Origin: an uncultured Gemmatimonadales bacterium
GTDB lineage: Bacteria; Gemmatimonadota; Gemmatimonadetes; Gemmatimonadales; GWC2-71-9
Length of the DNA stretch: 64,000 nt
NCBI GenBank assembly: GCA_963779755.1
Contig: CAVZZO010000003.1
Span: 192,001-256,000 of the forward strand
Reading direction: 5' to 3'
Part shown: in pieces, positions 1 through 64,000 of the stretch
Layout of the letters: the number at the start of each line of letters is the position of its first letter
Position numbering within the stretch: position 1 is the stretch's first letter
Notes under the pieces: model-generated
What the model was told of the DNA's origin: nothing
What the model saw: the letters and a program-made list of their open reading frames with translations, nothing else
Databases searched by the model: none
Program-made: the position numbers and the translations under genes

Positions 1-290
1 TCGAGCAGCATGGCCAGGTTCACGCCGGTCACCACGCGCACGCGTCCGGTGCCCTTGGCCTGGTGCAGCGCGGCGATGAGGCAGGACCCGCTGGGCATAT
101 CGGTAAAGACCAGGCCGGAGCCGCCCTGAAGCGCCTCGGAAATCCGCGCCTCCAGGGCGCCCCGGTCGCAGTCGGTATTGCTGACGGGCGCCAGCGCCCC
201 GCGCACGCCGCTGATGCTCTCGACCGCGTCGATCATCGCCCGTGCCAGCGTGCCGTGGCACGCCACCACCCCCTGCAACGGCTCACTCAT
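1..290 (-). CDS. PTS mannose/fructose-family EIIA component (3' end outside window)
   Basis: Hand translation from ATG at 290: MSEPLQGVVACHGTLARAMIDAVESISG...LVFTDMPSGS...VVTGVNLAMLL. Has the EIIA-Man HG and GVNLxM motifs; overlaps the hprK stop. Confidence 0.85.
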   Translation of the reverse strand, partial: MSEPLQGVVACHGTLARAMIDAVESISGVRGALAPVSNTDCDRGALEARISEALQGGSGLVFTDMPSGSCLIAALHQAKGTGRVRVVTGVNLAMLL

Positions 291-1248
291 AGTCTTCCTG
301 CAGATATTCCCGGAGCCCGACCTGTTCTTTCATCTTGCGGATCAGGCGTTCGTTGAAGGCGGCCGCCATGTCCACGCCCGAATAGCGCAGCAGGTGGGTC
401 ATGGCGACGACTTCGGCGATGACGGTAATGTTCTTTCCCGGATTGAGCGGTACGATCACCTTGGGGAGCGCCACATCAAGAATGATGGTCGATTCGTGGG
501 TCAGGCCGGTCCGCTCGGCGTCCCTGGCGGTCTCCCAGTCCTCCAGCTGCACGATGACCTCGAGCCGCTTCTGCTGCCGCACCGCCCGCACCCCGAAGAG
601 CTGGGGAATGTCGATCAGCCCGATGCCCCGGATTTCCATGTGGTGCCCGGCCAGTTCATGTCCCTGGCCGATGAGCACGTCCTGCCCCCGGCGGGTGACC
701 CGGACCACGTCGTCGGCCACCAGCCGGTGGCCCCGCTCGACCAGATCGAGCACGCATTCACTCTTTCCGATCCCCGAGCGCCCCACGAACAGCAGGCCCA
801 CACCGTAGACGTCGGCGAGCGAGCCGTGCAGCGTGGTGCTGGGCGCGAAGGCCGCTTCCAGAATGGGCTTGATGCGCCGGTAGAATTCGGCGGTCCTGAG
901 CCGGCTGCGGAAGACGGGCACCTCGCGGGCCAGCGCCAGCTGGAGCAGCTCCGGGGGCACGTCCTGGCCCTTGGTGACGAACAGACACGGCAGATCGAAC
1001 GCGAACAGGCCGTCGAGCGCCCGACTCCGCGCATCGGGATCGAGCGAATGGAGATAGGTGATCTCGGTCTCGCCCAGCACGTGCAGGCGGTCCGGGGCGA
1101 AGCGGGCGGTGTAGCCTGCCAGCGCCAGCCCGGGGCTGGCCACGTCGCTGTCCGGCACCGAGCGGTCGAGCCCCAGCTCGCCCGTCAGCACCTCGAGCTG
1201 CAGCGGGTCACCCCGGCGCGCGAGCAGATCGCGCAGGCGCAGGTTCAC
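283..1248 (-). CDS. hprK: HPr(Ser) kinase/phosphorylase
   Basis: Walker A GRSGIGKSE, LVADD and HHMEIRGIGLID signatures; adjacent to PTS IIA. Confidence 0.97.
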   Translation of the reverse strand: MNLRLRDLLARRGDPLQLEVLTGELGLDRSVPDSDVASPGLALAGYTARFAPDRLHVLGETEITYLHSLDPDARSRALDGLFAFDLPCLFVTKGQDVPPELLQLALAREVPVFRSRLRTAEFYRRIKPILEAAFAPSTTLHGSLADVYGVGLLFVGRSGIGKSECVLDLVERGHRLVADDVVRVTRRGQDVLIGQGHELAGHHMEIRGIGLIDIPQLFGVRAVRQQKRLEVIVQLEDWETARDAERTGLTHESTIILDVALPKVIVPLNPGKNITVIAEVVAMTHLLRYSGVDMAAAFNERLIRKMKEQVGLREYLQEDYE

Positions 1249-1553
1249 GCCAGATCGACCTGGGGACGCTGCCGCGGCCGAGTGAAGGCCTTGTCGAGCT
1301 GGTGGCGAAGCCGCTCTTCCGCCCGGTCGAGCGCGGTGCGGTGGTCCGGCCCTTCGCCGGTGGCCACGAACGTCTTGCCCCGCGCCACATGCAGCCGCAC
1401 TTCGGCGGAAGCCAGCTTATGGTCGCTTTCGAAAACCACGGTGCACTCGACCGGTCGCTGCGCGAAACTCCCGAGCCGGCTGATGATCTGTTCGGCGCGG
1501 TCTTTCAGATCTTCCGGGATTTCGCAATGGCGGGCGGTAATGGTCGTGTGCAT
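1245..1553 (-). CDS. hpf: Ribosome hibernation promoting factor (HPF/RaiA family, short form)
   Basis: 102 aa, ITARH N-terminus and ALDRAEERLRHQL helix; GGAG SD upstream. Confidence 0.88.
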   Translation of the reverse strand: MHTTITARHCEIPEDLKDRAEQIISRLGSFAQRPVECTVVFESDHKLASAEVRLHVARGKTFVATGEGPDHRTALDRAEERLRHQLDKAFTRPRQRPQVDLA

Positions 1554-1566
1554 GAGGTCTCCTCCA

Positions 1567-2685
1567 TCAGAAACGGGGTGAACCCGTCAGCAGGCTCTGT
1601 AAGTGTGCTTCGGTCTCTTCGGCGGTTCGGTCCCAGCTCAGATGCTCGGCGAAACACCGGCCCTGCGTTCCCAGGCGCTCCACCAGGGCCGGATCGCCGG
1701 CCAGCTCCAGCATCCGTGCGGCGAGCGCATCGGCATCGCCGTGCGGCACCAGATAGCCGGTCTCGCCGTGGCGGCAGGAGTCGCGCAGCCCGGGGCTGTC
1801 GGACACCAGCGACGGCGTGCCGCATGCCGCCGCCTCCACCACGGTAATACCCCAGCCCTCCTTGGGCGACGGCAGCACGTTGGCCCAGGTCTGCCGCAGC
1901 TGGGTGAGCTTCTGCGCTTCCGTCACGAATCCCAGAAATCGTACGGCAACCTCCTGGCCCAGCGTGCGGGCCAGTCGTTCCAGCCGGGCACGGTCTTCGC
2001 CGGTCCCGGCGATATGTAAAATAAGGTCAGGGCGGTGCCGGCGGGCGCGGGCCAGCGCGCGGATCGCCACGTCCACCCCCTTGTACCGGCGGAGCCGCCC
2101 CAGGTACAGGAAGGAGGGTGGGTCGGTTCGCCTCTCCGGGCCGGGGGTAAACCAGGCGCTGTCCACGCCGGGGTGGATCACCCGGATGCGCTCCGCCGCG
2201 ACCCCACGGGCAACCAGATCGTCCCGGGTGCTTTCGCTGATGGCCTGGAAGGCGGCGCGGCGGTAGCAGCGCGGAATGGGGCGTTCGGCGGCCCAGACCA
2301 GCGTAGCCACCGGCAGCGAGGCTTCACGGAAGATGGTGTCGCCAAAGAGATGGGGGACAATCACGTAGAGCGGCCGGCCGGTCATGCCGCTCAGGAAGAG
2401 CGGCAGCTTGTTGATGTCCTCCACCAGGATATCGGGTGTTTCCTGCGCCAGCGCCCGCCGCACCGCCCCGCGCCCTCGGAGGGTAAAGCTGTTCCGGTTT
2501 CCCACCCGGGTTACTTCGATGCCCTGCACCTCCGCCTGGCGAGCCGCACCGTCCCAGCCGGAACAGACCAGCCGCACGCGATGCCCGCGGGTCACCAGCC
2601 GGCTGAAGATCTCGAAGAGGTGAACCTCCGCGCCGCCGGCATGGGGGTTCTCCCGGTCCGACCAGTTCACCAGCAGCAGATTCAC
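1567..2685 (-). CDS. Glycosyltransferase family 4 (GT-B)
   Basis: Likely GTG start overlapping the nusB stop; HAGGAE, GRLRRYKG and EGWGITVVEAAACG motifs. Confidence 0.92.
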   Translation of the reverse strand: MNLLLVNWSDRENPHAGGAEVHLFEIFSRLVTRGHRVRLVCSGWDGAARQAEVQGIEVTRVGNRNSFTLRGRGAVRRALAQETPDILVEDINKLPLFLSGMTGRPLYVIVPHLFGDTIFREASLPVATLVWAAERPIPRCYRRAAFQAISESTRDDLVARGVAAERIRVIHPGVDSAWFTPGPERRTDPPSFLYLGRLRRYKGVDVAIRALARARRHRPDLILHIAGTGEDRARLERLARTLGQEVAVRFLGFVTEAQKLTQLRQTWANVLPSPKEGWGITVVEAAACGTPSLVSDSPGLRDSCRHGETGYLVPHGDADALAARMLELAGDPALVERLGTQGRCFAEHLSWDRTAEETEAHLQSLLTGSPRF

Positions 2686-3092
2686 AGGGAGCCCATGGTA
2701 TGGGCCACCCGATCCAGCACGCCGTTCACGAAGGCGGGCGACTTGGGACCACCGAACCAGTGTGCCAGCTGGACCGCTTCGTTGATGATCACCTTGGGCG
2801 GCGCCGTTTCCGCCCGCAGCTCCCAGGTGGCCAGGCGGAGAATGTTCCGCTCGATGGCGCCCAGCCGCTCCAGCCGCCAGTGCTCGGCGGCGGTCGCGAT
2901 TTCGTCGTCCAGCACCTCCCGCTCGGCGGCAACCTTCCCGGCGAGTACTTCGGCCTCCTGCAGGCCGCGGGGCACACATCCGGCCACCCGCACCAGGCCG
3001 GTGGCCGCCGCGGGAATAGGCCCGGCCTTGAGCTCGGCGGCGTAGAGGAGCTGCAGGGCCCGGGCCCGGACGCGGGTGCGCGGCCTACGCAT
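2682..3092 (-). CDS. nusB: Transcription antitermination factor NusB
   Basis: RARALQLLY, ERNILRLA, INEAVQLA, FVNGVLD; follows ribH. Confidence 0.96.
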   Translation of the reverse strand: MRRPRTRVRARALQLLYAAELKAGPIPAAATGLVRVAGCVPRGLQEAEVLAGKVAAEREVLDDEIATAAEHWRLERLGAIERNILRLATWELRAETAPPKVIINEAVQLAHWFGGPKSPAFVNGVLDRVAHTMGSL

Positions 3093-3558
3093 GGGCGGAC
3101 TGGAACTGGGCCAGCAGGTCGGCCGTCCGGAGCGCCGCCTCGGCCGCCTCGTGGCCCTTGTTGCCCGCGGTGCCGCCGGCGCGGGCCAGGGCCTGGTCCA
3201 TGGTCTCGACCGTCAACACGCCGAAGCCCACCGGCAGCAGGTTCCGGGAGGCAACCTCGCGCAGCCCCCGGGCCGCCTCACCGGCCACGTAGTCGAAGTG
3301 GGGGGTTTCGCCCCGGATCACCGCCCCCAGCGCCACCAGGCACCGGTACCGGCCGGACGCCGCCGCCACCGCCGCCACCGCCGGCAACTCGAACGCTCCG
3401 GGCACCCACAACACGTCGATTTCGGCGGCGGGGATCCCGGCTTCGGCGCAGCAGGCCTGGGCCCCGGCCAGAAGCCGGCTGGTGACCATCTCGTTGTAGC
3501 GGCTGACCAGGAGCGCCACCCGTCCCGTGGGGCGCAGGCGGCCGGAGAGCTCAGGCAC
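3085..3558 (-). CDS. ribH: 6,7-dimethyl-8-ribityllumazine synthase
   Basis: VPGAFELP, GAVIRGETPHFDYV, GNKG; GTG start at 3558. Confidence 0.96.
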   Translation of the reverse strand: MPELSGRLRPTGRVALLVSRYNEMVTSRLLAGAQACCAEAGIPAAEIDVLWVPGAFELPAVAAVAAASGRYRCLVALGAVIRGETPHFDYVAGEAARGLREVASRNLLPVGFGVLTVETMDQALARAGGTAGNKGHEAAEAALRTADLLAQFQSAHA

Positions 3559-3560
3559 GG

Positions 3561-4769
3561 TCAGGAGGCGGGCAGAAGGTGGCCCAGCTTGTCGCGCTTG
3601 GTGTCGAGGTAGTTGCGGTTCTCGACGTTGGGATCGGTCTGCAGGGGCAAGCGTTCGACGATCTGCAGGCCATAGCCGTCGAGACCCACGAGTTTGCGGG
3701 GATTGTTGGTCATGATCCGGATGGACGAGAGACCCAGATCGCGCAGGATCTGGGCACCGATGCCATAGTTCCGCAGGTCGGCGCCGAAGCCGAGCCGGGC
3801 GTTCGCCTCGACCGTGTCGTTGCCCTGGTCCTGCAGCGCATAGGCGCGGACCTTGTTGAGCAGCCCGATCCCGCGTCCTTCCTGGTCGAGATAGACGATC
3901 ACCCCACGCCCCTCCTGGCCGATGAGCTTCATGGCGGCGTGCAGCTGCGGGCCGCAGTCGCAGCGCATGGAGCCGAAGACGTCGCCGGTGAGACACTTGG
4001 AGTGCATGCGCACCAGAATGCCGGGTTGGCCCGCGACTTCGCCGTGCACCAGCGCCACGTGCTCCGCGCGGTCGACGTCGTTGCGGTACCCGATGATGCG
4101 GAACTCGCCGAACTCGGTGGGCAGCCGGGCCTCCGCCACCCGGTGCACCAGCTTTTCGGTCTGCAGCCGGTAGGCCACCAGCTGAGCCACGGTAATGAAC
4201 GTGAGGCCGTGCTCCCGGGCAAAACGCTCGAGCTGGGGCCGGCGCGCCATGGTGCCGTCGTGATTGAGAATTTCGCAGATCACCCCGGCCGGGTAGAGCC
4301 CCGCCAGCCGGGCCAGGTCCACACTGGCCTCGGTCTGCCCCACGCGCTGCAGCACACCGCCGGGACGGGCGCGCAGCGGAAAGACGTGCCCCGGGCGGCG
4401 CAGATCCTCGGGACGGGTGCGGGGATGAATGCAGACGTGAATCGTGGCCGAGCGATCGGCGGCGGAAATGCCGGTGGTGACCCCGAAACGGCGCTCGGCA
4501 TCCACGCTGACGGTGAAGGCGGTTCCCAGCGCCTCAGTGTTCTGCTCCGCCATCTGGGAGAGCCCCAGATCGTCGCAGCGTTCCGGCGCCAGGGCCAGAC
4601 AGATGAGCCCGCGCCCGTAGGTCGCCATGAAGTTGACCGTCTCGGGCGTGACCAACTCGGCCGCGCAGACGAGGTCGCCTTCGTTCTCGCGATCCTCGTC
4701 ATCGGCCACGATGACAATCTTGCCGTTGCGCAGGTCCTCGATGGCCTGCTCGACCGTCCCGAATTTCAT
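3561..4769 (-). CDS. ribBA: Bifunctional DHBP synthase / GTP cyclohydrolase II
   Basis: [46 protein letters not shown]. Confidence 0.98.
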
Positions 4770-4801
4770 AGTTTGACCCAGGCTAAGCCGCCGACGGGCA
4801 A

Positions 4802-5401
4802 TTACTTATCCTCCCGTCGCTGCTGTAAGATAGCCTGAACATACCGTCCGATCATATCCCCTTCGAGATGGACCCGGTCGCCCGGCACCAGATCGCCCAG
4901 CGTGGTCTCGGCCAGTGTGTGGGGGATGAGCGAGACCTGTACCGTGTCGGGGGCGGGCCGGGCATTTACCGTGAGGCTTACGCCATCCACCGTGATGGAC
5001 CCGAGCGGCACGGAGAGGAGCGCGATATCGGCGGGCACCTGGAGGTCGATCAGCACCGCATCGTCCCGGCGGCCGACCCGCCGGACCCGTCCGATTCCCT
5101 CCACATGCCCCTGCACCAGATGCCCGCCCAGGCGGTCGCCCAGGCGCAGAGCCCGCTCCAGATTGACCAGCTGGCCTTCGGCCGCATCGCCAAAACGGGT
5201 ACGGTCGAGCGATGACTGGACCACGTGCACCCGGAAGGCCGCCCCGTCCCGCGCGGTGACGGTAAGGCAGGCGCCGTCGACGGCGATGCTCTCGCCGATC
5301 GCCAGGTCTTTCCAGGGCGATTCGATGACCAGCTCCAGGCCGTTGGCATCCCGGTGACTCTGCGCGATGCGCCCGACTGCGGTCACAAGGCCGGTGAACA
5401 T
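4802..5401 (-). CDS. ribE: Riboflavin synthase (alpha chain)
   Basis: MFTGLV start at 5401, VDGACLTV, GGHLVQGHV. Confidence 0.96.
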   Translation of the reverse strand: MFTGLVTAVGRIAQSHRDANGLELVIESPWKDLAIGESIAVDGACLTVTARDGAAFRVHVVQSSLDRTRFGDAAEGQLVNLERALRLGDRLGGHLVQGHVEGIGRVRRVGRRDDAVLIDLQVPADIALLSVPLGSITVDGVSLTVNARPAPDTVQVSLIPHTLAETTLGDLVPGDRVHLEGDMIGRYVQAILQQRREDK

Positions 5402-6465
5402 GGCTCCCGATCCAGTACGAGCAAGGTGTCCTGTCCCAGCGGGCGGCGTTCGGCTACCTGCCAGCGCTCCACTCCGGGCAGCGGCGGCGAGGGCAACGAA
5501 TGATAGGCAGGAACGCCCGCCTCTCCCAGCCACAGCGGCGCCTGCACCCAGTAGAAGCGGTCCACCAGTCCTCCCCGCAGCAGCGCGCCGGCCAGCCGGC
5601 CGCCGCCCTCCACCAGCAGCGAGGTAATACCGGCCTGGCGGAGCGCCTTGAGCGCCTCCTCCGGCTCGCCGGCCACGATGACTTCGGCGCCGCGGGCCTG
5701 CCATGCCGCCAGGGTGTCGGCTGGCGCGCCGCCGGTGACGATGACGGGCGGCGGCGCTTCCTGCCACAGCCGGAGCGCGTTGGACAGGCGTCCTCCACGA
5801 TCGAAAATCACCCGGCGGGGTGGGATGCGCGGGGTCAGATCGCCCCGGACGGTGAGGCGCGCATCGTCGACCATGGCGGTATGGGCGCCGACGCCCAGGG
5901 CGTCGAAGCCGGCGCGGAGCCAGTGGGTCCAGGCCCGGGCGGGCTCGCCGGAGATCCACTGCGAACCGCCGCGGGGGTCGGCGATACGGCCGTCGATGCT
6001 GGTGGCCAGCTTGAGCGCCACGAAGGGACGCTCCTGATTGCGGACCCGGTGGAGAAAGATGGCATTCTGGCGGCAGGCTTCCTCGCCCAGCAGCCCGATC
6101 TCCACCTCCAGCCCCCGGCTCCGGAGCAGCGCGACCCCGCCGGCGGCGAGGGGGTTGGGATCGCGTTGGGCGATGACCACACGGCCGATGCCCGCGGCGA
6201 TGATCGCGTCGGTGCAGGGCGGCTGCTGCCCCTGGTGCGCGCAGGGCTCGAGGGTGACCACCAGCGTGGCCCCTCGAGCCCCATCGCCGGCCTGCTGCAA
6301 CGCGGCCGGCTCGGCATGCAGACCGCCGAATTCGGCGTGATACCCCTCGCCCGCGACTTTCCTGCCCTGCAGCACGACAGCGCCGACCAGGGGATTGGGG
6401 TGCACCCTGCCCCACCCCTTCCAGGCCAGCGCCAGCGCGCGCCTCATGGCATCGGCTTCAGTCAT
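5383..6465 (-). CDS. ribD: Diaminohydroxyphosphoribosylaminopyrimidine deaminase/reductase
   Basis: PNPLVGAV, HAE, TLEPCAHQGQQPPC, LLVEGG. Confidence 0.97.
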   Translation of the reverse strand: MTEADAMRRALALAWKGWGRVHPNPLVGAVVLQGRKVAGEGYHAEFGGLHAEPAALQQAGDGARGATLVVTLEPCAHQGQQPPCTDAIIAAGIGRVVIAQRDPNPLAAGGVALLRSRGLEVEIGLLGEEACRQNAIFLHRVRNQERPFVALKLATSIDGRIADPRGGSQWISGEPARAWTHWLRAGFDALGVGAHTAMVDDARLTVRGDLTPRIPPRRVIFDRGGRLSNALRLWQEAPPPVIVTGGAPADTLAAWQARGAEVIVAGEPEEALKALRQAGITSLLVEGGGRLAGALLRGGLVDRFYWVQAPLWLGEAGVPAYHSLPSPPLPGVERWQVAERRPLGQDTLLVLDREPCSPAL

Positions 6466-6472
6466 GATGACC

Positions 6473-6558
6473 CCCCCTCGACGCTCTTGACCCTCTCGAC
6501 CCTCTCGACCGGCCCTCGATGGTCGAGGAGGTCGAGAGGGTCGAGGGGGTCGGAGGGA
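6473..6558. repeat. Inverted pair of tandem 9-mer arrays, (CCCTCTCGA)x4 ... (TCGAGAGGG)x4
   Basis: ccccctcga cgctcttga ccctctcga ccctctcga, spacer, tcgaggagg tcgagaggg tcgaggggg tcggaggga; intergenic, just upstream of ribD. Confidence 0.9.
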
Positions 6559-6575
6559 ACACTCTCAGGCTCCGC

Positions 6576-7541
6576 TCACAACGAGAGGCGCAGGCCCACC
6601 CCGCCGAAGACCTTGCCCGCGGTCGTGTCGTAGTTGTCGAAATTGGTGGTCAGGTTCTGGTCCTTGCCCAGTTGATAGCCGATCTCCCCCACCAGCTTCA
6701 CCAGGGGCAAGTCCAGGCTCACATCCGCGAAGCCCATGTAGCGGGTGTTGCTGAGCACGACGTTCTCGGTATGCACCGCCCCCACCTGCGGCGGGTCCTG
6801 GAATTCGATCACGGCATCGCCGGTGTACTTGTCCAGCCCCAGGCCGGCGGCCAGGTTGAGCACCAGGATCTTCTTGCTCGCCACCGCCCGCAGGTTGGTG
6901 GCGTGCAGATCCACGGAGTAGGTGAAATTATCGCCCTGGGCGAGATCGCCGTAGCCGATCCGCGGAATGTCCCGGCGCATGATGCTCACCGAGACATCCG
7001 GCAGGATCATGGTGCCCCGCAACACGCCGATCCGGGCTCCGTAGCCCAGCCCCAGCGCCACATTCCCGATATGACGGGAGCCCGCGTCCACCGTGAGGTT
7101 GTCGATCTGCGTGGTGGGCAGCAGTTGGGCCGAGGCGAGCGCATCCAGAGACAGCAGCCCGCCGGCCAGACCTTTCCACAGGCCCAGCGCTCCTTCCACC
7201 AGCGGCACGGGCGCTACCATGTTCTCGCCCGACGGGACGCTGCCGGTGCCGTTGTAGTTGAGATCGGGCAGCTGCACCCGGGTGGCGTTCACCCGGGCGG
7301 TGAGCGAGAAGTGGCCCAGGCCCCCGAGCGTGCCGGCGGTCCCGATGACCGGGTTCCCGCCGCTCACCAGCAGGCCCACCACGGGATGGAACGCGCGGGT
7401 TCCATCCACCGCGGCGTTACAGATATTGGTGGTCTCTGTGGTACTGAGACCGACGCACTGCTGGCTGGGGCCGCCGGGAGCGGCGGACTGCGCGGCCGCC
7501 GGCGCGGCCAGCACCGCCAGAGCAAACAGAGAGTAGCGCAT
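6576..7541 (-). CDS. Hypothetical exported protein, probable outer-membrane beta-barrel
   Basis: Signal peptide (AAAQ), alternating amphipathic strands, C-terminal GVGLRLSL; GAGG SD. Confidence 0.7.
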   Translation of the reverse strand: MRYSLFALAVLAAPAAAQSAAPGGPSQQCVGLSTTETTNICNAAVDGTRAFHPVVGLLVSGGNPVIGTAGTLGGLGHFSLTARVNATRVQLPDLNYNGTGSVPSGENMVAPVPLVEGALGLWKGLAGGLLSLDALASAQLLPTTQIDNLTVDAGSRHIGNVALGLGYGARIGVLRGTMILPDVSVSIMRRDIPRIGYGDLAQGDNFTYSVDLHATNLRAVASKKILVLNLAAGLGLDKYTGDAVIEFQDPPQVGAVHTENVVLSNTRYMGFADVSLDLPLVKLVGEIGYQLGKDQNLTTNFDNYDTTAGKVFGGVGLRLSL

Positions 7542-7547
7542 GCGTCC

Positions 7548-8576
7548 TCACTCGCGGGCGAAGCGCACCGTCCCGCTGCCGGGACGCACCTCGCCCATGG
7601 TCCAGGTCGAGACTCCGGCTATGGCCGCGGCACGCTCTGCCTCGGCCACGTGCTCCGGAGGGAGGACGGCGATGAAGCCCACTCCGAGATTGAAGACTTC
7701 GCGCATCTCGGCCGTGGCGACCCCGCCCTCCTCCTGCAGAAAGCGGAAGAGCGGCGGCAACTCCCAGCGTGCCGGATCCACCACCGCATCGACGTCGGCG
7801 GGCAATATCCGGACCAGGTTGCCGGGTATCCCGCCGCCGGTGATGTGGGCCAGGCCATGGACCCGCGCCAGGATGGGGCTAACCGCCTGATAGTAGCTCT
7901 GATGCACCGCCAGGAGCGCATCGGCCACCGAACGGCCGGTGGTCCCCAACGGGCTCTCCAGCGCCAGCTTCGCCTGATCGAAAACAATGCGGCGTGCCAG
8001 GCTGTATCCATTGGTATGCAGGCCGGTCGAGCCATAGGCAAGAAGCACATCGCCGGGGCGGATTGCATCGCCGTGCAGGGCGGCATCTTCTTCCACCACA
8101 CCGACAATCGTTCCCGCCAGATCGTAGTGCCCCGGCTGGTAGAGGCCGGGCATCTGGGCGGTCTCCCCGCCGGCCAGATCCATGTCGTGCCGGCGGCAGG
8201 CGCGCGCGATCCCTTCGACCAGGCCCGCGATGGCGGTCACCTCGAGATCGGCACTGGCCAGATAGTCGAGAAACGCCAGCGGCCGGGCGCCGTGTACCAG
8301 AATATCGTTGACGCTGTGGTTGACCAGGTCTTCGCCCACCGTGTCGTAGCGGCCGGCGGCGGCCGCCACCAGCACCTTGGTACCGACGCCATCGGTGCTC
8401 AGCACCAGCACGGGCCGGCGCATGCCCTCCGGCAGCCGCACCATGCCGCCGAACCCGCCGATCCGTCCCAGGCTCCGGGGCGTGCGGGCGCTCCGCACCA
8501 GCTCGGCGATCCGCCGCTTGGCCAGATCGGCGCCGGCCAGATCCACACCCGCGGCGGCGTAGCGGGGGCCGGTCAC
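7548..8576 (-). CDS. purM: Phosphoribosylaminoimidazole (AIR) synthetase
   Basis: YAAAGVD, STDGVGTK, GGETAQMPG, GLHTNGYSL, AHITGGG. Confidence 0.98.
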   Translation of the reverse strand: MTGPRYAAAGVDLAGADLAKRRIAELVRSARTPRSLGRIGGFGGMVRLPEGMRRPVLVLSTDGVGTKVLVAAAAGRYDTVGEDLVNHSVNDILVHGARPLAFLDYLASADLEVTAIAGLVEGIARACRRHDMDLAGGETAQMPGLYQPGHYDLAGTIVGVVEEDAALHGDAIRPGDVLLAYGSTGLHTNGYSLARRIVFDQAKLALESPLGTTGRSVADALLAVHQSYYQAVSPILARVHGLAHITGGGIPGNLVRILPADVDAVVDPARWELPPLFRFLQEEGGVATAEMREVFNLGVGFIAVLPPEHVAEAERAAAIAGVSTWTMGEVRPGSGTVRFARE

Positions 8577-9493
8577 GGAATGGGCTCCGCCAGCGAGACG
8601 TGGGTGAGATCGCGGAACTGCTGCACCCGGGTTTCCACGTCGCTGCGCTCCACCGCGTCAAAACCGCGGATGCCGAACCGCGCCACCGCGTAGGAGCCCA
8701 TGGCCGCGCCGTATACCATGGCGCGCCGCAGGTTGTCGCTGGAGAGATCGTCGGTGCCCGCCAGCCAGCCCATGAAGCCGCCGGCGAAGGCGTCGCCCGC
8801 GCCGGTGGGGTCGAAGACCTCCTCCAGCGGGAACGCCGGTACGTAGAAGGTGCGGCCTGCCTCCAGCAGCAGCGCGCCGTATTCGCCCTGCTTGATCACC
8901 ACGCGGCTGGGCCCGTGCCGCAGGATCCAGCGTCCGGCGCGGTGAATATTCCAGTCCCCGGAGAGTTCGCGCGCTTCGCCGTCGTTCACCATGAGGATGT
9001 CCACCTGCTCCAGCAGCTTCAGCAGCTGGGGACGTTTGCTCTGGATCCAGTAGTTCATGGTGTCGCAGGCCACCAGGCGCGGCCGCGTGATCTGGTCCAG
9101 CACTCCGAGCTGCAGCTCCGGATCGATGTTGCCGAGAAAGACGTACTCCAGGGCACGATAGGTATCGGGCAGCCGGGGCTGGAAGTCGGCGAAGACGCCC
9201 AGCCGGGTCTCCAGCGTTTCCCGGCTCTGGAGGTCGTACGAGTATTTCCCTTTCCAGCGGAAGCTCTCGCCCTCGGCATGCTGCACACCGCTCCAGTCGA
9301 TGCCGCGGGGCGCGAGCCTTTCCAGCTCGCCCATGGGGTAGTCCTGCCCCACCACCCCGACCACCTGCACCGGGTGGAGCAGCGAGCCCGCCACGCTGAA
9401 GTACACGGCAGAGCCGCCCAGCGCATCGGCGGTCTCCCCGAAGGGGGTATAGACGGAATCGAGCGCGACACTCCCTACCACGAGCAGGCTCAT
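8573..9493 (-). CDS. PfkB/ribokinase-family carbohydrate kinase
   Basis: MSLLVVGSVALD start at 9493, LGGSA, DPTGAGDAFAGG. Confidence 0.93.
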   Translation of the reverse strand: MSLLVVGSVALDSVYTPFGETADALGGSAVYFSVAGSLLHPVQVVGVVGQDYPMGELERLAPRGIDWSGVQHAEGESFRWKGKYSYDLQSRETLETRLGVFADFQPRLPDTYRALEYVFLGNIDPELQLGVLDQITRPRLVACDTMNYWIQSKRPQLLKLLEQVDILMVNDGEARELSGDWNIHRAGRWILRHGPSRVVIKQGEYGALLLEAGRTFYVPAFPLEEVFDPTGAGDAFAGGFMGWLAGTDDLSSDNLRRAMVYGAAMGSYAVARFGIRGFDAVERSDVETRVQQFRDLTHVSLAEPIP

Positions 9494-9498
9494 GCGGA

Positions 9499-11136
9499 TT
9501 ACATCCGGTCTGGGGCGGTGATGCCGAGGAGGCGGAGGCCGTTGCCGACCACCTGCCGGGCGGCGCGGGCCAGGGTGAGCCGGGCGGCTTCCGTCGCGGG
9601 GGCCTCCCCCAGCACACGGCAGCGATGATACCAGGCGTGGGCCAGCCGGGCGAGCTCTTCCAGGTACCCGGTGATGCGGTGCGGCTCCCGGTCGCGGGCG
9701 GCGCCGGCGACGATCTCGGGGAACGTGAGGAGCTTCTTCAGCAGGTCGGTGTCTTCCGGCGCCGGCAGCGCGGCGAGATCGATGTCGGCCCCGGCCGATG
9801 CCGGCTCCCGGCCGGCGGTGCGGAAGATGCCGCTCATCCGGGCGTGCGCCATCTGCACGTAGAAGACGGGGTTTTCGTCGGTCTGGCTCTTGGCCAGATC
9901 GACATCGAACACCATCTGGGAGTCGCCGCGGCGCATGAGAAAGAAATAGCGTGCGGCATCCACGCCGACTTCCTCGAACAGGTCGCGCAGGGTGACGAAC
10001 TCGCCGGAGCGCTTGGACATCTTCACCTCTTCCCCGCCCCGGACCACTTTCACCAGCTGCACCACCTTCACATCGAAGAAGGCCGGCGGATAGCCCAGCG
10101 CCGCGAGGATGCTCCGCATCCGCGGGATATAGCCGTGATGATCCGCGCCCCACACGTCGATCACCCGGGCGAAGCCGCGATCGTGCTTGTCGACGTGATA
10201 CGCGATATCGGGCACGAAGTAGGTGTACGTCCCGTCGCTCTTGCGCAGGACCCGGTCCTTTTCGTCGCCGAAGTCGCTGGTGCGGAGCCAGAGCGCGCCC
10301 TCGCGCTCGTAGGTGAGCCCGCGCTGGGCCAGGAGCGCCAGGGTGGCCTCCACCCGCCCCGCCTGGTAGAGCGCGGCTTCGGAGGTGTACACCGCCATAT
10401 GCACGCCGAAGGTCCGGAGATCGTCGTCCTGCTCCGCCCGCATGGCCTCGACGCCCAGCACCCGGCAGCGCGCCAGGCCTTCGGGCTCGGGGAGGTCGGC
10501 GAAGCCCGCTCCCTCGCGCGCGAGAATCTGCCGGGCGGTCTCCCGGAGGTACTCTCCGTGATAGCCGCCCTCCGGCACCCCGCCGGGGCGACCGGCCGCT
10601 TCCTGCACCCGGGCCCAGAGGCTCTGGGCCAGCTTGTCGATCTGGACGCCGGCATCGTTGACGTAGAATTCGCGCGCCACCGCATGGCCGGTCCACTCGA
10701 GCAGGGCGGCGAGGGCATCCCCCAGCGCGGCCCCGCGCCCGTGGCCCACGTGCAGCGGCCCGGTGGGGTTGGCCGAGACAAATTCGACGTTGACCCGTTC
10801 GCCGGCGCCGCTGGCGCTTCGGCCATAGGCGTCACCCTGGTCCAGGATGCGGCGCAACTCGACCAGGAGCTGATCTTCCGCCAGCCAGAAGTTGATGAAC
10901 CCGGGGCCGGCGATTTCGGTCCGCGCCACGAACCCGGGCGGGAGCCGCAGCGATGCGACCACCCGCTCGGCCAGCTCGCGCGGGCGGGTCCGCAGCCGGC
11001 GCGCCAGGACCATGGCGAGATTAGTGGCCAGGTCGCCGTGCCCCGCGTCGCGGGGCCGCTCGAGGATGAACTCCTCGCCGTCGCCGCCCAGCTCCCGGGA
11101 AACCCGGGCCAGCTCGTCGCGCAGGCGCTGGTTCAC
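9499..11136 (-). CDS. argS: Arginine--tRNA ligase
   Basis: VEFVSANPTGPLHVGHGR, WGADHHGY, KMSKRSG, YVQMAHAR. Confidence 0.98.
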   Translation of the reverse strand: MNQRLRDELARVSRELGGDGEEFILERPRDAGHGDLATNLAMVLARRLRTRPRELAERVVASLRLPPGFVARTEIAGPGFINFWLAEDQLLVELRRILDQGDAYGRSASGAGERVNVEFVSANPTGPLHVGHGRGAALGDALAALLEWTGHAVAREFYVNDAGVQIDKLAQSLWARVQEAAGRPGGVPEGGYHGEYLRETARQILAREGAGFADLPEPEGLARCRVLGVEAMRAEQDDDLRTFGVHMAVYTSEAALYQAGRVEATLALLAQRGLTYEREGALWLRTSDFGDEKDRVLRKSDGTYTYFVPDIAYHVDKHDRGFARVIDVWGADHHGYIPRMRSILAALGYPPAFFDVKVVQLVKVVRGGEEVKMSKRSGEFVTLRDLFEEVGVDAARYFFLMRRGDSQMVFDVDLAKSQTDENPVFYVQMAHARMSGIFRTAGREPASAGADIDLAALPAPEDTDLLKKLLTFPEIVAGAARDREPHRITGYLEELARLAHAWYHRCRVLGEAPATEAARLTLARAARQVVGNGLRLLGITAPDRM

Positions 11137-11432
11137 TCGGCCTTCTTCGGCTGGGCGCCGCCGGCCGGCTTCTCCGGGGCTTTCTTCTCGTCGGCCTTGG
11201 CCGGCTTGTCGGCGGGCTTGTCTCCCTCGGCCGCCTTGCGCGGCCCTTTGCCGTCCTTACCGTAGTCGGTGATGTAAAACCCGCTGCCCTTGAACACGAG
11301 CCCGGCCCCGCCCGAAATCCGGCGCGTGGCCATCCGGCCGCACACCGGGCATTTCACCCGCGGGCGGTCGGTCATTTTCTGGAACTTCTCGAAGGTATGG
11401 CCCGTCGGGCACTCGTATTCGTAGGTCGGCAT
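11133..11432 (-). CDS. FmdB-family zinc-ribbon protein
   Basis: MPTYEYECPTGH...CPVCG...FKGSGFYITDY with a Lys/Ala/Pro-rich tail. Confidence 0.9.
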   Translation of the reverse strand: MPTYEYECPTGHTFEKFQKMTDRPRVKCPVCGRMATRRISGGAGLVFKGSGFYITDYGKDGKGPRKAAEGDKPADKPAKADEKKAPEKPAGGAQPKKAE

Positions 11433-11526
11433 GGACCCTCGAAGGTAAATGAAACCAGCCCAAAAACTTAAGCGGTGCACACGCCGGTGTTCAAGCACGC
11501 GGCGCCTGGCGCCCTCAGGGGGAAAG

Positions 11527-12249
11527 ATGCGACGAATACCCGTGCTGTTCCTGGTCGCTCTGCTGCTGCCCGCCGCCGCCCAGGCGCAATTGCGGGAAGT
11601 ACCCGATTCCACCGCGCTGCGGCCGGTACGGGCTACCGTCGGGGGATCGCTCCAGCTGGCCCTCCCGGAAGGCGAATTTGCCGACTTCGTGGGGAACGGC
11701 TTCGGACTGGGGGCGTTCTTCGCCATTCACCTGGGCCGCGGCGAGCGCGCGGCTCTGCGATTCGACGGCTCGTTCCTGCAGTACGGCCACGAGCGGGTGC
11801 AGCGGCCGCTCAGCCCCACCGTTCCGCAGGTCACGGTCGACGTCACCACCAGCAACAACATCTACTCGTTCTCCGCCGGCCCGGAGATCAACCTCGCGAC
11901 CGGTGCGCTCCGCCCCTACGTCCGCGGCGAGATCGGGGTGTCCTACTTCGCGACGACCTCGAGCGTGAAGGGCACCAGCAACAGCCAGGACTTCGCCAGT
12001 TCGACCAACTTCGACGATTTCACCTTCGTCTGGCTCGCGGGTGCGGGGTTGCGTATCCGGCTGGCCGGAGGACGCACACCGGTCTATCTCGACCTGGCGG
12101 GTGACTACATGCACAACGGGCGGGTCCAGTACCTGCGCGAGGGCAGCATCAAGGACAACGGCAACGGCACCATTACCATCACGCCGATCGAAAGCCAGAC
12201 CAACCTCTTCCTGCTGCGCGCCGGCGCCACCGTGGGCCTGCGCTGGTAG
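11527..12249 (+). CDS. Outer-membrane beta-barrel domain protein
   Basis: ATG at 11527, signal peptide (AQAQ), beta-strand pattern, C-terminal aromatic residue (VGLRW). Confidence 0.75.
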   Translation: MRRIPVLFLVALLLPAAAQAQLREVPDSTALRPVRATVGGSLQLALPEGEFADFVGNGFGLGAFFAIHLGRGERAALRFDGSFLQYGHERVQRPLSPTVPQVTVDVTTSNNIYSFSAGPEINLATGALRPYVRGEIGVSYFATTSSVKGTSNSQDFASSTNFDDFTFVWLAGAGLRIRLAGGRTPVYLDLAGDYMHNGRVQYLREGSIKDNGNGTITITPIESQTNLFLLRAGATVGLRW

Positions 12250-12252
12250 GAT

Positions 12253-13800
12253 TCAGCGGTAGGTCCCCCACACCGCGCGGAGGGCGTCGCTGATCTCGCC
12301 CAGGGTGGCGCGGACGCGCACGGCCTCGAGCACCAGGGGCATCAGGGCCCCACCATCCCGGGCCGCCTCGCCCAGGGATTGCAGCATTCGCTGCACCGCC
12401 GCCCCATCCCGCTGTTTCCGGGCCTGAGCCAGGCGCTCCCGCTGCCGCCGGGCCAGGGCGGTAAAATCGGGCAGGTCCATCTCGGGCGGGGGCGCGGGCT
12501 CGGTGAAGCGGTTCACGCCCACCACCACCGCGTCGCCCCGTTCCTGCGCCTGCTGCAGCTCCCAGGCGCTCCGCGCAATAGCCTCCTGGAAATAGCCCCG
12601 CTCCACTGCCGCCACGGCTCCACCCAGTGCGTCCACCTCGTCGATCAGGGCTCGCGCATCCTGCTCGATGCGATCGGTCAGTGCCTCGACGTAATAGCTT
12701 CCCGCCAGCGGATCGACCGTCCGGTTCATGCCGCTCTCGTACGCCAGAATCTGCTGAGTGCGCAGCGCCAGGGTGGCGGCCTCCTCGGAGGGCAGGGCGA
12801 GGGCCTCGTCATAGCCGTTGGTGTGCAGCGACTGGGTACCGCCCAGCACGGCGGAGAGCCCCTGCACGGCGACGCGCACGATGTTGTTGAGGGGTTGCTG
12901 CGCCTGCAGGGTGACGCCGCCGGTCTGCGTGTGGAACCGGAGACGGGCGGTGCGATCGTCGCCCTGGAAGCGCTCGCGCACCAGCCGGGCCCAGAGCCGG
13001 CGCGCCGCGCGAAACTTCGCTGTTTCTTCGAACAGGTCGTTGTGGGCGGCAAAGAAAAACGAGAGCCGCGGGCCGAATACCTCCAGCGCGATCCCGGCAT
13101 CGAGTCCGTGCCGCACGTAGGCCAGCGCGTTCGACAGCGTGAACCCTACTTCCTGAGCGGCGGTGGCCCCCGCCTCCCGCATGTGGTAGCCGCTGATGGA
13201 AATGGGGTTGAAGCTCATGCCCTCGTCCGCCACGAACCGCATGACCTCGGTGGTCAGGCGGAGGCTGGGCTGGGGCGGGTAAATGTAGGTGCCTCGGGCG
13301 ATGTACTCCTTGAGAATGTCGTTCTGCACCGTGCCCGTGAGCCGCCCGCGCTCCACGCCCTGTTCCTCGCCCACCACGACGTACATGGCCAGGAGGATGG
13401 CCGCCGTGGCGTTGATGGTCATGGACGTGGAGACCTCGCCCAGCGGTATCGCGCGGAACAGCACCGCCAGGTCGTCCACCGTGTCGATCGCGACCCCCAC
13501 CCGGCCCACTTCCCCTTCGGCCATGGGGTGGTCGGAGTCGTAGCCCATCTGGGTGGGGAGGTCGAACGCGGTGGAGAGGCCGGACTGGCCGGCTTCCAGC
13601 AGCCGCCGGAAGCGCTGGTTGGTTTCTTCGGCCGTCCCGAACCCGGCATACTGCCGCATGGTCCAGAGGCGGCTGGTGTACATGGTGGGATACACGCCGC
13701 GGGTATAGGGAAACTGCCCCGGCCGGGCCAGGTCCCGGGCCGGCTCACCGGCCCAGTCGCCGGGCCCGTACACCGTCTTGCGGTCGTCGTTTCCGGCCAT
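12253..13800 (-). CDS. Methylmalonyl-CoA mutase family, substrate-binding (large) subunit without B12-binding domain
   Basis: [47 protein letters not shown]; Tyr and Arg specificity residues fit methylmalonyl-CoA; no DxHxxG domain. Confidence 0.92.
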
Positions 13801-13804
13801 GGCC

Positions 13805-14866
13805 TCAGGCGCCCCGGTCGCTCACCCGCGCGAAGTGCGGATTCTCGCCCCGCTCATCCACTTGCCGCAGGATATCGCTGACGTATTCGACATCCTTCCT
13901 GGCACCCACCACCAGCGGGGTTCGCTGGTGCAGCTCGCCGGGCTGGATCTCCAGGATCCGCTCGTACCCGTTGGTGGCGGCGCCCCCCGCCTGCTCGGCC
14001 ACGAACGCCATGGGCGAGGCCTCATACAGCAGGCGCAGCTTGCCGTTGGGACTCTTGGTATCGGCCGGGTAGAGGAAGATCCCGCCGGAGATCAGGTTGC
14101 GGTGGAAGTCGGCCACCAGTGAGCCGATGTAGCGGCTGTTCTTCGCCTTGATGCGTTCGGGGATTTCGCCGTGGAAGCCGCGCACCGCCGCCTGCACCCC
14201 GCGGCCCCAGCGGGCGAAGTTGCTCTCGTTGATGCTGTAGTACTTCCCCACCTCCGGCGTCTGAATGAGGGGGTGCGAGAGCAGGAACTCGCCGATGGAA
14301 GGGTCCAGGGTGAAACCGTGCACGCCCTGCCCGGTGGTGTAGACCAGCATGGTGCTGGATCCGTACATCACGTAGCCCGCCGCCACCTGCCGCACGCCGG
14401 GCTGCAGCAGATCTTCCAGGCCGCCCCGCCCTTCCAGCGACACGCGGCGGTAGATGCTGAAAATCGTCCCCACCGCGGCGTTGACGTCGATGTTACTGGA
14501 GCCGTCGAGCGGATCGTACAGCACCACGTACTTGCCCGCCGGATAGTCCGGCGGAATGGGAATGGGGCCCTCGTCTTCTTCCGAGGCCATCATGCAGACG
14601 CGACCGGTGTGGTTGAACGTGTCCTTGATGGCCTGGTTGGCGTAGAGGTCGAGCTTTTGCTGCTCCTCGCCCTGGACGTTGACCGCCTCAGCCGACCCCA
14701 GGATGTTCACCAGGCCGGCGCGGCGGATGGCGGCGGAGATGAGCTTGGCCGCGAAGGCAATATCGTAGAGCAGGTTGGACAGCTCGCCCGTGGCCTCGGG
14801 GTACTGCCGCTCCTGCTCGACGATGAAGCGCTCGATCGTGGTCGTGGTGGACGAAGTCGAGTACAC
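13805..14866 (-). CDS. fbp: Fructose-1,6-bisphosphatase class I
   Basis: [40 protein letters not shown]. Confidence 0.97.
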
Positions 14867-14890
14867 AAGCGCTCCACAGGATGGGGTGGC

Positions 14891-17134
14891 TCAGGGCCGC
14901 ACGTCGAGCTCCAGGCTGCCGCGCCGGCCGTCGATGGTCATCGTCTGTCCGTCGGTCCGCACCGTCACCGGGCCGTCGCGATCGGTCCGCCAGACCGGAA
15001 TGTGCCGTGCCGCCAGCCGGCCCAGGGTGGCCGGAGCGGGATGCCCGTACCGGTTGGGACCCAGGCTGATCACCGCCGCGCGGGGCTGCAGCTCGTCCAG
15101 CCAAGCGTCGCCGGTCGCGGTGCGGGAGCCGTGGTGCCCCACCTTGAGCAGGTCCACCCTTCCCACCCGGCCGTGCAGCCACGCCTCCGCCCGTAATCCG
15201 GCGTCGCCCGCCAGCACGGCGGAGAAGGCGCCGAAGCGAACCAGCAGCACCACCGAGTCTTCGTTGAGGTCGTCGCCCCACTCGGCCCAGGTGGTATCGG
15301 GATGCAGCAGCTGGAACGAGACGCCGTCCAGGGCAAAGTGATCGCCCGCCCGGCCCGGATGCCAGGGGATCCCTTCGGCCGTCACCTGGCGCAGAAACTC
15401 CAGGTACAGCGGATCGCCGGTGATATCGGCCGATTCCACGACCACGTCGGCGGGGATCCGGTCCAGCACGGCCGGCACACCCCCCAGGTGATCGGCATGG
15501 GGATGGGAAACCACCACCACCGAGAGGCGGCGCACCCCCTGCCGGACCAGGAACGGCGCGACGATCGACCGCCCGGCATCGGTGTCGTCGGTGCGCGGCC
15601 CCGCATCCACCAGCACCCAGTGGCCGGCGGGGGTCCGCAGCGCCGCCGCATCCCCCTGGCCGACCCGCAGAAAATGTAACGTCAGGCCGGAACCGCCGTC
15701 AGGCCGCGCCGGGATCAGGGCGAGAACGACGCCGGCCCAGGCCGCGGCCGCCGACAGCCGGACCCAGTGCTGCAGCACCGCCCGCCCGGGCAGGCCGCGG
15801 CCCACGCTCCAGAGCGCAAAGGCCAGCAGCAGGAGCCAGGGCACGGCCGCTCCCGGGCCGGTACCCTGCACCACATGGCCCCCGGGAAGCCGGGAGCCGG
15901 CATACGCCAGCGCCTCCAGCAGGTTGAGCAGGAGTCCCGATCCCGCGGCCAGCGCGCGGGCCGGCGGACCCACGACTGGCGCCATGAGCAGACTGGCGAA
16001 CACGCCCGGCACGGCCACCGCGCTCAGGGGAATCGCCACCAGGTTGAGCAGGATCCCGATGGGCGCCACCAGACCGAACGCGCCCGCGGTGATCGGCGCC
16101 GTGGCCAGGGTTGCGCCGGTCGAGACCGCCAGCACCCGCCCCAGCGTGGACCGGGGCAGCGCCTGCTCGCTCCACCGGCCGAAATGAGTGGTTCCCCAGA
16201 CGGCCGCCGCCGACAGCCAGGTGCCGGCCGAAAACACGGCGTACGGATCCACCAGAAGCACACCCAGGCAGGCGATCCCCAGAAGCGCTCCCGGCCGCAC
16301 GGCGCGCTGGCGCCAGCGGCAGAAGACCAGCAGGGCGATGAAACAGGCCGCGCGGGTGGCCGGCGCGGGCCAGCCGAGAAAGGCTGCGTAGCCGATCCCG
16401 GCGAGGGCCGCGGCCAACCGGGCGCGGGCCGGCGCCAGCCCTAGCGCCCGGCCCAGCAGCAACAACCAGCCCGCCAGGATCCCGACATGCAGGCCGGAGA
16501 TACAGAGCAGGTGCGCCAGGCCGGCGGCCGCCCAGGTGTTCCGTAGCTCGCGGTCGAGTCCCTCCCGCTGATTGAGAATGACTGCACCCACCAGCCCGCT
16601 GCGGCTGCCGTAGAGGGTGCGCGCCTCCCGCGCCAGCCGGGCACGCCAGCGGGCCACGGGCGCATGGCCTTCCCCCACCAGGCTGCCGCGCTGCACGCTG
16701 AGAATGCCGCTGCGACGACCCTGGTGCTCCAGGCCGGGAATCCATCGCCCCCGGATGCGCCAGTCCTGCCCCGCGGAGGCCGGCAGTCCGCGCGGCCACC
16801 GGACGCTGATGGCCGACCGGCAAGCCGCCGCGACGGGCCGCGCCTCCAGGGTGGCGCCGGCCGGGCCGGCGTCATCCAGCAGGCGCAGGCGCAGGGCAAT
16901 GCTTCCCGCCGGGAGGCGGGCGGCGCACGATTGCCGTTCGGCATGCCGGGCGAGACTGCCCGCCAGCAGTCCGGCCAGGACCACGGCACCGGCGAGGAAC
17001 GGAATGCGGCAGCGCCATCCCAGCACCAGCGCCAGAGCGGGAAACAGCAGCAGGGGGAGGGAAAAACGCGAAAGGCCGGTCACCAGACCGGCCCCATAGC
17101 AGAGCAGCAGCAGCAATCCTCCGGGAGGCGTCAC
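14891..17134 (-). CDS. comEC: DNA internalization competence protein ComEC/Rec2
   Basis: GLAHLLCISGLH competence domain plus metallo-beta-lactamase domain (VGQGDA, SHPHADHLGG, KVGHHGS). Confidence 0.95.
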   Translation of the reverse strand: MTPPGGLLLLLCYGAGLVTGLSRFSLPLLLFPALALVLGWRCRIPFLAGAVVLAGLLAGSLARHAERQSCAARLPAGSIALRLRLLDDAGPAGATLEARPVAAACRSAISVRWPRGLPASAGQDWRIRGRWIPGLEHQGRRSGILSVQRGSLVGEGHAPVARWRARLAREARTLYGSRSGLVGAVILNQREGLDRELRNTWAAAGLAHLLCISGLHVGILAGWLLLLGRALGLAPARARLAAALAGIGYAAFLGWPAPATRAACFIALLVFCRWRQRAVRPGALLGIACLGVLLVDPYAVFSAGTWLSAAAVWGTTHFGRWSEQALPRSTLGRVLAVSTGATLATAPITAGAFGLVAPIGILLNLVAIPLSAVAVPGVFASLLMAPVVGPPARALAAGSGLLLNLLEALAYAGSRLPGGHVVQGTGPGAAVPWLLLLAFALWSVGRGLPGRAVLQHWVRLSAAAAWAGVVLALIPARPDGGSGLTLHFLRVGQGDAAALRTPAGHWVLVDAGPRTDDTDAGRSIVAPFLVRQGVRRLSVVVVSHPHADHLGGVPAVLDRIPADVVVESADITGDPLYLEFLRQVTAEGIPWHPGRAGDHFALDGVSFQLLHPDTTWAEWGDDLNEDSVVLLVRFGAFSAVLAGDAGLRAEAWLHGRVGRVDLLKVGHHGSRTATGDAWLDELQPRAAVISLGPNRYGHPAPATLGRLAARHIPVWRTDRDGPVTVRTDGQTMTIDGRRGSLELDVRP

Positions 17135-17147
17135 GCCTCCCTCCGGC

Positions 17148-17429
17148 TCAGCTGCCGGAGGCCTCCCGGCCGCAGCGCGGCGCCAGCGAGATCTTCCGGA
17201 TGCCTTCCATGATGTTGACCTCGATCAGGGCGCGGGTCTGGTCGCGGTCGAGGTTGATCTCGGTGAGTACCGTCCCCTCGCGGCTCGCCACGTAGCGGGC
17301 GGGAATCCGGTTGAGGGCGTATACCAGGACATCGCCGCGGCAGATTTCGCAGCCGCAGAAATCGGGGAACTTGGCCCGCAGGCCTTCGTAGGCCGATAGC
17401 ACGCGCTCTTCGACCAGGTTCTGAATCAT
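17148..17429 (-). CDS. comFB: ComFB-family (late competence development) protein
   Basis: NLVEE...CGCEICRGDVLVYALNRIPARY matches the ComFB pattern. Confidence 0.85.
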   Translation of the reverse strand: MIQNLVEERVLSAYEGLRAKFPDFCGCEICRGDVLVYALNRIPARYVASREGTVLTEINLDRDQTRALIEVNIMEGIRKISLAPRCGREASGS

Positions 17430-18736
17430 AGGACCGCCAATGCGGGACGGGCCACGCGCGCGGTAAAGGTTGCGCCCGTGGTCCCGGTAAGGACCACGGG
17501 ATGATACTCGCCGATGGCCGAGGCGGGAAGATCCACCAGCGCCACCAGATTGCCGCGGCTGCGGGCGAGCAGGAGATCGCCCCGGCGGGCGGGCCGCTCC
17601 ACCAGTACCTCGACCGTCTGCCCCACGCGCGCCAGGTTCTTGCGTGCGGCGCGCTGCCGCACCCTCGCAATGAGCCGCTCCAGCCGCTCCGCGGCGGTCT
17701 CGTCGGGCACCCGGTCCGGAAGCCGGACCGCGGGTGTGCCGTCGCGCACGGAGTAGCGGAAGGTGTAGGCGTCGTCAAAATCGGCGGCATCGACCAGGCT
17801 CAGTGTCTCGGCGAACTGCTCGTCCGTCTCGCCCGGGAACCCGACGATGAGATCGGTCGAGACGGTAAGACCGGGAATCGCGGCCCGCAGGCGGCCCAGG
17901 ACCTCGAGATAGGCCTCCCGGGTGTAGCGGCGCAGCATGCGCCGGAGCACGGGGTTGGAACCGCTCTGCGCCGGCAGATGCACGTGCTCGCAGACCGCGG
18001 GCGTGGTTGCCATCGCCTCCACCACCCGGTCGGTGAAATCCGTGGGGTAGGGACTGGTAAACCGCAACCGGCGGATACCGTCGACCGCGCCCACGGCCCG
18101 CAGCAGGTCGGCGAAGTCGTGATCGCCGTCCTGATAGCTGTTGACCGTCTGGCCCAGGAGGGTCACCTCGGACACGCCCTCTGCCGCCAGCCCCCGGACC
18201 TCTTGTACCACGTCGTTCATCCTACGGCTGCGCTCCGGGCCGCGCGTGTACGGAACAATGCAGAAGGTGCACTTGTAATCGCAGCCCCGCTGGACGGTGA
18301 CGAACGCCGTCGCCGCCGAATCGCGCACGGGAGGGACATCCTCGTAGTGCTCCCAGCTGCGGAATTCGGTGTCGGCCGTGCGGCTGCCGCTCCGGGCCAG
18401 GCCGATGAGCTGCGGCAGGTTGCGGTAGGCGTCCGGGCCCGCCACCAGATCCACCCGCGGCGACTGCGCCAGCAGGGCCGGCCCCAGCCGCTGCGCCATG
18501 CACCCCACCACACCGATGACATCGCCCGGGCGGCGGTGGCGCTGCAGTTCGCCCACCCGGCCGGCGACCCGTTGTTCGGCGTTGTCCCGGACCGCGCAGG
18601 TATTCACCAGGATGACGTCGGCCCCTTCGGGGCTGTCACAGCTCTGGTACCCCTCGCGGGCCAGAATGCCGAGCATGAGCTCGGTATCCGCCACGTTCAT
18701 CTGGCAGCCGTAGGTTTCGATGTAGACGCGAGGCAT
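17426..18736 (-). CDS. miaB: tRNA-2-methylthio-N6-dimethylallyladenosine synthase
   Basis: TYGCQMN, radical SAM CDYKCTFC, C-terminal TRAM domain. Confidence 0.96.
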   Translation of the reverse strand: MPRVYIETYGCQMNVADTELMLGILAREGYQSCDSPEGADVILVNTCAVRDNAEQRVAGRVGELQRHRRPGDVIGVVGCMAQRLGPALLAQSPRVDLVAGPDAYRNLPQLIGLARSGSRTADTEFRSWEHYEDVPPVRDSAATAFVTVQRGCDYKCTFCIVPYTRGPERSRRMNDVVQEVRGLAAEGVSEVTLLGQTVNSYQDGDHDFADLLRAVGAVDGIRRLRFTSPYPTDFTDRVVEAMATTPAVCEHVHLPAQSGSNPVLRRMLRRYTREAYLEVLGRLRAAIPGLTVSTDLIVGFPGETDEQFAETLSLVDAADFDDAYTFRYSVRDGTPAVRLPDRVPDETAAERLERLIARVRQRAARKNLARVGQTVEVLVERPARRGDLLLARSRGNLVALVDLPASAIGEYHPVVLTGTTGATFTARVARPALAVL

Positions 18737-18748
18737 GGGAGGGAAGAT

Positions 18749-18820
18749 GGCGGTAAGGGCGGTGTGGGCGGTAGGGGCGGTAAATCACTGACCGCCCTGC
18801 CGCGGTACCGCCTTACCGGC
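18749..18820. repeat. Inverted pair of tandem arrays, (GGCGGTANN)x4 facing (NNACCGCC)-type 8-mers
   Basis: ggcggtaag ggcggtgtg ggcggtagg ggcggtaaa | tgaccgcc ctgccgcg gtaccgcc ttaccggc; the right arm lies in the last codons of tsdA. Confidence 0.8.
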
Positions 18821-19672
18821 CTCCTGAGCCGCCTTCGTGGGGTACGCCACGTCCGGCGGCGGGTCGCCGTTGGGCCAGTCGAGCTCCTTGCCCGGGAGAT
18901 CGGGCCGGGGCTGGAGCGTCACGTACCGGGCGACGTCGAACGCCTGCTGGTCGGTCAGGCTGCCGGGCTGGTCGAACGGCATGTTGTGCCGGATGAACGC
19001 CGCCGCCGTGCGGACCCGCGCCATGCCCGCCCCGATGTTGAAGCTCTCCGGCCCCCAGAGCGGCGGCGCGACGGTAGTTCCCTGGCCCCCGGGCCCATGA
19101 CAGCGCGCGCAGACGCTGTCGAAAATGGCATGTCCCACCGCGCTGTCGCCGGTGGTGACGCTCACCTTCGCCAGTCCCTGCCCCGGCAGCTCGGCGCCGA
19201 CGGGGATGCCCCGGGAAAGCCAGGCCAGGTACGCGACGATGTCGCGCATGTCATTTCCATCCGCCTCCAGCGGTGTCCCGTTCATGCTCCGCCGGAAGCA
19301 GCCGTTGACCCGGTCTTCGATGGTGATGACCCGCGCCGCCCGGCTGCGATACTGGGGGAACTGGCCGTACACCCCGACCCAGGGGATGGCCCCGGGCTTG
19401 CGGCCGTCGTCGGGATGGCAGCTGATGCAGGCCAGCCTGTTTCCCACATGCTGCGGCAGGCTGTCGCGCGTGTTGCGCAGGAGCGCCAGCCCGCGCCGGA
19501 CGGAGTGTCCCAGCGGATCGTCCGGAATGGCGCTGTCGGAGGGGAGGCGGCGATAGGCCGCGAGGGAATCGACGGTCGAATCAGGTGCGGCGGTCCGGGA
19601 CGCCCGCGGCGACTCGCAGCCTGCGACCGCGGCGCCCAGCAGAAAACAGGCAAGAGGAAGGTGAGACTTCAT
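18785..19672 (-). CDS. tsdA: Diheme cytochrome c, thiosulfate dehydrogenase/tetrathionate reductase TsdA-like lipoprotein
   Basis: Lipobox VAGC, CISCH and CARCH heme motifs, RVNGCFRRSMNG (Cys ligand), PPLWG, SFNIGAGM, FIRHNMP. Confidence 0.85.
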   Translation of the reverse strand: MKSHLPLACFLLGAAVAGCESPRASRTAAPDSTVDSLAAYRRLPSDSAIPDDPLGHSVRRGLALLRNTRDSLPQHVGNRLACISCHPDDGRKPGAIPWVGVYGQFPQYRSRAARVITIEDRVNGCFRRSMNGTPLEADGNDMRDIVAYLAWLSRGIPVGAELPGQGLAKVSVTTGDSAVGHAIFDSVCARCHGPGGQGTTVAPPLWGPESFNIGAGMARVRTAAAFIRHNMPFDQPGSLTDQQAFDVARYVTLQPRPDLPGKELDWPNGDPPPDVAYPTKAAQEAGKAVPRQGGQ

Positions 19673-19757
19673 CAACTGAATCCTGGCGGACGGGAATTCC
19701 AAGCTATGAATGGCGGACGGGATGGACAAGGCGGCTCTGCCCACTCTGCCCATTCTT

Positions 19758-20900
19758 CTACAGATTCGGCCGCACGGTGACACCCAGCGACAGGATCCAG
19801 ACCGATTCCTTCAGCGTGCTGGATCGCCGCCAGGTGCGCTCCAGCGTGGCGTCGAGGCCGCCGCGCCCCTTGGCGAAGCGGATGCCGCTGCCGATGCTGG
19901 CGCCGAACTCGTACGGCTGATCGCCCGGAGTGAGCAGGAAGGGCAACTGTGTGTAGTGCAGCCCGGCGCGGAGCGGCTTCTGTCCCGGCTGGTCCGGATC
20001 GGGCATGTATTCCAGCCCGACGCCCGCCTCCAACGTATTCTTCGCCCCCACCCCGCCCTGCTCGATCAGATCGCTGTTGGCGGCGGACCAGGTCCGGTAG
20101 GTGGCGGCGGCCACCGCCATGAGCTTCGGGCTGGCCAGATAGCGCAGGCCCGCGCCGAAGGCGTAGGGCAGATCGGTGTTGCCCACCCGGACCGAGTCGC
20201 GGTCCACCCCCGCCTGATCGTCGCTGCGCACCGTGATCGCCAGGCTCAGACGTTTGCTCACCTGCTGCCCCAGGCCCAGCGAGAAGCCGACGCCGCCGTA
20301 GGACAGCTCGGTGCGCTGGCTGGTGAACTGGTAGGTCGTGTCGGGAAAGGAGGTGGCCAGGCGCAGGCGGTTCACGCCGGTCAGCACGTGCACCGCACCG
20401 CCCACCACCGTTCGGTCATCCAGCCGGTAGCTGGCGGCGAAGCGCAGATCGTTGATCCCCCCGTGGGAGACCAGCGTATCGTTGAGCGCCAACGGCTGGC
20501 CGCGAACCAGGGCGGTATCGATCGAGGCCAGGCTGAAGTTGCGGTCGGCGTAGGAGGTGTAGCTCAGGCCCAGCGCGAAGCGGGTACCCTTGAGAGGGCC
20601 GGCAACCACGAAGAGCGGAAAGCGGGTGTCCCGCTGGCTGGCGCTGCCGGCGGCGCCGCTGCTGTGCCGCCATTCGGGCATCAGGGTGAACGACGCCACC
20701 ATGGACTGCAGCTGCTGCAGCGCGGCGGGATTCTCCGCCGAGAGCCCGTCGAACAGGCCGAAGGCCCCGCCCAGCGCCTGCGCCCGGGGCGAGTCGCCGC
20801 GGCCGGGGTAGCCCAGTCCGCGCGCACCGAAAGTCGAGCTTTGCGCCGCCGCGGGCAGGGCCCAGCAGCAGACGAGGCCGATCAGAAAGAGAGCGCGCAC
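19758..20900 (-). CDS. Outer-membrane protein, FadL/OmpP1-like barrel
   Basis: Signal peptide, RAQALGG and ENPAAL N-terminal hatch-like motifs, many beta-strands. Confidence 0.65.
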   Translation of the reverse strand: MRALFLIGLVCCWALPAAAQSSTFGARGLGYPGRGDSPRAQALGGAFGLFDGLSAENPAALQQLQSMVASFTLMPEWRHSSGAAGSASQRDTRFPLFVVAGPLKGTRFALGLSYTSYADRNFSLASIDTALVRGQPLALNDTLVSHGGINDLRFAASYRLDDRTVVGGAVHVLTGVNRLRLATSFPDTTYQFTSQRTELSYGGVGFSLGLGQQVSKRLSLAITVRSDDQAGVDRDSVRVGNTDLPYAFGAGLRYLASPKLMAVAAATYRTWSAANSDLIEQGGVGAKNTLEAGVGLEYMPDPDQPGQKPLRAGLHYTQLPFLLTPGDQPYEFGASIGSGIRFAKGRGGLDATLERTWRRSSTLKESVWILSLGVTVRPNL

Positions 20901-22103
20901 TTACGGCCTCTCGAACGGGAAGGAAAGCGTGTAGCTGATTTGCAGACGCGGGTGCCCCGCGGGGGAGCGCGACGAATAAAATACCGGACGGCTGAAGCTG
21001 GCCGCCTCGGGCCGGAGGGAGAGCACCAGCAGCTCGGGGGTGCCGCTCGAACCCTGCCAGCTCTTCACCAGCGAGGTCACGTCGATCGCCACCGAGTCGC
21101 TGGTGCCGGGCGGGACCGGCGCGGCCGATTCCAGCTGGAAGTACAGGGGCGACTTGCGCCCCAGATCGCCCAGCACATCGCGGGCGACCACCAGGGCCGT
21201 GTCGCCCGGCAGACCGCCGATGGCCTGGACCGGGGTCACCACCAGGGTGACCCGCACCAGCCGGGCCGAATCGTCCAGCAGGGGCGGCAAATTGAACCGC
21301 AGGAACGCCCGGGACGAAGGCACCCCGCCGACGGTGAGCAGGTCGGGGTCCGGGGCGACCGCGTTCTGTTCCACGAACGAGTTGAACGACGGTACCCGGC
21401 TGATGGTCTGATGCTGGAGCGAGGTGTCGGCCAGGTTGGCCTTGACGTAGCGCACGAACAACGGCCCCGACCCGCCCGCCAGGCTCCCCAGCCGCACGCC
21501 GGTCGGTTGAGGTGCCTCGAGGACCAGCGCCAGCGCCAGCTTCCCGCTGTCCGCCGGCGGAATGGCAATCCGGTTGAGCGCGGAATCGGAAAGCACCAGC
21601 CGGATCTGCCCCGTGACGAGACTGTCCGGTACCGTCAGCGTGTCCACCAGGTTTGCCGGCACCAGGGCCGAGGCCGCCGCGGCGTAGCTGGTCGTCGAAT
21701 CGGTGCTGACGGGGAGCCGGTAGAGCAGGAAGCGCAGGCCGCCGATCGTGGTGTCGCGTGCGTTGACCGTAAAGGTGACGGCCGCCGAATCCACCGTGTA
21801 GGTGCGGTTGGTATCGGAAACCAGCAGGCTGTCGGGCATGGGCAGAAAACGGACCAGCGGGAGGATCGTATCGCCCTGCAGACCGTTACTCGCCAGCAGC
21901 GAGACCCCCACCCCGGTGGAGACATACCCGGCATAGGAGCTGTCCCCGCCGGGAACCGGGGAGATCACCGTATCGTAGACCACCGGCTGCCCGCCGGGGC
22001 ACAACTGCGGGCAGTCGGCCGGAGCCGTGAGCTTCTCCTGGCAGCCTGCCGCCGCCGCGCCGGCCGCGAGCAGGGCCGCTCCCCGCCACATCCATTGCCT
22101 CAT
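20901..22103 (-). CDS. Hypothetical lipoprotein
   Basis: Lipobox AAGC followed by CPQLC; beta-rich; abuts the barrel gene. Confidence 0.75.
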   Translation of the reverse strand: MRQWMWRGAALLAAGAAAAGCQEKLTAPADCPQLCPGGQPVVYDTVISPVPGGDSSYAGYVSTGVGVSLLASNGLQGDTILPLVRFLPMPDSLLVSDTNRTYTVDSAAVTFTVNARDTTIGGLRFLLYRLPVSTDSTTSYAAAASALVPANLVDTLTVPDSLVTGQIRLVLSDSALNRIAIPPADSGKLALALVLEAPQPTGVRLGSLAGGSGPLFVRYVKANLADTSLQHQTISRVPSFNSFVEQNAVAPDPDLLTVGGVPSSRAFLRFNLPPLLDDSARLVRVTLVVTPVQAIGGLPGDTALVVARDVLGDLGRKSPLYFQLESAAPVPPGTSDSVAIDVTSLVKSWQGSSGTPELLVLSLRPEAASFSRPVFYSSRSPAGHPRLQISYTLSFPFERP

Positions 22104-22108
22104 GCGAA

Positions 22109-22522
22109 TCACGTTTCTTCCGCCGGCGCTTTCCGGCCGGACAGGGAGTCCGGGCCGAACGCATCCGGCAAGAGGTCGTTCAGAGTCCAGGTGCGACTGC
22201 CCCGCGGCCCTACCGCCACTACGGTGAGCGCCGGCGCAAACTCCGCCAGCACCTGCCGGCAGGCACCGCACGGGGCCGCCGGCGGGTCGGCATCGGTGAC
22301 AATGACGATGCGGCGGAAGCGCCGCGCGCCCGCCGCCACCGCCGCGCCCACCGCCACGCGTTCCGCGCAGTTCACCAGCCCGTAGGAGGCGTTCTCCACG
22401 TTGCAGCCGGCGAACACCCGGCCGTCGTCCGCCTCCAGGGCAGCCCCAACCCGGAATCGGGAATAGGGCGCGTACGCCCGGGCCTGGGCGGCACGGGCGG
22501 CGTCCAGCAGGGAATCAGTCAT
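22109..22522 (-). CDS. cdd: Cytidine deaminase
   Basis: [32 protein letters not shown]. Confidence 0.96.
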
Positions 22523-23684
22523 GCCAGAGATCGCCCAGGAAGGAGGTACCCGCCTCGAGCGGCTCCACCCCGAGAAATTCCGCCACCGTCTGCCCCAGGT
22601 CCGCAAAGGTGGCGCGGGTTCCCAGCGCGCGCGGCGCGACCCGCGGCCCCAGCACCAGCACCGGCACCCGTTCCCGCGAGTGATCCGTTGACGGCGTGGT
22701 CGGGTCGTTGCCGTGGTCGGCGGTAATAATAACGAGGTCTTCGGGCCGCAACGCGCTGCGCAATTCGGGAATCCAGGCATCGAGCTCCAGCAACCCCGAT
22801 GCGAAGCCTTCGACGTCGTTGCGATGCCCCCAGCTCTGGTCGAACTCGATCACGTTCGCCAGCAGGAACCCACGCCGCATGGAATGGAGCGCGCCGCCAA
22901 TGAGCCCATACGCCTCGCGGTTGGTGGGGGTGTGAACGCTGGCGATGCCCCGTCCGGCGAAGAGATCGTCCACCTTGCCCACGCCAAGGCGGGGGATGTG
23001 CCGGTCGGCCAGGCGGTCCAGCAGCGTCGGCGCCGGAGGCGCCAGGCTGAAATCCTTTCGTCGCGGCGTCCGCTGCCACGCGCCCGGCTCCCCCACAAAA
23101 GGACGGGCGATCACCCGCGAGACCCCCACCTCGCCCTGCAGCATCGCGCGGGCCGTGGCACAGGCGGCGTACAACTCCTCCAGCGGCACCACCCGTTCGT
23201 GCGCCGCCACCTGAAAGACGCTGTCGGCCGAGGTATAGACGATCCAACTCCCGGTCCGGACATGCTCCGCGCCCAGCTCGTCCAGAATGACGGTCCCGCT
23301 GGCCGCCTTGTTTCCCAGGACCCCGCGGCCGGTGCGGGCGCTGAACTCCGCCAGTACCTCCTCCGGAAACCCGTGGGGGAAAGTGGGAAACGGCTCGGCC
23401 AGCACCAGACCGCAGATCTCCCAGTGGCCGGTGGTGCTGTCCTTCCCCTGGCTCGCCGGCTCGCACATCCCCCATGCGGCCGCCGGTGCGTCTACCGCGG
23501 CCACGCCCGCCAGCGGGGCGATACACCCCAGCCCCAGCGCCTGCAGGTGGGGCAGCTGGAGCGTCCGGCGGGCCCGCAGCACGTTGCCCAGCGTATCGCT
23601 GCCGGTGTCGCCGTAGCGGCCGGCATCGTGCGCCTCCCCGATACCGACACCGTCCAGCACAATGATCGCTGCCCGGCGGCTCAC
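22515..23684 (-). CDS. deoB: Phosphopentomutase
   Basis: [41 protein letters not shown]. Confidence 0.97.
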
Positions 23685-23917
23685 CGGCCGCCGCCCTTCA
23701 CGAAGGCGACCCGCAGCGACGTGAGCGTCTGGGTCAGGAGCTGCTGTTCGTCCGGCTCCAGGTTACCGGCGGTCTTCTGTTCCAGCATCCCGAGCGTATC
23801 GATCAGCATCCGGCCGATATCGCGCGGATCGCCGGCGCCTTCGGGGACCTGCCCCGACAGCGCGGCCTCCGCCTGGTGCGACAACCCGGCCACCAGAGTG
23901 AGGAAGTGCGGGTTCAT
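23681..23917 (-). CDS. DUF1844-like small protein
   Basis: IDTLGMLEQKTAGNLEPDEQQLL pattern. Confidence 0.75.
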   Translation of the reverse strand: MNPHFLTLVAGLSHQAEAALSGQVPEGAGDPRDIGRMLIDTLGMLEQKTAGNLEPDEQQLLTQTLTSLRVAFVKGGGR

Positions 23918-24990
23918 ACCGGCTCCAGGTAGTGGCGGGTGACCCGCCGTCCCATCGAGGTCAGCAGTTCGTAGGCGATGGTGCCCGCCGCCTCGGCCTG
24001 CCGGTCCAGCGACACCCGGCCCCCGAAGAGCGTTGCCACGTCGCCCGGGGCCGCCGGAGCGTGCGCGGCCACCGTGATCATATCCATCGTGACGCGCCCG
24101 ACGATCGGCGCCAGCTCACCGTTCAGCTCCACCACACTGCGGTTGCTGAGCGAGCGCGGAACGCCGTCGGCGTAGCCTGCCGCGATGGTAACCACGGTCG
24201 TTTCCCGCTCGGCGCGCCAGGTGGCGCCGTAGCTCACCGTTTCCCCGGGCCGGACCCGCCGCGACGCCACCACCCGGGCACGAAAGGCGACCACCGGCTC
24301 CGGGTCGTGCCCGTCCACCGCGCCGCCGTAGAGAAAGATGCCCGGGCGGACCAGATCGGCGGCATAGGCCGTCCCCTGCAGCGCCGCCGCGCTGTTGGCG
24401 GCATGCACCAGCAGCGGCCGCGCCGGCAGCGCGGCCAGGACCGTGGCGAACCGGCGCCACTGTTCCTCCACACCGGCGCCCTCATCGGCCGAGTGGAAGT
24501 GGGTGAAGATCCCTTCCCAGCCGGGGCAGTCCGGAAGATTCCGGCCCAGCGCCTCGAGACGGTCGCGGTCGGTCCAGCGGAATCCGGCCCGGCTCATCCC
24601 GGTGTCGATCTCGATGTGGAAGGGACGCTGCCCCTGGGCGGTCCAGGCACGGAGCGCCGCGAGATCGCCGATCACCGGGCGAAGATCGCCGGCGAGGCAC
24701 GCCTCCACCTGGGAGGGGAGCATCGGGGTGAATACCACCACCGGCCGGGTGATTCCCGCCTGCCGCAGCTCGAGACCTTCGTCGGGAGTCGCCACACCAT
24801 AGCCCCACGGCTCCAACTGCTCCAGCGCCCGCGCCGCCGCGATGGCGCCGATACCGTAGCCGTTGGCTTTCACCATGGGGAGGAGACGGGTGCCGGAAGT
24901 GGCCTGCACGGTGCGCGCGTTCGCCACCAGAGCGGCCAGCCGGATATCGGCCCAGGCGCGGGCCGCCGAAGGGAAGTTTGACGCGGTCAC
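23914..24990 (-). CDS. alr: Alanine racemase
   Basis: MVKANGYG PLP lysine, DTGMSR, HAANSA, VRPGIFLYG, GRVTMD. Confidence 0.97.
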   Translation of the reverse strand: MTASNFPSAARAWADIRLAALVANARTVQATSGTRLLPMVKANGYGIGAIAAARALEQLEPWGYGVATPDEGLELRQAGITRPVVVFTPMLPSQVEACLAGDLRPVIGDLAALRAWTAQGQRPFHIEIDTGMSRAGFRWTDRDRLEALGRNLPDCPGWEGIFTHFHSADEGAGVEEQWRRFATVLAALPARPLLVHAANSAAALQGTAYAADLVRPGIFLYGGAVDGHDPEPVVAFRARVVASRRVRPGETVSYGATWRAERETTVVTIAAGYADGVPRSLSNRSVVELNGELAPIVGRVTMDMITVAAHAPAAPGDVATLFGGRVSLDRQAEAAGTIAYELLTSMGRRVTRHYLEPV

Positions 24991-24994
24991 AGGC

Positions 24995-25013
24995 GGCGGG
25001 TATCATACCCGCC
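24995..25013. promoter_or_regulatory. Perfect palindrome GGCGGGTAT-C-ATACCCGCC in the alr/mazG divergent spacer
   Basis: 9 bp arms, 1 nt centre; contains TATCAT (+) and TATGAT (-). Function is inferred. Confidence 0.55.
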
Positions 25014-25024
25014 ACGGAGGATAA

Positions 25025-25816
25025 ATGCAAGACAATTCAGCGCTTGGACGCGCACTGGCGGTGGTCCTCGACCTCCGCGCCCGCTGCCCCTGGGACCGGG
25101 CCCAGACCCGCGAGACCCTGCGGCCGTATCTGGTGGAAGAGACGCTCGAACTGGACGCCGCGCTCCGCGACGGCGATCAGGCGCGGATCCGCGACGAAAC
25201 CGCCGATCTGCTGCTGCATCTGGCCTGGCAGTTGGTGATCGGGGAGGAACAGGGAGAGTTCACCCCCGGCGAGATCGCCACCGACCTGGAGCAGAAGATG
25301 CGCCGGCGGCATCCCCACCTCTACCAGCTGGGGCCGCCGGAGCCCTGGGAACGGCTCAAGCAACGGGAAGGCCGGGCGCACCTGTTCGAGGGTCTGCCGC
25401 CTACCCTGCCGTCGCTGCTCATGGCCTACCGGCTGCAGCAGCGCGCGGCCGCCGTCGGATTCGACTGGCCCGATACCGCGGGCCCCAGCGCCAAGGTCCG
25501 GGAGGAACTGGCGGAGGTCGAGCGGGAGCTGGCCCAGCCGGGGGCGATCCGCGCCTCCGGCCCGGAACCGCAGGCGCCCCCGATGCCCAGCGAGGCGCTG
25601 GTGGATGAAATCGGCGACCTGCTCTTCGCCGTCGTCAATCTGGCCCGGAAGGCCCAGGTCCAGCCGGGGCCGGCGCTGGACCGCGCCAATGCCAAGTTCC
25701 GCGCCCGTTTTCAGGCAGTCGAGGCCCTGGCACGTGAGAAAGCACTTGAGGTCGAGACGGCGGGACTTGAGAAACTGGATGAGCTGTGGAACGCGGTGAA
25801 GCGCGAGGAATCGTAA
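25025..25816 (+). CDS. mazG: Nucleoside triphosphate pyrophosphohydrolase MazG
   Basis: CPWDRAQT, EETLE, KMRRRHPH, GFDWP, EIGDLLFAVVN; GGAGG SD. Confidence 0.96.
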   Translation: MQDNSALGRALAVVLDLRARCPWDRAQTRETLRPYLVEETLELDAALRDGDQARIRDETADLLLHLAWQLVIGEEQGEFTPGEIATDLEQKMRRRHPHLYQLGPPEPWERLKQREGRAHLFEGLPPTLPSLLMAYRLQQRAAAVGFDWPDTAGPSAKVREELAEVERELAQPGAIRASGPEPQAPPMPSEALVDEIGDLLFAVVNLARKAQVQPGPALDRANAKFRARFQAVEALAREKALEVETAGLEKLDELWNAVKREES

Positions 25817-25876
25817 GGCGTGAGGCGTGAGGCGTGCCGGAAAAGCCGCCTTGCGCCTTACGTCTCACGCCTTACG
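25812..25876. repeat. Inverted pair of tandem 7-mer arrays, (CGTRAGG)n ... (CCTYACG)n
   Basis: cgtaagg cgtgagg cgtgagg cgtg | ccttgcg ccttacg tctcacg ccttacg; outermost units contain the mazG and asnS TAA stops. Confidence 0.9.
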
Positions 25877-27167
25877 GATAGAGCCGGTGGATCTGCCTCG
25901 GAAACGCGATGGTCTCCCGGATGTGGGGTACGCCGCAGATCCAGGCGACGGTGCGCTCAACACCCAGGCCGAAGCCCGCATGCACGAAGGTGCCGTATTT
26001 GCGCAGGTCCAGATACCAGCGGTAGGACTCGGGATCGAGCCCCTGCTCCCTGATCCGCGCCAGGAGCCGGTCGTAATCGTCCTCCCGCTGTGAGCCGCCG
26101 ATGATCTCGCCGTAGCCTTCCGGCGCCAGGCAGTCGTTGTTCAGCACCGTCCGCGGGTCGTCGGGATTCTCCTTCATATAGAAGGCCTTGACCTCGCGGG
26201 GATAGTTGAAGACGAACACGGGCCGGTCGTACTGCTGGGCCAGCAGCGTTTCGTCGTCGCCTCCCAGGTCCCTGCCCCAGGTCAGATCGGAGCCCAGCTC
26301 GTTCAGCCTGGTGATGGCATCGGTGTAGGAGATCCGGGGGAACGGCGGCTGGATCCGCTCCAGCGGAGCGAGATCGCGCTCCAGCAGGGCCAGCTCCTCG
26401 CGGCGCCGCTCCAGCGCCCGGCCCACGATGTAACTGATGAAGCGCTCCTGGAGCCGCATGTTGGCATCGGAATCGTTCCAGGCCACCTCCGGCTCCACCA
26501 TCCAGAATTCGGTCAGATGCCGGCGGGTCTTGGATTTCTCGGCCCGGAAGGTGGGGCCGAAGCAGTACACCTTCCCCAGGGCGGCGGCGGCGGCCTCCAC
26601 ATAGAGCTGCCCGGTCTGGGCCAGGTAGGCCTTGCCCAGGTCGAAATAATCGGTGCTGAAGAGATTCCCCGCCTCCTCGCCGATGGAGCCGGTGAGGATG
26701 GGAGTGTCTACCAGGGTGAACCCTTCCTGATAGAAGAAGTCCCGGATGGCCTGCACCACCTCATGGCGGACCCGCGCGATGGCCACCTGGCGCCGGTTTC
26801 GCAGCCAGAGGTGTCTATGTTCAAAGAGGAAAGTCGTCCCATGCTCTTTAGGGGAGATGGGATAATCCACACTGGGCCCCAGCACCCGCAGATCGCTCAA
26901 CCCCAGCTCATGGCCGCCGGGCGAGCGGGCATCGGCCCGGACGGTGCCGGTGGCGGCCACGCTGGTTTCCTGGGTCAGTCCGCCCAACGCTTCCCAGACC
27001 GCTTCCGGCACGTCCCGCCGCGAGGACACGGTCTGGACCGTCCCGCTGCCGTCGCGCAGCACGGTGAAACTGACCTTGCCGCTGGAACGGGTCGTCACGA
27101 CCCACCCGTGCACCGTCACGGTCTGGCCCACATATTGAGAAAGCTGGTCTATCTGAACGGACGTCAT
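25872..27167 (-). CDS. asnS: Asparagine--tRNA ligase
   Basis: N-terminal OB fold, YLAQTGQLY, FRAEKSKTRRHLTEFWM, GEIIGGSQRE, GFGLGVER. Confidence 0.96.
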   Translation of the reverse strand: MTSVQIDQLSQYVGQTVTVHGWVVTTRSSGKVSFTVLRDGSGTVQTVSSRRDVPEAVWEALGGLTQETSVAATGTVRADARSPGGHELGLSDLRVLGPSVDYPISPKEHGTTFLFEHRHLWLRNRRQVAIARVRHEVVQAIRDFFYQEGFTLVDTPILTGSIGEEAGNLFSTDYFDLGKAYLAQTGQLYVEAAAAALGKVYCFGPTFRAEKSKTRRHLTEFWMVEPEVAWNDSDANMRLQERFISYIVGRALERRREELALLERDLAPLERIQPPFPRISYTDAITRLNELGSDLTWGRDLGGDDETLLAQQYDRPVFVFNYPREVKAFYMKENPDDPRTVLNNDCLAPEGYGEIIGGSQREDDYDRLLARIREQGLDPESYRWYLDLRKYGTFVHAGFGLGVERTVAWICGVPHIRETIAFPRQIHRLYP

Positions 27168-28277
27168 GTGGTGACCGCGCCTGGGCAATGGTGGAAAGGC
27201 GGCTGGATACTACTCCTGCCGCTCGGGACCGTCAACGCGGCGTGCGGAGGCTACAAGGCCCCCGTGGCGAACGTGCGCACGGCGCCCGTGGCCGCCCCGC
27301 AGCCGGTGGAGGGCACCCCCTTCCGCCAGCTCTGGGTCGAACACGCCGGCCGCGGCCTCACCGGAACGGCGGCACGGAACGATACCATCCTGCTGGTCGG
27401 CGGGTCCGACCGGCGAGTGGTCGCCCTGGACCTGCGGAGCGGCGTCCAGCGCTGGGCCTCCCGGCTGCAGGGGCCCGTCTCCCGGGGCGTGCTGCTGGTG
27501 GGCGATACGGTCTATGCCGGCACCGAGCGGCCCGACGGCCAGGTGTATGCACTGGACCTGGGCCGCGGGAGCAAACTCTGGGATACCAAGACCGGGTATG
27601 TCAGCAGCCCCCTCGCACTGGCGGCGGGCGCGCTGGTGGTGCAGACCCGCGGCGGCGTCACCGTAGCGCTCGACCCCCGGACCGGCGCAGTGCGCTGGCG
27701 GCGTCACACGGGCGTGGGACGCGCTCCTGCCCTCACCGCCGACTCCACCATCCTCGTCACTACACTCGACAGCCTCTTCCGGCTCAACCCGAAGAGCGGG
27801 CGGATCGAAGCCCGCCGAGCTACCCCCGGTGCCATTCTCGGCGGGTGGACCCGCTGGAACGATCTGCTGCTCTCGGGCAGCACCGATTCCCTGCTGGTGG
27901 CAGTCGACCCGTCCGATCTCCAGGTGCGTTGGCGGGTGCCGCTCGATTCGCCCGTGCTGGACCCTCCGGCCGTGCGCGGCGACACCGCCTGGGTGGTAAC
28001 CCGGACGGGCACGGTCTACCGCATTCCCCTCACTCCGGCGGCACCGGAAGCCGAGCGGCTGCTGGCGCTGGAATGGCCGGCCACCTCGGCGCCGGTGCTG
28101 CTGCGCGGCTGGCTGGTGCTGGGCGGCGCCGACGGACTCCTCTGGGGCGTGAGCGACACCGGCCAACTGGCCTGGCAGTTCCGGATCACCGGCCCTCTCG
28201 ACCTGACACCGTTGACCCTCCCCGACGGCCTGGTGGCCATCGGCGGGCACGGCGATATCCACCGTTACGCCCTGTGA
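27168..28277 (+). CDS. PQQ-like beta-propeller repeat protein (BamB-like), probable lipoprotein; start uncertain
   Basis: Repeated ALD..SG...W blades; hydrophobic stretch ending NAAC; candidate GTG at 27168/27171. Confidence 0.8.
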   Translation: MVTAPGQWWKGGWILLLPLGTVNAACGGYKAPVANVRTAPVAAPQPVEGTPFRQLWVEHAGRGLTGTAARNDTILLVGGSDRRVVALDLRSGVQRWASRLQGPVSRGVLLVGDTVYAGTERPDGQVYALDLGRGSKLWDTKTGYVSSPLALAAGALVVQTRGGVTVALDPRTGAVRWRRHTGVGRAPALTADSTILVTTLDSLFRLNPKSGRIEARRATPGAILGGWTRWNDLLLSGSTDSLLVAVDPSDLQVRWRVPLDSPVLDPPAVRGDTAWVVTRTGTVYRIPLTPAAPEAERLLALEWPATSAPVLLRGWLVLGGADGLLWGVSDTGQLAWQFRITGPLDLTPLTLPDGLVAIGGHGDIHRYAL

Positions 28278-28744
28278 AGCGTTCCGCCCTGCTCTGCCTG
28301 CTCCTGTTCGCCGTGCTGCGGCCGGCGGCGGCCCAGTCGGTGCCCCAGCATTCCCACACACCGGCCGTGGTCAAGTACGGGAAATGGGGGCTGCTTACCG
28401 CGTCGGTCGCGATGAACCTGCTGGCGGCCCGGGCGCACGACCGGGCCGACCGGGAGTTCTCCACCGTGCAGCGGATCTGCTCCGCGGACCCCAGCCGGTG
28501 CACCACTTTTCCCGACGGCCGCTACGCCGACCCGTCCCTGGAATCCATCTACCAGCAGACCTTGCGCTATGACCGGCAGAGCCGGAACTGGATCATTGCA
28601 GGCGAGACGGCCCTGGTCGGCTCCGCCGTGCTGTTCATCTGGGAATTCAGCCGGCCCAAGGGTCCGCCGGAGAACATCCCCTTCGAACCGAAGGTGAGCA
28701 ATTCGCGCTACGGCACCCAGGTCGGACTGACCTGGAAGTTCTGA
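28274..28744 (+). CDS. Hypothetical exported/membrane protein
   Basis: GTG overlapping upstream TGA, signal peptide AAAQ, two hydrophobic segments, C-terminal LTWKF. Confidence 0.7.
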   Translation: MKRSALLCLLLFAVLRPAAAQSVPQHSHTPAVVKYGKWGLLTASVAMNLLAARAHDRADREFSTVQRICSADPSRCTTFPDGRYADPSLESIYQQTLRYDRQSRNWIIAGETALVGSAVLFIWEFSRPKGPPENIPFEPKVSNSRYGTQVGLTWKF

Positions 28745-28996
28745 GCGGAGACGCGCTCCCCCCGGCTGCGCAGGATTGTCACCCTATTCTCGGCGCGCTG
28801 ATCGGTGGCCTCGGCCATGGCCTGACGCCTTCGCTGGAATCCGCAGCGAGGGGCATGGGCGACGACGAGCCGGCACCATGATGTCGGCCGCCGTCTGCCC
28901 GAACGAGCGGACTAGCTTCCGGGTATCTTGCGGCCGCGCCCGCCGCGGCTCCATCGCCCGACGGGGATGCGCCGGCGTACGGACGGCCCGATCAAC

Positions 28997-30965
28997 TCAC
29001 CGCTTCCCCCCCTCGCTCACCACCGGCAGTTCCACGAAGCTCGCCTGCCCCGGTTGGCGGTAGATCCGCTGTTCCGCTTTCTGATAGTCGTTGGGCTGCG
29101 CCCAGAAGATGTTGGGCACGAACGTCTGCGGGTTGCGGTCGTAGAGCGGAAACCAGCTCGACTGCACCTGCACCATGATCCGGTGGCCCGGAAGAAAGAC
29201 GTGGTTCACGGTCGGCAAGGGGAAGCGATACAGCAGCGGGGTGTTGGGGGTGATCGCTTTCGGGGTTTCGAAACTCTCGCGGTAGCGGCCCCGGAAGATG
29301 TCCATCGATACGGCAAGCTGGTAGCCGCCCATCGGCGGGTCGCCCCCCACCTCATCGGGATAGACGTCGATCAGCTTGACGACCCAGTCGGCATCGCTAC
29401 CCGAGGTCGCCGCGATCAGGTTGGCGATGGGGGCACCGCTGATCGTGACGGAGTCGGTGAGCACCTCGGACTGATACGACAGTACGTCGGTGCGGCCCGA
29501 CGCTTCCCGCTGATCGTCCACCAGCCAGTCGGGCCAGGTGAAGCCGTCGCCGTAACCGACCGGCTGAATCGGCCGCCGGCGAAACGGCACCGGTTTGGCC
29601 GGGTCGGAGATATAGGCATCGAACCCCGGAGCCGAGGACGCCGGGGCCATGAACCCCGCGCGGAACCCGGGCTCGAGGTAGAGCGGCGTCGGCTGCACCG
29701 TGCAGCCCTGGGCGCAGCCCGAAGGCCAGCGGGCAAGGCGTTCCCAGCGGTTGGTGCCGGTCTGGTACGCGGTGACCGGCGCAACGCTGTCGGCGGGCGC
29801 CCCATCCTTGAGGTAGTGCGCGAGGAAAGGCGCGAGAATCCTGGTCTGGAAATAGTATGACGTATTGCTGTTGAAGGTGAGCGCGCCGAGGGTGCTGCCG
29901 TTGTCGATCTCGCCGCCGTGGTGCCACGGCCCCAGGACCAGGAACACCTTGTCGTTCCCCGGGTCCTTCGGTTCGATCGCCCGGTACGCTGCCATGGCAC
30001 CGTAGATATCCTCGGCATCCCACAGGCTGCTCACCAGCATGACCGGAATGCGTGAGCGGCTCCGCGGCGAGAATCTTGTCCATGGCCTGGGCCCGCCACC
30101 ACGCGTCGTAGCTCGGATGCGCCAGGATCTTGTTCCAGAAACCGACCTGCTCCAGGCCGTGCGCCCGGCCCAGCGCCCCGGCCGATCCGCCGTCGAGATA
30201 GACGTCATAGTCGTCGAAGTGATCGGTCCACCATCTCGCCGAGTTGTCGCGGGTCGCCTCCTGCTCGAGGATGTAGGGCATATTCTGTTGGCGGAAGGCC
30301 CCATTGTGGAACCAGTCATCGCCCATCCAGCCGTCGACCATCGGGTTCATCGGGATGGCCACCTTGAGCGCCGGGTGCGGCTTCACCATCCCCATCAGCA
30401 CTTCGAATCCGTCGTAGGAGATGCCCAGCTCCCCGACCTTGCCGTTGGTTTCGGGAATATTCTTGACCAGCCAGTCGATGGTGTCCCAGGTATCGGTCGA
30501 TTCATCCACCCCGGTCGGATTGAGCGGCCCGCGTAACGGCCGGTTCATGGCGTACTCGCCCTCCGACCCGTACTTGCCCCTGATGTCCTGGACCACCCTG
30601 ATGTATCCGCCCGGGATGATCACGTCGAGCGCGTTATCGTAGCCGTTGAGGTTCGGCCCCAGGTGAGCGCTCTGCGCGTAGGTGGTAGTGGCGCTGGCAT
30701 CGTAGGGCGTCCGGGTCAGCAGGATCGGCGCACGCGACGCACCCCGGGGCACCAGGATCACCGTGTGCAGTCGGACCCCATCCCGCATGGGGACCATGAC
30801 ATCTCGGCGGGTATAGTCGAACGACGACGTTACCGGGATAAAGTGGGCCGGGGTTTCGCTGGGAAGGCTGTCGGACTGGGCGCGCAACCGCCCGGCGAAC
30901 AGACAGGATGCGGCAAGCACCGCGGCCGCGAGCATGATAGGACGCGGACGAACACAGGAGTGCAT
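28997..30965 (-). pseudogene. CocE/NonD-family hydrolase (alpha-amino acid ester hydrolase-like), split by a +1 frameshift near 30050
   Basis: N-half: MRDGVRLHT, RTPY, QDIRGKYGSEG, GISYDG, GDDWFHNGAFR. C-half in another frame: IPVMLVSSLWDAEDIYG, GPWHHG, QSSWFPLYDRNPQ. May be a sequencing error. Confidence 0.85.
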
Positions 30966-31294
30966 GGGGAAACTCGATGGAGGAGGGATGGGGTCATGAT
31001 AGCGTCCACCCGTGCCACGGACAATGCGGGAGCAGACAGGTGATCCACCCCGGTTGTCGGGTCGGACGGCCATCGGGGTCGCGTCGCCTGACACGCCCTG
31101 CGTGCTGATCCTGCGGATCGAAGGCGGCGATGCCTGTCAGACCACCGGCAGGCAGGCCTTGCCGGCGGCCCCGTCTTCTGAGCGGAGGGGTGCTTCCGCC
31201 CCCGGCTACGAGGCGTCCCTTCTCCGCTTATCTTCCGGCACTCCCGGCTGGCTCTCTTCCCTACCGGTGTGGTCATTCACACAGGAGGCCGTCC

Positions 31295-31549
31295 ATGAAC
31301 TGGCTCATCACCCTGATTCTCGGCGCGGTAATCGGCTGGCTGGCGAGCATCGTCATGAAGACGAACGCCCAGATGGGCTGCCTCGCCAATATCGTGGTCG
31401 GCGTGGTGGGCTCGGTGCTGGGCTTCTGGCTCGCCGGTCTGCTAGGACTGGCCCCGACGGGAAGCATCCTGCGCTTTGTGATAGCGGTGGCCGGCGCGGC
31501 GCTGCTGATTTCCATCCTGCGCGCGCTGGGCTTCTTCCGCAGGGCCTGA
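31295..31549 (+). CDS. GlsB/YeaQ/YmgE-family (transglycosylase-associated) membrane protein
   Basis: LILGAVIGWLAS...NIVVGVVGSVLG...AVAGAALL; AGGAGG SD. Confidence 0.92.
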   Translation: MNWLITLILGAVIGWLASIVMKTNAQMGCLANIVVGVVGSVLGFWLAGLLGLAPTGSILRFVIAVAGAALLISILRALGFFRRA

Positions 31550-31636
31550 TCCCCCCCGAGCGGCGCCGGCCCAGATCGGCGCCGGCGTCCGGGGTCGGAC
31601 GGACGACGGATTTCCAGGTTTCGGAGCAGGCTCACT

Positions 31637-32329
31637 TCACACGATCGTTCCGAAGAGGGCCCCCAGTCCTGCCGTCGCCGCCATGGCGAGGGCTCCCCAG
31701 AAGGTCACCCGGACGGCGCCGACGCTGATCCTGGCTCCTCCCGTCCGGGCAGCCAGACCGCCCAGAATCGCCAGGCACAGGAGGGAGCCTGCCGACACCA
31801 CCGGCAGCAGGAAGGCGGCCGGACTCAACCATGCCAGCAGGAGGGGCAAGGCGGCCCCGACGGCAAAGGTGGCGGCCGACGCGAGCGCGGCCTGCAGCGG
31901 GCGGGCGGTATGAACGTCGGTGAGCCCCAGTTCGTCGCGGGCGTGGGCCGCCAGCGCATCGCGGGCCATCAGCTGGCCGGCTACCTGATGGGCCAGCGCG
32001 GGATCGAGTCCCCGCTTGACGTAGATGGACGCAAGCTCCTCCCGCTCGAAGGGCTCGTCCGTCTCCAGCTCGTGCCGTTCCCGCGCCAGATCCGCCTTCT
32101 CGGTATCGGCCTGGGAACTCACCGAAACGTATTCCCCGGCCGCCATGGACATGGCACCGGCAACGAGGCCTGCCATCCCCGCAATCAGCACCCCGCTCCG
32201 GGTCGTGCTCGCGGCCGCCACTCCCAATACCAGGCTGGCGGTGGAGACAATACCGTCGTTGGCCCCCAGCACCGCTGCGCGCAACCATCCGATCCGTTCC
32301 GCATAGTGCCGTTCTCGATGTCTCGGCAT
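31637..32329 (-). CDS. VIT1/CCC1-family Fe2+/Mn2+ transporter
   Basis: WLRAAVLGANDGIVS, AGAMSMAAGEYVSVSSQ, HARDELG. Confidence 0.95.
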   Translation of the reverse strand: MPRHRERHYAERIGWLRAAVLGANDGIVSTASLVLGVAAASTTRSGVLIAGMAGLVAGAMSMAAGEYVSVSSQADTEKADLARERHELETDEPFEREELASIYVKRGLDPALAHQVAGQLMARDALAAHARDELGLTDVHTARPLQAALASAATFAVGAALPLLLAWLSPAAFLLPVVSAGSLLCLAILGGLAARTGGARISVGAVRVTFWGALAMAATAGLGALFGTIV

Positions 32330-32400
32330 TGCCACGGCCTCCTCAGCGGCGCCGCGGAACGTCCAGTCCCGCCGCACTGGTGGACGTCATCCGCCCTGCC

Positions 32401-33237
32401 CTACCGGCCGAACGTATCGCACGCGTTGGGATCGCCGCTCTCGAGGCCGGCGCGGAGCCATCGTTGCCGCTCGGCCGACGAGCCGTGGGTGAACGTTTCC
32501 GGCGAGACCGCCTGGCCGGCGTTGCGCTGGAGGCGGTCGTCTCCGATCGCGGCGGCGGCGGCGAGGCCTTCCTCGACATCGCCGGGCTCGAGCACCTGCC
32601 GGGTCCGGTTCGCGCGATTGGCCCAGACGCCGGCATAGCAGTCGGCCTGCAGTTCCATTGCCACCTGGATCCGGTTGGCATCGGCCTGGCTCCGGGCGCC
32701 GTCCTGGAGGGCGCGGACCCGTGCCTCGGTACCCAGGAGCTTCTGGACGTGATGCCCCACCTCGTGTCCGATGACATAGGCCTGGGCGAAGTCTCCCGCC
32801 CCGCCCAGCCGGGCCAGCTCGTCGAAAAATCCGGTGTCCAGATAGAGCTTTTCGTCACCCGGGCAGTAGAACGGCCCGGTGGCGGCGCTGCTCAATCCGC
32901 AGGCGGAGCTTACCGCGCCGGAATACAGCACCAGGGTTGGAGGACGGTACGTCCGGCCATTGGCGGCGAAGAGTTGCCCCCACACGTCCTCGGTCATGCC
33001 GAGAACGGTGCTGACGAACCGGCCGGTTTCGTCCTGTGGCGGGACGGCCGCGGGCGCCGCGCTGTCAGCCTCGCCCGCGCCCTCCAGCAGGCGGAGCACC
33101 TGGCCGGGGTCACCTCCGAGCAGCATCACCACGACCGCTACGATGATCCCTACTCCACCGAGCCCGGCCCCGATCTTGAGCCGCTGGCCGCGGCGGTCCT
33201 CCACATGACTGCTCTCCCTGCCGCCTTGCCACCGCAT
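32401..33237 (-). CDS. YpfJ-like neutral zinc metallopeptidase
   Basis: RESSHVEDRRG, GPFYCPGD, HEVGHHVQ, ELQADC, FTHGSSAER. Confidence 0.93.
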   Translation of the reverse strand: MRWQGGRESSHVEDRRGQRLKIGAGLGGVGIIVAVVVMLLGGDPGQVLRLLEGAGEADSAAPAAVPPQDETGRFVSTVLGMTEDVWGQLFAANGRTYRPPTLVLYSGAVSSACGLSSAATGPFYCPGDEKLYLDTGFFDELARLGGAGDFAQAYVIGHEVGHHVQKLLGTEARVRALQDGARSQADANRIQVAMELQADCYAGVWANRANRTRQVLEPGDVEEGLAAAAAIGDDRLQRNAGQAVSPETFTHGSSAERQRWLRAGLESGDPNACDTFGR

Positions 33238-33300
33238 AGGTCGCTCCCTTCAGTGGACCCCGCCTGCCGGAAAGAGGATAATCGGCGGGCCCCGCCCCGG

Positions 33301-34227
33301 CTATCCGGCGATCACCAGTGTCCGGCGCATGGCGTCCAGGCGGTTCAGCAGCGCCGGGCGGTCGAACGCCGTCACGGTCCCCGACGGATAGTTCTCCAGC
33401 ACGGTCCAGTGGATGAGGTACCGGACCGCCAGGCAGGGGCTGGTGCCGGGAACGGCGTACACCATCTCCTGATAGCGGTTGCCCGCGCCGGCATCGGTGC
33501 GGCGGGCGAAGGAATAGGTCGTTCCCGCGTCGGATACCGTCGAATCGTGCACGCCGCCGCCCAGAAACCGGGCCGCCGTGCAATCGCCGGCGGACGGCAT
33601 CGTCTCCACACTGAGATGGCTGTCTGCGGAAAGGTTCGTGCCCCGGGCAAGCGACGCCGGCACGGAGAACGCCACGCCCGGGATCTGCTCCCCCGGCCCC
33701 AGCGCCTGATAGCGATAGGCGGTGTCCACCGTGTAATCCGCCGGATAGCGGATGGAGAATCCCTTCGCCGCGCCAAGGAAGATCCGCGGCAGGCCGCCGG
33801 GATCCGGCGCCACCCTGACGCACTGGCGGAGCGCCGCCCCGGACTCCTGCAGCAGCGCGCCGTTGCCCTTCCCCCAGAAAATCAGGCTGTCTCTTCCCCC
33901 GGCGGTATCGCCGGCGGCATACCGAACGCCATCGGCGGAGAGAGTCCGCTCGAGTGTGATGGTGCGGCCGGCATCGAAGGTGAGCCGGGCGCGGCCCTGG
34001 GGCCGGGGACGCCTGCCGGGCGCCGGCGCCGGAGATGCCGTCCCCGGATAGAAGACAGCGGTCAAGGCCACTCCCCCCTCGCACAGATACGCCGCCGTCG
34101 CGCTCGGCTCCTCATGGGTGCCGATGGCCGCCCGTTTGCCGGTGCAGCCAGGTACCCAGAGGGCCAGGCCGGCGGCAGCCGTCAGGGCGAGGATTGCGGA
34201 AGCTCTACTGCATTCCGGCGACGGCAC
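33301..34227 (-). CDS. Lipoprotein with MliC-like (lysozyme inhibitor) domain plus an unassigned C-terminal domain; start uncertain
   Basis: Lipobox-like VPGC; YLC...TLSADGVRY...FWGKGNGA...C matches the MliC pattern. Confidence 0.7.
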   Translation of the reverse strand: MPSPECSRASAILALTAAAGLALWVPGCTGKRAAIGTHEEPSATAAYLCEGGVALTAVFYPGTASPAPAPGRRPRPQGRARLTFDAGRTITLERTLSADGVRYAAGDTAGGRDSLIFWGKGNGALLQESGAALRQCVRVAPDPGGLPRIFLGAAKGFSIRYPADYTVDTAYRYQALGPGEQIPGVAFSVPASLARGTNLSADSHLSVETMPSAGDCTAARFLGGGVHDSTVSDAGTTYSFARRTDAGAGNRYQEMVYAVPGTSPCLAVRYLIHWTVLENYPSGTVTAFDRPALLNRLDAMRRTLVIAG

Positions 34228-34313
34228 TCTGCCAAACCTCCCATTATGGACAGACCCGGAAGTGACCGTACCTTGAAGATAGGTTCCTTCTAACTCCTGG
34301 TGGCAGGCCCCCC

Positions 34314-36617
34314 ATGCCTCTCCCGCACACTCGCCTCTATCGTTCCGTGCCCCTCCTGCTGCTGGCATCCACCCTGCTGCCAGCGGGTGCCCGCGCGCAG
34401 CGGCCGGCTCAACGCGCGGAGTTCACGGCGCTGCGGGATTCGCTCGCCGCGGTCGAGGACTCCACCGGGCTGCTTGCCCTGGAACGGCGCACCATCGTGG
34501 TCGCGAAGCAGCACCGCGACAATCCGGCCATCCATGTCCGCCTCGCCATGATCGCGCAACGCCTGGGCCAGCTGGGCGCCAGCGCCGATCATTTCAACGA
34601 TGCCGGCAGCGAAGGCGAATGGGCCACGGAGCTGGCCCAGGACTGGCCCTGGGCCTGGTACGTGCTGGGCCGCGCCAACCTCGCCTTGCGGGAAATGCCG
34701 CCCACCGCCGTGGTCGGCACCAACCGTCTGCGGAAGGTGCTCAATGTCGATGAGACCTCGGAGGCGCTGAAGGATTTCCAGCACGCGGTGGCGCTGGACC
34801 CCACCTTCGCCCCGGCGCTCCGCGGCCTGGTGGATGCCGCGCTCGACGAACAGAGCGCCGGCCATCAGCGTGAGGCACTGGCCGCGGTGCGCGAGGCGGC
34901 GGCGCGGGGCTCCGCGGAATCGCCCGAGCTGCTGCTGGCCCGCGCGGAGATCGAGCGTCAGTTGGGCGACCCCGATTCCGCCCTGGCCGCGTATCGCCGC
35001 TATCGCGCCCGCGGCGGCGACGAGGCGCTGGCCCTGCTGGAGGAGGCCAAGACGCTCTTCCTGCTGCAGCAGCCGGTCGCGGCGCGCACGATTTACGACT
35101 CGGCGGCCGACCGGCTCGGCTCCGACACCAGCGTGGCCGACATGCGGCAGGACCTGGCCTGGATCGCGGATTCCGCGGAACTCAAGGCCTACGATGCGCT
35201 GCGCCCCGGCGAATACGGCGGCTGGATCCGGAAATTCTGGCAACGGCGCGACCTGGCGGACGCGCGCCAGTCGGGCGAACGACTCACGGAGCATTACCGG
35301 CGGCTCTTCTACGTGCTCCAGCATTTCCGCCGGGCCGGCGCCTATCGCGAAGTAGACCTGGTCTTCCGCTATCACAGCGGTCAGCAGTGGGTGGATGATC
35401 GCGGGGTCGTATACATGCGTCACGGGCCGCCGGACGACGTCGCGACCTACACCAACATTGGGGTGCCACCCAACATCTCCTGGCTCTATCACCGGCCCGG
35501 AGGCGACATCATCCTCCATTTCAGCACCGGCACGGGCGCCCGCGATTACCGACTCATTGAAAGTCTGGCCGACCTCTACGGTTTCGAAACCGCCCACTGG
35601 CTCCAGACCGGGGCCTTCACCAGCTCCGAACTGCCGCGGGCAGGCTGTACGGGGGTCATCGGCGGTGGGTGCGATCAGTTCGCGGCGGTCCGGCCGGTAT
35701 TCGAATCGCGCAGCAGCCTGGACCCGATCTACGATCGCATCGCCTCCTCGGGCGATTTGGGCGCCAGGGCCACCCTGACGCAGGAACGGAGCATGGGCCA
35801 GGCGGGCATCGCCGTCGCCACCACCACCGACGACGATCTGCTGCGTTTCAAGCAGCGCCTGCCCGCATCGGTGCAGCGCTTCGGCATCGGCACCGGCCAG
35901 GGCGGCCGGATCCTGGTAGTGCTCGGGGTGCGGGCCGGGGATCTCGTGCCGGTCCAGCAGGCCGGTGGACATACCGCCTACCCGCTGGGAATCCGGATCT
36001 ATGCCGAGGCGGCCGGCGGGCAGGTGCGACTGATCGATACCAGCGCCACCTTCGCCACCGCGACACCGTACCCTCCCGATCGGCTGCTGAGCTGGACCAC
36101 CGCCATTCCCGCCACGCCCGGTGACGCGCGGCTCACCGTAGCGCTGGCGGTCGCGGCCAGCCAAGCGGGCATTGCGCGCCGCTGGGACAGCGTGCCCGTC
36201 CCGGACCTGGCTGCCGGCCGCCTGACCATGAGCGACCTGGTGACCGGCCGGCGGGAGATGGGAGTGCAGTATCCCGCGGGCCGCGATACCCTGGTTCTGA
36301 ACCCGCTCGACAGCTGGCCCACCGGTGGCAACATGACGGTCTATTACCAGCTGGGCGGCCTGAGGCCGGGGAGCGGCTACCGGACCAGCATCGAAGTGGT
36401 CCAGCTTCACCAGGGTGTCATCAGCAAGCTGCTGGGGAGTGCGCCGCGAGCCATCCGCGTCTCCTTCGATGAACCGGCCACCGGGCCCACCGCGCGCGTC
36501 ACCCGCACCGTCAAGCTGGCCGGTCTCTCACCGGGGGCCTACCGCCTGATCGTGACGGTGACCGGACCCGGGGGGGAAGACATCCGACGGACTACGGATT
36601 TCGAGGTGAGCCACTAG
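34314..36617 (+). CDS. GWxTD-domain exported protein
   Basis: Signal peptide, helical TPR-like region, FWQRRD...EHYRR...WVDDRGVVYMRHGPPD, C-terminal Ig-like strands. Confidence 0.85.
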   Translation: MPLPHTRLYRSVPLLLLASTLLPAGARAQRPAQRAEFTALRDSLAAVEDSTGLLALERRTIVVAKQHRDNPAIHVRLAMIAQRLGQLGASADHFNDAGSEGEWATELAQDWPWAWYVLGRANLALREMPPTAVVGTNRLRKVLNVDETSEALKDFQHAVALDPTFAPALRGLVDAALDEQSAGHQREALAAVREAAARGSAESPELLLARAEIERQLGDPDSALAAYRRYRARGGDEALALLEEAKTLFLLQQPVAARTIYDSAADRLGSDTSVADMRQDLAWIADSAELKAYDALRPGEYGGWIRKFWQRRDLADARQSGERLTEHYRRLFYVLQHFRRAGAYREVDLVFRYHSGQQWVDDRGVVYMRHGPPDDVATYTNIGVPPNISWLYHRPGGDIILHFSTGTGARDYRLIESLADLYGFETAHWLQTGAFTSSELPRAGCTGVIGGGCDQFAAVRPVFESRSSLDPIYDRIASSGDLGARATLTQERSMGQAGIAVATTTDDDLLRFKQRLPASVQRFGIGTGQGGRILVVLGVRAGDLVPVQQAGGHTAYPLGIRIYAEAAGGQVRLIDTSATFATATPYPPDRLLSWTTAIPATPGDARLTVALAVAASQAGIARRWDSVPVPDLAAGRLTMSDLVTGRREMGVQYPAGRDTLVLNPLDSWPTGGNMTVYYQLGGLRPGSGYRTSIEVVQLHQGVISKLLGSAPRAIRVSFDEPATGPTARVTRTVKLAGLSPGAYRLIVTVTGPGGEDIRRTTDFEVSH

Positions 36618-36631
36618 CGTCATCCCGGGGC

Positions 36632-39265
36632 TCAGCGCGTCAGCCGCTCCACCCTGGCCGGGAACCGGGTGATCACCCCCAGGCTCCGGGCCTGCCGTTC
36701 CGGACGGGTGAGGAGCACCAGCAGGCGCCCATCGGGACTCATCGCGTGATTCCAGGCAAAGGTTGCCAGGAAGGGGCCTTCGGCCAGCAGCTGGGGGCGA
36801 CCCGAGTGGAAGCCGCCGGCCGTGGAAACCGGGACTCTGAAGTAGCGGGAACCATCCCGGTATATCAGGCCGTCGCCTTGGGGCGTCCACAGCGGTTGCT
36901 GCCCCCGCTCGGCCACCAGGTGAATCGCGCCGGTCGGAGGCACGGGCGAGACCTGCACCGCACCATTGACTCCCCCCCACGCGGCCCAGCGGCCATCGGG
37001 AGAAAAACTGGCCGCGAAGCCACGGGCAGGGATCGGCGTTCTGGCCGTGTCGCCGCTCAGCGAGCGGATATAGAGATCGCCGGTACGCCAGTCCGAAAAG
37101 ATGAAGGAGTTGCCATCCGGCGCCACCGTCATGTACGAGGCGCCGTACAGATGGAGATCCCTCCACTGGCCAGTCTCCAGTGACTGGATCCGGGCACCGT
37201 AGTTCACGAATTGCACCGGGTCCCACAGGCCGATCATCAGCTCCCGGCCCGAGGGCAGCCATGAGGCCGGATACGGCCGATAATTCCCTTCTACTGGAAC
37301 CTGTTGCCGCAGGCCGGTGGCGAGATCCATGAGGAGAACCTCCCAGACCCCGACCGGGTTGCGCATCTGGGCGGCCAGCCGCGTTCCGTCCGGGGAGAGG
37401 CGGGGCTGGACGTAGGGGCCACGGGGAATCGGCAAGGTGTCAATGCGGCCCGACGGATCGATGAACGCCGGGTTCACATAGAGCTGGTTGCCGCCGGGAA
37501 CATAGATGAGCGTGCCTTCGGGCGAGATGGCGAATTCACCGTACCCGAACCCCGCCTCCATCCGGACGCTATCCAGGACGGGCACCGGTTCGCCCAGCAC
37601 TCGGCGGCCGGCCCCGTCGAACCGCATGGCCATGAGATTCCCGTCGCCCGCGGCGTACACCAGGAAGCCGGGTTCGATCCAGTGCGGGCTGGTACCAAAC
37701 AGGAGTTCACCCTGCCGGACCGAATCGAGCGCCAGAACCCCGCGCCGGGTGATCGCAAGCTCCCGGCCGTCCGGCACCCCGAGCAGTCCGAGCTGGCCCG
37801 AGCCGAGTTGCCCGACTGCCCATTTCGCGCCGGGCAATACCTCCGGCGTGCCGAACTGGGTGGCCAGGTGCACGACCGAGTCGGTGGTGGCCCCCGTAGC
37901 CGAGATCCAGTGCAGGTCGAATCCCTCGTTCTCCAGCACCAGCATACGGTCGTCGGAGAGCCAGGTCGCCCCCGTAATGCGGTCGACCTGTGCCAGGGTG
38001 ATCGGCTCGCCGCCGGCGGTGAGCACCTTGCGCAACAGGTTGCCGGAGAAGAACGCAATCCACATCCCGTCCGGGGAATAGAACGGGTGATAGGCCCCTT
38101 CGGTGCCCGGCAGCAGAACTGCCGAATCGCTGTCCAGCGCCCGCACCGCCAGCATGGTGGTCGAACCCTGCGGAGCGATGTAGGCCAGGTGGTCCCCTCG
38201 GGGAGAAAGCGCGAGTGCCGTTTGCCAGCCCTGGGCAGGACTGGGGCCGGTCAGCGCGACCGGCGCGGCCTCAGGCAAGTTGAGGTTCCAGCGCCTGGGC
38301 TCGGGTGGCGATGACCGGCGTCCGAGATACCCGGTGACCCCGCCCAGCAGCAGTCCCGCGGCGACGCCTGCCAGGACCAGAGCCGAGGTATGCCGGCGAC
38401 GTGCCGGCCACCGCGCACCCGGGGCCCCGTCCAGCGCCGCGGCGAACTCGGCAGCGGTGGAGAAGCGGTCGCCCGGCACCGCCTCCAGCGCACGGTGCAC
38501 CGCGGAGGCCAGTCCGTCCGGGACCGACGGGCGACGCCGCGCCAGCGGCTCGGCCTTGCTGGTGAGCGCCGCCGCAATCACCGCCTGGCTGGTGGGCCCG
38601 GTGAACGGCGGCTCGCCGGCGAGCATCTCGTACAGCACGCAGCCCAGGGCGTAGATGTCCGTCCGCGCGTCAACCGACCGCTCTCCCGATGCCTGCTCCG
38701 GACTCATGTAGCTCGGGGTGCCGATGGAAATTCCGGTATGGGTCAGCCGGTCGCCGCCCGCCGCACGTACCGCCAGCGCGATGCCGAAATCCGCCAGCAG
38801 AGGTTGTCCGTCATGGAGCAGGATGTTCTCGGGCTTGATATCCCGGTGCACGATGCCCTGACGATGGGCGTAGTCGAGCGCCCCGGCTACGGCTCGCCCG
38901 ATCGACACGGCATCGCCGACCGGTAGCTGCCGCTCCCGGGTCAGCCGCTCGCGCAGCGATTCGCCCTGAACCACCGGCATGACATAGTAGAGGAGCCCGC
39001 CCGACGCACCGGAATCGTAAAGCGGAAGGATGTGCGGATGTTGCAGCCGGGAGGTAACCTGGATCTCCCGCAGAAAGCGGTCGGCGCCCACCACGGCCGA
39101 GAGCTCCGGACGCAGCACCTTGACGGCCACCTGCCGGTTGTGCTTCAGGTCGGTGGCCAGAAACACCACCGCCATGCCGCCTTCGCCGAGCAGGCGCTCC
39201 AGCCGGTAGTGCTGGGCCAGGTCCGACTGCAGCTGCTGGAGGGGCCCATTCAGGGGGAAATCCGT
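36632..39265 (-). CDS. Hanks-type Ser/Thr protein kinase with a TM segment and TolB/PD40-like propeller; true start unresolved
   Basis: LGEGGM, VAVK, HRDIKPEN, DFG, GTPSYMSPEQ; repeated SPDG blades; frame is open upstream of ATG 39175. Confidence 0.92.
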   Translation of the reverse strand, partial: TDFPLNGPLQQLQSDLAQHYRLERLLGEGGMAVVFLATDLKHNRQVAVKVLRPELSAVVGADRFLREIQVTSRLQHPHILPLYDSGASGGLLYYVMPVVQGESLRERLTRERQLPVGDAVSIGRAVAGALDYAHRQGIVHRDIKPENILLHDGQPLLADFGIALAVRAAGGDRLTHTGISIGTPSYMSPEQASGERSVDARTDIYALGCVLYEMLAGEPPFTGPTSQAVIAAALTSKAEPLARRRPSVPDGLASAVHRALEAVPGDRFSTAAEFAAALDGAPGARWPARRRHTSALVLAGVAAGLLLGGVTGYLGRRSSPPEPRRWNLNLPEAAPVALTGPSPAQGWQTALALSPRGDHLAYIAPQGSTTMLAVRALDSDSAVLLPGTEGAYHPFYSPDGMWIAFFSGNLLRKVLTAGGEPITLAQVDRITGATWLSDDRMLVLENEGFDLHWISATGATTDSVVHLATQFGTPEVLPGAKWAVGQLGSGQLGLLGVPDGRELAITRRGVLALDSVRQGELLFGTSPHWIEPGFLVYAAGDGNLMAMRFDGAGRRVLGEPVPVLDSVRMEAGFGYGEFAISPEGTLIYVPGGNQLYVNPAFIDPSGRIDTLPIPRGPYVQPRLSPDGTRLAAQMRNPVGVWEVLLMDLATGLRQQVPVEGNYRPYPASWLPSGRELMIGLWDPVQFVNYGARIQSLETGQWRDLHLYGASYMTVAPDGNSFIFSDWRTGDLYIRSLSGDTARTPIPARGFAASFSPDGRWAAWGGVNGAVQVSPVPPTGAIHLVAERGQQPLWTPQGDGLIYRDGSRYFRVPVSTAGGFHSGRPQLLAEGPFLATFAWNHAMSPDGRLLVLLTRPERQARSLGVITRFPARVERLTR

Positions 39266-39497
39266 AGGCCACTCCTTACCCGGGGCATGGGCGCGCGAAG
39301 TCGGTTTCAGTATAGCGGCGCAACGCGCCGGAAGCCATCGTCTTACCGTCGACTTCGACGGTCCGGCAACAACCTATGGCGGGGGGGGGGCGGCGCGTCA
39401 AATACTCCCTCGTCCCTCCCGCAGCTACATTGGGAAGTCGACGTCGGCGCCGCCGCGTGTCCGCGCGGCCGCTGGCGTCCGGACGCAGGAGCCAGCC

Positions 39498-40409
39498 ATG
39501 CGAACACCGGCCACGCTGCTCTGCCTGGGACTCCTGCTGCCGCGACTCGCCGCGGGGCAGGGCCTGGAGAACCGCTACTTCGACTCGGACGGTGTCCGCA
39601 TCCACTACGTGGACGCCGGCGCGGGCGAGCCCGTCCTCCTGATCCACGGTTTCTCGGTGAACCTCGCCGCGAACTGGGTCGGCACCGGCATGGTGGCGGC
39701 GCTCGTCGACGCGGGCTACCGCGTGGTCGCCTACGACGATCGCGGCCACGGCCTGAGCGACAAGCCCCACGATCCGGCAGCCTACGGCGAGCCCGAAATA
39801 GCGGACGCCGTCCGCCTGCTGGATCACGTGGGAATCGACCGCGCCCATGTGGTCGGCTACTCCCGCGGCGGCGTGCTCGCGTTGCAGCTCCGGGCGCAGC
39901 ACCCCGATCGGGTGCGGACGCTGGTCATCGGCGACAGCCCGGGGCTGGCCCGGCGCGTCCGCCTGCTCGAGGTCGCCGGCATGGCCGACTCGGTAGCGGC
40001 CGGCAGTGCCGGCCCGATGATGCGTGCCCTCGCGCCGCCCGGTGAGCCGCCCCCGGCGGCGGACTCCCTCCGCGCCGCGTTCCGCGACGTGTGGCGCGCC
40101 AACGACTTCGCCGCCCTGGCCGCGGTGCTCCGCGCACCGCCCTTCCAGCCGATCGACCTGGAGTCCCTCGCCGGCGACAGCATTCCGACGCTCGTCGTCG
40201 TGGGTCAGCGCGACCCCGTGAAACCCCTCGCTCTCCGTCTCGCCCGGGACCTCGGCGGCGCGGACACCGTGATCATTCCCGGCGCCACCCACCTCTCGGC
40301 GGTGGCCGATCCGGCCTTCGCCAGGGCCGTGCTCGATTTCCTGGCGCGGAACTCCGCGGCGGCGGGAACGCCGCCACGCGGGCACGAGCGACGTCCACGG
40401 TCACCGTGA
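39498..40409 (+). CDS. Exported alpha/beta hydrolase
   Basis: Signal peptide, LIHGF, DDRGHGLS, GYSRGG nucleophile elbow, GQRD, ATH; AGGAG SD. Confidence 0.92.
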   Translation: MRTPATLLCLGLLLPRLAAGQGLENRYFDSDGVRIHYVDAGAGEPVLLIHGFSVNLAANWVGTGMVAALVDAGYRVVAYDDRGHGLSDKPHDPAAYGEPEIADAVRLLDHVGIDRAHVVGYSRGGVLALQLRAQHPDRVRTLVIGDSPGLARRVRLLEVAGMADSVAAGSAGPMMRALAPPGEPPPAADSLRAAFRDVWRANDFAALAAVLRAPPFQPIDLESLAGDSIPTLVVVGQRDPVKPLALRLARDLGGADTVIIPGATHLSAVADPAFARAVLDFLARNSAAAGTPPRGHERRPRSP

Positions 40410-40533
40410 ACGACGAACCCCGATGGCATCCGTTCCGATCCACACCCGGGATGACGGCATCGCCACCCCCGAGAGCCCCCGCTACTCCGGCTTTTTCCTG
40501 GACGGCGGCGGCAACGGTGACCTCCACCGACGA

Positions 40534-42591
40534 TCACCCCGTCCGGAACAGCTCCACCGCCCGCGGGTACCGCGCCAGCGCCCGCTCGCGCAACGCGCGG
40601 TTGGCGGGTTTGCGTAGCGTGGGATCTTCCTCCAGCAGGGACGAGGCCGCGTCCCGGGCGCGGGTGAGCAGGTCGGCATCGTCGGGCAAACGGGCATGGC
40701 GCAGCTCGAAGGACCCCGCCTGGCGGGCCCCGATCAGGTCGCCCATGCCGCGCTCGGCCAGATCCAGTTCGGCGATACGAAACCCGTCGGTGGTCGCCGC
40801 GAACGACCGCAGCCGGCTGGGGATGTTCTGGTCGGTGAGCAAAATGCACTGGCTCTCCGCTGCCCCCCGGCCGATGCGGCCACGCAACTGGTGCAACTGC
40901 GCCAGACCGAAGCGCTCAGCGTGCTCGATGACCATCACGCTGGCGTTGGGCACGTCGATCCCGACTTCGATCACCGTCGTGGCAACCAGTACCTGCAGAT
41001 CGCCCGAGCGGAAGCGGCGCATGACCGCGTCTCGCTCGTCGTTTCTGAGCCTTCCGTGTACCAGGCCGACCCGGAGATCCGGCCAGCGGCCCTCGAGCGA
41101 TGCGTGGGCCGTGGCAGCCGCCCGCAGATCGCTCTGTTCCGACTCTTCGATCACCGGGAAGACGATGTAGGCCTGCCCGCCCGCCACGCAGGCCTCGTGA
41201 ACGAAGTCCAGCACCTTCTCCCGCTGCCCCCCCCGACGCACCGCGGTCCGCACCGTCCCGCGCCCCGGCGGCCTCTGGCGCAGCGTCGAGACGTCGAGAT
41301 CGCCGTACAGCGTGAGCGCGAGGGAGCGTGGAATAGGGGTAGCCGTGAGCAGCAGAACGTCGGGCGCCTCGCCCTTGCCGATCAGCGCGGCGCGCTGCTC
41401 CACCCCGAAGCGGTGCTGCTCGTCGATGACCACCAGCCCCAGCCGCTGGAACGACACGCTCTCCTGCAACAGCGCGTGGGTGCCCACCACCAGCCGCGCC
41501 GCGCCGGTAGCCACCCGGTGGCGCCGCTCGGCCTTTTCCGACGCGGTGAAGCGCCCCAGCAGCAGCTCCGGCTTCAGTTCCAGCGAGGCCAGCAGCTTCT
41601 CCAGCGTGGCGGCGTGCTGCTCCGCCAGGAGCTCGGTCGGCGCCATCAGCGCGGCCTGACAGTCATTCTCCAGCGCCAGCAGCATGGCAAAGAGCGCCAC
41701 CACCGTCTTGCCGGTTCCCACGTCGCCCATGAGCAGCCGGTGCATCCGCTCGGGCGAGGTCATGTCGGCGGTAATCTCGCGGAGCGCCTTGCGCTGATCA
41801 TCGGTGAGAGCCCAGGGCAGGCCTTCCTTCAGCGCCGTGGTGAGCGTGCGGCGAAGCTGGAAGGCCGTACCCTTCCGCGCCCGCTTGGCCACCGCCCGGG
41901 CGCGCACCAGCATGATCTGCAGGTCCAGCAGTTCGTCGAATGCCAACCGGCGGCGCCCAGCCTCGGCCTCTTCCGTGCTGGCCGGGCGGTGCACCGCCGA
42001 GAGGGCCGCCCGCAATTCCGGAAAGCCCAACTCCTGGCGCCAGGCGGGCGAGAGCGCATCGGTGCACAGGGCGAGGAGCGCATCGAGGTGCTGCATCAGG
42101 ATGGCCCGAATCTGCCGGTGACTGAGGCCTTCCGTGGCCGGGTACACCGGCAGGATCTTGCCGGCCCCGTCGGTGTCTTCATCCGAGAGCACCAGATACT
42201 CGCGGGGGGACATCTGCCGGCCATGGTAGAAACGGATGGGTCCGGTCACCAGCAGCGTCTGTCCCTCCTGGATCGTCCGATCGAGAAACGGCTGGCCGGG
42301 CCAGACACATTCCAGCACTCCGCTGTCGTCGCGCAGCACGGCGCGGAAAATCCGCAGCCCTCGCCGGGTGGGCATGACCCGCTTCGCCACCACGCGGCCG
42401 AGGCAGGAGACCTCGCTTCCGACCGTGGCACGGGCGAGCGGGGTCACGGTGGAAGCGTCGATGTAGCGGCGCGGCAGGTGCCAGAGCAGGTCGCGCGCGG
42501 TGCTGACGCCCAGGCGCGCCAGCGCCTCGGCCCGGCGCGGGCCGATACCCTTCAGGAACTTGACGGGTGTATCGAGCCGCGGTGCCGCCAT
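40534..42591 (-). CDS. recG: ATP-dependent DNA helicase RecG
   Basis: GDVGTGKT, DEQHRFGV, TATPIPRSL, QLHQLRGRIGRG. Confidence 0.98.
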   Translation of the reverse strand: MAAPRLDTPVKFLKGIGPRRAEALARLGVSTARDLLWHLPRRYIDASTVTPLARATVGSEVSCLGRVVAKRVMPTRRGLRIFRAVLRDDSGVLECVWPGQPFLDRTIQEGQTLLVTGPIRFYHGRQMSPREYLVLSDEDTDGAGKILPVYPATEGLSHRQIRAILMQHLDALLALCTDALSPAWRQELGFPELRAALSAVHRPASTEEAEAGRRRLAFDELLDLQIMLVRARAVAKRARKGTAFQLRRTLTTALKEGLPWALTDDQRKALREITADMTSPERMHRLLMGDVGTGKTVVALFAMLLALENDCQAALMAPTELLAEQHAATLEKLLASLELKPELLLGRFTASEKAERRHRVATGAARLVVGTHALLQESVSFQRLGLVVIDEQHRFGVEQRAALIGKGEAPDVLLLTATPIPRSLALTLYGDLDVSTLRQRPPGRGTVRTAVRRGGQREKVLDFVHEACVAGGQAYIVFPVIEESEQSDLRAAATAHASLEGRWPDLRVGLVHGRLRNDERDAVMRRFRSGDLQVLVATTVIEVGIDVPNASVMVIEHAERFGLAQLHQLRGRIGRGAAESQCILLTDQNIPSRLRSFAATTDGFRIAELDLAERGMGDLIGARQAGSFELRHARLPDDADLLTRARDAASSLLEEDPTLRKPANRALRERALARYPRAVELFRTG

Positions 42592-42620
42592 GTCATGCCG
42601 GATGATCTGGGGTGCGGAGA

Positions 42621-43544
42621 TCAGGACTGGCCGAGCAGGTTGTCAACATAGGCGGCGGCATTGAAGGGTTCGAGATCGTCCACCCCTTCACCCGTACCGA
42701 TGAAGCGGATCGGCAGCTGCAGCTCCTGCCGCAGGGCGACGACCGCGCCACCCCGCGCCGTGCCGTCCAGCTTGGTCACGACCAACCCGGTTGGCTGCAC
42801 CGCCTGGGTAAAGAGCCTCGCCTGCTGGACGGCGTTCTGCCCCACCGTACCATCCAGTACCAGCAGCGTCTCATGCGGCGCGCCGGGCAGCCGACGAGCG
42901 ATAACGCGCACAACCTTCTTCAGTTCGTCCATGAGGTTGTCCTGCGTGTGCAACCGGCCGGCGGTGTCGATCAGGACCGTATCCACCCTGCGGGCCGCGG
43001 CCGCGTCGATAGCGTCGAACGCGACCGCGGCCGGATCGCCCCCCGGCGCGCCCGCCACACAGGCAATGCCCAGCCGGTCGGCCCAGAGTTCGAGCTGGTG
43101 AATGGCCCCCGCGCGGTACGTATCGGCCGCCGCCAGCAGGGCCGGGCGCTTCTCCCGCCCCAGCCACGCCGCCAGCTTGGCCACGGTCGTCGTCTTGCCG
43201 ACTCCATTCACGCCTACCACCAGCACCACGGTAGGAGGTTGGGGGGCCCGAGCCAGGCCGACCGGATCGTCCGGCCGCTGGAGCAGCGCCACGATCCGCT
43301 CCGCCAGCGCCTCGCGCAGCTGCACGTCGGTCTTGAGCCGGCCGGCACGCACCTCGTTCTCCAGCAGCTCCGTCAGGTCCACGGTGGCGCTCACGCCGAA
43401 GTCGGCCTCGATCAGGGTGCGCTCGATCGCTTCCAGGTCGGAGGCATTGAGCTGCCGCACCAGCGCTCCCACGTCGGTGAGCGCCAGCCGCCTGATCCGG
43501 CTCCAGAGTGAGCGTTTCTGCGTGTCGAGACGACCGAAGGCCAA
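42621..43544 (-). CDS. ftsY: Signal recognition particle receptor FtsY (NG domain only)
   Basis: GVNGVGKTTT, DTYRAGA, DTAGR, TKLDGTARGG. Confidence 0.97.
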   Translation of the reverse strand: MAFGRLDTQKRSLWSRIRRLALTDVGALVRQLNASDLEAIERTLIEADFGVSATVDLTELLENEVRAGRLKTDVQLREALAERIVALLQRPDDPVGLARAPQPPTVVLVVGVNGVGKTTTVAKLAAWLGREKRPALLAAADTYRAGAIHQLELWADRLGIACVAGAPGGDPAAVAFDAIDAAAARRVDTVLIDTAGRLHTQDNLMDELKKVVRVIARRLPGAPHETLLVLDGTVGQNAVQQARLFTQAVQPTGLVVTKLDGTARGGAVVALRQELQLPIRFIGTGEGVDDLEPFNAAAYVDNLLGQS

Positions 43545-43606
43545 GGGTTTCCCTTTATGAGTTACCTGAGATGTAAGCTGCTAAGTGACCGACCAGCAAT
43601 GTAATA

Positions 43607-43679
43607 GGTAAGTCGTAGGAGGTAAGGCGTGACGCGCGATCGGCGGTCACACCTTACGCCTCACGCCTCACCTCTTACC
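43607..43679. repeat. Inverted pair of tandem 7-mer arrays, same family as 25812-25876
   Basis: ggtaagt cgtagga ggtaagg cgtgacg | tcacacc ttacgcc tcacgcc tcacctc ttacc. Confidence 0.85.
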
Positions 43680-43684
43680 GCCGC

Positions 43685-45490
43685 TCATCGCAGTCCCAGC
43701 CTTCGCCGCGCCACCCACTCCCCACAGAAAGCCGCCACGCAGACCCCGAACAGCCATAACCGGCTCCGCAGCGGTTCGCCCCCATTCACCGGAGAGAGGG
43801 TGGCGGGCTCGGACTGAACCGTCCGATCGTGCGGCAGATACTCCTCCGACCAGCTGTCTACCGCCACCGTACCATTCCCCCCGCCCTCCAGGCGGTAATT
43901 GTAGATGCCCGCCGGCAACCAGGCCTCGCCCCGGCCGGCGCCGTCGAAGTGGAGCGTGTCCTGCCGTACGCCACCGGGTCCGTCCCAGGCGACCGGGAGT
44001 GCTGTCGCCGGACCTGGACCATTCCACTGGAACACCACCGGACGGCGGGCCGCCACCACCGGCCGCACCGGCTGGGCCTGTCCGGCCACGGTATCCCGTC
44101 CTCCCAGAAGCCAGGTGACTGCGGCCGACACGAGCGAGCGGTATCCCTGCTCGCTGGCGCCGCCGCGAAAGTCCCAGCGATAGAAGCCGTCGGCCAGCAA
44201 CAGGATCTCCCGGCGGCCGCCGCGGTCGGCGCCGAGCAGCACGGGCCGCTGGGCGCCGCGGCGTCCCTCCTGGGCCGAGAGTCCGATCCACTGCTCGTCC
44301 CTCGGCGTCACCGGAATGATCTGGCTGAGCGGAGGAAAGGAATCGACCGGGAGCCCGGCCAGGGCACCCGCCAGGGGCGAGCCCGGCACCGACACATACC
44401 AGTCGCCCGGGACTGCGCTCCCCTGCCCGGCCTGATCGCGCCACTCCAGGACGCCGCGCGCGCGGGAATTCCGGGCCAGCGCCGTCTCTCCCTTCAGCAC
44501 CAGCAGGTCCGCGCCGCGGACGGCGCGCTCTACCTCGGCGCGTGAGACCGGGGAAAGATCGCGCATGGAGCGCCAGCGATCGGGCTGAAGCTGGACGTAC
44601 CCGCGCACCGGCAGCCGGGCCACGTCTTCCAGCGCCCGGTAGAGAAAGCGGCTGTCCCAGTCGGGGGGGTTGGCCACCAGCACCACGCCCGGGGTGGCCG
44701 TCACGTTCAGACGGAAGAGCCGGGCATCGTCGCGGGGCTCCCGATCGCCGGCCTGGAGGGCGACCTCGAGCATGTGCGTTCCGGCGTGAAGTGCCGAAGC
44801 CGGCACCGTGAGCGACACCTCGCTGCTGCTTCGGGGCTCCAGGCTGACGTTCCGCCGGGTCAGCACCCGTTCACCTTCACGCACCACCAGGGGCACCTCG
44901 CGCGACGCGCTGTCGCCGTAGGCGCGGAGCCGCACCGTCAATCGCGCGGAGTCGCCCGCGACGATGCGCCCCGGCCCGTCCACCAGCAGCACGGCGAGAT
45001 CGGGGCCGGAGGGCCGAGGCAGCACCCGGATAGTTGCCCGGTGCAGGAGATCGGGCGGCAGATCGGCGGCATCCTGGATTTCGCCGTCGGTCACCACCAC
45101 CACCGGGCGCTCGCCGGCCGCGGCCGAGCGCAGGGCCGCCACCAGGCGTGACGTCCCGAAGAGGGGTGCGCTGTCGGCGGGCGCCGCCGGGTCGCCGAAC
45201 CGCCGGACTTCGCCCAACCGGCTAGCGGTGTCGCGCGCGGCCCGCCAATGAGCCGAGTCGGCGGTCATGCTGAGGCTGGCATCCAGGAGCACCAGGGGAC
45301 GCCCGCCGGCCCGCCGCGCACCGCAGCTCAAATCGGCCAGGAGCAGCCCCAGGGTGAACCAGGCCACGACCCGCAGAACGAAGGGGATACCGAGCCGGCC
45401 CAGGCGGGCGCCTTCCGGCGCAGATTCCAGCCGATAGTAGGTGAAACCGCTCAGGGCCAGAGCGCCCAGCAGGAGCAACGCCGTGATCAT
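43685..45490 (-). CDS. Membrane-anchored vWA-like protein with Ig-like domain
   Basis: Two N-terminal TM segments, MIDAS-like LLDASLSM and VVVTDG, C-terminal TM ending EWVARRRLGL. Confidence 0.75.
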   Translation of the reverse strand: MITALLLLGALALSGFTYYRLESAPEGARLGRLGIPFVLRVVAWFTLGLLLADLSCGARRAGGRPLVLLDASLSMTADSAHWRAARDTASRLGEVRRFGDPAAPADSAPLFGTSRLVAALRSAAAGERPVVVVTDGEIQDAADLPPDLLHRATIRVLPRPSGPDLAVLLVDGPGRIVAGDSARLTVRLRAYGDSASREVPLVVREGERVLTRRNVSLEPRSSSEVSLTVPASALHAGTHMLEVALQAGDREPRDDARLFRLNVTATPGVVLVANPPDWDSRFLYRALEDVARLPVRGYVQLQPDRWRSMRDLSPVSRAEVERAVRGADLLVLKGETALARNSRARGVLEWRDQAGQGSAVPGDWYVSVPGSPLAGALAGLPVDSFPPLSQIIPVTPRDEQWIGLSAQEGRRGAQRPVLLGADRGGRREILLLADGFYRWDFRGGASEQGYRSLVSAAVTWLLGGRDTVAGQAQPVRPVVAARRPVVFQWNGPGPATALPVAWDGPGGVRQDTLHFDGAGRGEAWLPAGIYNYRLEGGGNGTVAVDSWSEEYLPHDRTVQSEPATLSPVNGGEPLRSRLWLFGVCVAAFCGEWVARRRLGLR

Positions 45491-45497
45491 CCCGCCA

Positions 45498-46220
45498 TCA
45501 GACCCGCGGCACGCGAGCGAGCGCCTGCGGAAGGGTGAAGCGGTTCTCGTACAGGGCCCGGCCCAGCACCGCGCCGGCCAGGTTGGCGGCGGCCAGCTGA
45601 TCGAGGTCCTCCAGGCAGGCCACACCGCCGCTGGCGATCACGCCGGCGCCGAAGCCCTGCAGGGACCGGGCACCTTCGACGTCGGGCCCGCGCAGCGTAC
45701 CGTCCCGGCTGATGTCGGTATAGATCACAGTGCGTACTCCCTGCTTCGCGACCCGGCCGGCGATTTCGTCTGCCCGGCTGGGGCTGAGTTCCGTCCAGCC
45801 CCGCAGCGCGAGAAATCCGTTACGGCAATCCAGGCCCACGGCGACCCGGTGCGAGCCGCCCAGTTCCAGCGCCACATCGACCAGCTCCGGTCTGGTCACT
45901 GCGACCGTTCCCAGTACGATGCGGGCGACTTCCAGTTGCAGCGTGCGCGCAATCTGCGCATGCGAGCGCAGGCCCCCGCCAAACTGGATTTGCACGTAGG
46001 AGCCCACCCGGGTGATGATCCGGTCCACCACGGCGCCGTTGTCGCCGTCACCGAACGCGCGGTCGAGATCCACGAGGTGGATCCAGCGCGCGCCCTGCCA
46101 GACGAACCGCTCGGCCAGCGCCGCTGGATCGTGGTTGTAGATGGTGGAAGACGCCGGGTCGCCCCGGGTCAACCGGACCACCTTACCGTTCCGGATGTGA
46201 ATCGCAGGGAGTAGTTCCAA
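45498..46220 (-). CDS. hisA: HisA/PriA-family ProFAR isomerase homolog (Asp8 replaced by His)
   Basis: PAIHIRNGKVVRL, HLVDLD, GGGLR, TDISRDGTL, VIASGGV, GRALYE. Confidence 0.9.
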   Translation of the reverse strand: MELLPAIHIRNGKVVRLTRGDPASSTIYNHDPAALAERFVWQGARWIHLVDLDRAFGDGDNGAVVDRIITRVGSYVQIQFGGGLRSHAQIARTLQLEVARIVLGTVAVTRPELVDVALELGGSHRVAVGLDCRNGFLALRGWTELSPSRADEIAGRVAKQGVRTVIYTDISRDGTLRGPDVEGARSLQGFGAGVIASGGVACLEDLDQLAAANLAGAVLGRALYENRFTLPQALARVPRV

Positions 46221-46297
46221 CAGCACCTCGGCCGGCCGGGGAGTCGTCAGGAAACCTAGCGGCCGATCTGCCGGCCGACCACTCGCACCAGAACGCA

Positions 46298-46328
46298 ACG
46301 AGCCGGCGGCCTCGGGCCACCGGCTCGT
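46298..46328 (-). terminator. GC-rich hairpin downstream of the M23 peptidase gene (possible terminator)
   Basis: 14 bp stem ACGAGCCGGTGGCC/GGCCGCCGGCTCGT; weak U tail. Confidence 0.4.
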
Positions 46329-46346
46329 GCTCCAGGGCGGGGCGGA

Positions 46347-47600
46347 CTACTTCTGGGCGACCGGCCCGGCGACCATCGTGGGCCGCGGGGGATAGAGCAA
46401 GGCGGCCAGCCGATCGCGCTCCCGTTCGAAGGCTTCCCGTTCCGAGCCGGGAATGGGCGTTCCGTTGCCGGGATCGATGTGCCGGGGATCGCGCGGGACG
46501 CCGTTCACCCGGAATTCGTAATGCAGATGCGGCGCCGTGGCCAGGCCCGTCATCCCCACGTAGCCGATGATCTGGCCCTGGCTCACCCGCACACCGGGAT
46601 GAATGCCGGCCGCAAACCGGCTCAGATGGCCGTAGCGGGTGGTGATGCCGTTGGCGTGCCGCAGCTCTATCAGGTTCCCGTAGCCGCCGGCCCGGCCGGC
46701 GCGCAGCACCGTGCCGTTGCCCGACGCCATCACCGGAGTGCCCGCCGCCGCGGCGTAGTCGGTCCCCTGGTGCGCCCGCCAGCGCTGGAGAATCGGATGG
46801 TAGCGCGAGAGCGAAAAGCTGGACGAGATCCGGCGGAACTGGAGCGGCGCGCGCAGGAAGGCCCGCCGCAGCGATTCGCCCTTGCCGTCATAGAACCCGG
46901 CCTTGCCGTGCGAGTCGGTGAAGCGGAACGCCGGCAGGTCGTGGCCGCCCACTCGCAGGTCGGCGGCGAGGATCTTGCCGAAGCGCACCTCGCCATCTTC
47001 CGATACCTCCCGCTCGACCAGCACGTTGAAATGGTCGCCGGGCCGGATATCGCGGCTGAAGTCCACCTGCCACATGTAGGTATCCGCCAGATCCCAGGCG
47101 AGCCGGATGCGCTCCTCTCCGGGGAGCACCCGGTCGGACACCTGGTCGTCCAGCGCGACGTAGAGCGACTGGTCGATGTCGCCGTCGACCCGCACTACCT
47201 CCGGCGACCAGGGAATCGCCTCCGACTGCGCATCCCAGCCGTCGTCGACCCGCTGGAGAAATACCCGGGTATCGGCGTCGGCCCGGAAGCGGACGCGGGA
47301 GGGCTCGGAATCGGCCATCGACTGGCGGAAGTTGAACACCAGCCCGGGCCGGATGCGGCGCGGATCGAGCAGCTTGGCCGTGGTCAGGGCGCTGATGGCC
47401 ACCGGGCTCACGCCATGGCGGGCGAAGAGATCGGACAGGGTTTCGCCCCGGTGCAGCGTGTCGGCCGACTCCATCCAGGCCTGGGTGACCTCGATGGGCG
47501 CGGCCACTTCCAGCCGGTGCCAGGGCCAGGCGCCCTTGAGCGCGAAGGCCCCGGCGGCCAGCACGATGAGCAACGGAACGACGGCGAGCAGGCGGCGCAT
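46347..47600 (-). CDS. M23-family peptidoglycan endopeptidase (MepM-like)
   Basis: HQGTD, GYGN, YGHL, HLHYE; N-terminal TM/signal and GETLS segment. Confidence 0.93.
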   Translation of the reverse strand: MRRLLAVVPLLIVLAAGAFALKGAWPWHRLEVAAPIEVTQAWMESADTLHRGETLSDLFARHGVSPVAISALTTAKLLDPRRIRPGLVFNFRQSMADSEPSRVRFRADADTRVFLQRVDDGWDAQSEAIPWSPEVVRVDGDIDQSLYVALDDQVSDRVLPGEERIRLAWDLADTYMWQVDFSRDIRPGDHFNVLVEREVSEDGEVRFGKILAADLRVGGHDLPAFRFTDSHGKAGFYDGKGESLRRAFLRAPLQFRRISSSFSLSRYHPILQRWRAHQGTDYAAAAGTPVMASGNGTVLRAGRAGGYGNLIELRHANGITTRYGHLSRFAAGIHPGVRVSQGQIIGYVGMTGLATAPHLHYEFRVNGVPRDPRHIDPGNGTPIPGSEREAFERERDRLAALLYPPRPTMVAGPVAQK

Positions 47601-47603
47601 GGG

Positions 47604-48773
47604 TCAGTCCATCTGCCGGCGGATGAACGTGGGGATTTCCATATCCGGCACCTCGGGCTGCCCCGGCTGCCCCTGCGGCGGCGGCGACCGGCGCGGCTCG
47701 GGACGGGGCGGCGGCGCCGGCTGGCCCGCCGCGGGGGTGGCGCTGCGCCGGCCGGGGAAGTTGAGCACCCCCGCCGGGGGCGCGCCGGGTTTCACCCCCG
47801 GGTCGCCGGTGATGGCGCGGTCGAATCCGGTGGCGATGACCGTCACGCGGATTTCGCCCTGCATGGCCGCGTCGGTGGCCGCGCCGAAGATGATCTCGGC
47901 ATCGTCGCCGGCCGCGTCGTGGATGATCTCGCTGATCTGGGTGGTCTCGCCCAGAGTCAGATCTTCGCCGCCCACGATGTTGATCAGCACCCCGGTGGCG
48001 CCGGAAATCGAGACATTGTCCAGCAGCGGGCTGGAGATGGCCTGCTGCGCCGCCTCCATGGAGCGGTTCTCCCCCCGGCCGATGCCGGTCCCCATCAGGG
48101 CCGCGCCGCCGTTCTGCATGATGGTGCGCACGTCGGCAAAGTCGACATTGATGATGCCGGTGCGGGTGATCAGGCTGGCGATGCCCTGGGTGGCCTGCAG
48201 CAGGACTTCGTCGGCCTTCTTGAGGGCGTCCTGGAAGGGGATGCCCTTCCCCACCACCGCCAGCAGGCGCTCGTTGGGCACGACGATCATCGTGTCCACG
48301 TTCTTGCGCATTTCCGAGATGCCCATGTCGGCCTGGCGCATCCGTTTGCGGCCTTCGAACAGGAACGGCTTGGTGACGATGCCCACCGTCAGGGCGCCCG
48401 CGTCCCGGGCCATCTCGGCCACGATGGGCGCGGCCCCCGTGCCGGTGCCGCCCCCCATGCCGCAGGTCACGAAGACCAGGTCGGCTCCCTGAACTACGTG
48501 CTGGACCTCGTCCCGGTTTTCCTCGACCGCCTGGCGGCCGATCTCGGGACGGGCGCCCGCGCCCAGCCCCCGGGTCAGCTTCCGTCCGATCTGGATCTTG
48601 ATGTCGGACTTGGAATTCGACAGCGCCTGGGAGTCGGTGTTCACCGAAATGAACTCCACGCCCTGCAGCTGTTCGTCGATCATGCGGTTGACGGCGTTCC
48701 CGCCGCCCCCGCCGATGCCGACGACCTTCATCCGCGCGTTCTGCGCCGTGGTCTCTTCGAGCTCGAAGATCAT
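47604..48773 (-). CDS. ftsZ: Cell division GTPase FtsZ
   Basis: [26 protein letters not shown]-terminal EIPTFIRR. Confidence 0.99.
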
Positions 48774-48795
48774 GGAAGCACCCCGTGCGTCCCTG

Positions 48796-50052
48796 TCAGA
48801 AGAAATCCTGCAGCCACCGTTTCACCGGCCCGAGCACCTTTTCCACGGATTGGGAGCGGCGGGCCCCTGTGCCGAACCCGCCGCTCAATACCACCTGGCG
48901 CGACCCGTAGATCGCGAGGCCCGCCGCTACCGCCATTCGCGGCGATTCCACGCTGTCCGCCAGCCCCCCCAGATCCTGACCCGGCACGCCGACCCGCACC
49001 GGCATGGCAAAGACTTCTCGCGCCAGCTCCACGATGCCCGGGGTCTGCGCCCCGCCGCCCGTGAGAATAATGCCGGCCGGCAGCCGCTGGTGATACCCGG
49101 CGCGGGTGACTTCCTCGCGCGCGTACTCCAGCACTTCCTGCATGCGGGCGTGCATGATATGCGCCAGCACCCGCCGCTCCGCCGTACGCTTTCCCTGCCC
49201 CGGCGTACTGGGCAGGCCGATGGTCTCGCCGTCGGGCACCAGCGGCTCGAACGCGGCCCCGTGCCGCTCCTTCAGCCGTTCCGCATCCTGCTGCGTCACC
49301 TGCAGGCCGTGGACGATGTCGCCCGTCACGTGGCCGCCGGCGCAGAGCAGCGACGCCGCGTGGCGGATCTTGCCGATATGGAAGATGGCCACGTTGGTGG
49401 ATCCGCCGCCCAGCTCGACCAGCGCACACCCCAACTCCGCTTCGTCGCGCGTCAGCACCGCCAGCGATGCCGCCAGCGGTTCCAGCACGAATTCGGCGAC
49501 ATGGAACCCGGCCCGCTCCACGCTCCGCTTGAGGTTCTGCAGCACGCTGGACAGCACCGTGACCAGGTACACCTCGGCTTCCAGCCGCGAGCCGGTCATG
49601 CCGATGGGCTCGGTGATGCCCGGCTGCTGGTCAATAATGTAGTCCTGCGGGATCGCATGCAGGAGCTCATGGTCCTTGCCGAACGACACGTTGCTGGCCA
49701 TGTCGTTCACCCGGGCCACATCCCCGGTGCGGATTTCGTCGCCGGTGACCGACACCATGCCGTGCGAGCTGCGCCCCGCCACGTGCTCGCCCGCGATGCC
49801 GCAGTAGAGCGATCCCACCTCCACCCCGGCCATCCGCTGGGCGTCCTTCATGGCCTTGGCGATGGCGCGCGTGGTTTCTTCGATGTCGCGCACCACCCCC
49901 CGGCGGATGCCACTGGTCCGCTCGATCCCTACCCCCAGAATCCGGGTGGACGAGAGGGTCCGGCCATCGACCATGGCCTCGGCAACCACGGCGGCCACCC
50001 GGGTGCTGCCCAGATCCAGCGCGGCGACCAGCCGCTGCGGCTGCGCGCTCAC
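48796..50052 (-). CDS. ftsA: Cell division protein FtsA
   Basis: [27 protein letters not shown]-terminal amphipathic WLQDFF. Confidence 0.97.
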
Positions 50053-50741
50053 GCACCCCCCTGCCGCACGACGACCTGCAGGGTATACCGGCCGTCGAGC
50101 TCGCTCCACGCGCGGCCCTGCCGCGCCAGGTCTTCCGCCACCGCCATCACCGCGTCGATTGCCTCCGCCGTTGCATCCGCCCGCAACCAGACCCGCTTGC
50201 CCTCAACCGCCAGCAAAACGTCCTGTCCCGACCGGCTCGCCGTGGAGATCCGGCCGAAGAGGCCCGGGTCGACCTGCCGGATACGATCCAGCAGCGCCGC
50301 CGCCGCCGAATCGGGCCGGCTCACCACCGGCAGATCGGGCGTCGCAGCCGCCGGATCGTAGGCCAGCGTCCGGCCCTGCCCGTCCACCAGCAGCATCCCC
50401 CGTTTCCCCGGCGCCAGCGCCACGGGGCTCAGCTCGGTGATCGTCACCCGCAACGTCCCCGGCAGCCGCCGGCCCACCCGGGCGTCGAGCACGCCGGGGA
50501 TCGAGTCGAGCCGCGCCGCCAGCCCGCGCGGCCGGTCGAACACGCTGGCCCCGGCCGGCAGGTGGACGGCGGGGAGCAACTGCGCCGGCGTCAGGTAGCG
50601 CAGCCCCACGAACTCCACCCGGCGGACCCGGAAAAACGCCAGTCCGCGCAACAGCCGCGGCAGACCGAACCAGCCGGAGAGCACCAGCAGCAGGCCCCCC
50701 AGAATGAGCCAGCCGGGCCTGGTCAGGCGGCGCGCAACCAT
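50049..50741 (-). CDS. ftsQ: Cell division protein FtsQ/DivIB
   Basis: TM segment, POTRA-like FRVRRVEFVG...RRLPGTLRVTITE, ELDGRY; position between murC and ftsA. Confidence 0.88.
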   Translation of the reverse strand: MVARRLTRPGWLILGGLLLVLSGWFGLPRLLRGLAFFRVRRVEFVGLRYLTPAQLLPAVHLPAGASVFDRPRGLAARLDSIPGVLDARVGRRLPGTLRVTITELSPVALAPGKRGMLLVDGQGRTLAYDPAAATPDLPVVSRPDSAAAALLDRIRQVDPGLFGRISTASRSGQDVLLAVEGKRVWLRADATAEAIDAVMAVAEDLARQGRAWSELDGRYTLQVVVRQGGA

Positions 50742-52093
50742 GCCACCAGCTCGTGACCCACCCGGGTGATGTCGCCCGCGCCCAGGGTCAGGACCACGTC
50801 GCCCGGCCGGATCAGCTCCCGCACCCGGCTCAGCACCCGCGCGCGATCGGCCTCGAATTCCCCCCGGCCACCCGCCGCCCGGACGGCATCGGCCACCCGC
50901 CGGCCGCTGACGCCCGGCACCGGCGCTTCGCGCGCGCCGTAGATCTCGGTCACCAGCGCCAGATCGGCCGCGGCGAGCGCCTGCCCCATGGCCTCGCCCT
51001 GCGCCGCTGTGCGCGAGTACAGGTGGGGCTGAAAGACCGCCACCAGCCGCCGGTCGGGATAGGCCTGCCGCGCCGCCTCCAGCGTGGCCCGCAACTCGGA
51101 GGGGTGATGGGCATAGTCGTCCACGACCATCACTCCCTGCACTTCGCCCAGCCGCTCGAACCGGCGCCCCAACCCCTGGTACTCGGCCAACGCCGCCGCC
51201 GCCCGGCCCAGATCGCCCTCGCAAGCGGCCACCACGCCGAGCGCCGCCGTGGCGTTGCGCAGGTTGTGCAGGCCCGGCACCGCGAGCCGGAGCCGGAGCG
51301 TGCGGCCGTCGGGAAAGCGCAGCTCGGCCTCCGAGCCATGGCGATCCTGGCGTACCGGGCGCAAGACCAGGTCGGCATCGTGCTCGCCGAAATACCACGG
51401 CCGGGTCGATAGCCGGCCTCCCACTCTGCGTGCGCCCGCATCGTCGGCGCCCAGCAGGGCGCGGTCGGCCCGCCCGGCGAATTCGACGAAGGCATCTTCC
51501 AGCGCCTCGACCGATCCGTAACACTCCAGGTGATCGGCTTCGACGTTGTTCACCACCGCGACCGCGGGCGACAACGTGAGGAACGCCTGGTCATATTCAT
51601 CGGCTTCGACCACGAAGAGCCGGTCGCTGCCCGGGCGCGCGTTGCCGCCCCAGTCCTGCACCCGCCCACCGGCGAGCCCGGTCGGATCCAGCCCCGCCGC
51701 ATCCAGCGCCAGGGTGGTCATGACCGTGGTCGTGGACTTGCCATGGGTGCCGGCGATGCCCACGACCGTCCGCCCGGCCACCAGCTGCGCCAGCGCCTGC
51801 TTGCGCGGTATCACCGGGACGCCGGCCGCGCGGGCCGCCTGCAGTTCGGGATGATCGGACGGCACTGCCGCCGTCACTACCAGCGCGCGCGCACCGCCCA
51901 CGTGCCGGGCGTCGTGCCCTCGCGCCACCGAAACACCCAGGGCGGCAAGGTCGTCGGCGCCACCCGGCTCGAGGTCGCATCCGGTGACCGCCACCCCCCG
52001 GCGACACGCCAGAAGCGCCAGCGAGCTCATGCCGGCACCGCCGATGCCCATGAAATGGATCGGCTTGGATTCCGAGGGGTCGAAGAGGTCCAT
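50723..52093 (-). CDS. murC: UDP-N-acetylmuramate--L-alanine ligase
   Basis: GIGGAGMS, GTHGKSTT, EADEYD, DDYAHHP, FQPHLYSRT. Confidence 0.98.
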   Translation of the reverse strand: MDLFDPSESKPIHFMGIGGAGMSSLALLACRRGVAVTGCDLEPGGADDLAALGVSVARGHDARHVGGARALVVTAAVPSDHPELQAARAAGVPVIPRKQALAQLVAGRTVVGIAGTHGKSTTTVMTTLALDAAGLDPTGLAGGRVQDWGGNARPGSDRLFVVEADEYDQAFLTLSPAVAVVNNVEADHLECYGSVEALEDAFVEFAGRADRALLGADDAGARRVGGRLSTRPWYFGEHDADLVLRPVRQDRHGSEAELRFPDGRTLRLRLAVPGLHNLRNATAALGVVAACEGDLGRAAAALAEYQGLGRRFERLGEVQGVMVVDDYAHHPSELRATLEAARQAYPDRRLVAVFQPHLYSRTAAQGEAMGQALAAADLALVTEIYGAREAPVPGVSGRRVADAVRAAGGRGEFEADRARVLSRVRELIRPGDVVLTLGAGDITRVGHELVAWLRAA

Positions 52094-52104
52094 CTGGGTG
52101 GGCT

Positions 52105-52132
52105 AATTTAGCACCACTTTTGAAGTTGCGAA
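52105..52132 (-). promoter_or_regulatory. Putative internal sigma70-type promoter for murC-ftsQAZ
   Basis: TTCGCA-16nt-TAAATT with extended -10 TG, in an AT-rich spacer 11 nt before the murC ATG. Confidence 0.4.
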
Positions 52133-52144
52133 AGACGGTGAGAG

Positions 52145-53260
52145 TCAGCGCAGCGTCAAAAGATGCGACACTATTTGCCGGGCCGCGTCGGGGTGACCCC
52201 GCGAGCGCGCTCGCTCTGCCATGGCCTGGCGGCCGCCGGGATCGGCCAGCAGCCGGCCCAGCTCGGTGCCCAGCCGCACCGGCGAAAGCTCGGACTGCGG
52301 CAGTAGCACCGCGGCGCCGACCTCGGCCAGGGCACGCGCGTTGTGCGTCTGGTGGTCGGCAGCGGCGCTGGGCAGCGGAATGAGGATGCCCGGAAGACCC
52401 CAGGCGCACAGCTCGGCCAGCGTCATGGCGCCCGCCCGTCCCACGATGAGGTCCGCCACGGCGTAAGCGTCGGCGATAGGATCGAGAAATTCACACACCT
52501 GCACCGCCGGCGGCCGGTGGTAGCGGGCGAACAGTGGATAGGTGGCGCGGCCCGCCGCCCAGAGCAGCACGACGCCGTCGCCTCCCCCGGCATCCAGCCA
52601 GCCCGCCACGGCCTGGTTGATCGCCTGGCTACCCTGGCTGCCACCGGTCACCACCACTACCGGGGCGCCCGGTGGAATGCCGTAGCCTGCCAGCGCGGTG
52701 GTCCGGCGGGCCGGATCGGGAGGGACAATCGGGTTCCCGGTGTCCAGCACCTCAGTCGCGCGGCCCGGCCGGATACGGGTGCGCGCCTCCGGCAGCCCCA
52801 GATAGACCTGGCGCACCCGGCCGGACAGCCGGCGGGTGACGATCCCGGGATACGCGTTCTGCTCCTGAATGGCGCTGGGAATACCGCGCCGGGCAGCCAG
52901 CCAGACCACCGGACCGGCGGCGTAGCCACCCGTCCCGGCCACCACCAAGGGACGTTCCTGCGCCAGAACGCGGCGTGCAGCCAGGAGGAGCCGGGGCCCT
53001 GCCCTCAGCCAGCGCAGGTTCTTCCACCATTGCCGGCGGTAGATCGGCTCGGCGGGCAGGAGGTGATAGCGGAAATCGCGGGTGGGCAGAATTCGCGACT
53101 CAACGCCCCGCTCCGCCCCGACCAGCACCGGCTCGATTTCGGGATGCGAGCGGCGAATCTCCTCGGCGATCGCGAGCGCGGGCATGAGGTGGCCGCCGGT
53201 CCCGCCTCCGGCGATGAGCACGGTCGGCCGGCGTGGGGGCGCGGCGCCATCGCGTTCCAT
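52145..53260 (-). CDS. murG: Undecaprenyl-PP-MurNAc-pentapeptide GlcNAc transferase
   Basis: GGGTGGH, EQNAYPG, GGSQG, GRAGA, HQTHNA. Confidence 0.97.
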   Translation of the reverse strand: MERDGAAPPRRPTVLIAGGGTGGHLMPALAIAEEIRRSHPEIEPVLVGAERGVESRILPTRDFRYHLLPAEPIYRRQWWKNLRWLRAGPRLLLAARRVLAQERPLVVAGTGGYAAGPVVWLAARRGIPSAIQEQNAYPGIVTRRLSGRVRQVYLGLPEARTRIRPGRATEVLDTGNPIVPPDPARRTTALAGYGIPPGAPVVVVTGGSQGSQAINQAVAGWLDAGGGDGVVLLWAAGRATYPLFARYHRPPAVQVCEFLDPIADAYAVADLIVGRAGAMTLAELCAWGLPGILIPLPSAAADHQTHNARALAEVGAAVLLPQSELSPVRLGTELGRLLADPGGRQAMAERARSRGHPDAARQIVSHLLTLR

Positions 53261-53292
53261 CCTACCGTCCTGCCGTCCTGCCGTCCTGCCGT
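53261..53292. repeat. Tandem 8-mer array (CCTGCCGT)x4, single arm
   Basis: cctaccgt cctgccgt cctgccgt cctgccgt; covers the last ftsW codons and its stop. Confidence 0.85.
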
Positions 53293-54428
53293 CGTTTCGC
53301 CGGGCTCGGTTTCCCCCGCTGCCGCCCGATATTCATCAGAATCCCCGTGGCGCACATCGAAATGATCAGGCTGGACCGGCCGTGCGACATGAACGGGAGC
53401 GACAGCCCGGTGGTCGGCATGAGGCCGAGGTTGACCGCGAAGTGGAGCATGGCGGTGACCCCGATGGCCGCGGTCAGGCCCACGGCCAGGTACTGCCCGA
53501 AACTGTCCGAGGCCGTCCGCGCGATACGGAACCCCAGCCAGCAGAAAGTCACGAAGAGCGCGATCACCACCAGCGCCCCGAGGAAGCCCCATTCCTCGCC
53601 GATGGTGCTGAACAGGAAGTCCGAATACGCATAGGGCAGGTACCCCAGCTTCTGCTGCCCCTGACCAAACCCGACCCCCAGCAGCCTGCCCGACCCGAAG
53701 CCGATAATGGACTGTTGCAGCTGGTAGCCCGCGGGGGAGTTGGAAACCGAAGGATCGAGAAAGGCGGTGAGGCGCCGGATCCGGTATTCGACATCGTGAA
53801 TGCGGTTGGCGATGATGAGCACCGCCGCCAGGCCGATGAGCAGGAAGTGGCCGATCTTCGCGCCGGCGGTGAACAGCACCAGGCATCCCAGCAGGGCGAT
53901 GAGCGTCGCCATCGAGAGGTTCGGCTCCAGCAGGATGAGCCCGGCCACAAATCCGATGACCAGCAGGAACGGCAGCACACCCTTCTTGAATTCGCGCACC
54001 TGCTCGCCCTTCTTCGCCGCCAGCATGGCGCACCAGATCACGATGGTGAGCCGGGCGGCCTCGGAGGGTTGGATGCTCAGCGGCCCCAGGCGTACCCAGC
54101 GGCGGGCCCCGTTCAGCGTGGGCGCGATGCTGTGGGTGAAGGGCAGCAGCGGAATGATCAGCAGGACGATGGTCCCCAGCAGCAGAGGCCAGGCCAGCGG
54201 CCGCCATATCCGATAGTCGATCCGGGACAGCACGATGAACCCGAGGCCCCCGATCAGGGCGCCGCTGATCTGGTCGAAGGCAAAGCGCGACCCGCTGGGC
54301 AGCAGGCTCGCGGCCCCCCAGGACGAGGCGATGCCGAAGACGATCAGGGTCGCGGTGACGACAGCCAGAAGGCGGGTTTCCCAGCGCAGTTCGCCGGGGT
54401 GCCGGATGGAATTCACGGAAACGCTCAT
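53262..54428 (-). CDS. ftsW: Peptidoglycan polymerase FtsW (SEDS)
   Basis: GARRW, QPSE, GYQ, SDFLFSTIGEEWG, LPFMSHGRSS. Confidence 0.96.
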   Translation of the reverse strand: MSVSVNSIRHPGELRWETRLLAVVTATLIVFGIASSWGAASLLPSGSRFAFDQISGALIGGLGFIVLSRIDYRIWRPLAWPLLLGTIVLLIIPLLPFTHSIAPTLNGARRWVRLGPLSIQPSEAARLTIVIWCAMLAAKKGEQVREFKKGVLPFLLVIGFVAGLILLEPNLSMATLIALLGCLVLFTAGAKIGHFLLIGLAAVLIIANRIHDVEYRIRRLTAFLDPSVSNSPAGYQLQQSIIGFGSGRLLGVGFGQGQQKLGYLPYAYSDFLFSTIGEEWGFLGALVVIALFVTFCWLGFRIARTASDSFGQYLAVGLTAAIGVTAMLHFAVNLGLMPTTGLSLPFMSHGRSSLIISMCATGILMNIGRQRGKPSPAKRRQDGRTAGR

Positions 54429-55774
54429 GAGCCGCCTGCCGCCGCGCGGAACTGCGCGCCGCGGTCCTCATAGTTCCGGAACATGTCGTAGCTGGAACAG
54501 GCGGGCGACAGGAGCACGGCGTCGCCCGGATGCGCGAGCCGCCGCGCCAGCGCCACCACGTCGGCGAAGCTCCCCGCCCGGTGCACCGGGACCAGATCGC
54601 GCAGATCGCGCTCGACCAGGTCGCCGGCCTCGCCATAGGCCACTATCGCCCGGCAGCGGCCGCCCATGGCCGCGGCCAGCCGGGTGTAGGGCTCGCCCTT
54701 GTGCCGCCCTCCCAGCAGCAGCACGAAGGGGCGTTCCAGCGCGGCCACGGCGACTTCGGTCGAAGCGACGTTGGTGGCCTTGGAATCGTTGATCCACAGC
54801 ACCCCGTCCACTTCGCCCACCGGCTCCAGCCGGTGCGGCAGCGCCTGGAAACTGCCGAGCGCCCGGGCGATCGCTTCCCGGCCCGCGCCGGCCGCCGCCG
54901 CCGCCAGGGCGGCAGCCAGCGCATTGGCCACGTTATGGTCCCCCAGCAACGCCAGGTCTCTCCGCGGGAGGAGATCGGTGCCGTCCAGTATCAGGACGCG
55001 CCGGTCGCGGTCGTACCAGCCGTCGGCCGGCCGGCGCACGGAAAACCGGCGGTGCCGCCCCGCCACATTTGCCGCCATGGCCTGTACGCCCGGATCGTCC
55101 GCATTGGTCACCCAGACCGAATCGGCCGTCGCATGCAGAAAGAGCCGCGATTTGTCGGCGTAGTAGGCCTGGAGGTCGGGATAGCGGTCCAGATGGTCCG
55201 GCGCCAGGTTGGTGAGGACTCCCACGGCGGGCGCGAAGATCAGGCTGTCGTGCAGCTGGAAGGAGGACACCTCCACCGCGAGCCAGTCATACGGCGGATC
55301 GGCCAGCGCCGCCTCGCAGACCGGGGTACCGATATTGCCGGCCGCCGTTGCCCGCCAGCCGGCGCCGGCGAGCAGGTGGGCGGTGAGCGCCGTGGTGGTG
55401 GTCTTCCCGTTGGTGCCGGTAAGCCCGATGCACCGGGTCGCCTGCAGCTGCTCGAAGCCGAGGTCCACCTCGGATCGCACCGGCACCCCCGCCTCCCGCG
55501 CGGCCGCGGCGGGGGGGGCATCGGGCGGGATCCCGGGAGACAGAATGAGGGCGGCCGAGCGAGCGATGCGCGCCAGATCGTGCCGGCCGGTCTCCACCTC
55601 CGCCCCCTCCTTCCGCAACGCCGCCGCGGAGGCCTCCAACTCGGGACCGCTCCCCGCATCGGAGGCGTAGACCGGAATACCCGCCCGCCGCAACAGCCGG
55701 GCTGCCGCCGTGCCGCTGCGGCCCAGCCCTGCCACGCTGACCTCCCGCCCGCCGCGGCGCCACTCGTCGATCAT
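54425..55774 (-). CDS. murD: UDP-MurNAc-L-Ala--D-glutamate ligase
   Basis: GLGRSG, GTNGKTTT, EVSSFQL, NDSKATN, LSPACSSYD. Confidence 0.98.
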   Translation of the reverse strand: MIDEWRRGGREVSVAGLGRSGTAAARLLRRAGIPVYASDAGSGPELEASAAALRKEGAEVETGRHDLARIARSAALILSPGIPPDAPPAAAAREAGVPVRSEVDLGFEQLQATRCIGLTGTNGKTTTTALTAHLLAGAGWRATAAGNIGTPVCEAALADPPYDWLAVEVSSFQLHDSLIFAPAVGVLTNLAPDHLDRYPDLQAYYADKSRLFLHATADSVWVTNADDPGVQAMAANVAGRHRRFSVRRPADGWYDRDRRVLILDGTDLLPRRDLALLGDHNVANALAAALAAAAAGAGREAIARALGSFQALPHRLEPVGEVDGVLWINDSKATNVASTEVAVAALERPFVLLLGGRHKGEPYTRLAAAMGGRCRAIVAYGEAGDLVERDLRDLVPVHRAGSFADVVALARRLAHPGDAVLLSPACSSYDMFRNYEDRGAQFRAAAGGS

Positions 55775-56898
55775 CGCAGCTTCAGCGTGGCGAACGCGAT
55801 CAGGGCGCAGAGGATGCCCAGGATATAGAAGCGGGTGACTACCGTGGACTCAGCCCACCCCAGCTTCTCGAAATGATGGTGCAGCGGTGCCATACGGAAG
55901 ACGCGGTGGGCGTCGGCGTACTCCCGGCCGCGGGTGCGTTTGAACCAGCGGTATACGCCCGTCTGCAGCAGCACCGAGATCGCTTCGGCCACGAACACGC
56001 CGCCGATCAGGACCAGCAGGAATTCGGCCTTCAGCAGGATGGCCACGGTGCCCAATCCCCCGCCGATGGCCAGGCTGCCGGTGTCGCCCATGAATACCTG
56101 GGCCGGATGGGCGTTGAACCAGAGAAACCCGAGTGTGGCGCCCATGAGCGCGGTGCAGAAGATGGCCAGCTCTCCGGCCCCCGGCAGATAGAACAGGTAG
56201 AGGTAGGAGGTGGCGTCCACCCGCCCCAGCACATAGGCGAAGAAGGCAAACGCCGCCGCGGCGATCGAGGTCAGGCCGGTAGCCAGGCCATCCAGCCCGT
56301 CGGTGAGATTCACCGCGTTGGTGCTGCCGGTGATCACCACCGTCACGAACACCACGTACAGCCAAGGCGCGAAGTTGACCACCAGGTACTTGAAGAACGG
56401 CAGCGTAGTGGCCGTTTCCGGGATCTGGTCCGGTGCCACCACCGGCTGGAAATAGAGCACCAGACCCAGCACGATACCGAAGCTGATCTGCCCCACCAGC
56501 TTCCACTTGGCCACCAGTCCGCGCGACTTCCCCTGGACGATTTTCAGGTAGTCATCCAGGAACCCGATGCAGCCCATCCAGAGAGTGGCCAGCAGCGCCA
56601 CCAGCACGAACCGGTTGTTCAACTGGGCCCAGAGCAGCGTCGGCACCACGGTGGCCAGCAGAATGATGACCCCGCCCATGGTGGGCGTGCCTCGCTTGCC
56701 CTGGTGGCTGGCCGGCCCTTCGGCCCGGATGACCTGCCCCACCTTGTGGCGCCGCAACACCCGGATGATCCACGGCCCTATGAAGAATGCCAGCATCAGC
56801 GCCGTGACCGTCGCGCCCGCGGCCCGGAAGCTGATGTAGTTGAAAAGATTGAAGAAGATCCAGTGCTTACCGAGGGGTGCGAGCAGATGGTAGAGCAT
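55771..56898 (-). CDS. mraY: Phospho-N-acetylmuramoyl-pentapeptide transferase
   Basis: GTPTMGG, GFLDD, NLTDGLDGL, FMGDTGS, MAPLHHHFE. Confidence 0.98.
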   Translation of the reverse strand: MLYHLLAPLGKHWIFFNLFNYISFRAAGATVTALMLAFFIGPWIIRVLRRHKVGQVIRAEGPASHQGKRGTPTMGGVIILLATVVPTLLWAQLNNRFVLVALLATLWMGCIGFLDDYLKIVQGKSRGLVAKWKLVGQISFGIVLGLVLYFQPVVAPDQIPETATTLPFFKYLVVNFAPWLYVVFVTVVITGSTNAVNLTDGLDGLATGLTSIAAAAFAFFAYVLGRVDATSYLYLFYLPGAGELAIFCTALMGATLGFLWFNAHPAQVFMGDTGSLAIGGGLGTVAILLKAEFLLVLIGGVFVAEAISVLLQTGVYRWFKRTRGREYADAHRVFRMAPLHHHFEKLGWAESTVVTRFYILGILCALIAFATLKLR

Positions 56899-56904
56899 CG
56901 CGCC

Positions 56905-58257
56905 TCAGGATGCGGAGTCGGCCGGAGTGACGAGATACTCCAAGATACGCTCCAGCGCCACGCCCCGCGATGCCTTGAGCACCACCAGTTCGTCGCCGGC
57001 AAGCCGCGGGGCGAGCGCGCGGCCCAGTGCGGGCACATCCGGTGCGGTGAGCAGGCGGTCGCCCAGCGCCGGCCGGGCGTCCTCCAGGGGCTCCACGAAC
57101 TCGCCGGTGGCCGCCAGCAGCTCCGGTTCGAGAGCGACCAGCTCGCGCGCCACCTCGGCGTGCAGCCGGGACGAATCGGCGCCCAGCTCGCGCATGGTGC
57201 CGGCCACAAAAACCAGCCGCCGCCCCGCGCGCATGGCCTGGGCCGTCCGCAGGACGGCCCGGAACGACTGCGGGTTGGCGTTGTAGCAGTCGTCCAGGAT
57301 GGTCAGGCCGCGCAGCGTCTTGAGCTGGCCCCTGCCGCCCGGCAGCACCAGCGACTCCAAAGCGCGGGCGCACGCGCCTCGATCGAGGCGGAGTTGGCGC
57401 GCCAGGGCCCAGGCCAGCATGGCGTTGGCGACCTGGTGCTCACCCCTGACCGGCAGCCGGAAGGACTCGCCGTCGATCCGGACCTCGGCCTGACCCAGCG
57501 GATCGATCCGCCAGCCGTCCGGAACGACGTCCGCGTCGCGCAACCCGGCGGTGATCACCCGGCCCGCCTCCACCCGGGCGCGGCGGGCCAGCTCGGGCGG
57601 GTCGGTGCCCACAATGGCGAGCGGTACGTCCCGGGCCAGACCCAGCTTCTCCCCCAGGATGGCCTCGAGCGAGCCGAACCCCTCCAGATGGCTGGCGGCG
57701 ACGGTCGTGATGATCGCAACCGTGGGCTCGATAATGTCCCGCGCCGTGGGAATCTCTCCCAGCTCGCTGGCCCCGGCTTCGATCACCAGGGCTTCGGTTC
57801 CGGCGGGCGCGGCCAGGATGGTCTGCGGAATGCCGACCAGGTTGTTCAGGTTGGCGCGGGTGGCGTGGGTGGCGAAGCGGGTCCGCAGCACCGCCGCCGC
57901 CATTTCCTTGGTACTGGTCTTCCCGTTGCTGCCGGTGACGGCGACGACCGGCCCGGTTATCTGCCGGCGGCGCGCGCGCCCCATCCGCCCGTAGGCGGCC
58001 AGAGGATCGTCCACCTCGATCAACTCGAGCCCGGCAACCGGCGCGGTGCCGCGCCGTACCACCGCAGCGCGGGCGCCGGCGTCGCGTGCCGGCACCAGAA
58101 AGTCGTGTCCGTCGAAGCTGGGTCCGGACAGTGCCACGAACAGCGCACCGGGCATCAGGTGACGGCTGTCGGTCGAGATTTCACTGAAGGCGCCTGCCCC
58201 ACCGGCGCCCCGCCGGGTCTCCAGGGCGGAGCGTACCCAGCCTTCAGGCCAGCTCAT
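56905..58257 (-). CDS. murF: UDP-MurNAc-tripeptide--D-Ala-D-Ala ligase
   Basis: TDSR, GSNGKTSTKEM, DDCYNANP, MRELG, KASRG. Confidence 0.97.
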   Translation of the reverse strand: MSWPEGWVRSALETRRGAGGAGAFSEISTDSRHLMPGALFVALSGPSFDGHDFLVPARDAGARAAVVRRGTAPVAGLELIEVDDPLAAYGRMGRARRRQITGPVVAVTGSNGKTSTKEMAAAVLRTRFATHATRANLNNLVGIPQTILAAPAGTEALVIEAGASELGEIPTARDIIEPTVAIITTVAASHLEGFGSLEAILGEKLGLARDVPLAIVGTDPPELARRARVEAGRVITAGLRDADVVPDGWRIDPLGQAEVRIDGESFRLPVRGEHQVANAMLAWALARQLRLDRGACARALESLVLPGGRGQLKTLRGLTILDDCYNANPQSFRAVLRTAQAMRAGRRLVFVAGTMRELGADSSRLHAEVARELVALEPELLAATGEFVEPLEDARPALGDRLLTAPDVPALGRALAPRLAGDELVVLKASRGVALERILEYLVTPADSAS

Positions 58258-59705
58258 CGGGAATCCACCCAGTTCCGGACGATGGCGCGCTCGTCGAAGG
58301 GGATCTTCTCCCGGCCCATGATCTGGTAGGTCTCGTGCCCCTTCCCCGCCAGCAGGATGGTGTCCTCCGGCTTCGCTTCGGCCAGCAGCCGCTCAATGGC
58401 TTCCCGGCGATCGTCGATCCGCCAGTAAGGGCGGCCCCCCATGCCCCGGATGATGTCGTCCATGATCTGGTCGAGCGATTCGGTCCGGGGATTGTCGGTC
58501 GTCAGGACTACCAGATCGGTCATCTCCACCGCGATCCTGCCCCGCTCCGGCCGGCTGGTGCGGTCGCGGTCGCCACCGCCGCCGAAGAGCAGCATGAGGC
58601 GGCCGCGGGTGACCGCACGGAGGGCGCCCAGAGCGCGGACGAACCCATCCGGGGTATGGGCGTAGTCGCGCAGCACCGCGCAGGGCGTGTCGGCCAGCAG
58701 TTCCATCCTGCCGGGAACTTGAGGCACCGAGCCCAGCCGCTCCGACACCCGCCCGGCGGGCTCGCCCAGGGCGAGCACTGCGGCCGCCGCCCCCAGCGCG
58801 TTGGCCACGTTGTAGTCGCCCAGCAGCGGGAAGCGCACCTCGGCGCCCCCCCAGGGCGAGACCAGCCGGAAGCGGCTGCCGGTGCTGGTGAGCACCAGGC
58901 CTTCGGGATACACGTCGGCCTCCGGCGTCAGCCCGAAGCGCACCCGGGACTTCCGCGGTGGCAGTCGGCGCCAGGCGGGGTCGTCCGCGTTCACCACCTG
59001 CACCCCGTCGAGCCCCAGCAGGGCATCCAGCCGGAGCTTGGCGGCCAGGTAGTGCTCCAGCGTGTGGTGATAATCCAGGTGCTCGTGTGTCAGATTGGTG
59101 AAGACGCCGGCGGCAAAGGTGAGATCGTCCAGCCGGCCCTGATCGAGCGCGTGGGAGGAAGTTTCCATCGCCACGTGCGTCGCCCCGCGCTGCCGCAGGG
59201 CAGCCAGCGTGGCCTGGAGGTCGACCGGCCCCGGCGTAGTGAGCGACCCGGCGGTGGACGGCACCCGCTCGCCCGCCCCGTCGTATGCCCCGAGCGTCCC
59301 GATGCTGCCGGCACACCCCTGGTGGTTCAGCAGGTGGCGGATGATGCTCACCGTGGTGGTCTTGCCGTTGGTGCCCGTGACGCCCACCAGGGTCAGGTGG
59401 TCGGCCGGCGCATCGTACCAGGTCCGGGCCGCGATACCCGCCGCCCGGCGGCCGCTTCGCACCACGGCCTGCGGCAGGTCTCCCGGCTGCGGCTCCTCCA
59501 CCAGCGCCGCGGCGGCGCCGCGGGCCGCCGCATCGGCCAGGTAGCGGTGGCCGTCGGCCTGGGTGCCGCGCACCGCCACGTAGAGCATGCCCGGTTCGAT
59601 CCGCCGGCTGTCGTCGCTCACGCCGCTGAGCCGGGGATTGGCCTCCGGCGCTCGTACCAGCTGGTCCCGGCGCTGCAGGGCCGCTACGATCTCGGAAAGG
59701 TGCAT
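58254..59705 (-). CDS. murE: UDP-MurNAc-dipeptide--meso-DAP ligase
   Basis: GTNGKTT, METSSH, DYAHTPD, DNPR (mDAP-type motif), GKGHE. Confidence 0.97.
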   Translation of the reverse strand: MHLSEIVAALQRRDQLVRAPEANPRLSGVSDDSRRIEPGMLYVAVRGTQADGHRYLADAAARGAAAALVEEPQPGDLPQAVVRSGRRAAGIAARTWYDAPADHLTLVGVTGTNGKTTTVSIIRHLLNHQGCAGSIGTLGAYDGAGERVPSTAGSLTTPGPVDLQATLAALRQRGATHVAMETSSHALDQGRLDDLTFAAGVFTNLTHEHLDYHHTLEHYLAAKLRLDALLGLDGVQVVNADDPAWRRLPPRKSRVRFGLTPEADVYPEGLVLTSTGSRFRLVSPWGGAEVRFPLLGDYNVANALGAAAAVLALGEPAGRVSERLGSVPQVPGRMELLADTPCAVLRDYAHTPDGFVRALGALRAVTRGRLMLLFGGGGDRDRTSRPERGRIAVEMTDLVVLTTDNPRTESLDQIMDDIIRGMGGRPYWRIDDRREAIERLLAEAKPEDTILLAGKGHETYQIMGREKIPFDERAIVRNWVDSR

Positions 59706-59709
59706 TGGC

Positions 59710-61659
59710 TCAGTCCGTCCAGAGCTGGATGGAGGCACCCGCCGCCAGCGAATCACCGGCCGCCGCGGAGGCGCGCCGCACCGTCCCCAGTCCATGCAGC
59801 ACCACCCGGAACCCGCGCCGATGCAGCAGCGTCACCGCCCGCCGCAGCGGCAGTCCGGCGACCGGGGGGACCTCCCGCCGGCCGGGAACGGCGCTGTCGC
59901 GCGCCGCCCAGGGCCAGGACACGGCGACGGTCGAACGATCTTCCGCCGGCTCGGGTCGAGACTCGCCGGAGGAGGAGCGCACCGTATCCTTCACGGCGAA
60001 CTGGCTCCGGTCGATAGCGACCGAGCGCGCCGCCAGGGCCTGCTGCAGCATCTCGCGGGTCACCGGTGCCGCCGTCTCGCCGCCGTAGATGCTCCCCTTG
60101 GGGTTTTCGATCTTCACGATAACCACGAGCTGGGGATCGTCCGCCGGAAAGAGCGCGGCAAAGCTGGCGGTATAACTGCCCGAGACGTAGGCCCCACCCT
60201 CGTGGCGGATGGCGGTGCCGGTCTTCCCCAGCAACCCGATATGGGCCAGCTGCGCCCGGGCGCCGGTGCCGCCCTCGCTCACGGCTCCACGCATGAAGTC
60301 CCGCAGCCTTGCCGCCACCTCGGGAGTGATGCAACGGCGGACCGGCTCCGGCCGGTGGCGGTAGAGCACCGTGCCATCGGGCGCGCGGATTTCCCGCACC
60401 AGGGTGGGCGAGAGGAGAATCCCGTCATTGGCGATCGCGCCGTAGGCCACCGCCAGCTGCAGCGGCGTCACCTCCAGCTCGTAGCCCATGGCCAGGCTGT
60501 GGCCGCTCTCGCCGCTCCACTGATCCGGCCGCGCCAGCCGCCCGCGCGACTCCGAGGGGAACTCCACGCCGGTGGGGCTGCCGAACCCGAAATCGCGCAA
60601 CATGTCATACTGCTCGTCGGGCGAGAGCCGCTCGCTGAATTTGGCCATGGCGATGTTGCTGGACACCTCGATGGCCTCGGCCAGGGTGAGATAGCCGTCC
60701 TGCTCTTCCACGTCGCGAATCGGTTTGCGCCGGCCCGGCACCTGCCACACACCGCGCTCCCCGAAGACCACGTCGCTGTCGCGGACCCGGTCCAGCATGA
60801 GCAGCGCGGCCGCGGTGAACAGCTTGGCCGTCGACCCGGGCTCGGCCGGGTCGGTGAAGGCGGTGGGACGGTCGCCGCGCCCGTTGGCCTGGCGCGAGGC
60901 GATGGCCAGCAGCTCGCCGGTATGGGGATCGTAGAAGACCACATCGCCGCCGTCGGCGCGGTAGCTGTGCATCGCCTGGTCCAGCGCCGCCTCGGCGATC
61001 TCCTGCAGCTCGTTGTCGATGGTCAGGAGGATGTCATCGCCCGCTACCGGCTGCCGTACCACCCGTGACGGCGATTCGTACCGGCGCCCGCGCGAGTCCT
61101 TGAGCAGGACCTGCTCCCCGGGCGTCCCGGTGAGAATCGGATCCAGCGACATCTCCAGCCCCGACGCCCCGCCGGCGCTGTCGGGCGAGAGGCCGCCGAT
61201 CAGCGGCCGGGCGAGATCGTGGGCGGGGTAGAAGCGGGCATACTCCGGCTCGAGATGAATACCTCGCAGGGTACGGATGCGCGCGACCTGTTCCGCCGTG
61301 AAAGGGCCGTGATAGTAGAGCCAGCTGCGGCCGCGCCTCCAATCGCGCTCCAGCCGGGCGAGCGGAATCCCCAGCGCTCGGGACACGGCCTTGAGGGTGG
61401 CGGAGCGGTCGGTCACCTCGTTGGGCGCGAGCCCCAGGTGATAGAACTCCTGGCTTACGGCGAGGCTGCTGCCGTCGCGGTCGAGCAGGCTGCCGCGCCG
61501 GGCGGGGATAGGCACGTCTTCCGTGCGGGTCTGCGCCGCCGCCCGCGCCCATTGCCCTCCCTGCACCAGCTGGAGCTGGGCCGCGCGGGCGATCACCGCG
61601 AACACGGCGAGTACAAAGAAGGCCTCGACCGCCCGGATCCGGGCCACCGGTCGGGTCAT
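59710..61659 (-). CDS. ftsI: Class B penicillin-binding protein (PBP3) with C-terminal PASTA-like domain
   Basis: RGSLLDRDG, EPGSTAK (SxxK), SSN, KTGT. Confidence 0.95.
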   Translation of the reverse strand: MTRPVARIRAVEAFFVLAVFAVIARAAQLQLVQGGQWARAAAQTRTEDVPIPARRGSLLDRDGSSLAVSQEFYHLGLAPNEVTDRSATLKAVSRALGIPLARLERDWRRGRSWLYYHGPFTAEQVARIRTLRGIHLEPEYARFYPAHDLARPLIGGLSPDSAGGASGLEMSLDPILTGTPGEQVLLKDSRGRRYESPSRVVRQPVAGDDILLTIDNELQEIAEAALDQAMHSYRADGGDVVFYDPHTGELLAIASRQANGRGDRPTAFTDPAEPGSTAKLFTAAALLMLDRVRDSDVVFGERGVWQVPGRRKPIRDVEEQDGYLTLAEAIEVSSNIAMAKFSERLSPDEQYDMLRDFGFGSPTGVEFPSESRGRLARPDQWSGESGHSLAMGYELEVTPLQLAVAYGAIANDGILLSPTLVREIRAPDGTVLYRHRPEPVRRCITPEVAARLRDFMRGAVSEGGTGARAQLAHIGLLGKTGTAIRHEGGAYVSGSYTASFAALFPADDPQLVVIVKIENPKGSIYGGETAAPVTREMLQQALAARSVAIDRSQFAVKDTVRSSSGESRPEPAEDRSTVAVSWPWAARDSAVPGRREVPPVAGLPLRRAVTLLHRRGFRVVLHGLGTVRRASAAAGDSLAAGASIQLWTD

Positions 61660-61946
61660 CGCCGCTCTCCTGGAGGGGTGAGCTCCATCATCTTGAATTC
61701 GGAATCGGACGGCAGATGCAGCCCCAGCCGTTCCGCCCTCGGCACCAGGACGGCTCGGCTGCCGGCCACGCTGATCCGCCGCTCCAGCTCGGCCCGCTGG
61801 GCTTCGAGCGCGCGGCGCTCCTCACGCAACTGCCCCAGCTGGCTCGCCAGCCGGTAGGCGGCGGACTGGCGGGCGACGACGATGGACGCCACGCCCAGAA
61901 AGAGCGCGAGCCAGACCACGACCCAGTGGCGTCCCCTAAGCTGCAT
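61656..61946 (-). CDS. ftsL: Cell division protein FtsL-like
   Basis: TM plus coiled coil, AERLGL; between rsmH and ftsI. Confidence 0.82.
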   Translation of the reverse strand: MQLRGRHWVVVWLALFLGVASIVVARQSAAYRLASQLGQLREERRALEAQRAELERRISVAGSRAVLVPRAERLGLHLPSDSEFKMMELTPPGERR

Positions 61947-62850
61947 CGGTCACATGGAACAGGCGAAGCCGGGCGCTGCGTGCCCGGGAGTTGGCGGCGA
62001 TTTCCTGGGCTTCCGGAACGATCGCGCGGCGCGGCCGCATCCGCCCCAGTGGCCGGCCCCGGCAGGTGCACACCGGCTGGCCCGGCGGGCAGATGCAGGC
62101 GCGTGCCCACTCCTGAAAGGCGTGCTTCACGACGCGATCTTCTCCTGAATGGTAACTGATGATCGCCAGCGTCCCAACCGGGGCCAGCGCGTCCCGCATG
62201 GCGGGGAGCGCGCGCCCGAGGCCCTCCAGCTCGTCGTTCACCGCGATGCGCAACGCCTGGAAGAGCCTGGCGAAGTCGCCCGGACCGGCCCGCGCGCCCA
62301 GGACCTCACGGATGGCGTTGACCAGGTCGTCGCTCACCGCGAAGGGCGCGCGGTGCCGGCGCCGGGCGATGGCCCGTGCCAACGCACGGGCGCGCCGCTC
62401 GTCGCCGTAGTCGGCGAAGATCCGGGCCAGTTCGGCCTCCCCCAGCGTGTTCAGCAGATCGGCGGCCCCGGCCCCCTGGCCGCTCATGCGCATGTCGAGC
62501 GGCACGCCCCGCCGGAAGGTGAATCCCAGGGCCGGGTCGTCCAGCTGCCGGGAGGAAACCCCCAGGTCCAGTAGAATGAAGCCGGGGCGGAATGCGGCGA
62601 TGGCGGCGAGTGCCTCCGGCGCGCTATACGCGGCCACCAGGTAGTCGATGCCCTGGGCCCCCAGCCGTTCCCGCGCCCGGCGGATCGCCTCGGGATCGCG
62701 GTCGATCCCCAGCACCCGGGCCCCCCGGGCGAGGAACAAGCGGGCATGGCCGCCGTCGCCCAGGGTGGCATCCACCACACGCGCCGCGTCGCCTGCCGCC
62801 TGCAGCACGGCGGCGGCCAGCACCGGTTCATGGAACACGGAGTCGGTCAT
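61936..62850 (-). CDS. rsmH: 16S rRNA (C1402-N4) methyltransferase
   Basis: HEPVL, DATLGDGGH, DLGVSSRQLD, PLDMRM, SYHSGEDR, RARSARLR. Confidence 0.98.
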   Translation of the reverse strand: MTDSVFHEPVLAAAVLQAAGDAARVVDATLGDGGHARLFLARGARVLGIDRDPEAIRRARERLGAQGIDYLVAAYSAPEALAAIAAFRPGFILLDLGVSSRQLDDPALGFTFRRGVPLDMRMSGQGAGAADLLNTLGEAELARIFADYGDERRARALARAIARRRHRAPFAVSDDLVNAIREVLGARAGPGDFARLFQALRIAVNDELEGLGRALPAMRDALAPVGTLAIISYHSGEDRVVKHAFQEWARACICPPGQPVCTCRGRPLGRMRPRRAIVPEAQEIAANSRARSARLRLFHVTDAA

Positions 62851-62876
62851 GCCGGGTGGCGCCGGGGAAAATACGA

Positions 62877-62904
62877 CACCCCGCCGGCCGGAGCCGGCGG
62901 GGTG
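62877..62904 (-). terminator. Hairpin/probable intrinsic terminator downstream of tRNA-Asp
   Basis: Perfect 12 bp stem CACCCCGCCGGC, 4 nt loop, then TCGTATTTT on the minus strand. Confidence 0.6.
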
Positions 62905-62919
62905 CGTCGAGAAGACAAG

Positions 62920-62994
62920 CGGGGCTGACGGGGCTCGAACCCGCGACCTCCGCAGTGACAGTGCGGCACTCTAACCAAGCTGAGCTACAGCCCC
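62920..62994 (-). tRNA. tRNA-Asp(GTC), CCA not encoded
   Basis: GGGGCTGTAGCTCAGCTTGGTTAGAGTGCCGCACTGTCACTGCGGAGGTCGCGGGTTCGAGCCCCGTCAGCCCCG folds as a cloverleaf; TATATT -10-like box at 63009-63014. Confidence 0.97.
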
Positions 62995-63046
62995 CGAAAG
63001 AGCCGGGTAATATAGAGACCGCCCCTGCCGGGAGGAAGCCCTCCGG

Positions 63047-64000
63047 CTACTTGCAGTACACCTTGATCATCGAGTCGGCACGCTTCAGATACTGCTCCAC
63101 GTTCCCCAGCAGCTTGGCGATGTTATCCGGCTGCACCGACTGGCCCAGGGTGAACGCATCGCGGGCCTGGCTCAGCAGCCCCTTCTCCCGCCGGGCCAGG
63201 TCGCAGGACTTCTGCTTCTCCGCCACCGGGTCGATGCTCGGGACCTGGAAGAAAGTCGCCAGTCCCAGCAGGTAGTTGGCGGTGGGATACACGCGGCTGG
63301 TCGAGTCGGACATGCGGACGGCCATCCGCATGGCGGCCGCGGCCTGTTGCAGCAGCAGCGTGTCGAGCGGCTGGTGCTGGATCAGCGGCAGCGCGCCGTT
63401 GGTCAGCAGCACCGCGGTGGCCTGTTTCTGGTCGGCGGTGCCGTGGGCGTTCACGTATTGCACCAGGGGCATCGCCTCCGCCACCCGTGTGGGCATGGAA
63501 TCGGTGCCGGCCGAAGTATCGGCCAGCGCCTTGATGGCCGCCAGCGCCGCGGGCACCTGAGTGCTGTCCACCTGGAGCAGGTGCTCGGTGGTGGCCACCA
63601 TGCTGTCCGGCTGGCCTGCCGCCTGATAGGCGTTGATCAGCTGCTGCAGCAGGTCGGTGTTGTTGGGATATTTGTCCACGCCCCGCCGGGCCCAGTTGAC
63701 CCAGCGGGTGGTGTCCGGGTTGTCCGACGGGTTGGAGGCCATGACGGAGATCTTGAGATAGAACAGACTGTCGGCCTTGGTGCTGTCGATCTCGAAGACC
63801 TTTTCCAGGGCGTCCACCGCGCAGCGGTAGTTGTTTTCGAAGACGCAGACGTTGCTCAGCAGGTCGTAAAAGTCGGGATTGTAGGGATCGAGCTTGATTG
63901 CCTCTTCCGCCACCTGCCGCGCCGCGTCGGTCCGCCCCACGGCCAGGAAGTATTTCAGCGCCTGCTCCCGCAGCGGCTGGTTGGTGGGCGCCGCGATGAG
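63047..64000 (-). CDS. TPR-repeat protein (5' end outside window)
   Basis: Frame open to the window edge; AIKLDPYNPDFY and similar TPR-like helices. Confidence 0.8.
   Translation of the reverse strand, partial: LIAAPTNQPLREQALKYFLAVGRTDAARQVAEEAIKLDPYNPDFYDLLSNVCVFENNYRCAVDALEKVFEIDSTKADSLFYLKISVMASNPSDNPDTTRWVNWARRGVDKYPNNTDLLQQLINAYQAAGQPDSMVATTEHLLQVDSTQVPAALAAIKALADTSAGTDSMPTRVAEAMPLVQYVNAHGTADQKQATAVLLTNGALPLIQHQPLDTLLLQQAAAAMRMAVRMSDSTSRVYPTANYLLGLATFFQVPSIDPVAEKQKSCDLARREKGLLSQARDAFTLGQSVQPDNIAKLLGNVEQYLKRADSMIKVYCK

Follow-up and report, generated by a model that had tools for sequence, protein, structure and literature searches.

The repeat elements of this window, by which we mean the whole 64,000-nucleotide stretch analysed from an uncultured Gemmatimonadales genome, belong to a population of several hundred elements spread over the genome, of which they form a local sample. 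The explanation that we favor, and that we consider about evenly poised between right and wrong, is that they belong to a superfamily of hairpin cassettes, as members without a gene and without autonomy that were later remodelled by slippage. Direct reading and Tandem Repeats Finder agree with a sequence-only reading of this stretch that four full hairpins and one single array are real. The degenerate candidate placed by the same reading at about 19712-19756 survives in part: an array does occupy 19735-19756, inside a 28-nt spacer (19730-19757), and its unit family counts 8 arrays, but it has only 2.4 copies and no partner, and the surrounding region (19700-19760) shows no RNA fold (z -0.8). 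The features are, along the window:

6473-6510: element 1, 5' arm, 4.2 copies of the C-rich 9-mer CCCTCTCGA (direct reading and Tandem Repeats Finder)
6511-6520: element 1, central spacer
6521-6558: element 1, 3' arm, 4.0 copies of GGTCGAGGG, of the C-first TCGAG 9-mer family
18749-18783: element 2, 5' arm, 3.9 copies of GGCGGTAAG (Tandem Repeats Finder)
18784-18790: element 2, loop tcactga
18791-18820: element 2, complementary 3' arm, degenerate
19735-19756: candidate, single array without inverted partner, 2.4 copies of CTCTGCCCA
25812-25836: element 3, 5' arm, 3.6 copies of CGTAAGG/CGTGAGG
25837-25846: element 3, spacer
25847-25876: element 3, complementary 3' arm
43607-43633: element 4, 5' arm, degenerate G-rich heptamers GGTAAGT, CGTAGGA, GGTAAGG and CGTGAC
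43634-43645: element 4, spacer
43646-43679: element 4, 3' arm, 3.6 copies of TCACGCC with flanking units
53260-53293: single octamer array without partner, 4.2 copies of TCCTGCCG

Elements 1 and 2 are thus built of 9-mers, elements 3 and 4 of heptamers and the single arm of 8-mers, and the spacers measure 7-12 nt. Folded as RNA, the four full elements reach -42.8 to -63.5 kcal/mol (z -4.3 to -9.4), an energy equalled in none of 200 shuffles; the frequency of the MFE structure in the folding ensemble is low, and the single arm does not fold (z +0.6). A long complementary stem, as found in cassettes of the 23S rRNA IVS type, is present in all four elements and also in the gene-bearing cassettes described below.

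The gene positions that we give come from a crude codon-model gene caller made for this analysis, and no annotation was used. They agree with the earlier claims that the elements lie at housekeeping genes (ribD, miaB, mazG/asnS, ftsY and murG/ftsW) and that several supply or overlap stop codons, which three of the five do. Element 1 lies between the stop of a minus-strand gene (6576-7541) and the ribD start at 6465. The miaB start codon (18736) lies 13 nt from the 5' arm of element 2, while on the other side of this element a c-type-cytochrome-like gene (18785-19729) has its minus-strand stop codon (18785-18787) within the loop and its final ~10 residues encoded by the 3' arm. In element 3 the outermost units serve both neighbors: the first unit of the 5' arm supplies the TAA stop of mazG (25814-25816), and the last unit of the 3' arm supplies the asnS stop (25872-25874, minus strand). 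Element 4 is upstream of ftsY (start 43544, minus strand), and its 3' arm ends 5 nt short of the stop of gene 43685-45490. The octamer array at the ftsW-murG junction encodes the FtsW tail, about the ten last codons, together with the stop at 53262-53264.

The same arrangement recurs throughout the genome. Pairs of an array and a reverse-complement array no more than 80 nt apart number 117, against none in a dinucleotide-preserving shuffle of the whole genome in 300-nt blocks, and period-7 arrays with at least three copies number 581 against 52; both frequencies are above chance. Non-redundant arrays of period 6-12 total 1356. Although 85.5% of the genome is coding, only 77 period-7 arrays are coding and 47 mixed, whereas 436 fall within the intergenic 14.5%, as do 166 arrays of period 8 and 119 of period 9. 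Gene ends are the preferred neighbors: 33% of 844 stop-facing array edges lie within 10 nt of the gene end, compared to 11% of 744 start-facing edges, and the distance from a stop codon to its array is most often -2 to +5 nt. Array density per kb is 0.70 in divergent spacers, 1.56 in codirectional and 1.35 in convergent ones.

At least 20 unit families, with units of 7-11 nt, are present side by side in this genome, GGGAATC/AGGAATC being one abundant family among them. The elements had been described as a single family whose architecture, and not sequence, is conserved. The architecture is indeed common to different units, but each of the window's unit families is a dispersed repeat, found at 8 to 74 loci, and sequence is therefore conserved within families; moreover, at least three kinds had been merged, namely G-first hairpins of 7-, 8-, 9- and 11-mers, the C-first TCGAG 9-mers, and families consisting mostly of single arrays. 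To the last belongs the octamer family of 53260-53293, only 8% of whose arrays are paired. Polarity is near-absolute in the arms of period 7 (G-first 197 vs 3), period 8 (36 vs 2) and period 11 (22 vs 0), and it is reversed in the TCGAG 9-mer family (C-first 17 and G-first 3, of 32 loci), which has a semi-conserved short loop across its copies and no match in a search of 30 relatives. The inner phase does not vary (...GAGCGG/loop/CCGCTC... and ...ATCAGG/loop/CCTGAT...), paired heptamer arms most often count 4-4.5 units, unit and phase recur at tens of unrelated loci, and the order of variant units within an arm is common to several loci. The 149 loops of dispersed heptamer copies are unrelated: what similarity there is comes from local tandem clusters and a few matches of 11-28 nt, and whole-element copy-paste is therefore not the simple answer. 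About 30 flanks read by eye showed no evident target-site duplication.

In relatives from other genera, the orthologous junctions are mostly tight, empty spacers, and some carry a hairpin of a different unit. The ribD junction measures 3-22 nt in four of the five relatives that keep the synteny. At mazG/asnS, six of nine relatives have a tight junction and one has its own GGTGASA hairpin; among 20 conserved junctions in metagenome loci, where the best MazG relative has 71% identity, 11 are no longer than 37 nt and three contain other-unit hairpins. The ftsW/murG junction of G003 has a TGCGGAW hairpin and the ftsY junction of G020 a GTGATGA hairpin. This distribution of empty and differently filled junctions indicates that the elements are lineage-specific gains. 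They do not behave as conserved terminators, in line with the expectation of the earlier reading: between 6300 and 26200 there are 16 terminator-like sites, not one of which overlaps element 1, 2 or 3 or the candidate, and a T run 3' of the stem is absent at all four full elements.

The proposed link of such arrays to four-helix-bundle and GxxExxY genes holds in this genome, outside the window. PF05635 (four-helix-bundle) has no match in the window, all nine genome matches lying elsewhere, and seven of the eight PF05635 genes are bracketed by a G-rich array and, on the opposite side, the complement of that array. The arrangement of these arms is independent of gene strand, and the unit differs for each gene. 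The unit type of element 2 is that of the arms around one of these genes, hb5 (C1:2133167-2133535), and among hb5-clade loci in other Gemmatimonadales 62 of 80 have complementary arms, G-first in all 62. At least two of the 12 PF13366 (GxxExxY) matches likewise lie between inverted arrays of similar 9-mers, one gene bracketed by CGCGAAGGG/TTCGCGTC arrays and another by CGCAGATTA/AATCTGCGT arrays. The TCGAG 9-mer, GGCGTRA and GGCAGGAC families of the window have no cargo-bearing copy in this genome. GGCGTRA is abundant in G018, where a PF05635 gene is flanked by a GGCGTTA array and a degenerate complement. No transposase was found between the arms of 36 wide pairs in the genome, and its three Y1_Tnp (PF01797) genes have no arrays within 350 nt. 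A homologue of the cargo protein, XCC0516 of X. campestris, has a solved structure (PDB 2GSC).

Cassettes and dispersed arrays match in their units in a genome-specific manner. When the unit of a resident cassette was searched as three copies with at most two mismatches, reciprocally in five other genomes, it was found at 66, 78, 177, 36 and 11 positions in its own genome, compared to 0-2 positions in 19 of the 20 comparisons with the other four genomes and 26 in the remaining one. The cassette units of G000 recur at 7-67 further loci, with 0 and 1 for two strict variants. This matching could also come from cargo genes landing in pre-existing hairpins. Against the reading of the elements as gene-less cassettes, families that lack a resident cassette equal those that have one in both abundance and "freshness" (Tandem Repeats Finder match 88% vs 88%, p 0.41; arrays of at least eight copies 14.4% vs 14.7%). 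Nor was any movement of an element seen: the sequencing runs found span none of them, and no RNA run contains this sequence.

If the elements are gene-less cassettes, then their two arms, each made up of some four tandem 7-9-nt units and set in fixed orientation on either side of a short spacer that is mostly unique, would act as terminal inverted repeats built of reiterated recognition sites. The arms would be what is recognised and copied, by a factor that may be encoded by the cassette or by the host, and in the gene-bearing form they bracket a small gene for a four-helix-bundle (PF05635) or GxxExxY PD-(D/E)XK-like protein. Copies were gained in this lineage immediately behind stop codons, where relatives have tight junctions, and replication slippage would then have altered the number of units, at times in a single arm only. 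Where transcribed, the elements would form stems of ~25-35 bp without the U-tract of an intrinsic terminator, and these stems would, by analogy with 23S rRNA intervening sequences, be RNase III substrates. More tentatively, and with doubt outweighing belief, the periodic hairpins might be non-autonomous partners in a widespread but so far undescribed kind of mobile or "domesticated" bacterial cassette, whose autonomous form encodes a small Avd-like four-helix-bundle or GxxExxY PD-(D/E)XK-like protein that recognises its own arm units, as RAYT recognises REP. To our knowledge neither cargo protein is a known transposase, and we know of no catalytic activity of the four-helix-bundle protein; an arm-recognising cargo protein would, if true, provide the first concrete function for the PF05635 family.

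Some of these observations would also be expected if only the gene-bearing cassette moves and the hairpins are old insertions, from which a palindrome-centred deletion removed the central gene and left the arms with a short spacer. The gene-less arms have the polarity and phase of cassette arms, their spacers vary among copies as differing deletion end points would yield, and a degenerating PF05635 fragment, which scores 22 bits and contains one in-frame TGA, adjoins a AGGCGGGA array at C1:1473999-1474148. However, when the 149 loops were compared to the nine cassette interiors, the sole matches were 11-27 nt long and mostly due to repeat units or chance; the suggestion of the sequence-only reading that the elements are empty sites of a cassette is not supported if it means deletion remnants, since the loops hold no recognisable remnant of the resident cassette interiors. 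The 8 intact cassettes, set against ~250-300 paired elements, would also require insertion and loss to be very frequent, a single intermediate form occurs among the 36 wide pairs, and the semi-conserved loop of the TCGAG family points to the gene-less form itself being copied. We therefore regard in-situ decay as unlikely. Quite unlikely, too, is an origin as simple-sequence repeats that grew by local slippage, acquired partners through palindrome-extending template switching and were selected as RNA stem-loops for 3'-end stability, insulation or termination. The stems are very stable (mean -70 kcal/mol, n=254 elements genome-wide), long perfect arrays are confined to one arm (e.g., 14.6 and 16.7 copies, 99-100% match), and both the position next to stop codons and the lower density in divergent spacers would fit; but unit, phase and variant-unit order recur at unrelated loci, and local template switching gives no reason to expect the near-absolute polarity, given that single arrays are found on either strand (250 purine-rich, 224 pyrimidine-rich). 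A role as RNA is further opposed by the stems' lack of a U-tract and of overlap with terminator-like sites, by the tight junctions that suffice in most relatives, and by 153 codirectional elements, in which neither folding nor G-U pairs show an asymmetry between sense and antisense (sense transcript more stable in 68, antisense in 85, p 0.11). That both strands fold alike suggests a constraint at the DNA rather than the RNA level.

Two further explanations concern the G-rich strand itself. The 5' arm is G-rich in nearly all 7-, 8- and 11-mer families, several units contain GGG (GGGACAA, GGGAAAC, GGGAATC), about four units per arm are the minimum for an intramolecular quadruplex, and the accessible part of Rehm 2015 (PMC4692102) reports that such units form quadruplexes; the G-rich arm might thus be the active part of a G-quadruplex or other non-B regulatory repeat, modulated by the complementary arm. 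We consider this very unlikely, since many units have only GG or broken G runs (CGGTAAG, CGTGAGG, TAGTCGT), the 9-mer family of the window is C-first, the duplex is favored by the perfectly complementary arm only a few bases distant, and the cargo genes are left unexplained. The elements could also be scars at which a telomerase-like or reverse-transcriptase activity extended the two 3' ends of a break with G-rich units before these were joined. This would predict the observed geometry of array, filler and reverse-complement array, with the G strand running 5' to 3' inward on both strands, and would fit the unique "filler" spacers, the fixed inner phase and the slightly greater uniformity of inner units (50 vs 27 arms, p 0.03). 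Yet the inner-outer gradient is weak, one abundant family has the opposite polarity, the shared order of variant units fits whole-arm copying better than unit-by-unit synthesis, and a reverse transcriptase search (RVT_1, PF00078) found no match in this genome, which is 96.97% complete. We regard such scars as hardly credible, and templated synthesis, one of the processes proposed in the earlier reading, is not supported as the work of a reverse transcriptase.

Several known systems resemble the gene-less hairpins in part. Like MITEs, they are short, non-coding and dispersed, with terminal inverted repeats and longer gene-bearing relatives; unlike MITEs, they have no transposase-bearing parent that we could find in this genome, and the internal sequence of the heptamer families is not conserved between copies. 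REPINs are conceived of as doublets. With REP/REPIN, as far as described in the accessible text of Nunvar et al. 2010 (PMC2817692), the elements share hundreds of short intergenic palindromes after stops in several families per genome, and with REPIN-RAYT a single-copy gene flanked by inverted repeats of its own family and the genome-specificity of the families. However, a REP is a fixed palindrome of ~35 nt whereas the arms here are internally periodic, and RAYT is a Y1 transposase whereas the flanked gene here encodes a four-helix-bundle or GxxExxY protein. The layout of this genome's cassettes is that of the ORF-bearing 23S rRNA IVS of Coxiella burnetii (Warrier et al. 2016, PMC4990558), the available portion of which does not describe a periodic make-up of the arms; the window elements differ in having no ORF and in lying between protein genes instead of in rRNA. 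The single-array families, e.g., the octamer of 53260-53293, resemble the Beggiatoaceae TAACTGA and cyanobacterial heptamer repeats, which the accessible part of MacGregor 2015 (PMC4679880) presents as abundant intergenic arrays of unknown origin; the TAACTGA unit is AT-rich, unlike those of the window families.

The closest published case is that of the convergent GGGAATC repeats of Xanthomonas (Rehm 2015, PMC4692102). In the part of that paper available to us, GGGAATC in Xanthomonas campestris/citri and GGGGA(C/T)T in Nostoc are tandem, G-rich and ~90% intergenic repeats near the 3' end of the upstream ORF, Xanthomonas has 70-75 convergent plus/minus pairs capable of forming stem-loops, one unit per genome is read as a quadruplex element, and PF05635 or PF13366 genes are not mentioned. 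Overwhelmingly intergenic G-rich heptamers and convergent pairs near the 3' end of the upstream ORF are common to both systems; the present genome differs in its at least 20 unit families, one with reversed polarity, and in arms that bracket PF05635 and PF13366 genes. Should the tentative proposal of a widespread cassette class be true, then the ORF-bearing IVS of 23S rRNA and the heptamer repeats of Xanthomonas and Nostoc would be special cases of one cassette system.

The sequence-only reading had described four full hairpins and one single arm in the window, each hairpin made of about four tandem units of 7-9 nt, a spacer and a complementary array. All six listed places were read directly, and the architecture is as claimed (gene positions come from a custom codon-model gene caller and gene names from NCBIfam).

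Periodic arrays in the window
6473-6558: element 1, CCCTCTCGA x4.2, 10-nt spacer, GGTCGAGGG x4.0; between an unnamed gene and ribD
18749-18820: element 2, GGCGGTAAG x3.9, spacer tcactga, degenerate complement; between miaB and a cytochrome-like gene
25812-25876: element 3, CGTRAGG x3.6, spacer, complement; between the convergent mazG and asnS
43607-43679: element 4, degenerate G-rich heptamers, spacer, TCACGCC x3.6; upstream of ftsY
53260-53293: lone array, TCCTGCCG x4.2 with no partner; between ftsW and murG
19735-19756: candidate, CTCTGCCCA x2.4, a single array (Tandem Repeats Finder)

At the degenerate candidate proposed for about 19712-19756 the short array is present and the full element is absent. 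Folded as RNA, elements 1-4 reach -42.8 to -63.5 kcal/mol (z -4.3 to -9.4; 0 of 200 shuffles as stable), and the single arrays at 53260-53293 and 19735-19756 give no fold. As had been proposed, the arrays supply or overlap stop codons, in three of five cases in the window, and the C-terminal residues of FtsW are encoded by one. The window's sole Rfam match at gathering thresholds is a tRNA gene (62920-62994, minus strand). In the stretch 18785-22100, the cytochrome-like gene beside miaB is without synteny in relatives, whose homologues lie on other contigs; compared with the family, this stretch is thus rearranged or inserted.

That these places belong to a wider family is borne out across the genome (4.23 Mb, 68.5% GC), where Tandem Repeats Finder output and a pairing rule give 117 pairs of an array and its reverse complement within 80 nt, versus none in a dinucleotide-preserving shuffle. 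There are 1356 non-redundant arrays, and those in intergenic DNA, 14.5% of the genome, include 436 with period 7, 166 with period 8 and 119 with period 9. A k-mer test assigns the intergenic arrays as 155 5' arms, 176 3' arms, 13 both and 474 single. Merging yields about 315 candidate paired elements (median arms 38 and 37 nt, median spacer 16 nt), 254 of which are intergenic and span at most 320 nt.

The polarity of the arms is nearly absolute: G-first arms outnumber C-first arms by 197 to 3 at period 7, 36 to 2 at period 8 and 22 to 0 at period 11. It is identical on both strands and thus independent of gene direction. The TCGAG 9-mer family, which includes element 1, is reversed (17 C-first, 3 G-first, 11 single and 1 unclear among 32 loci) and has a semi-conserved short loop. 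The phase of the inner arm boundary is fixed, paired heptamer arms most often count 4-4.5 units, and some arms carry long perfect unit runs on one side only. The paired fraction varies by family, the lowest being 8% in the octamer family of 53260-53293 and the highest 90% in one TCGAG sub-family. Spacers of dispersed same-family copies are unrelated; among 149, only four local tandem clusters show likeness, apart from a few short matches. Two otherwise unrelated hairpins, at C1:401014 and C3:1390650 on contigs of this genome, have in their spacers a common 28-nt GC-rich palindromic segment (89% identity, opposite strands). At C1:9256-9666 the arrays are nested, GGCGGTAC outside and GGCGGGAA inside, plus complements, with no convincing ORF between them. 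Divergence of inner versus outer units gives a weak signal for polar growth: the outer ones diverge more in 50 arms and less in 27 (p 0.03), and consensus distance is equal (30 versus 29).

Genes of the four-helix-bundle family PF05635 (23S rRNA intervening-sequence proteins), named in the sequence-only reading as neighbors of such arrays in other genomes, do carry them here. All eight such genes of the genome, and a single fragment, lie outside the window. Seven of the genes are flanked by a G-rich array to the left and by the complementary array to the right, irrespective of gene strand, each with a different unit (CGYTAGT, AGGAATC, GGCGGKAC, GGCGGTAAG, GGCGGCAR, GGGAAAC and GGTGAGC), and the eighth has a left 11/12-mer array only. 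The unit GGCGGTAAG is also that of element 2. Of the GxxExxY genes (PF13366, PD-(D/E)XK-like), one lies between CGCGAAGGG and TTCGCGTC arrays and another between CGCAGATTA and AATCTGCGT arrays; further copies have 9-mer arrays alongside. At C3:1489000-1506500, at least nine full or partial PF13366 copies are interleaved with CCGATTACA 9-mer arrays. For the clade of one PF05635 gene, hb5 (C1:2133167-2133535), the alignment uses the four closest sequences. Among 80 loci of this clade in other Gemmatimonadales, arrays flank both sides in 66; 62 of these are complementary, all 62 G-first, and 50 contain GGCGG.

Units of these gene-bearing cassettes recur away from the genes. In five other genomes (the set includes the unpublished G035), three copies of a resident cassette unit, with at most two mismatches, match 66, 78, 177, 36 and 11 positions in the unit's own genome, on many contigs and often as plus/minus pairs about 100 nt apart, versus 0-2 positions in the other four genomes, except for the G033 unit with 26 in G031. 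The CAGACGGG unit, being a rotation of itself when read backwards, voids the built-in control. Cassette units of the genome studied here have 7-67 further loci; only two strict variants fall below this, at 0 and 1. G018, a genome of another genus, shares the GGCGTRA family of the window, which in this genome is an orphan, lacking such a gene; in G018 a PF05635 gene lies between AGGCGTT x8.9 and a degenerate complement. Since a cassette gene and its arms are inherited together, a correlation of protein and unit cannot alone separate recognition from common descent.

The orthologous junctions were compared with relatives of other genera (55-63% protein identity), so that gain and loss are read across genera. 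Absent alleles, which the sequence-only reading had proposed to look for, occur, as do hairpins of other units. The ribD neighbor is kept in 5 of 19 relatives (including the unpublished G014), with a spacer of 3-22 nt in four and an ordinary hairpin in one. The mazG/asnS junction is tight in six of nine; in G007 it holds a separate GGTGASA hairpin, in G005 a short remnant and in G009 an extra gene. In metagenomes, where the best MazG relative has 71% identity, 20 loci conserve this junction: the gap is at most 37 nt in 11, three have full hairpins of other units (CAGCGGGT, CGCAAGGG and ACGGGAGG, all G-first) and one a partial array. In two of these spacers, L139 and L140, the common motif GTCACCCTGARCG.AG.GAAGGGG is a second, nested small repeat, lying in the loop of the CAGCGGGT hairpin in L140 and forming its own inverted pair in L139. 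At ftsY, a GTGATGA hairpin is present in G020 and a G-rich array with an extra gene in G005, and G007 and G012 are tight; at ftsW/murG, the full hairpin of G003 is built of TGCGGAW units, G007 has a GGTGAGA array and six others have none. Relatives have a different neighbor at miaB, and arrays are absent in four of four. The elements are thus gains specific to a lineage, at permissive junctions, with units that differ from one lineage to another. The TCGAG pattern has 133 positions in this genome and none in the 30 relatives searched; CGTGAGG x3 has 72, with 83 in G018, only 1-2 in each of four others and none in 25. In a G018 locus (L216, contig C161), CGCCTCA x9.9 (2149-2217, 69 nt) and CTCACGC x3.4 (2587-2610, 24 nt) lie within an fpg/mutM-like reading frame; both have lengths that are multiples of three and are apparently tolerated in frame as peptide repeats.

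We read the window elements as gene-less, putative non-autonomous members of a hairpin-cassette superfamily, a reading that we rate as the most likely, with about even chances. The periodic arms would act as terminal inverted repeats of the cassette, and slippage would remodel them after insertion. Several results count against the simple story. Three of the window's unit families have no cargo-bearing copy in this genome; fresher arrays were not found where a cassette is resident, orphan families being equally abundant and equally uniform; Y1 transposases are present in the genome and not linked to arrays; to our knowledge, neither cargo protein is a known transposase; and neither the cross-genus comparison nor the metagenome contigs show any movement. 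Spacers longer than about 12 nt, tried as remnants of cassette interiors, gave no matches with resident cassettes; that the elements are in-situ relics of full cassettes is rather unlikely. The suggested link to a reverse transcriptase is not supported, a search of this genome having found none, and scars of templated end-addition are hardly credible.

Functional stem-loops born by slippage would be consistent with the stable folds and with the position of the arrays, but we consider them unlikely. Gaps between stop codon and array are commonest at -2 to +5 nt; of 844 stop-facing edges, 33% are within 10 nt, versus 11% of 744 start-facing ones. Per kb, codirectional spacers hold 1.56 arrays, convergent ones 1.35 and divergent ones 0.70. 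On direct reading, the stems of elements 1-4 are not followed by a T run, and the 16 terminator-like sites in 6300-26200 all fall outside the elements. Strand-specific RNA selection (G-U versus A-C) left no sign: of 153 codirectional elements, 68 fold more stably as the sense transcript and 85 as the antisense (p 0.11), and G-U pairs favor sense in 63 and antisense in 71. Quadruplex elements, to which G-first arms may point and complementary arms do not, are very doubtful. Under the superfamily reading, the element RNA may be cleaved in RNase III fashion, by analogy with rRNA intervening sequences (Coxiella burnetii; PMC4990558). In the AGGACTG family (35 arrays), whose unit contains the Shine-Dalgarno-like GAGGA, single arrays place the G strand on the sense side in 19 of the 24 codirectional spacers; other families checked have smaller or opposite imbalances with small counts. 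Among sequencing runs, a single soil-metagenome study contains 11% of the sampled words, and no RNA run was among those listed. Its short contigs include few near-identical stretches (at least 8 for X1), which are inside genes and do not bridge an element.

By our own count, arrays sit at roughly a fifth of gene junctions in this soil bacterium, and so influence how operons are spaced, where stop codons fall and how proteins end. In practice such repeats break assemblies and mislead gene callers at 3' ends, and they could be fast strain markers. The literature searched, which excluded subscription journals, held no report of gene-less periodic hairpins tied to PF05635 or PF13366; the many co-existing unit families, the family-specific polarity, the cargo link and the matching of cassette and dispersed-array units are likewise absent from it. 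PF05635 is mentioned in a DGR review, and MacGregor 2015 (PMC4679880) describes intergenic TAACTGA direct repeats of Beggiatoaceae. Should the cargo-gene link be causal, one testable system would cover three things that now lack an explanation: the heptamer repeats between genes of Xanthomonas and cyanobacteria, rRNA inserts that carry genes, and the "23S rRNA intervening-sequence protein" family, which is very large. The closest published description is that of convergent GGGAATC heptamer pairs in Xanthomonas (Rehm 2015, PMC4692102), and the system, if real, would resemble REP sequences and their RAYT genes.
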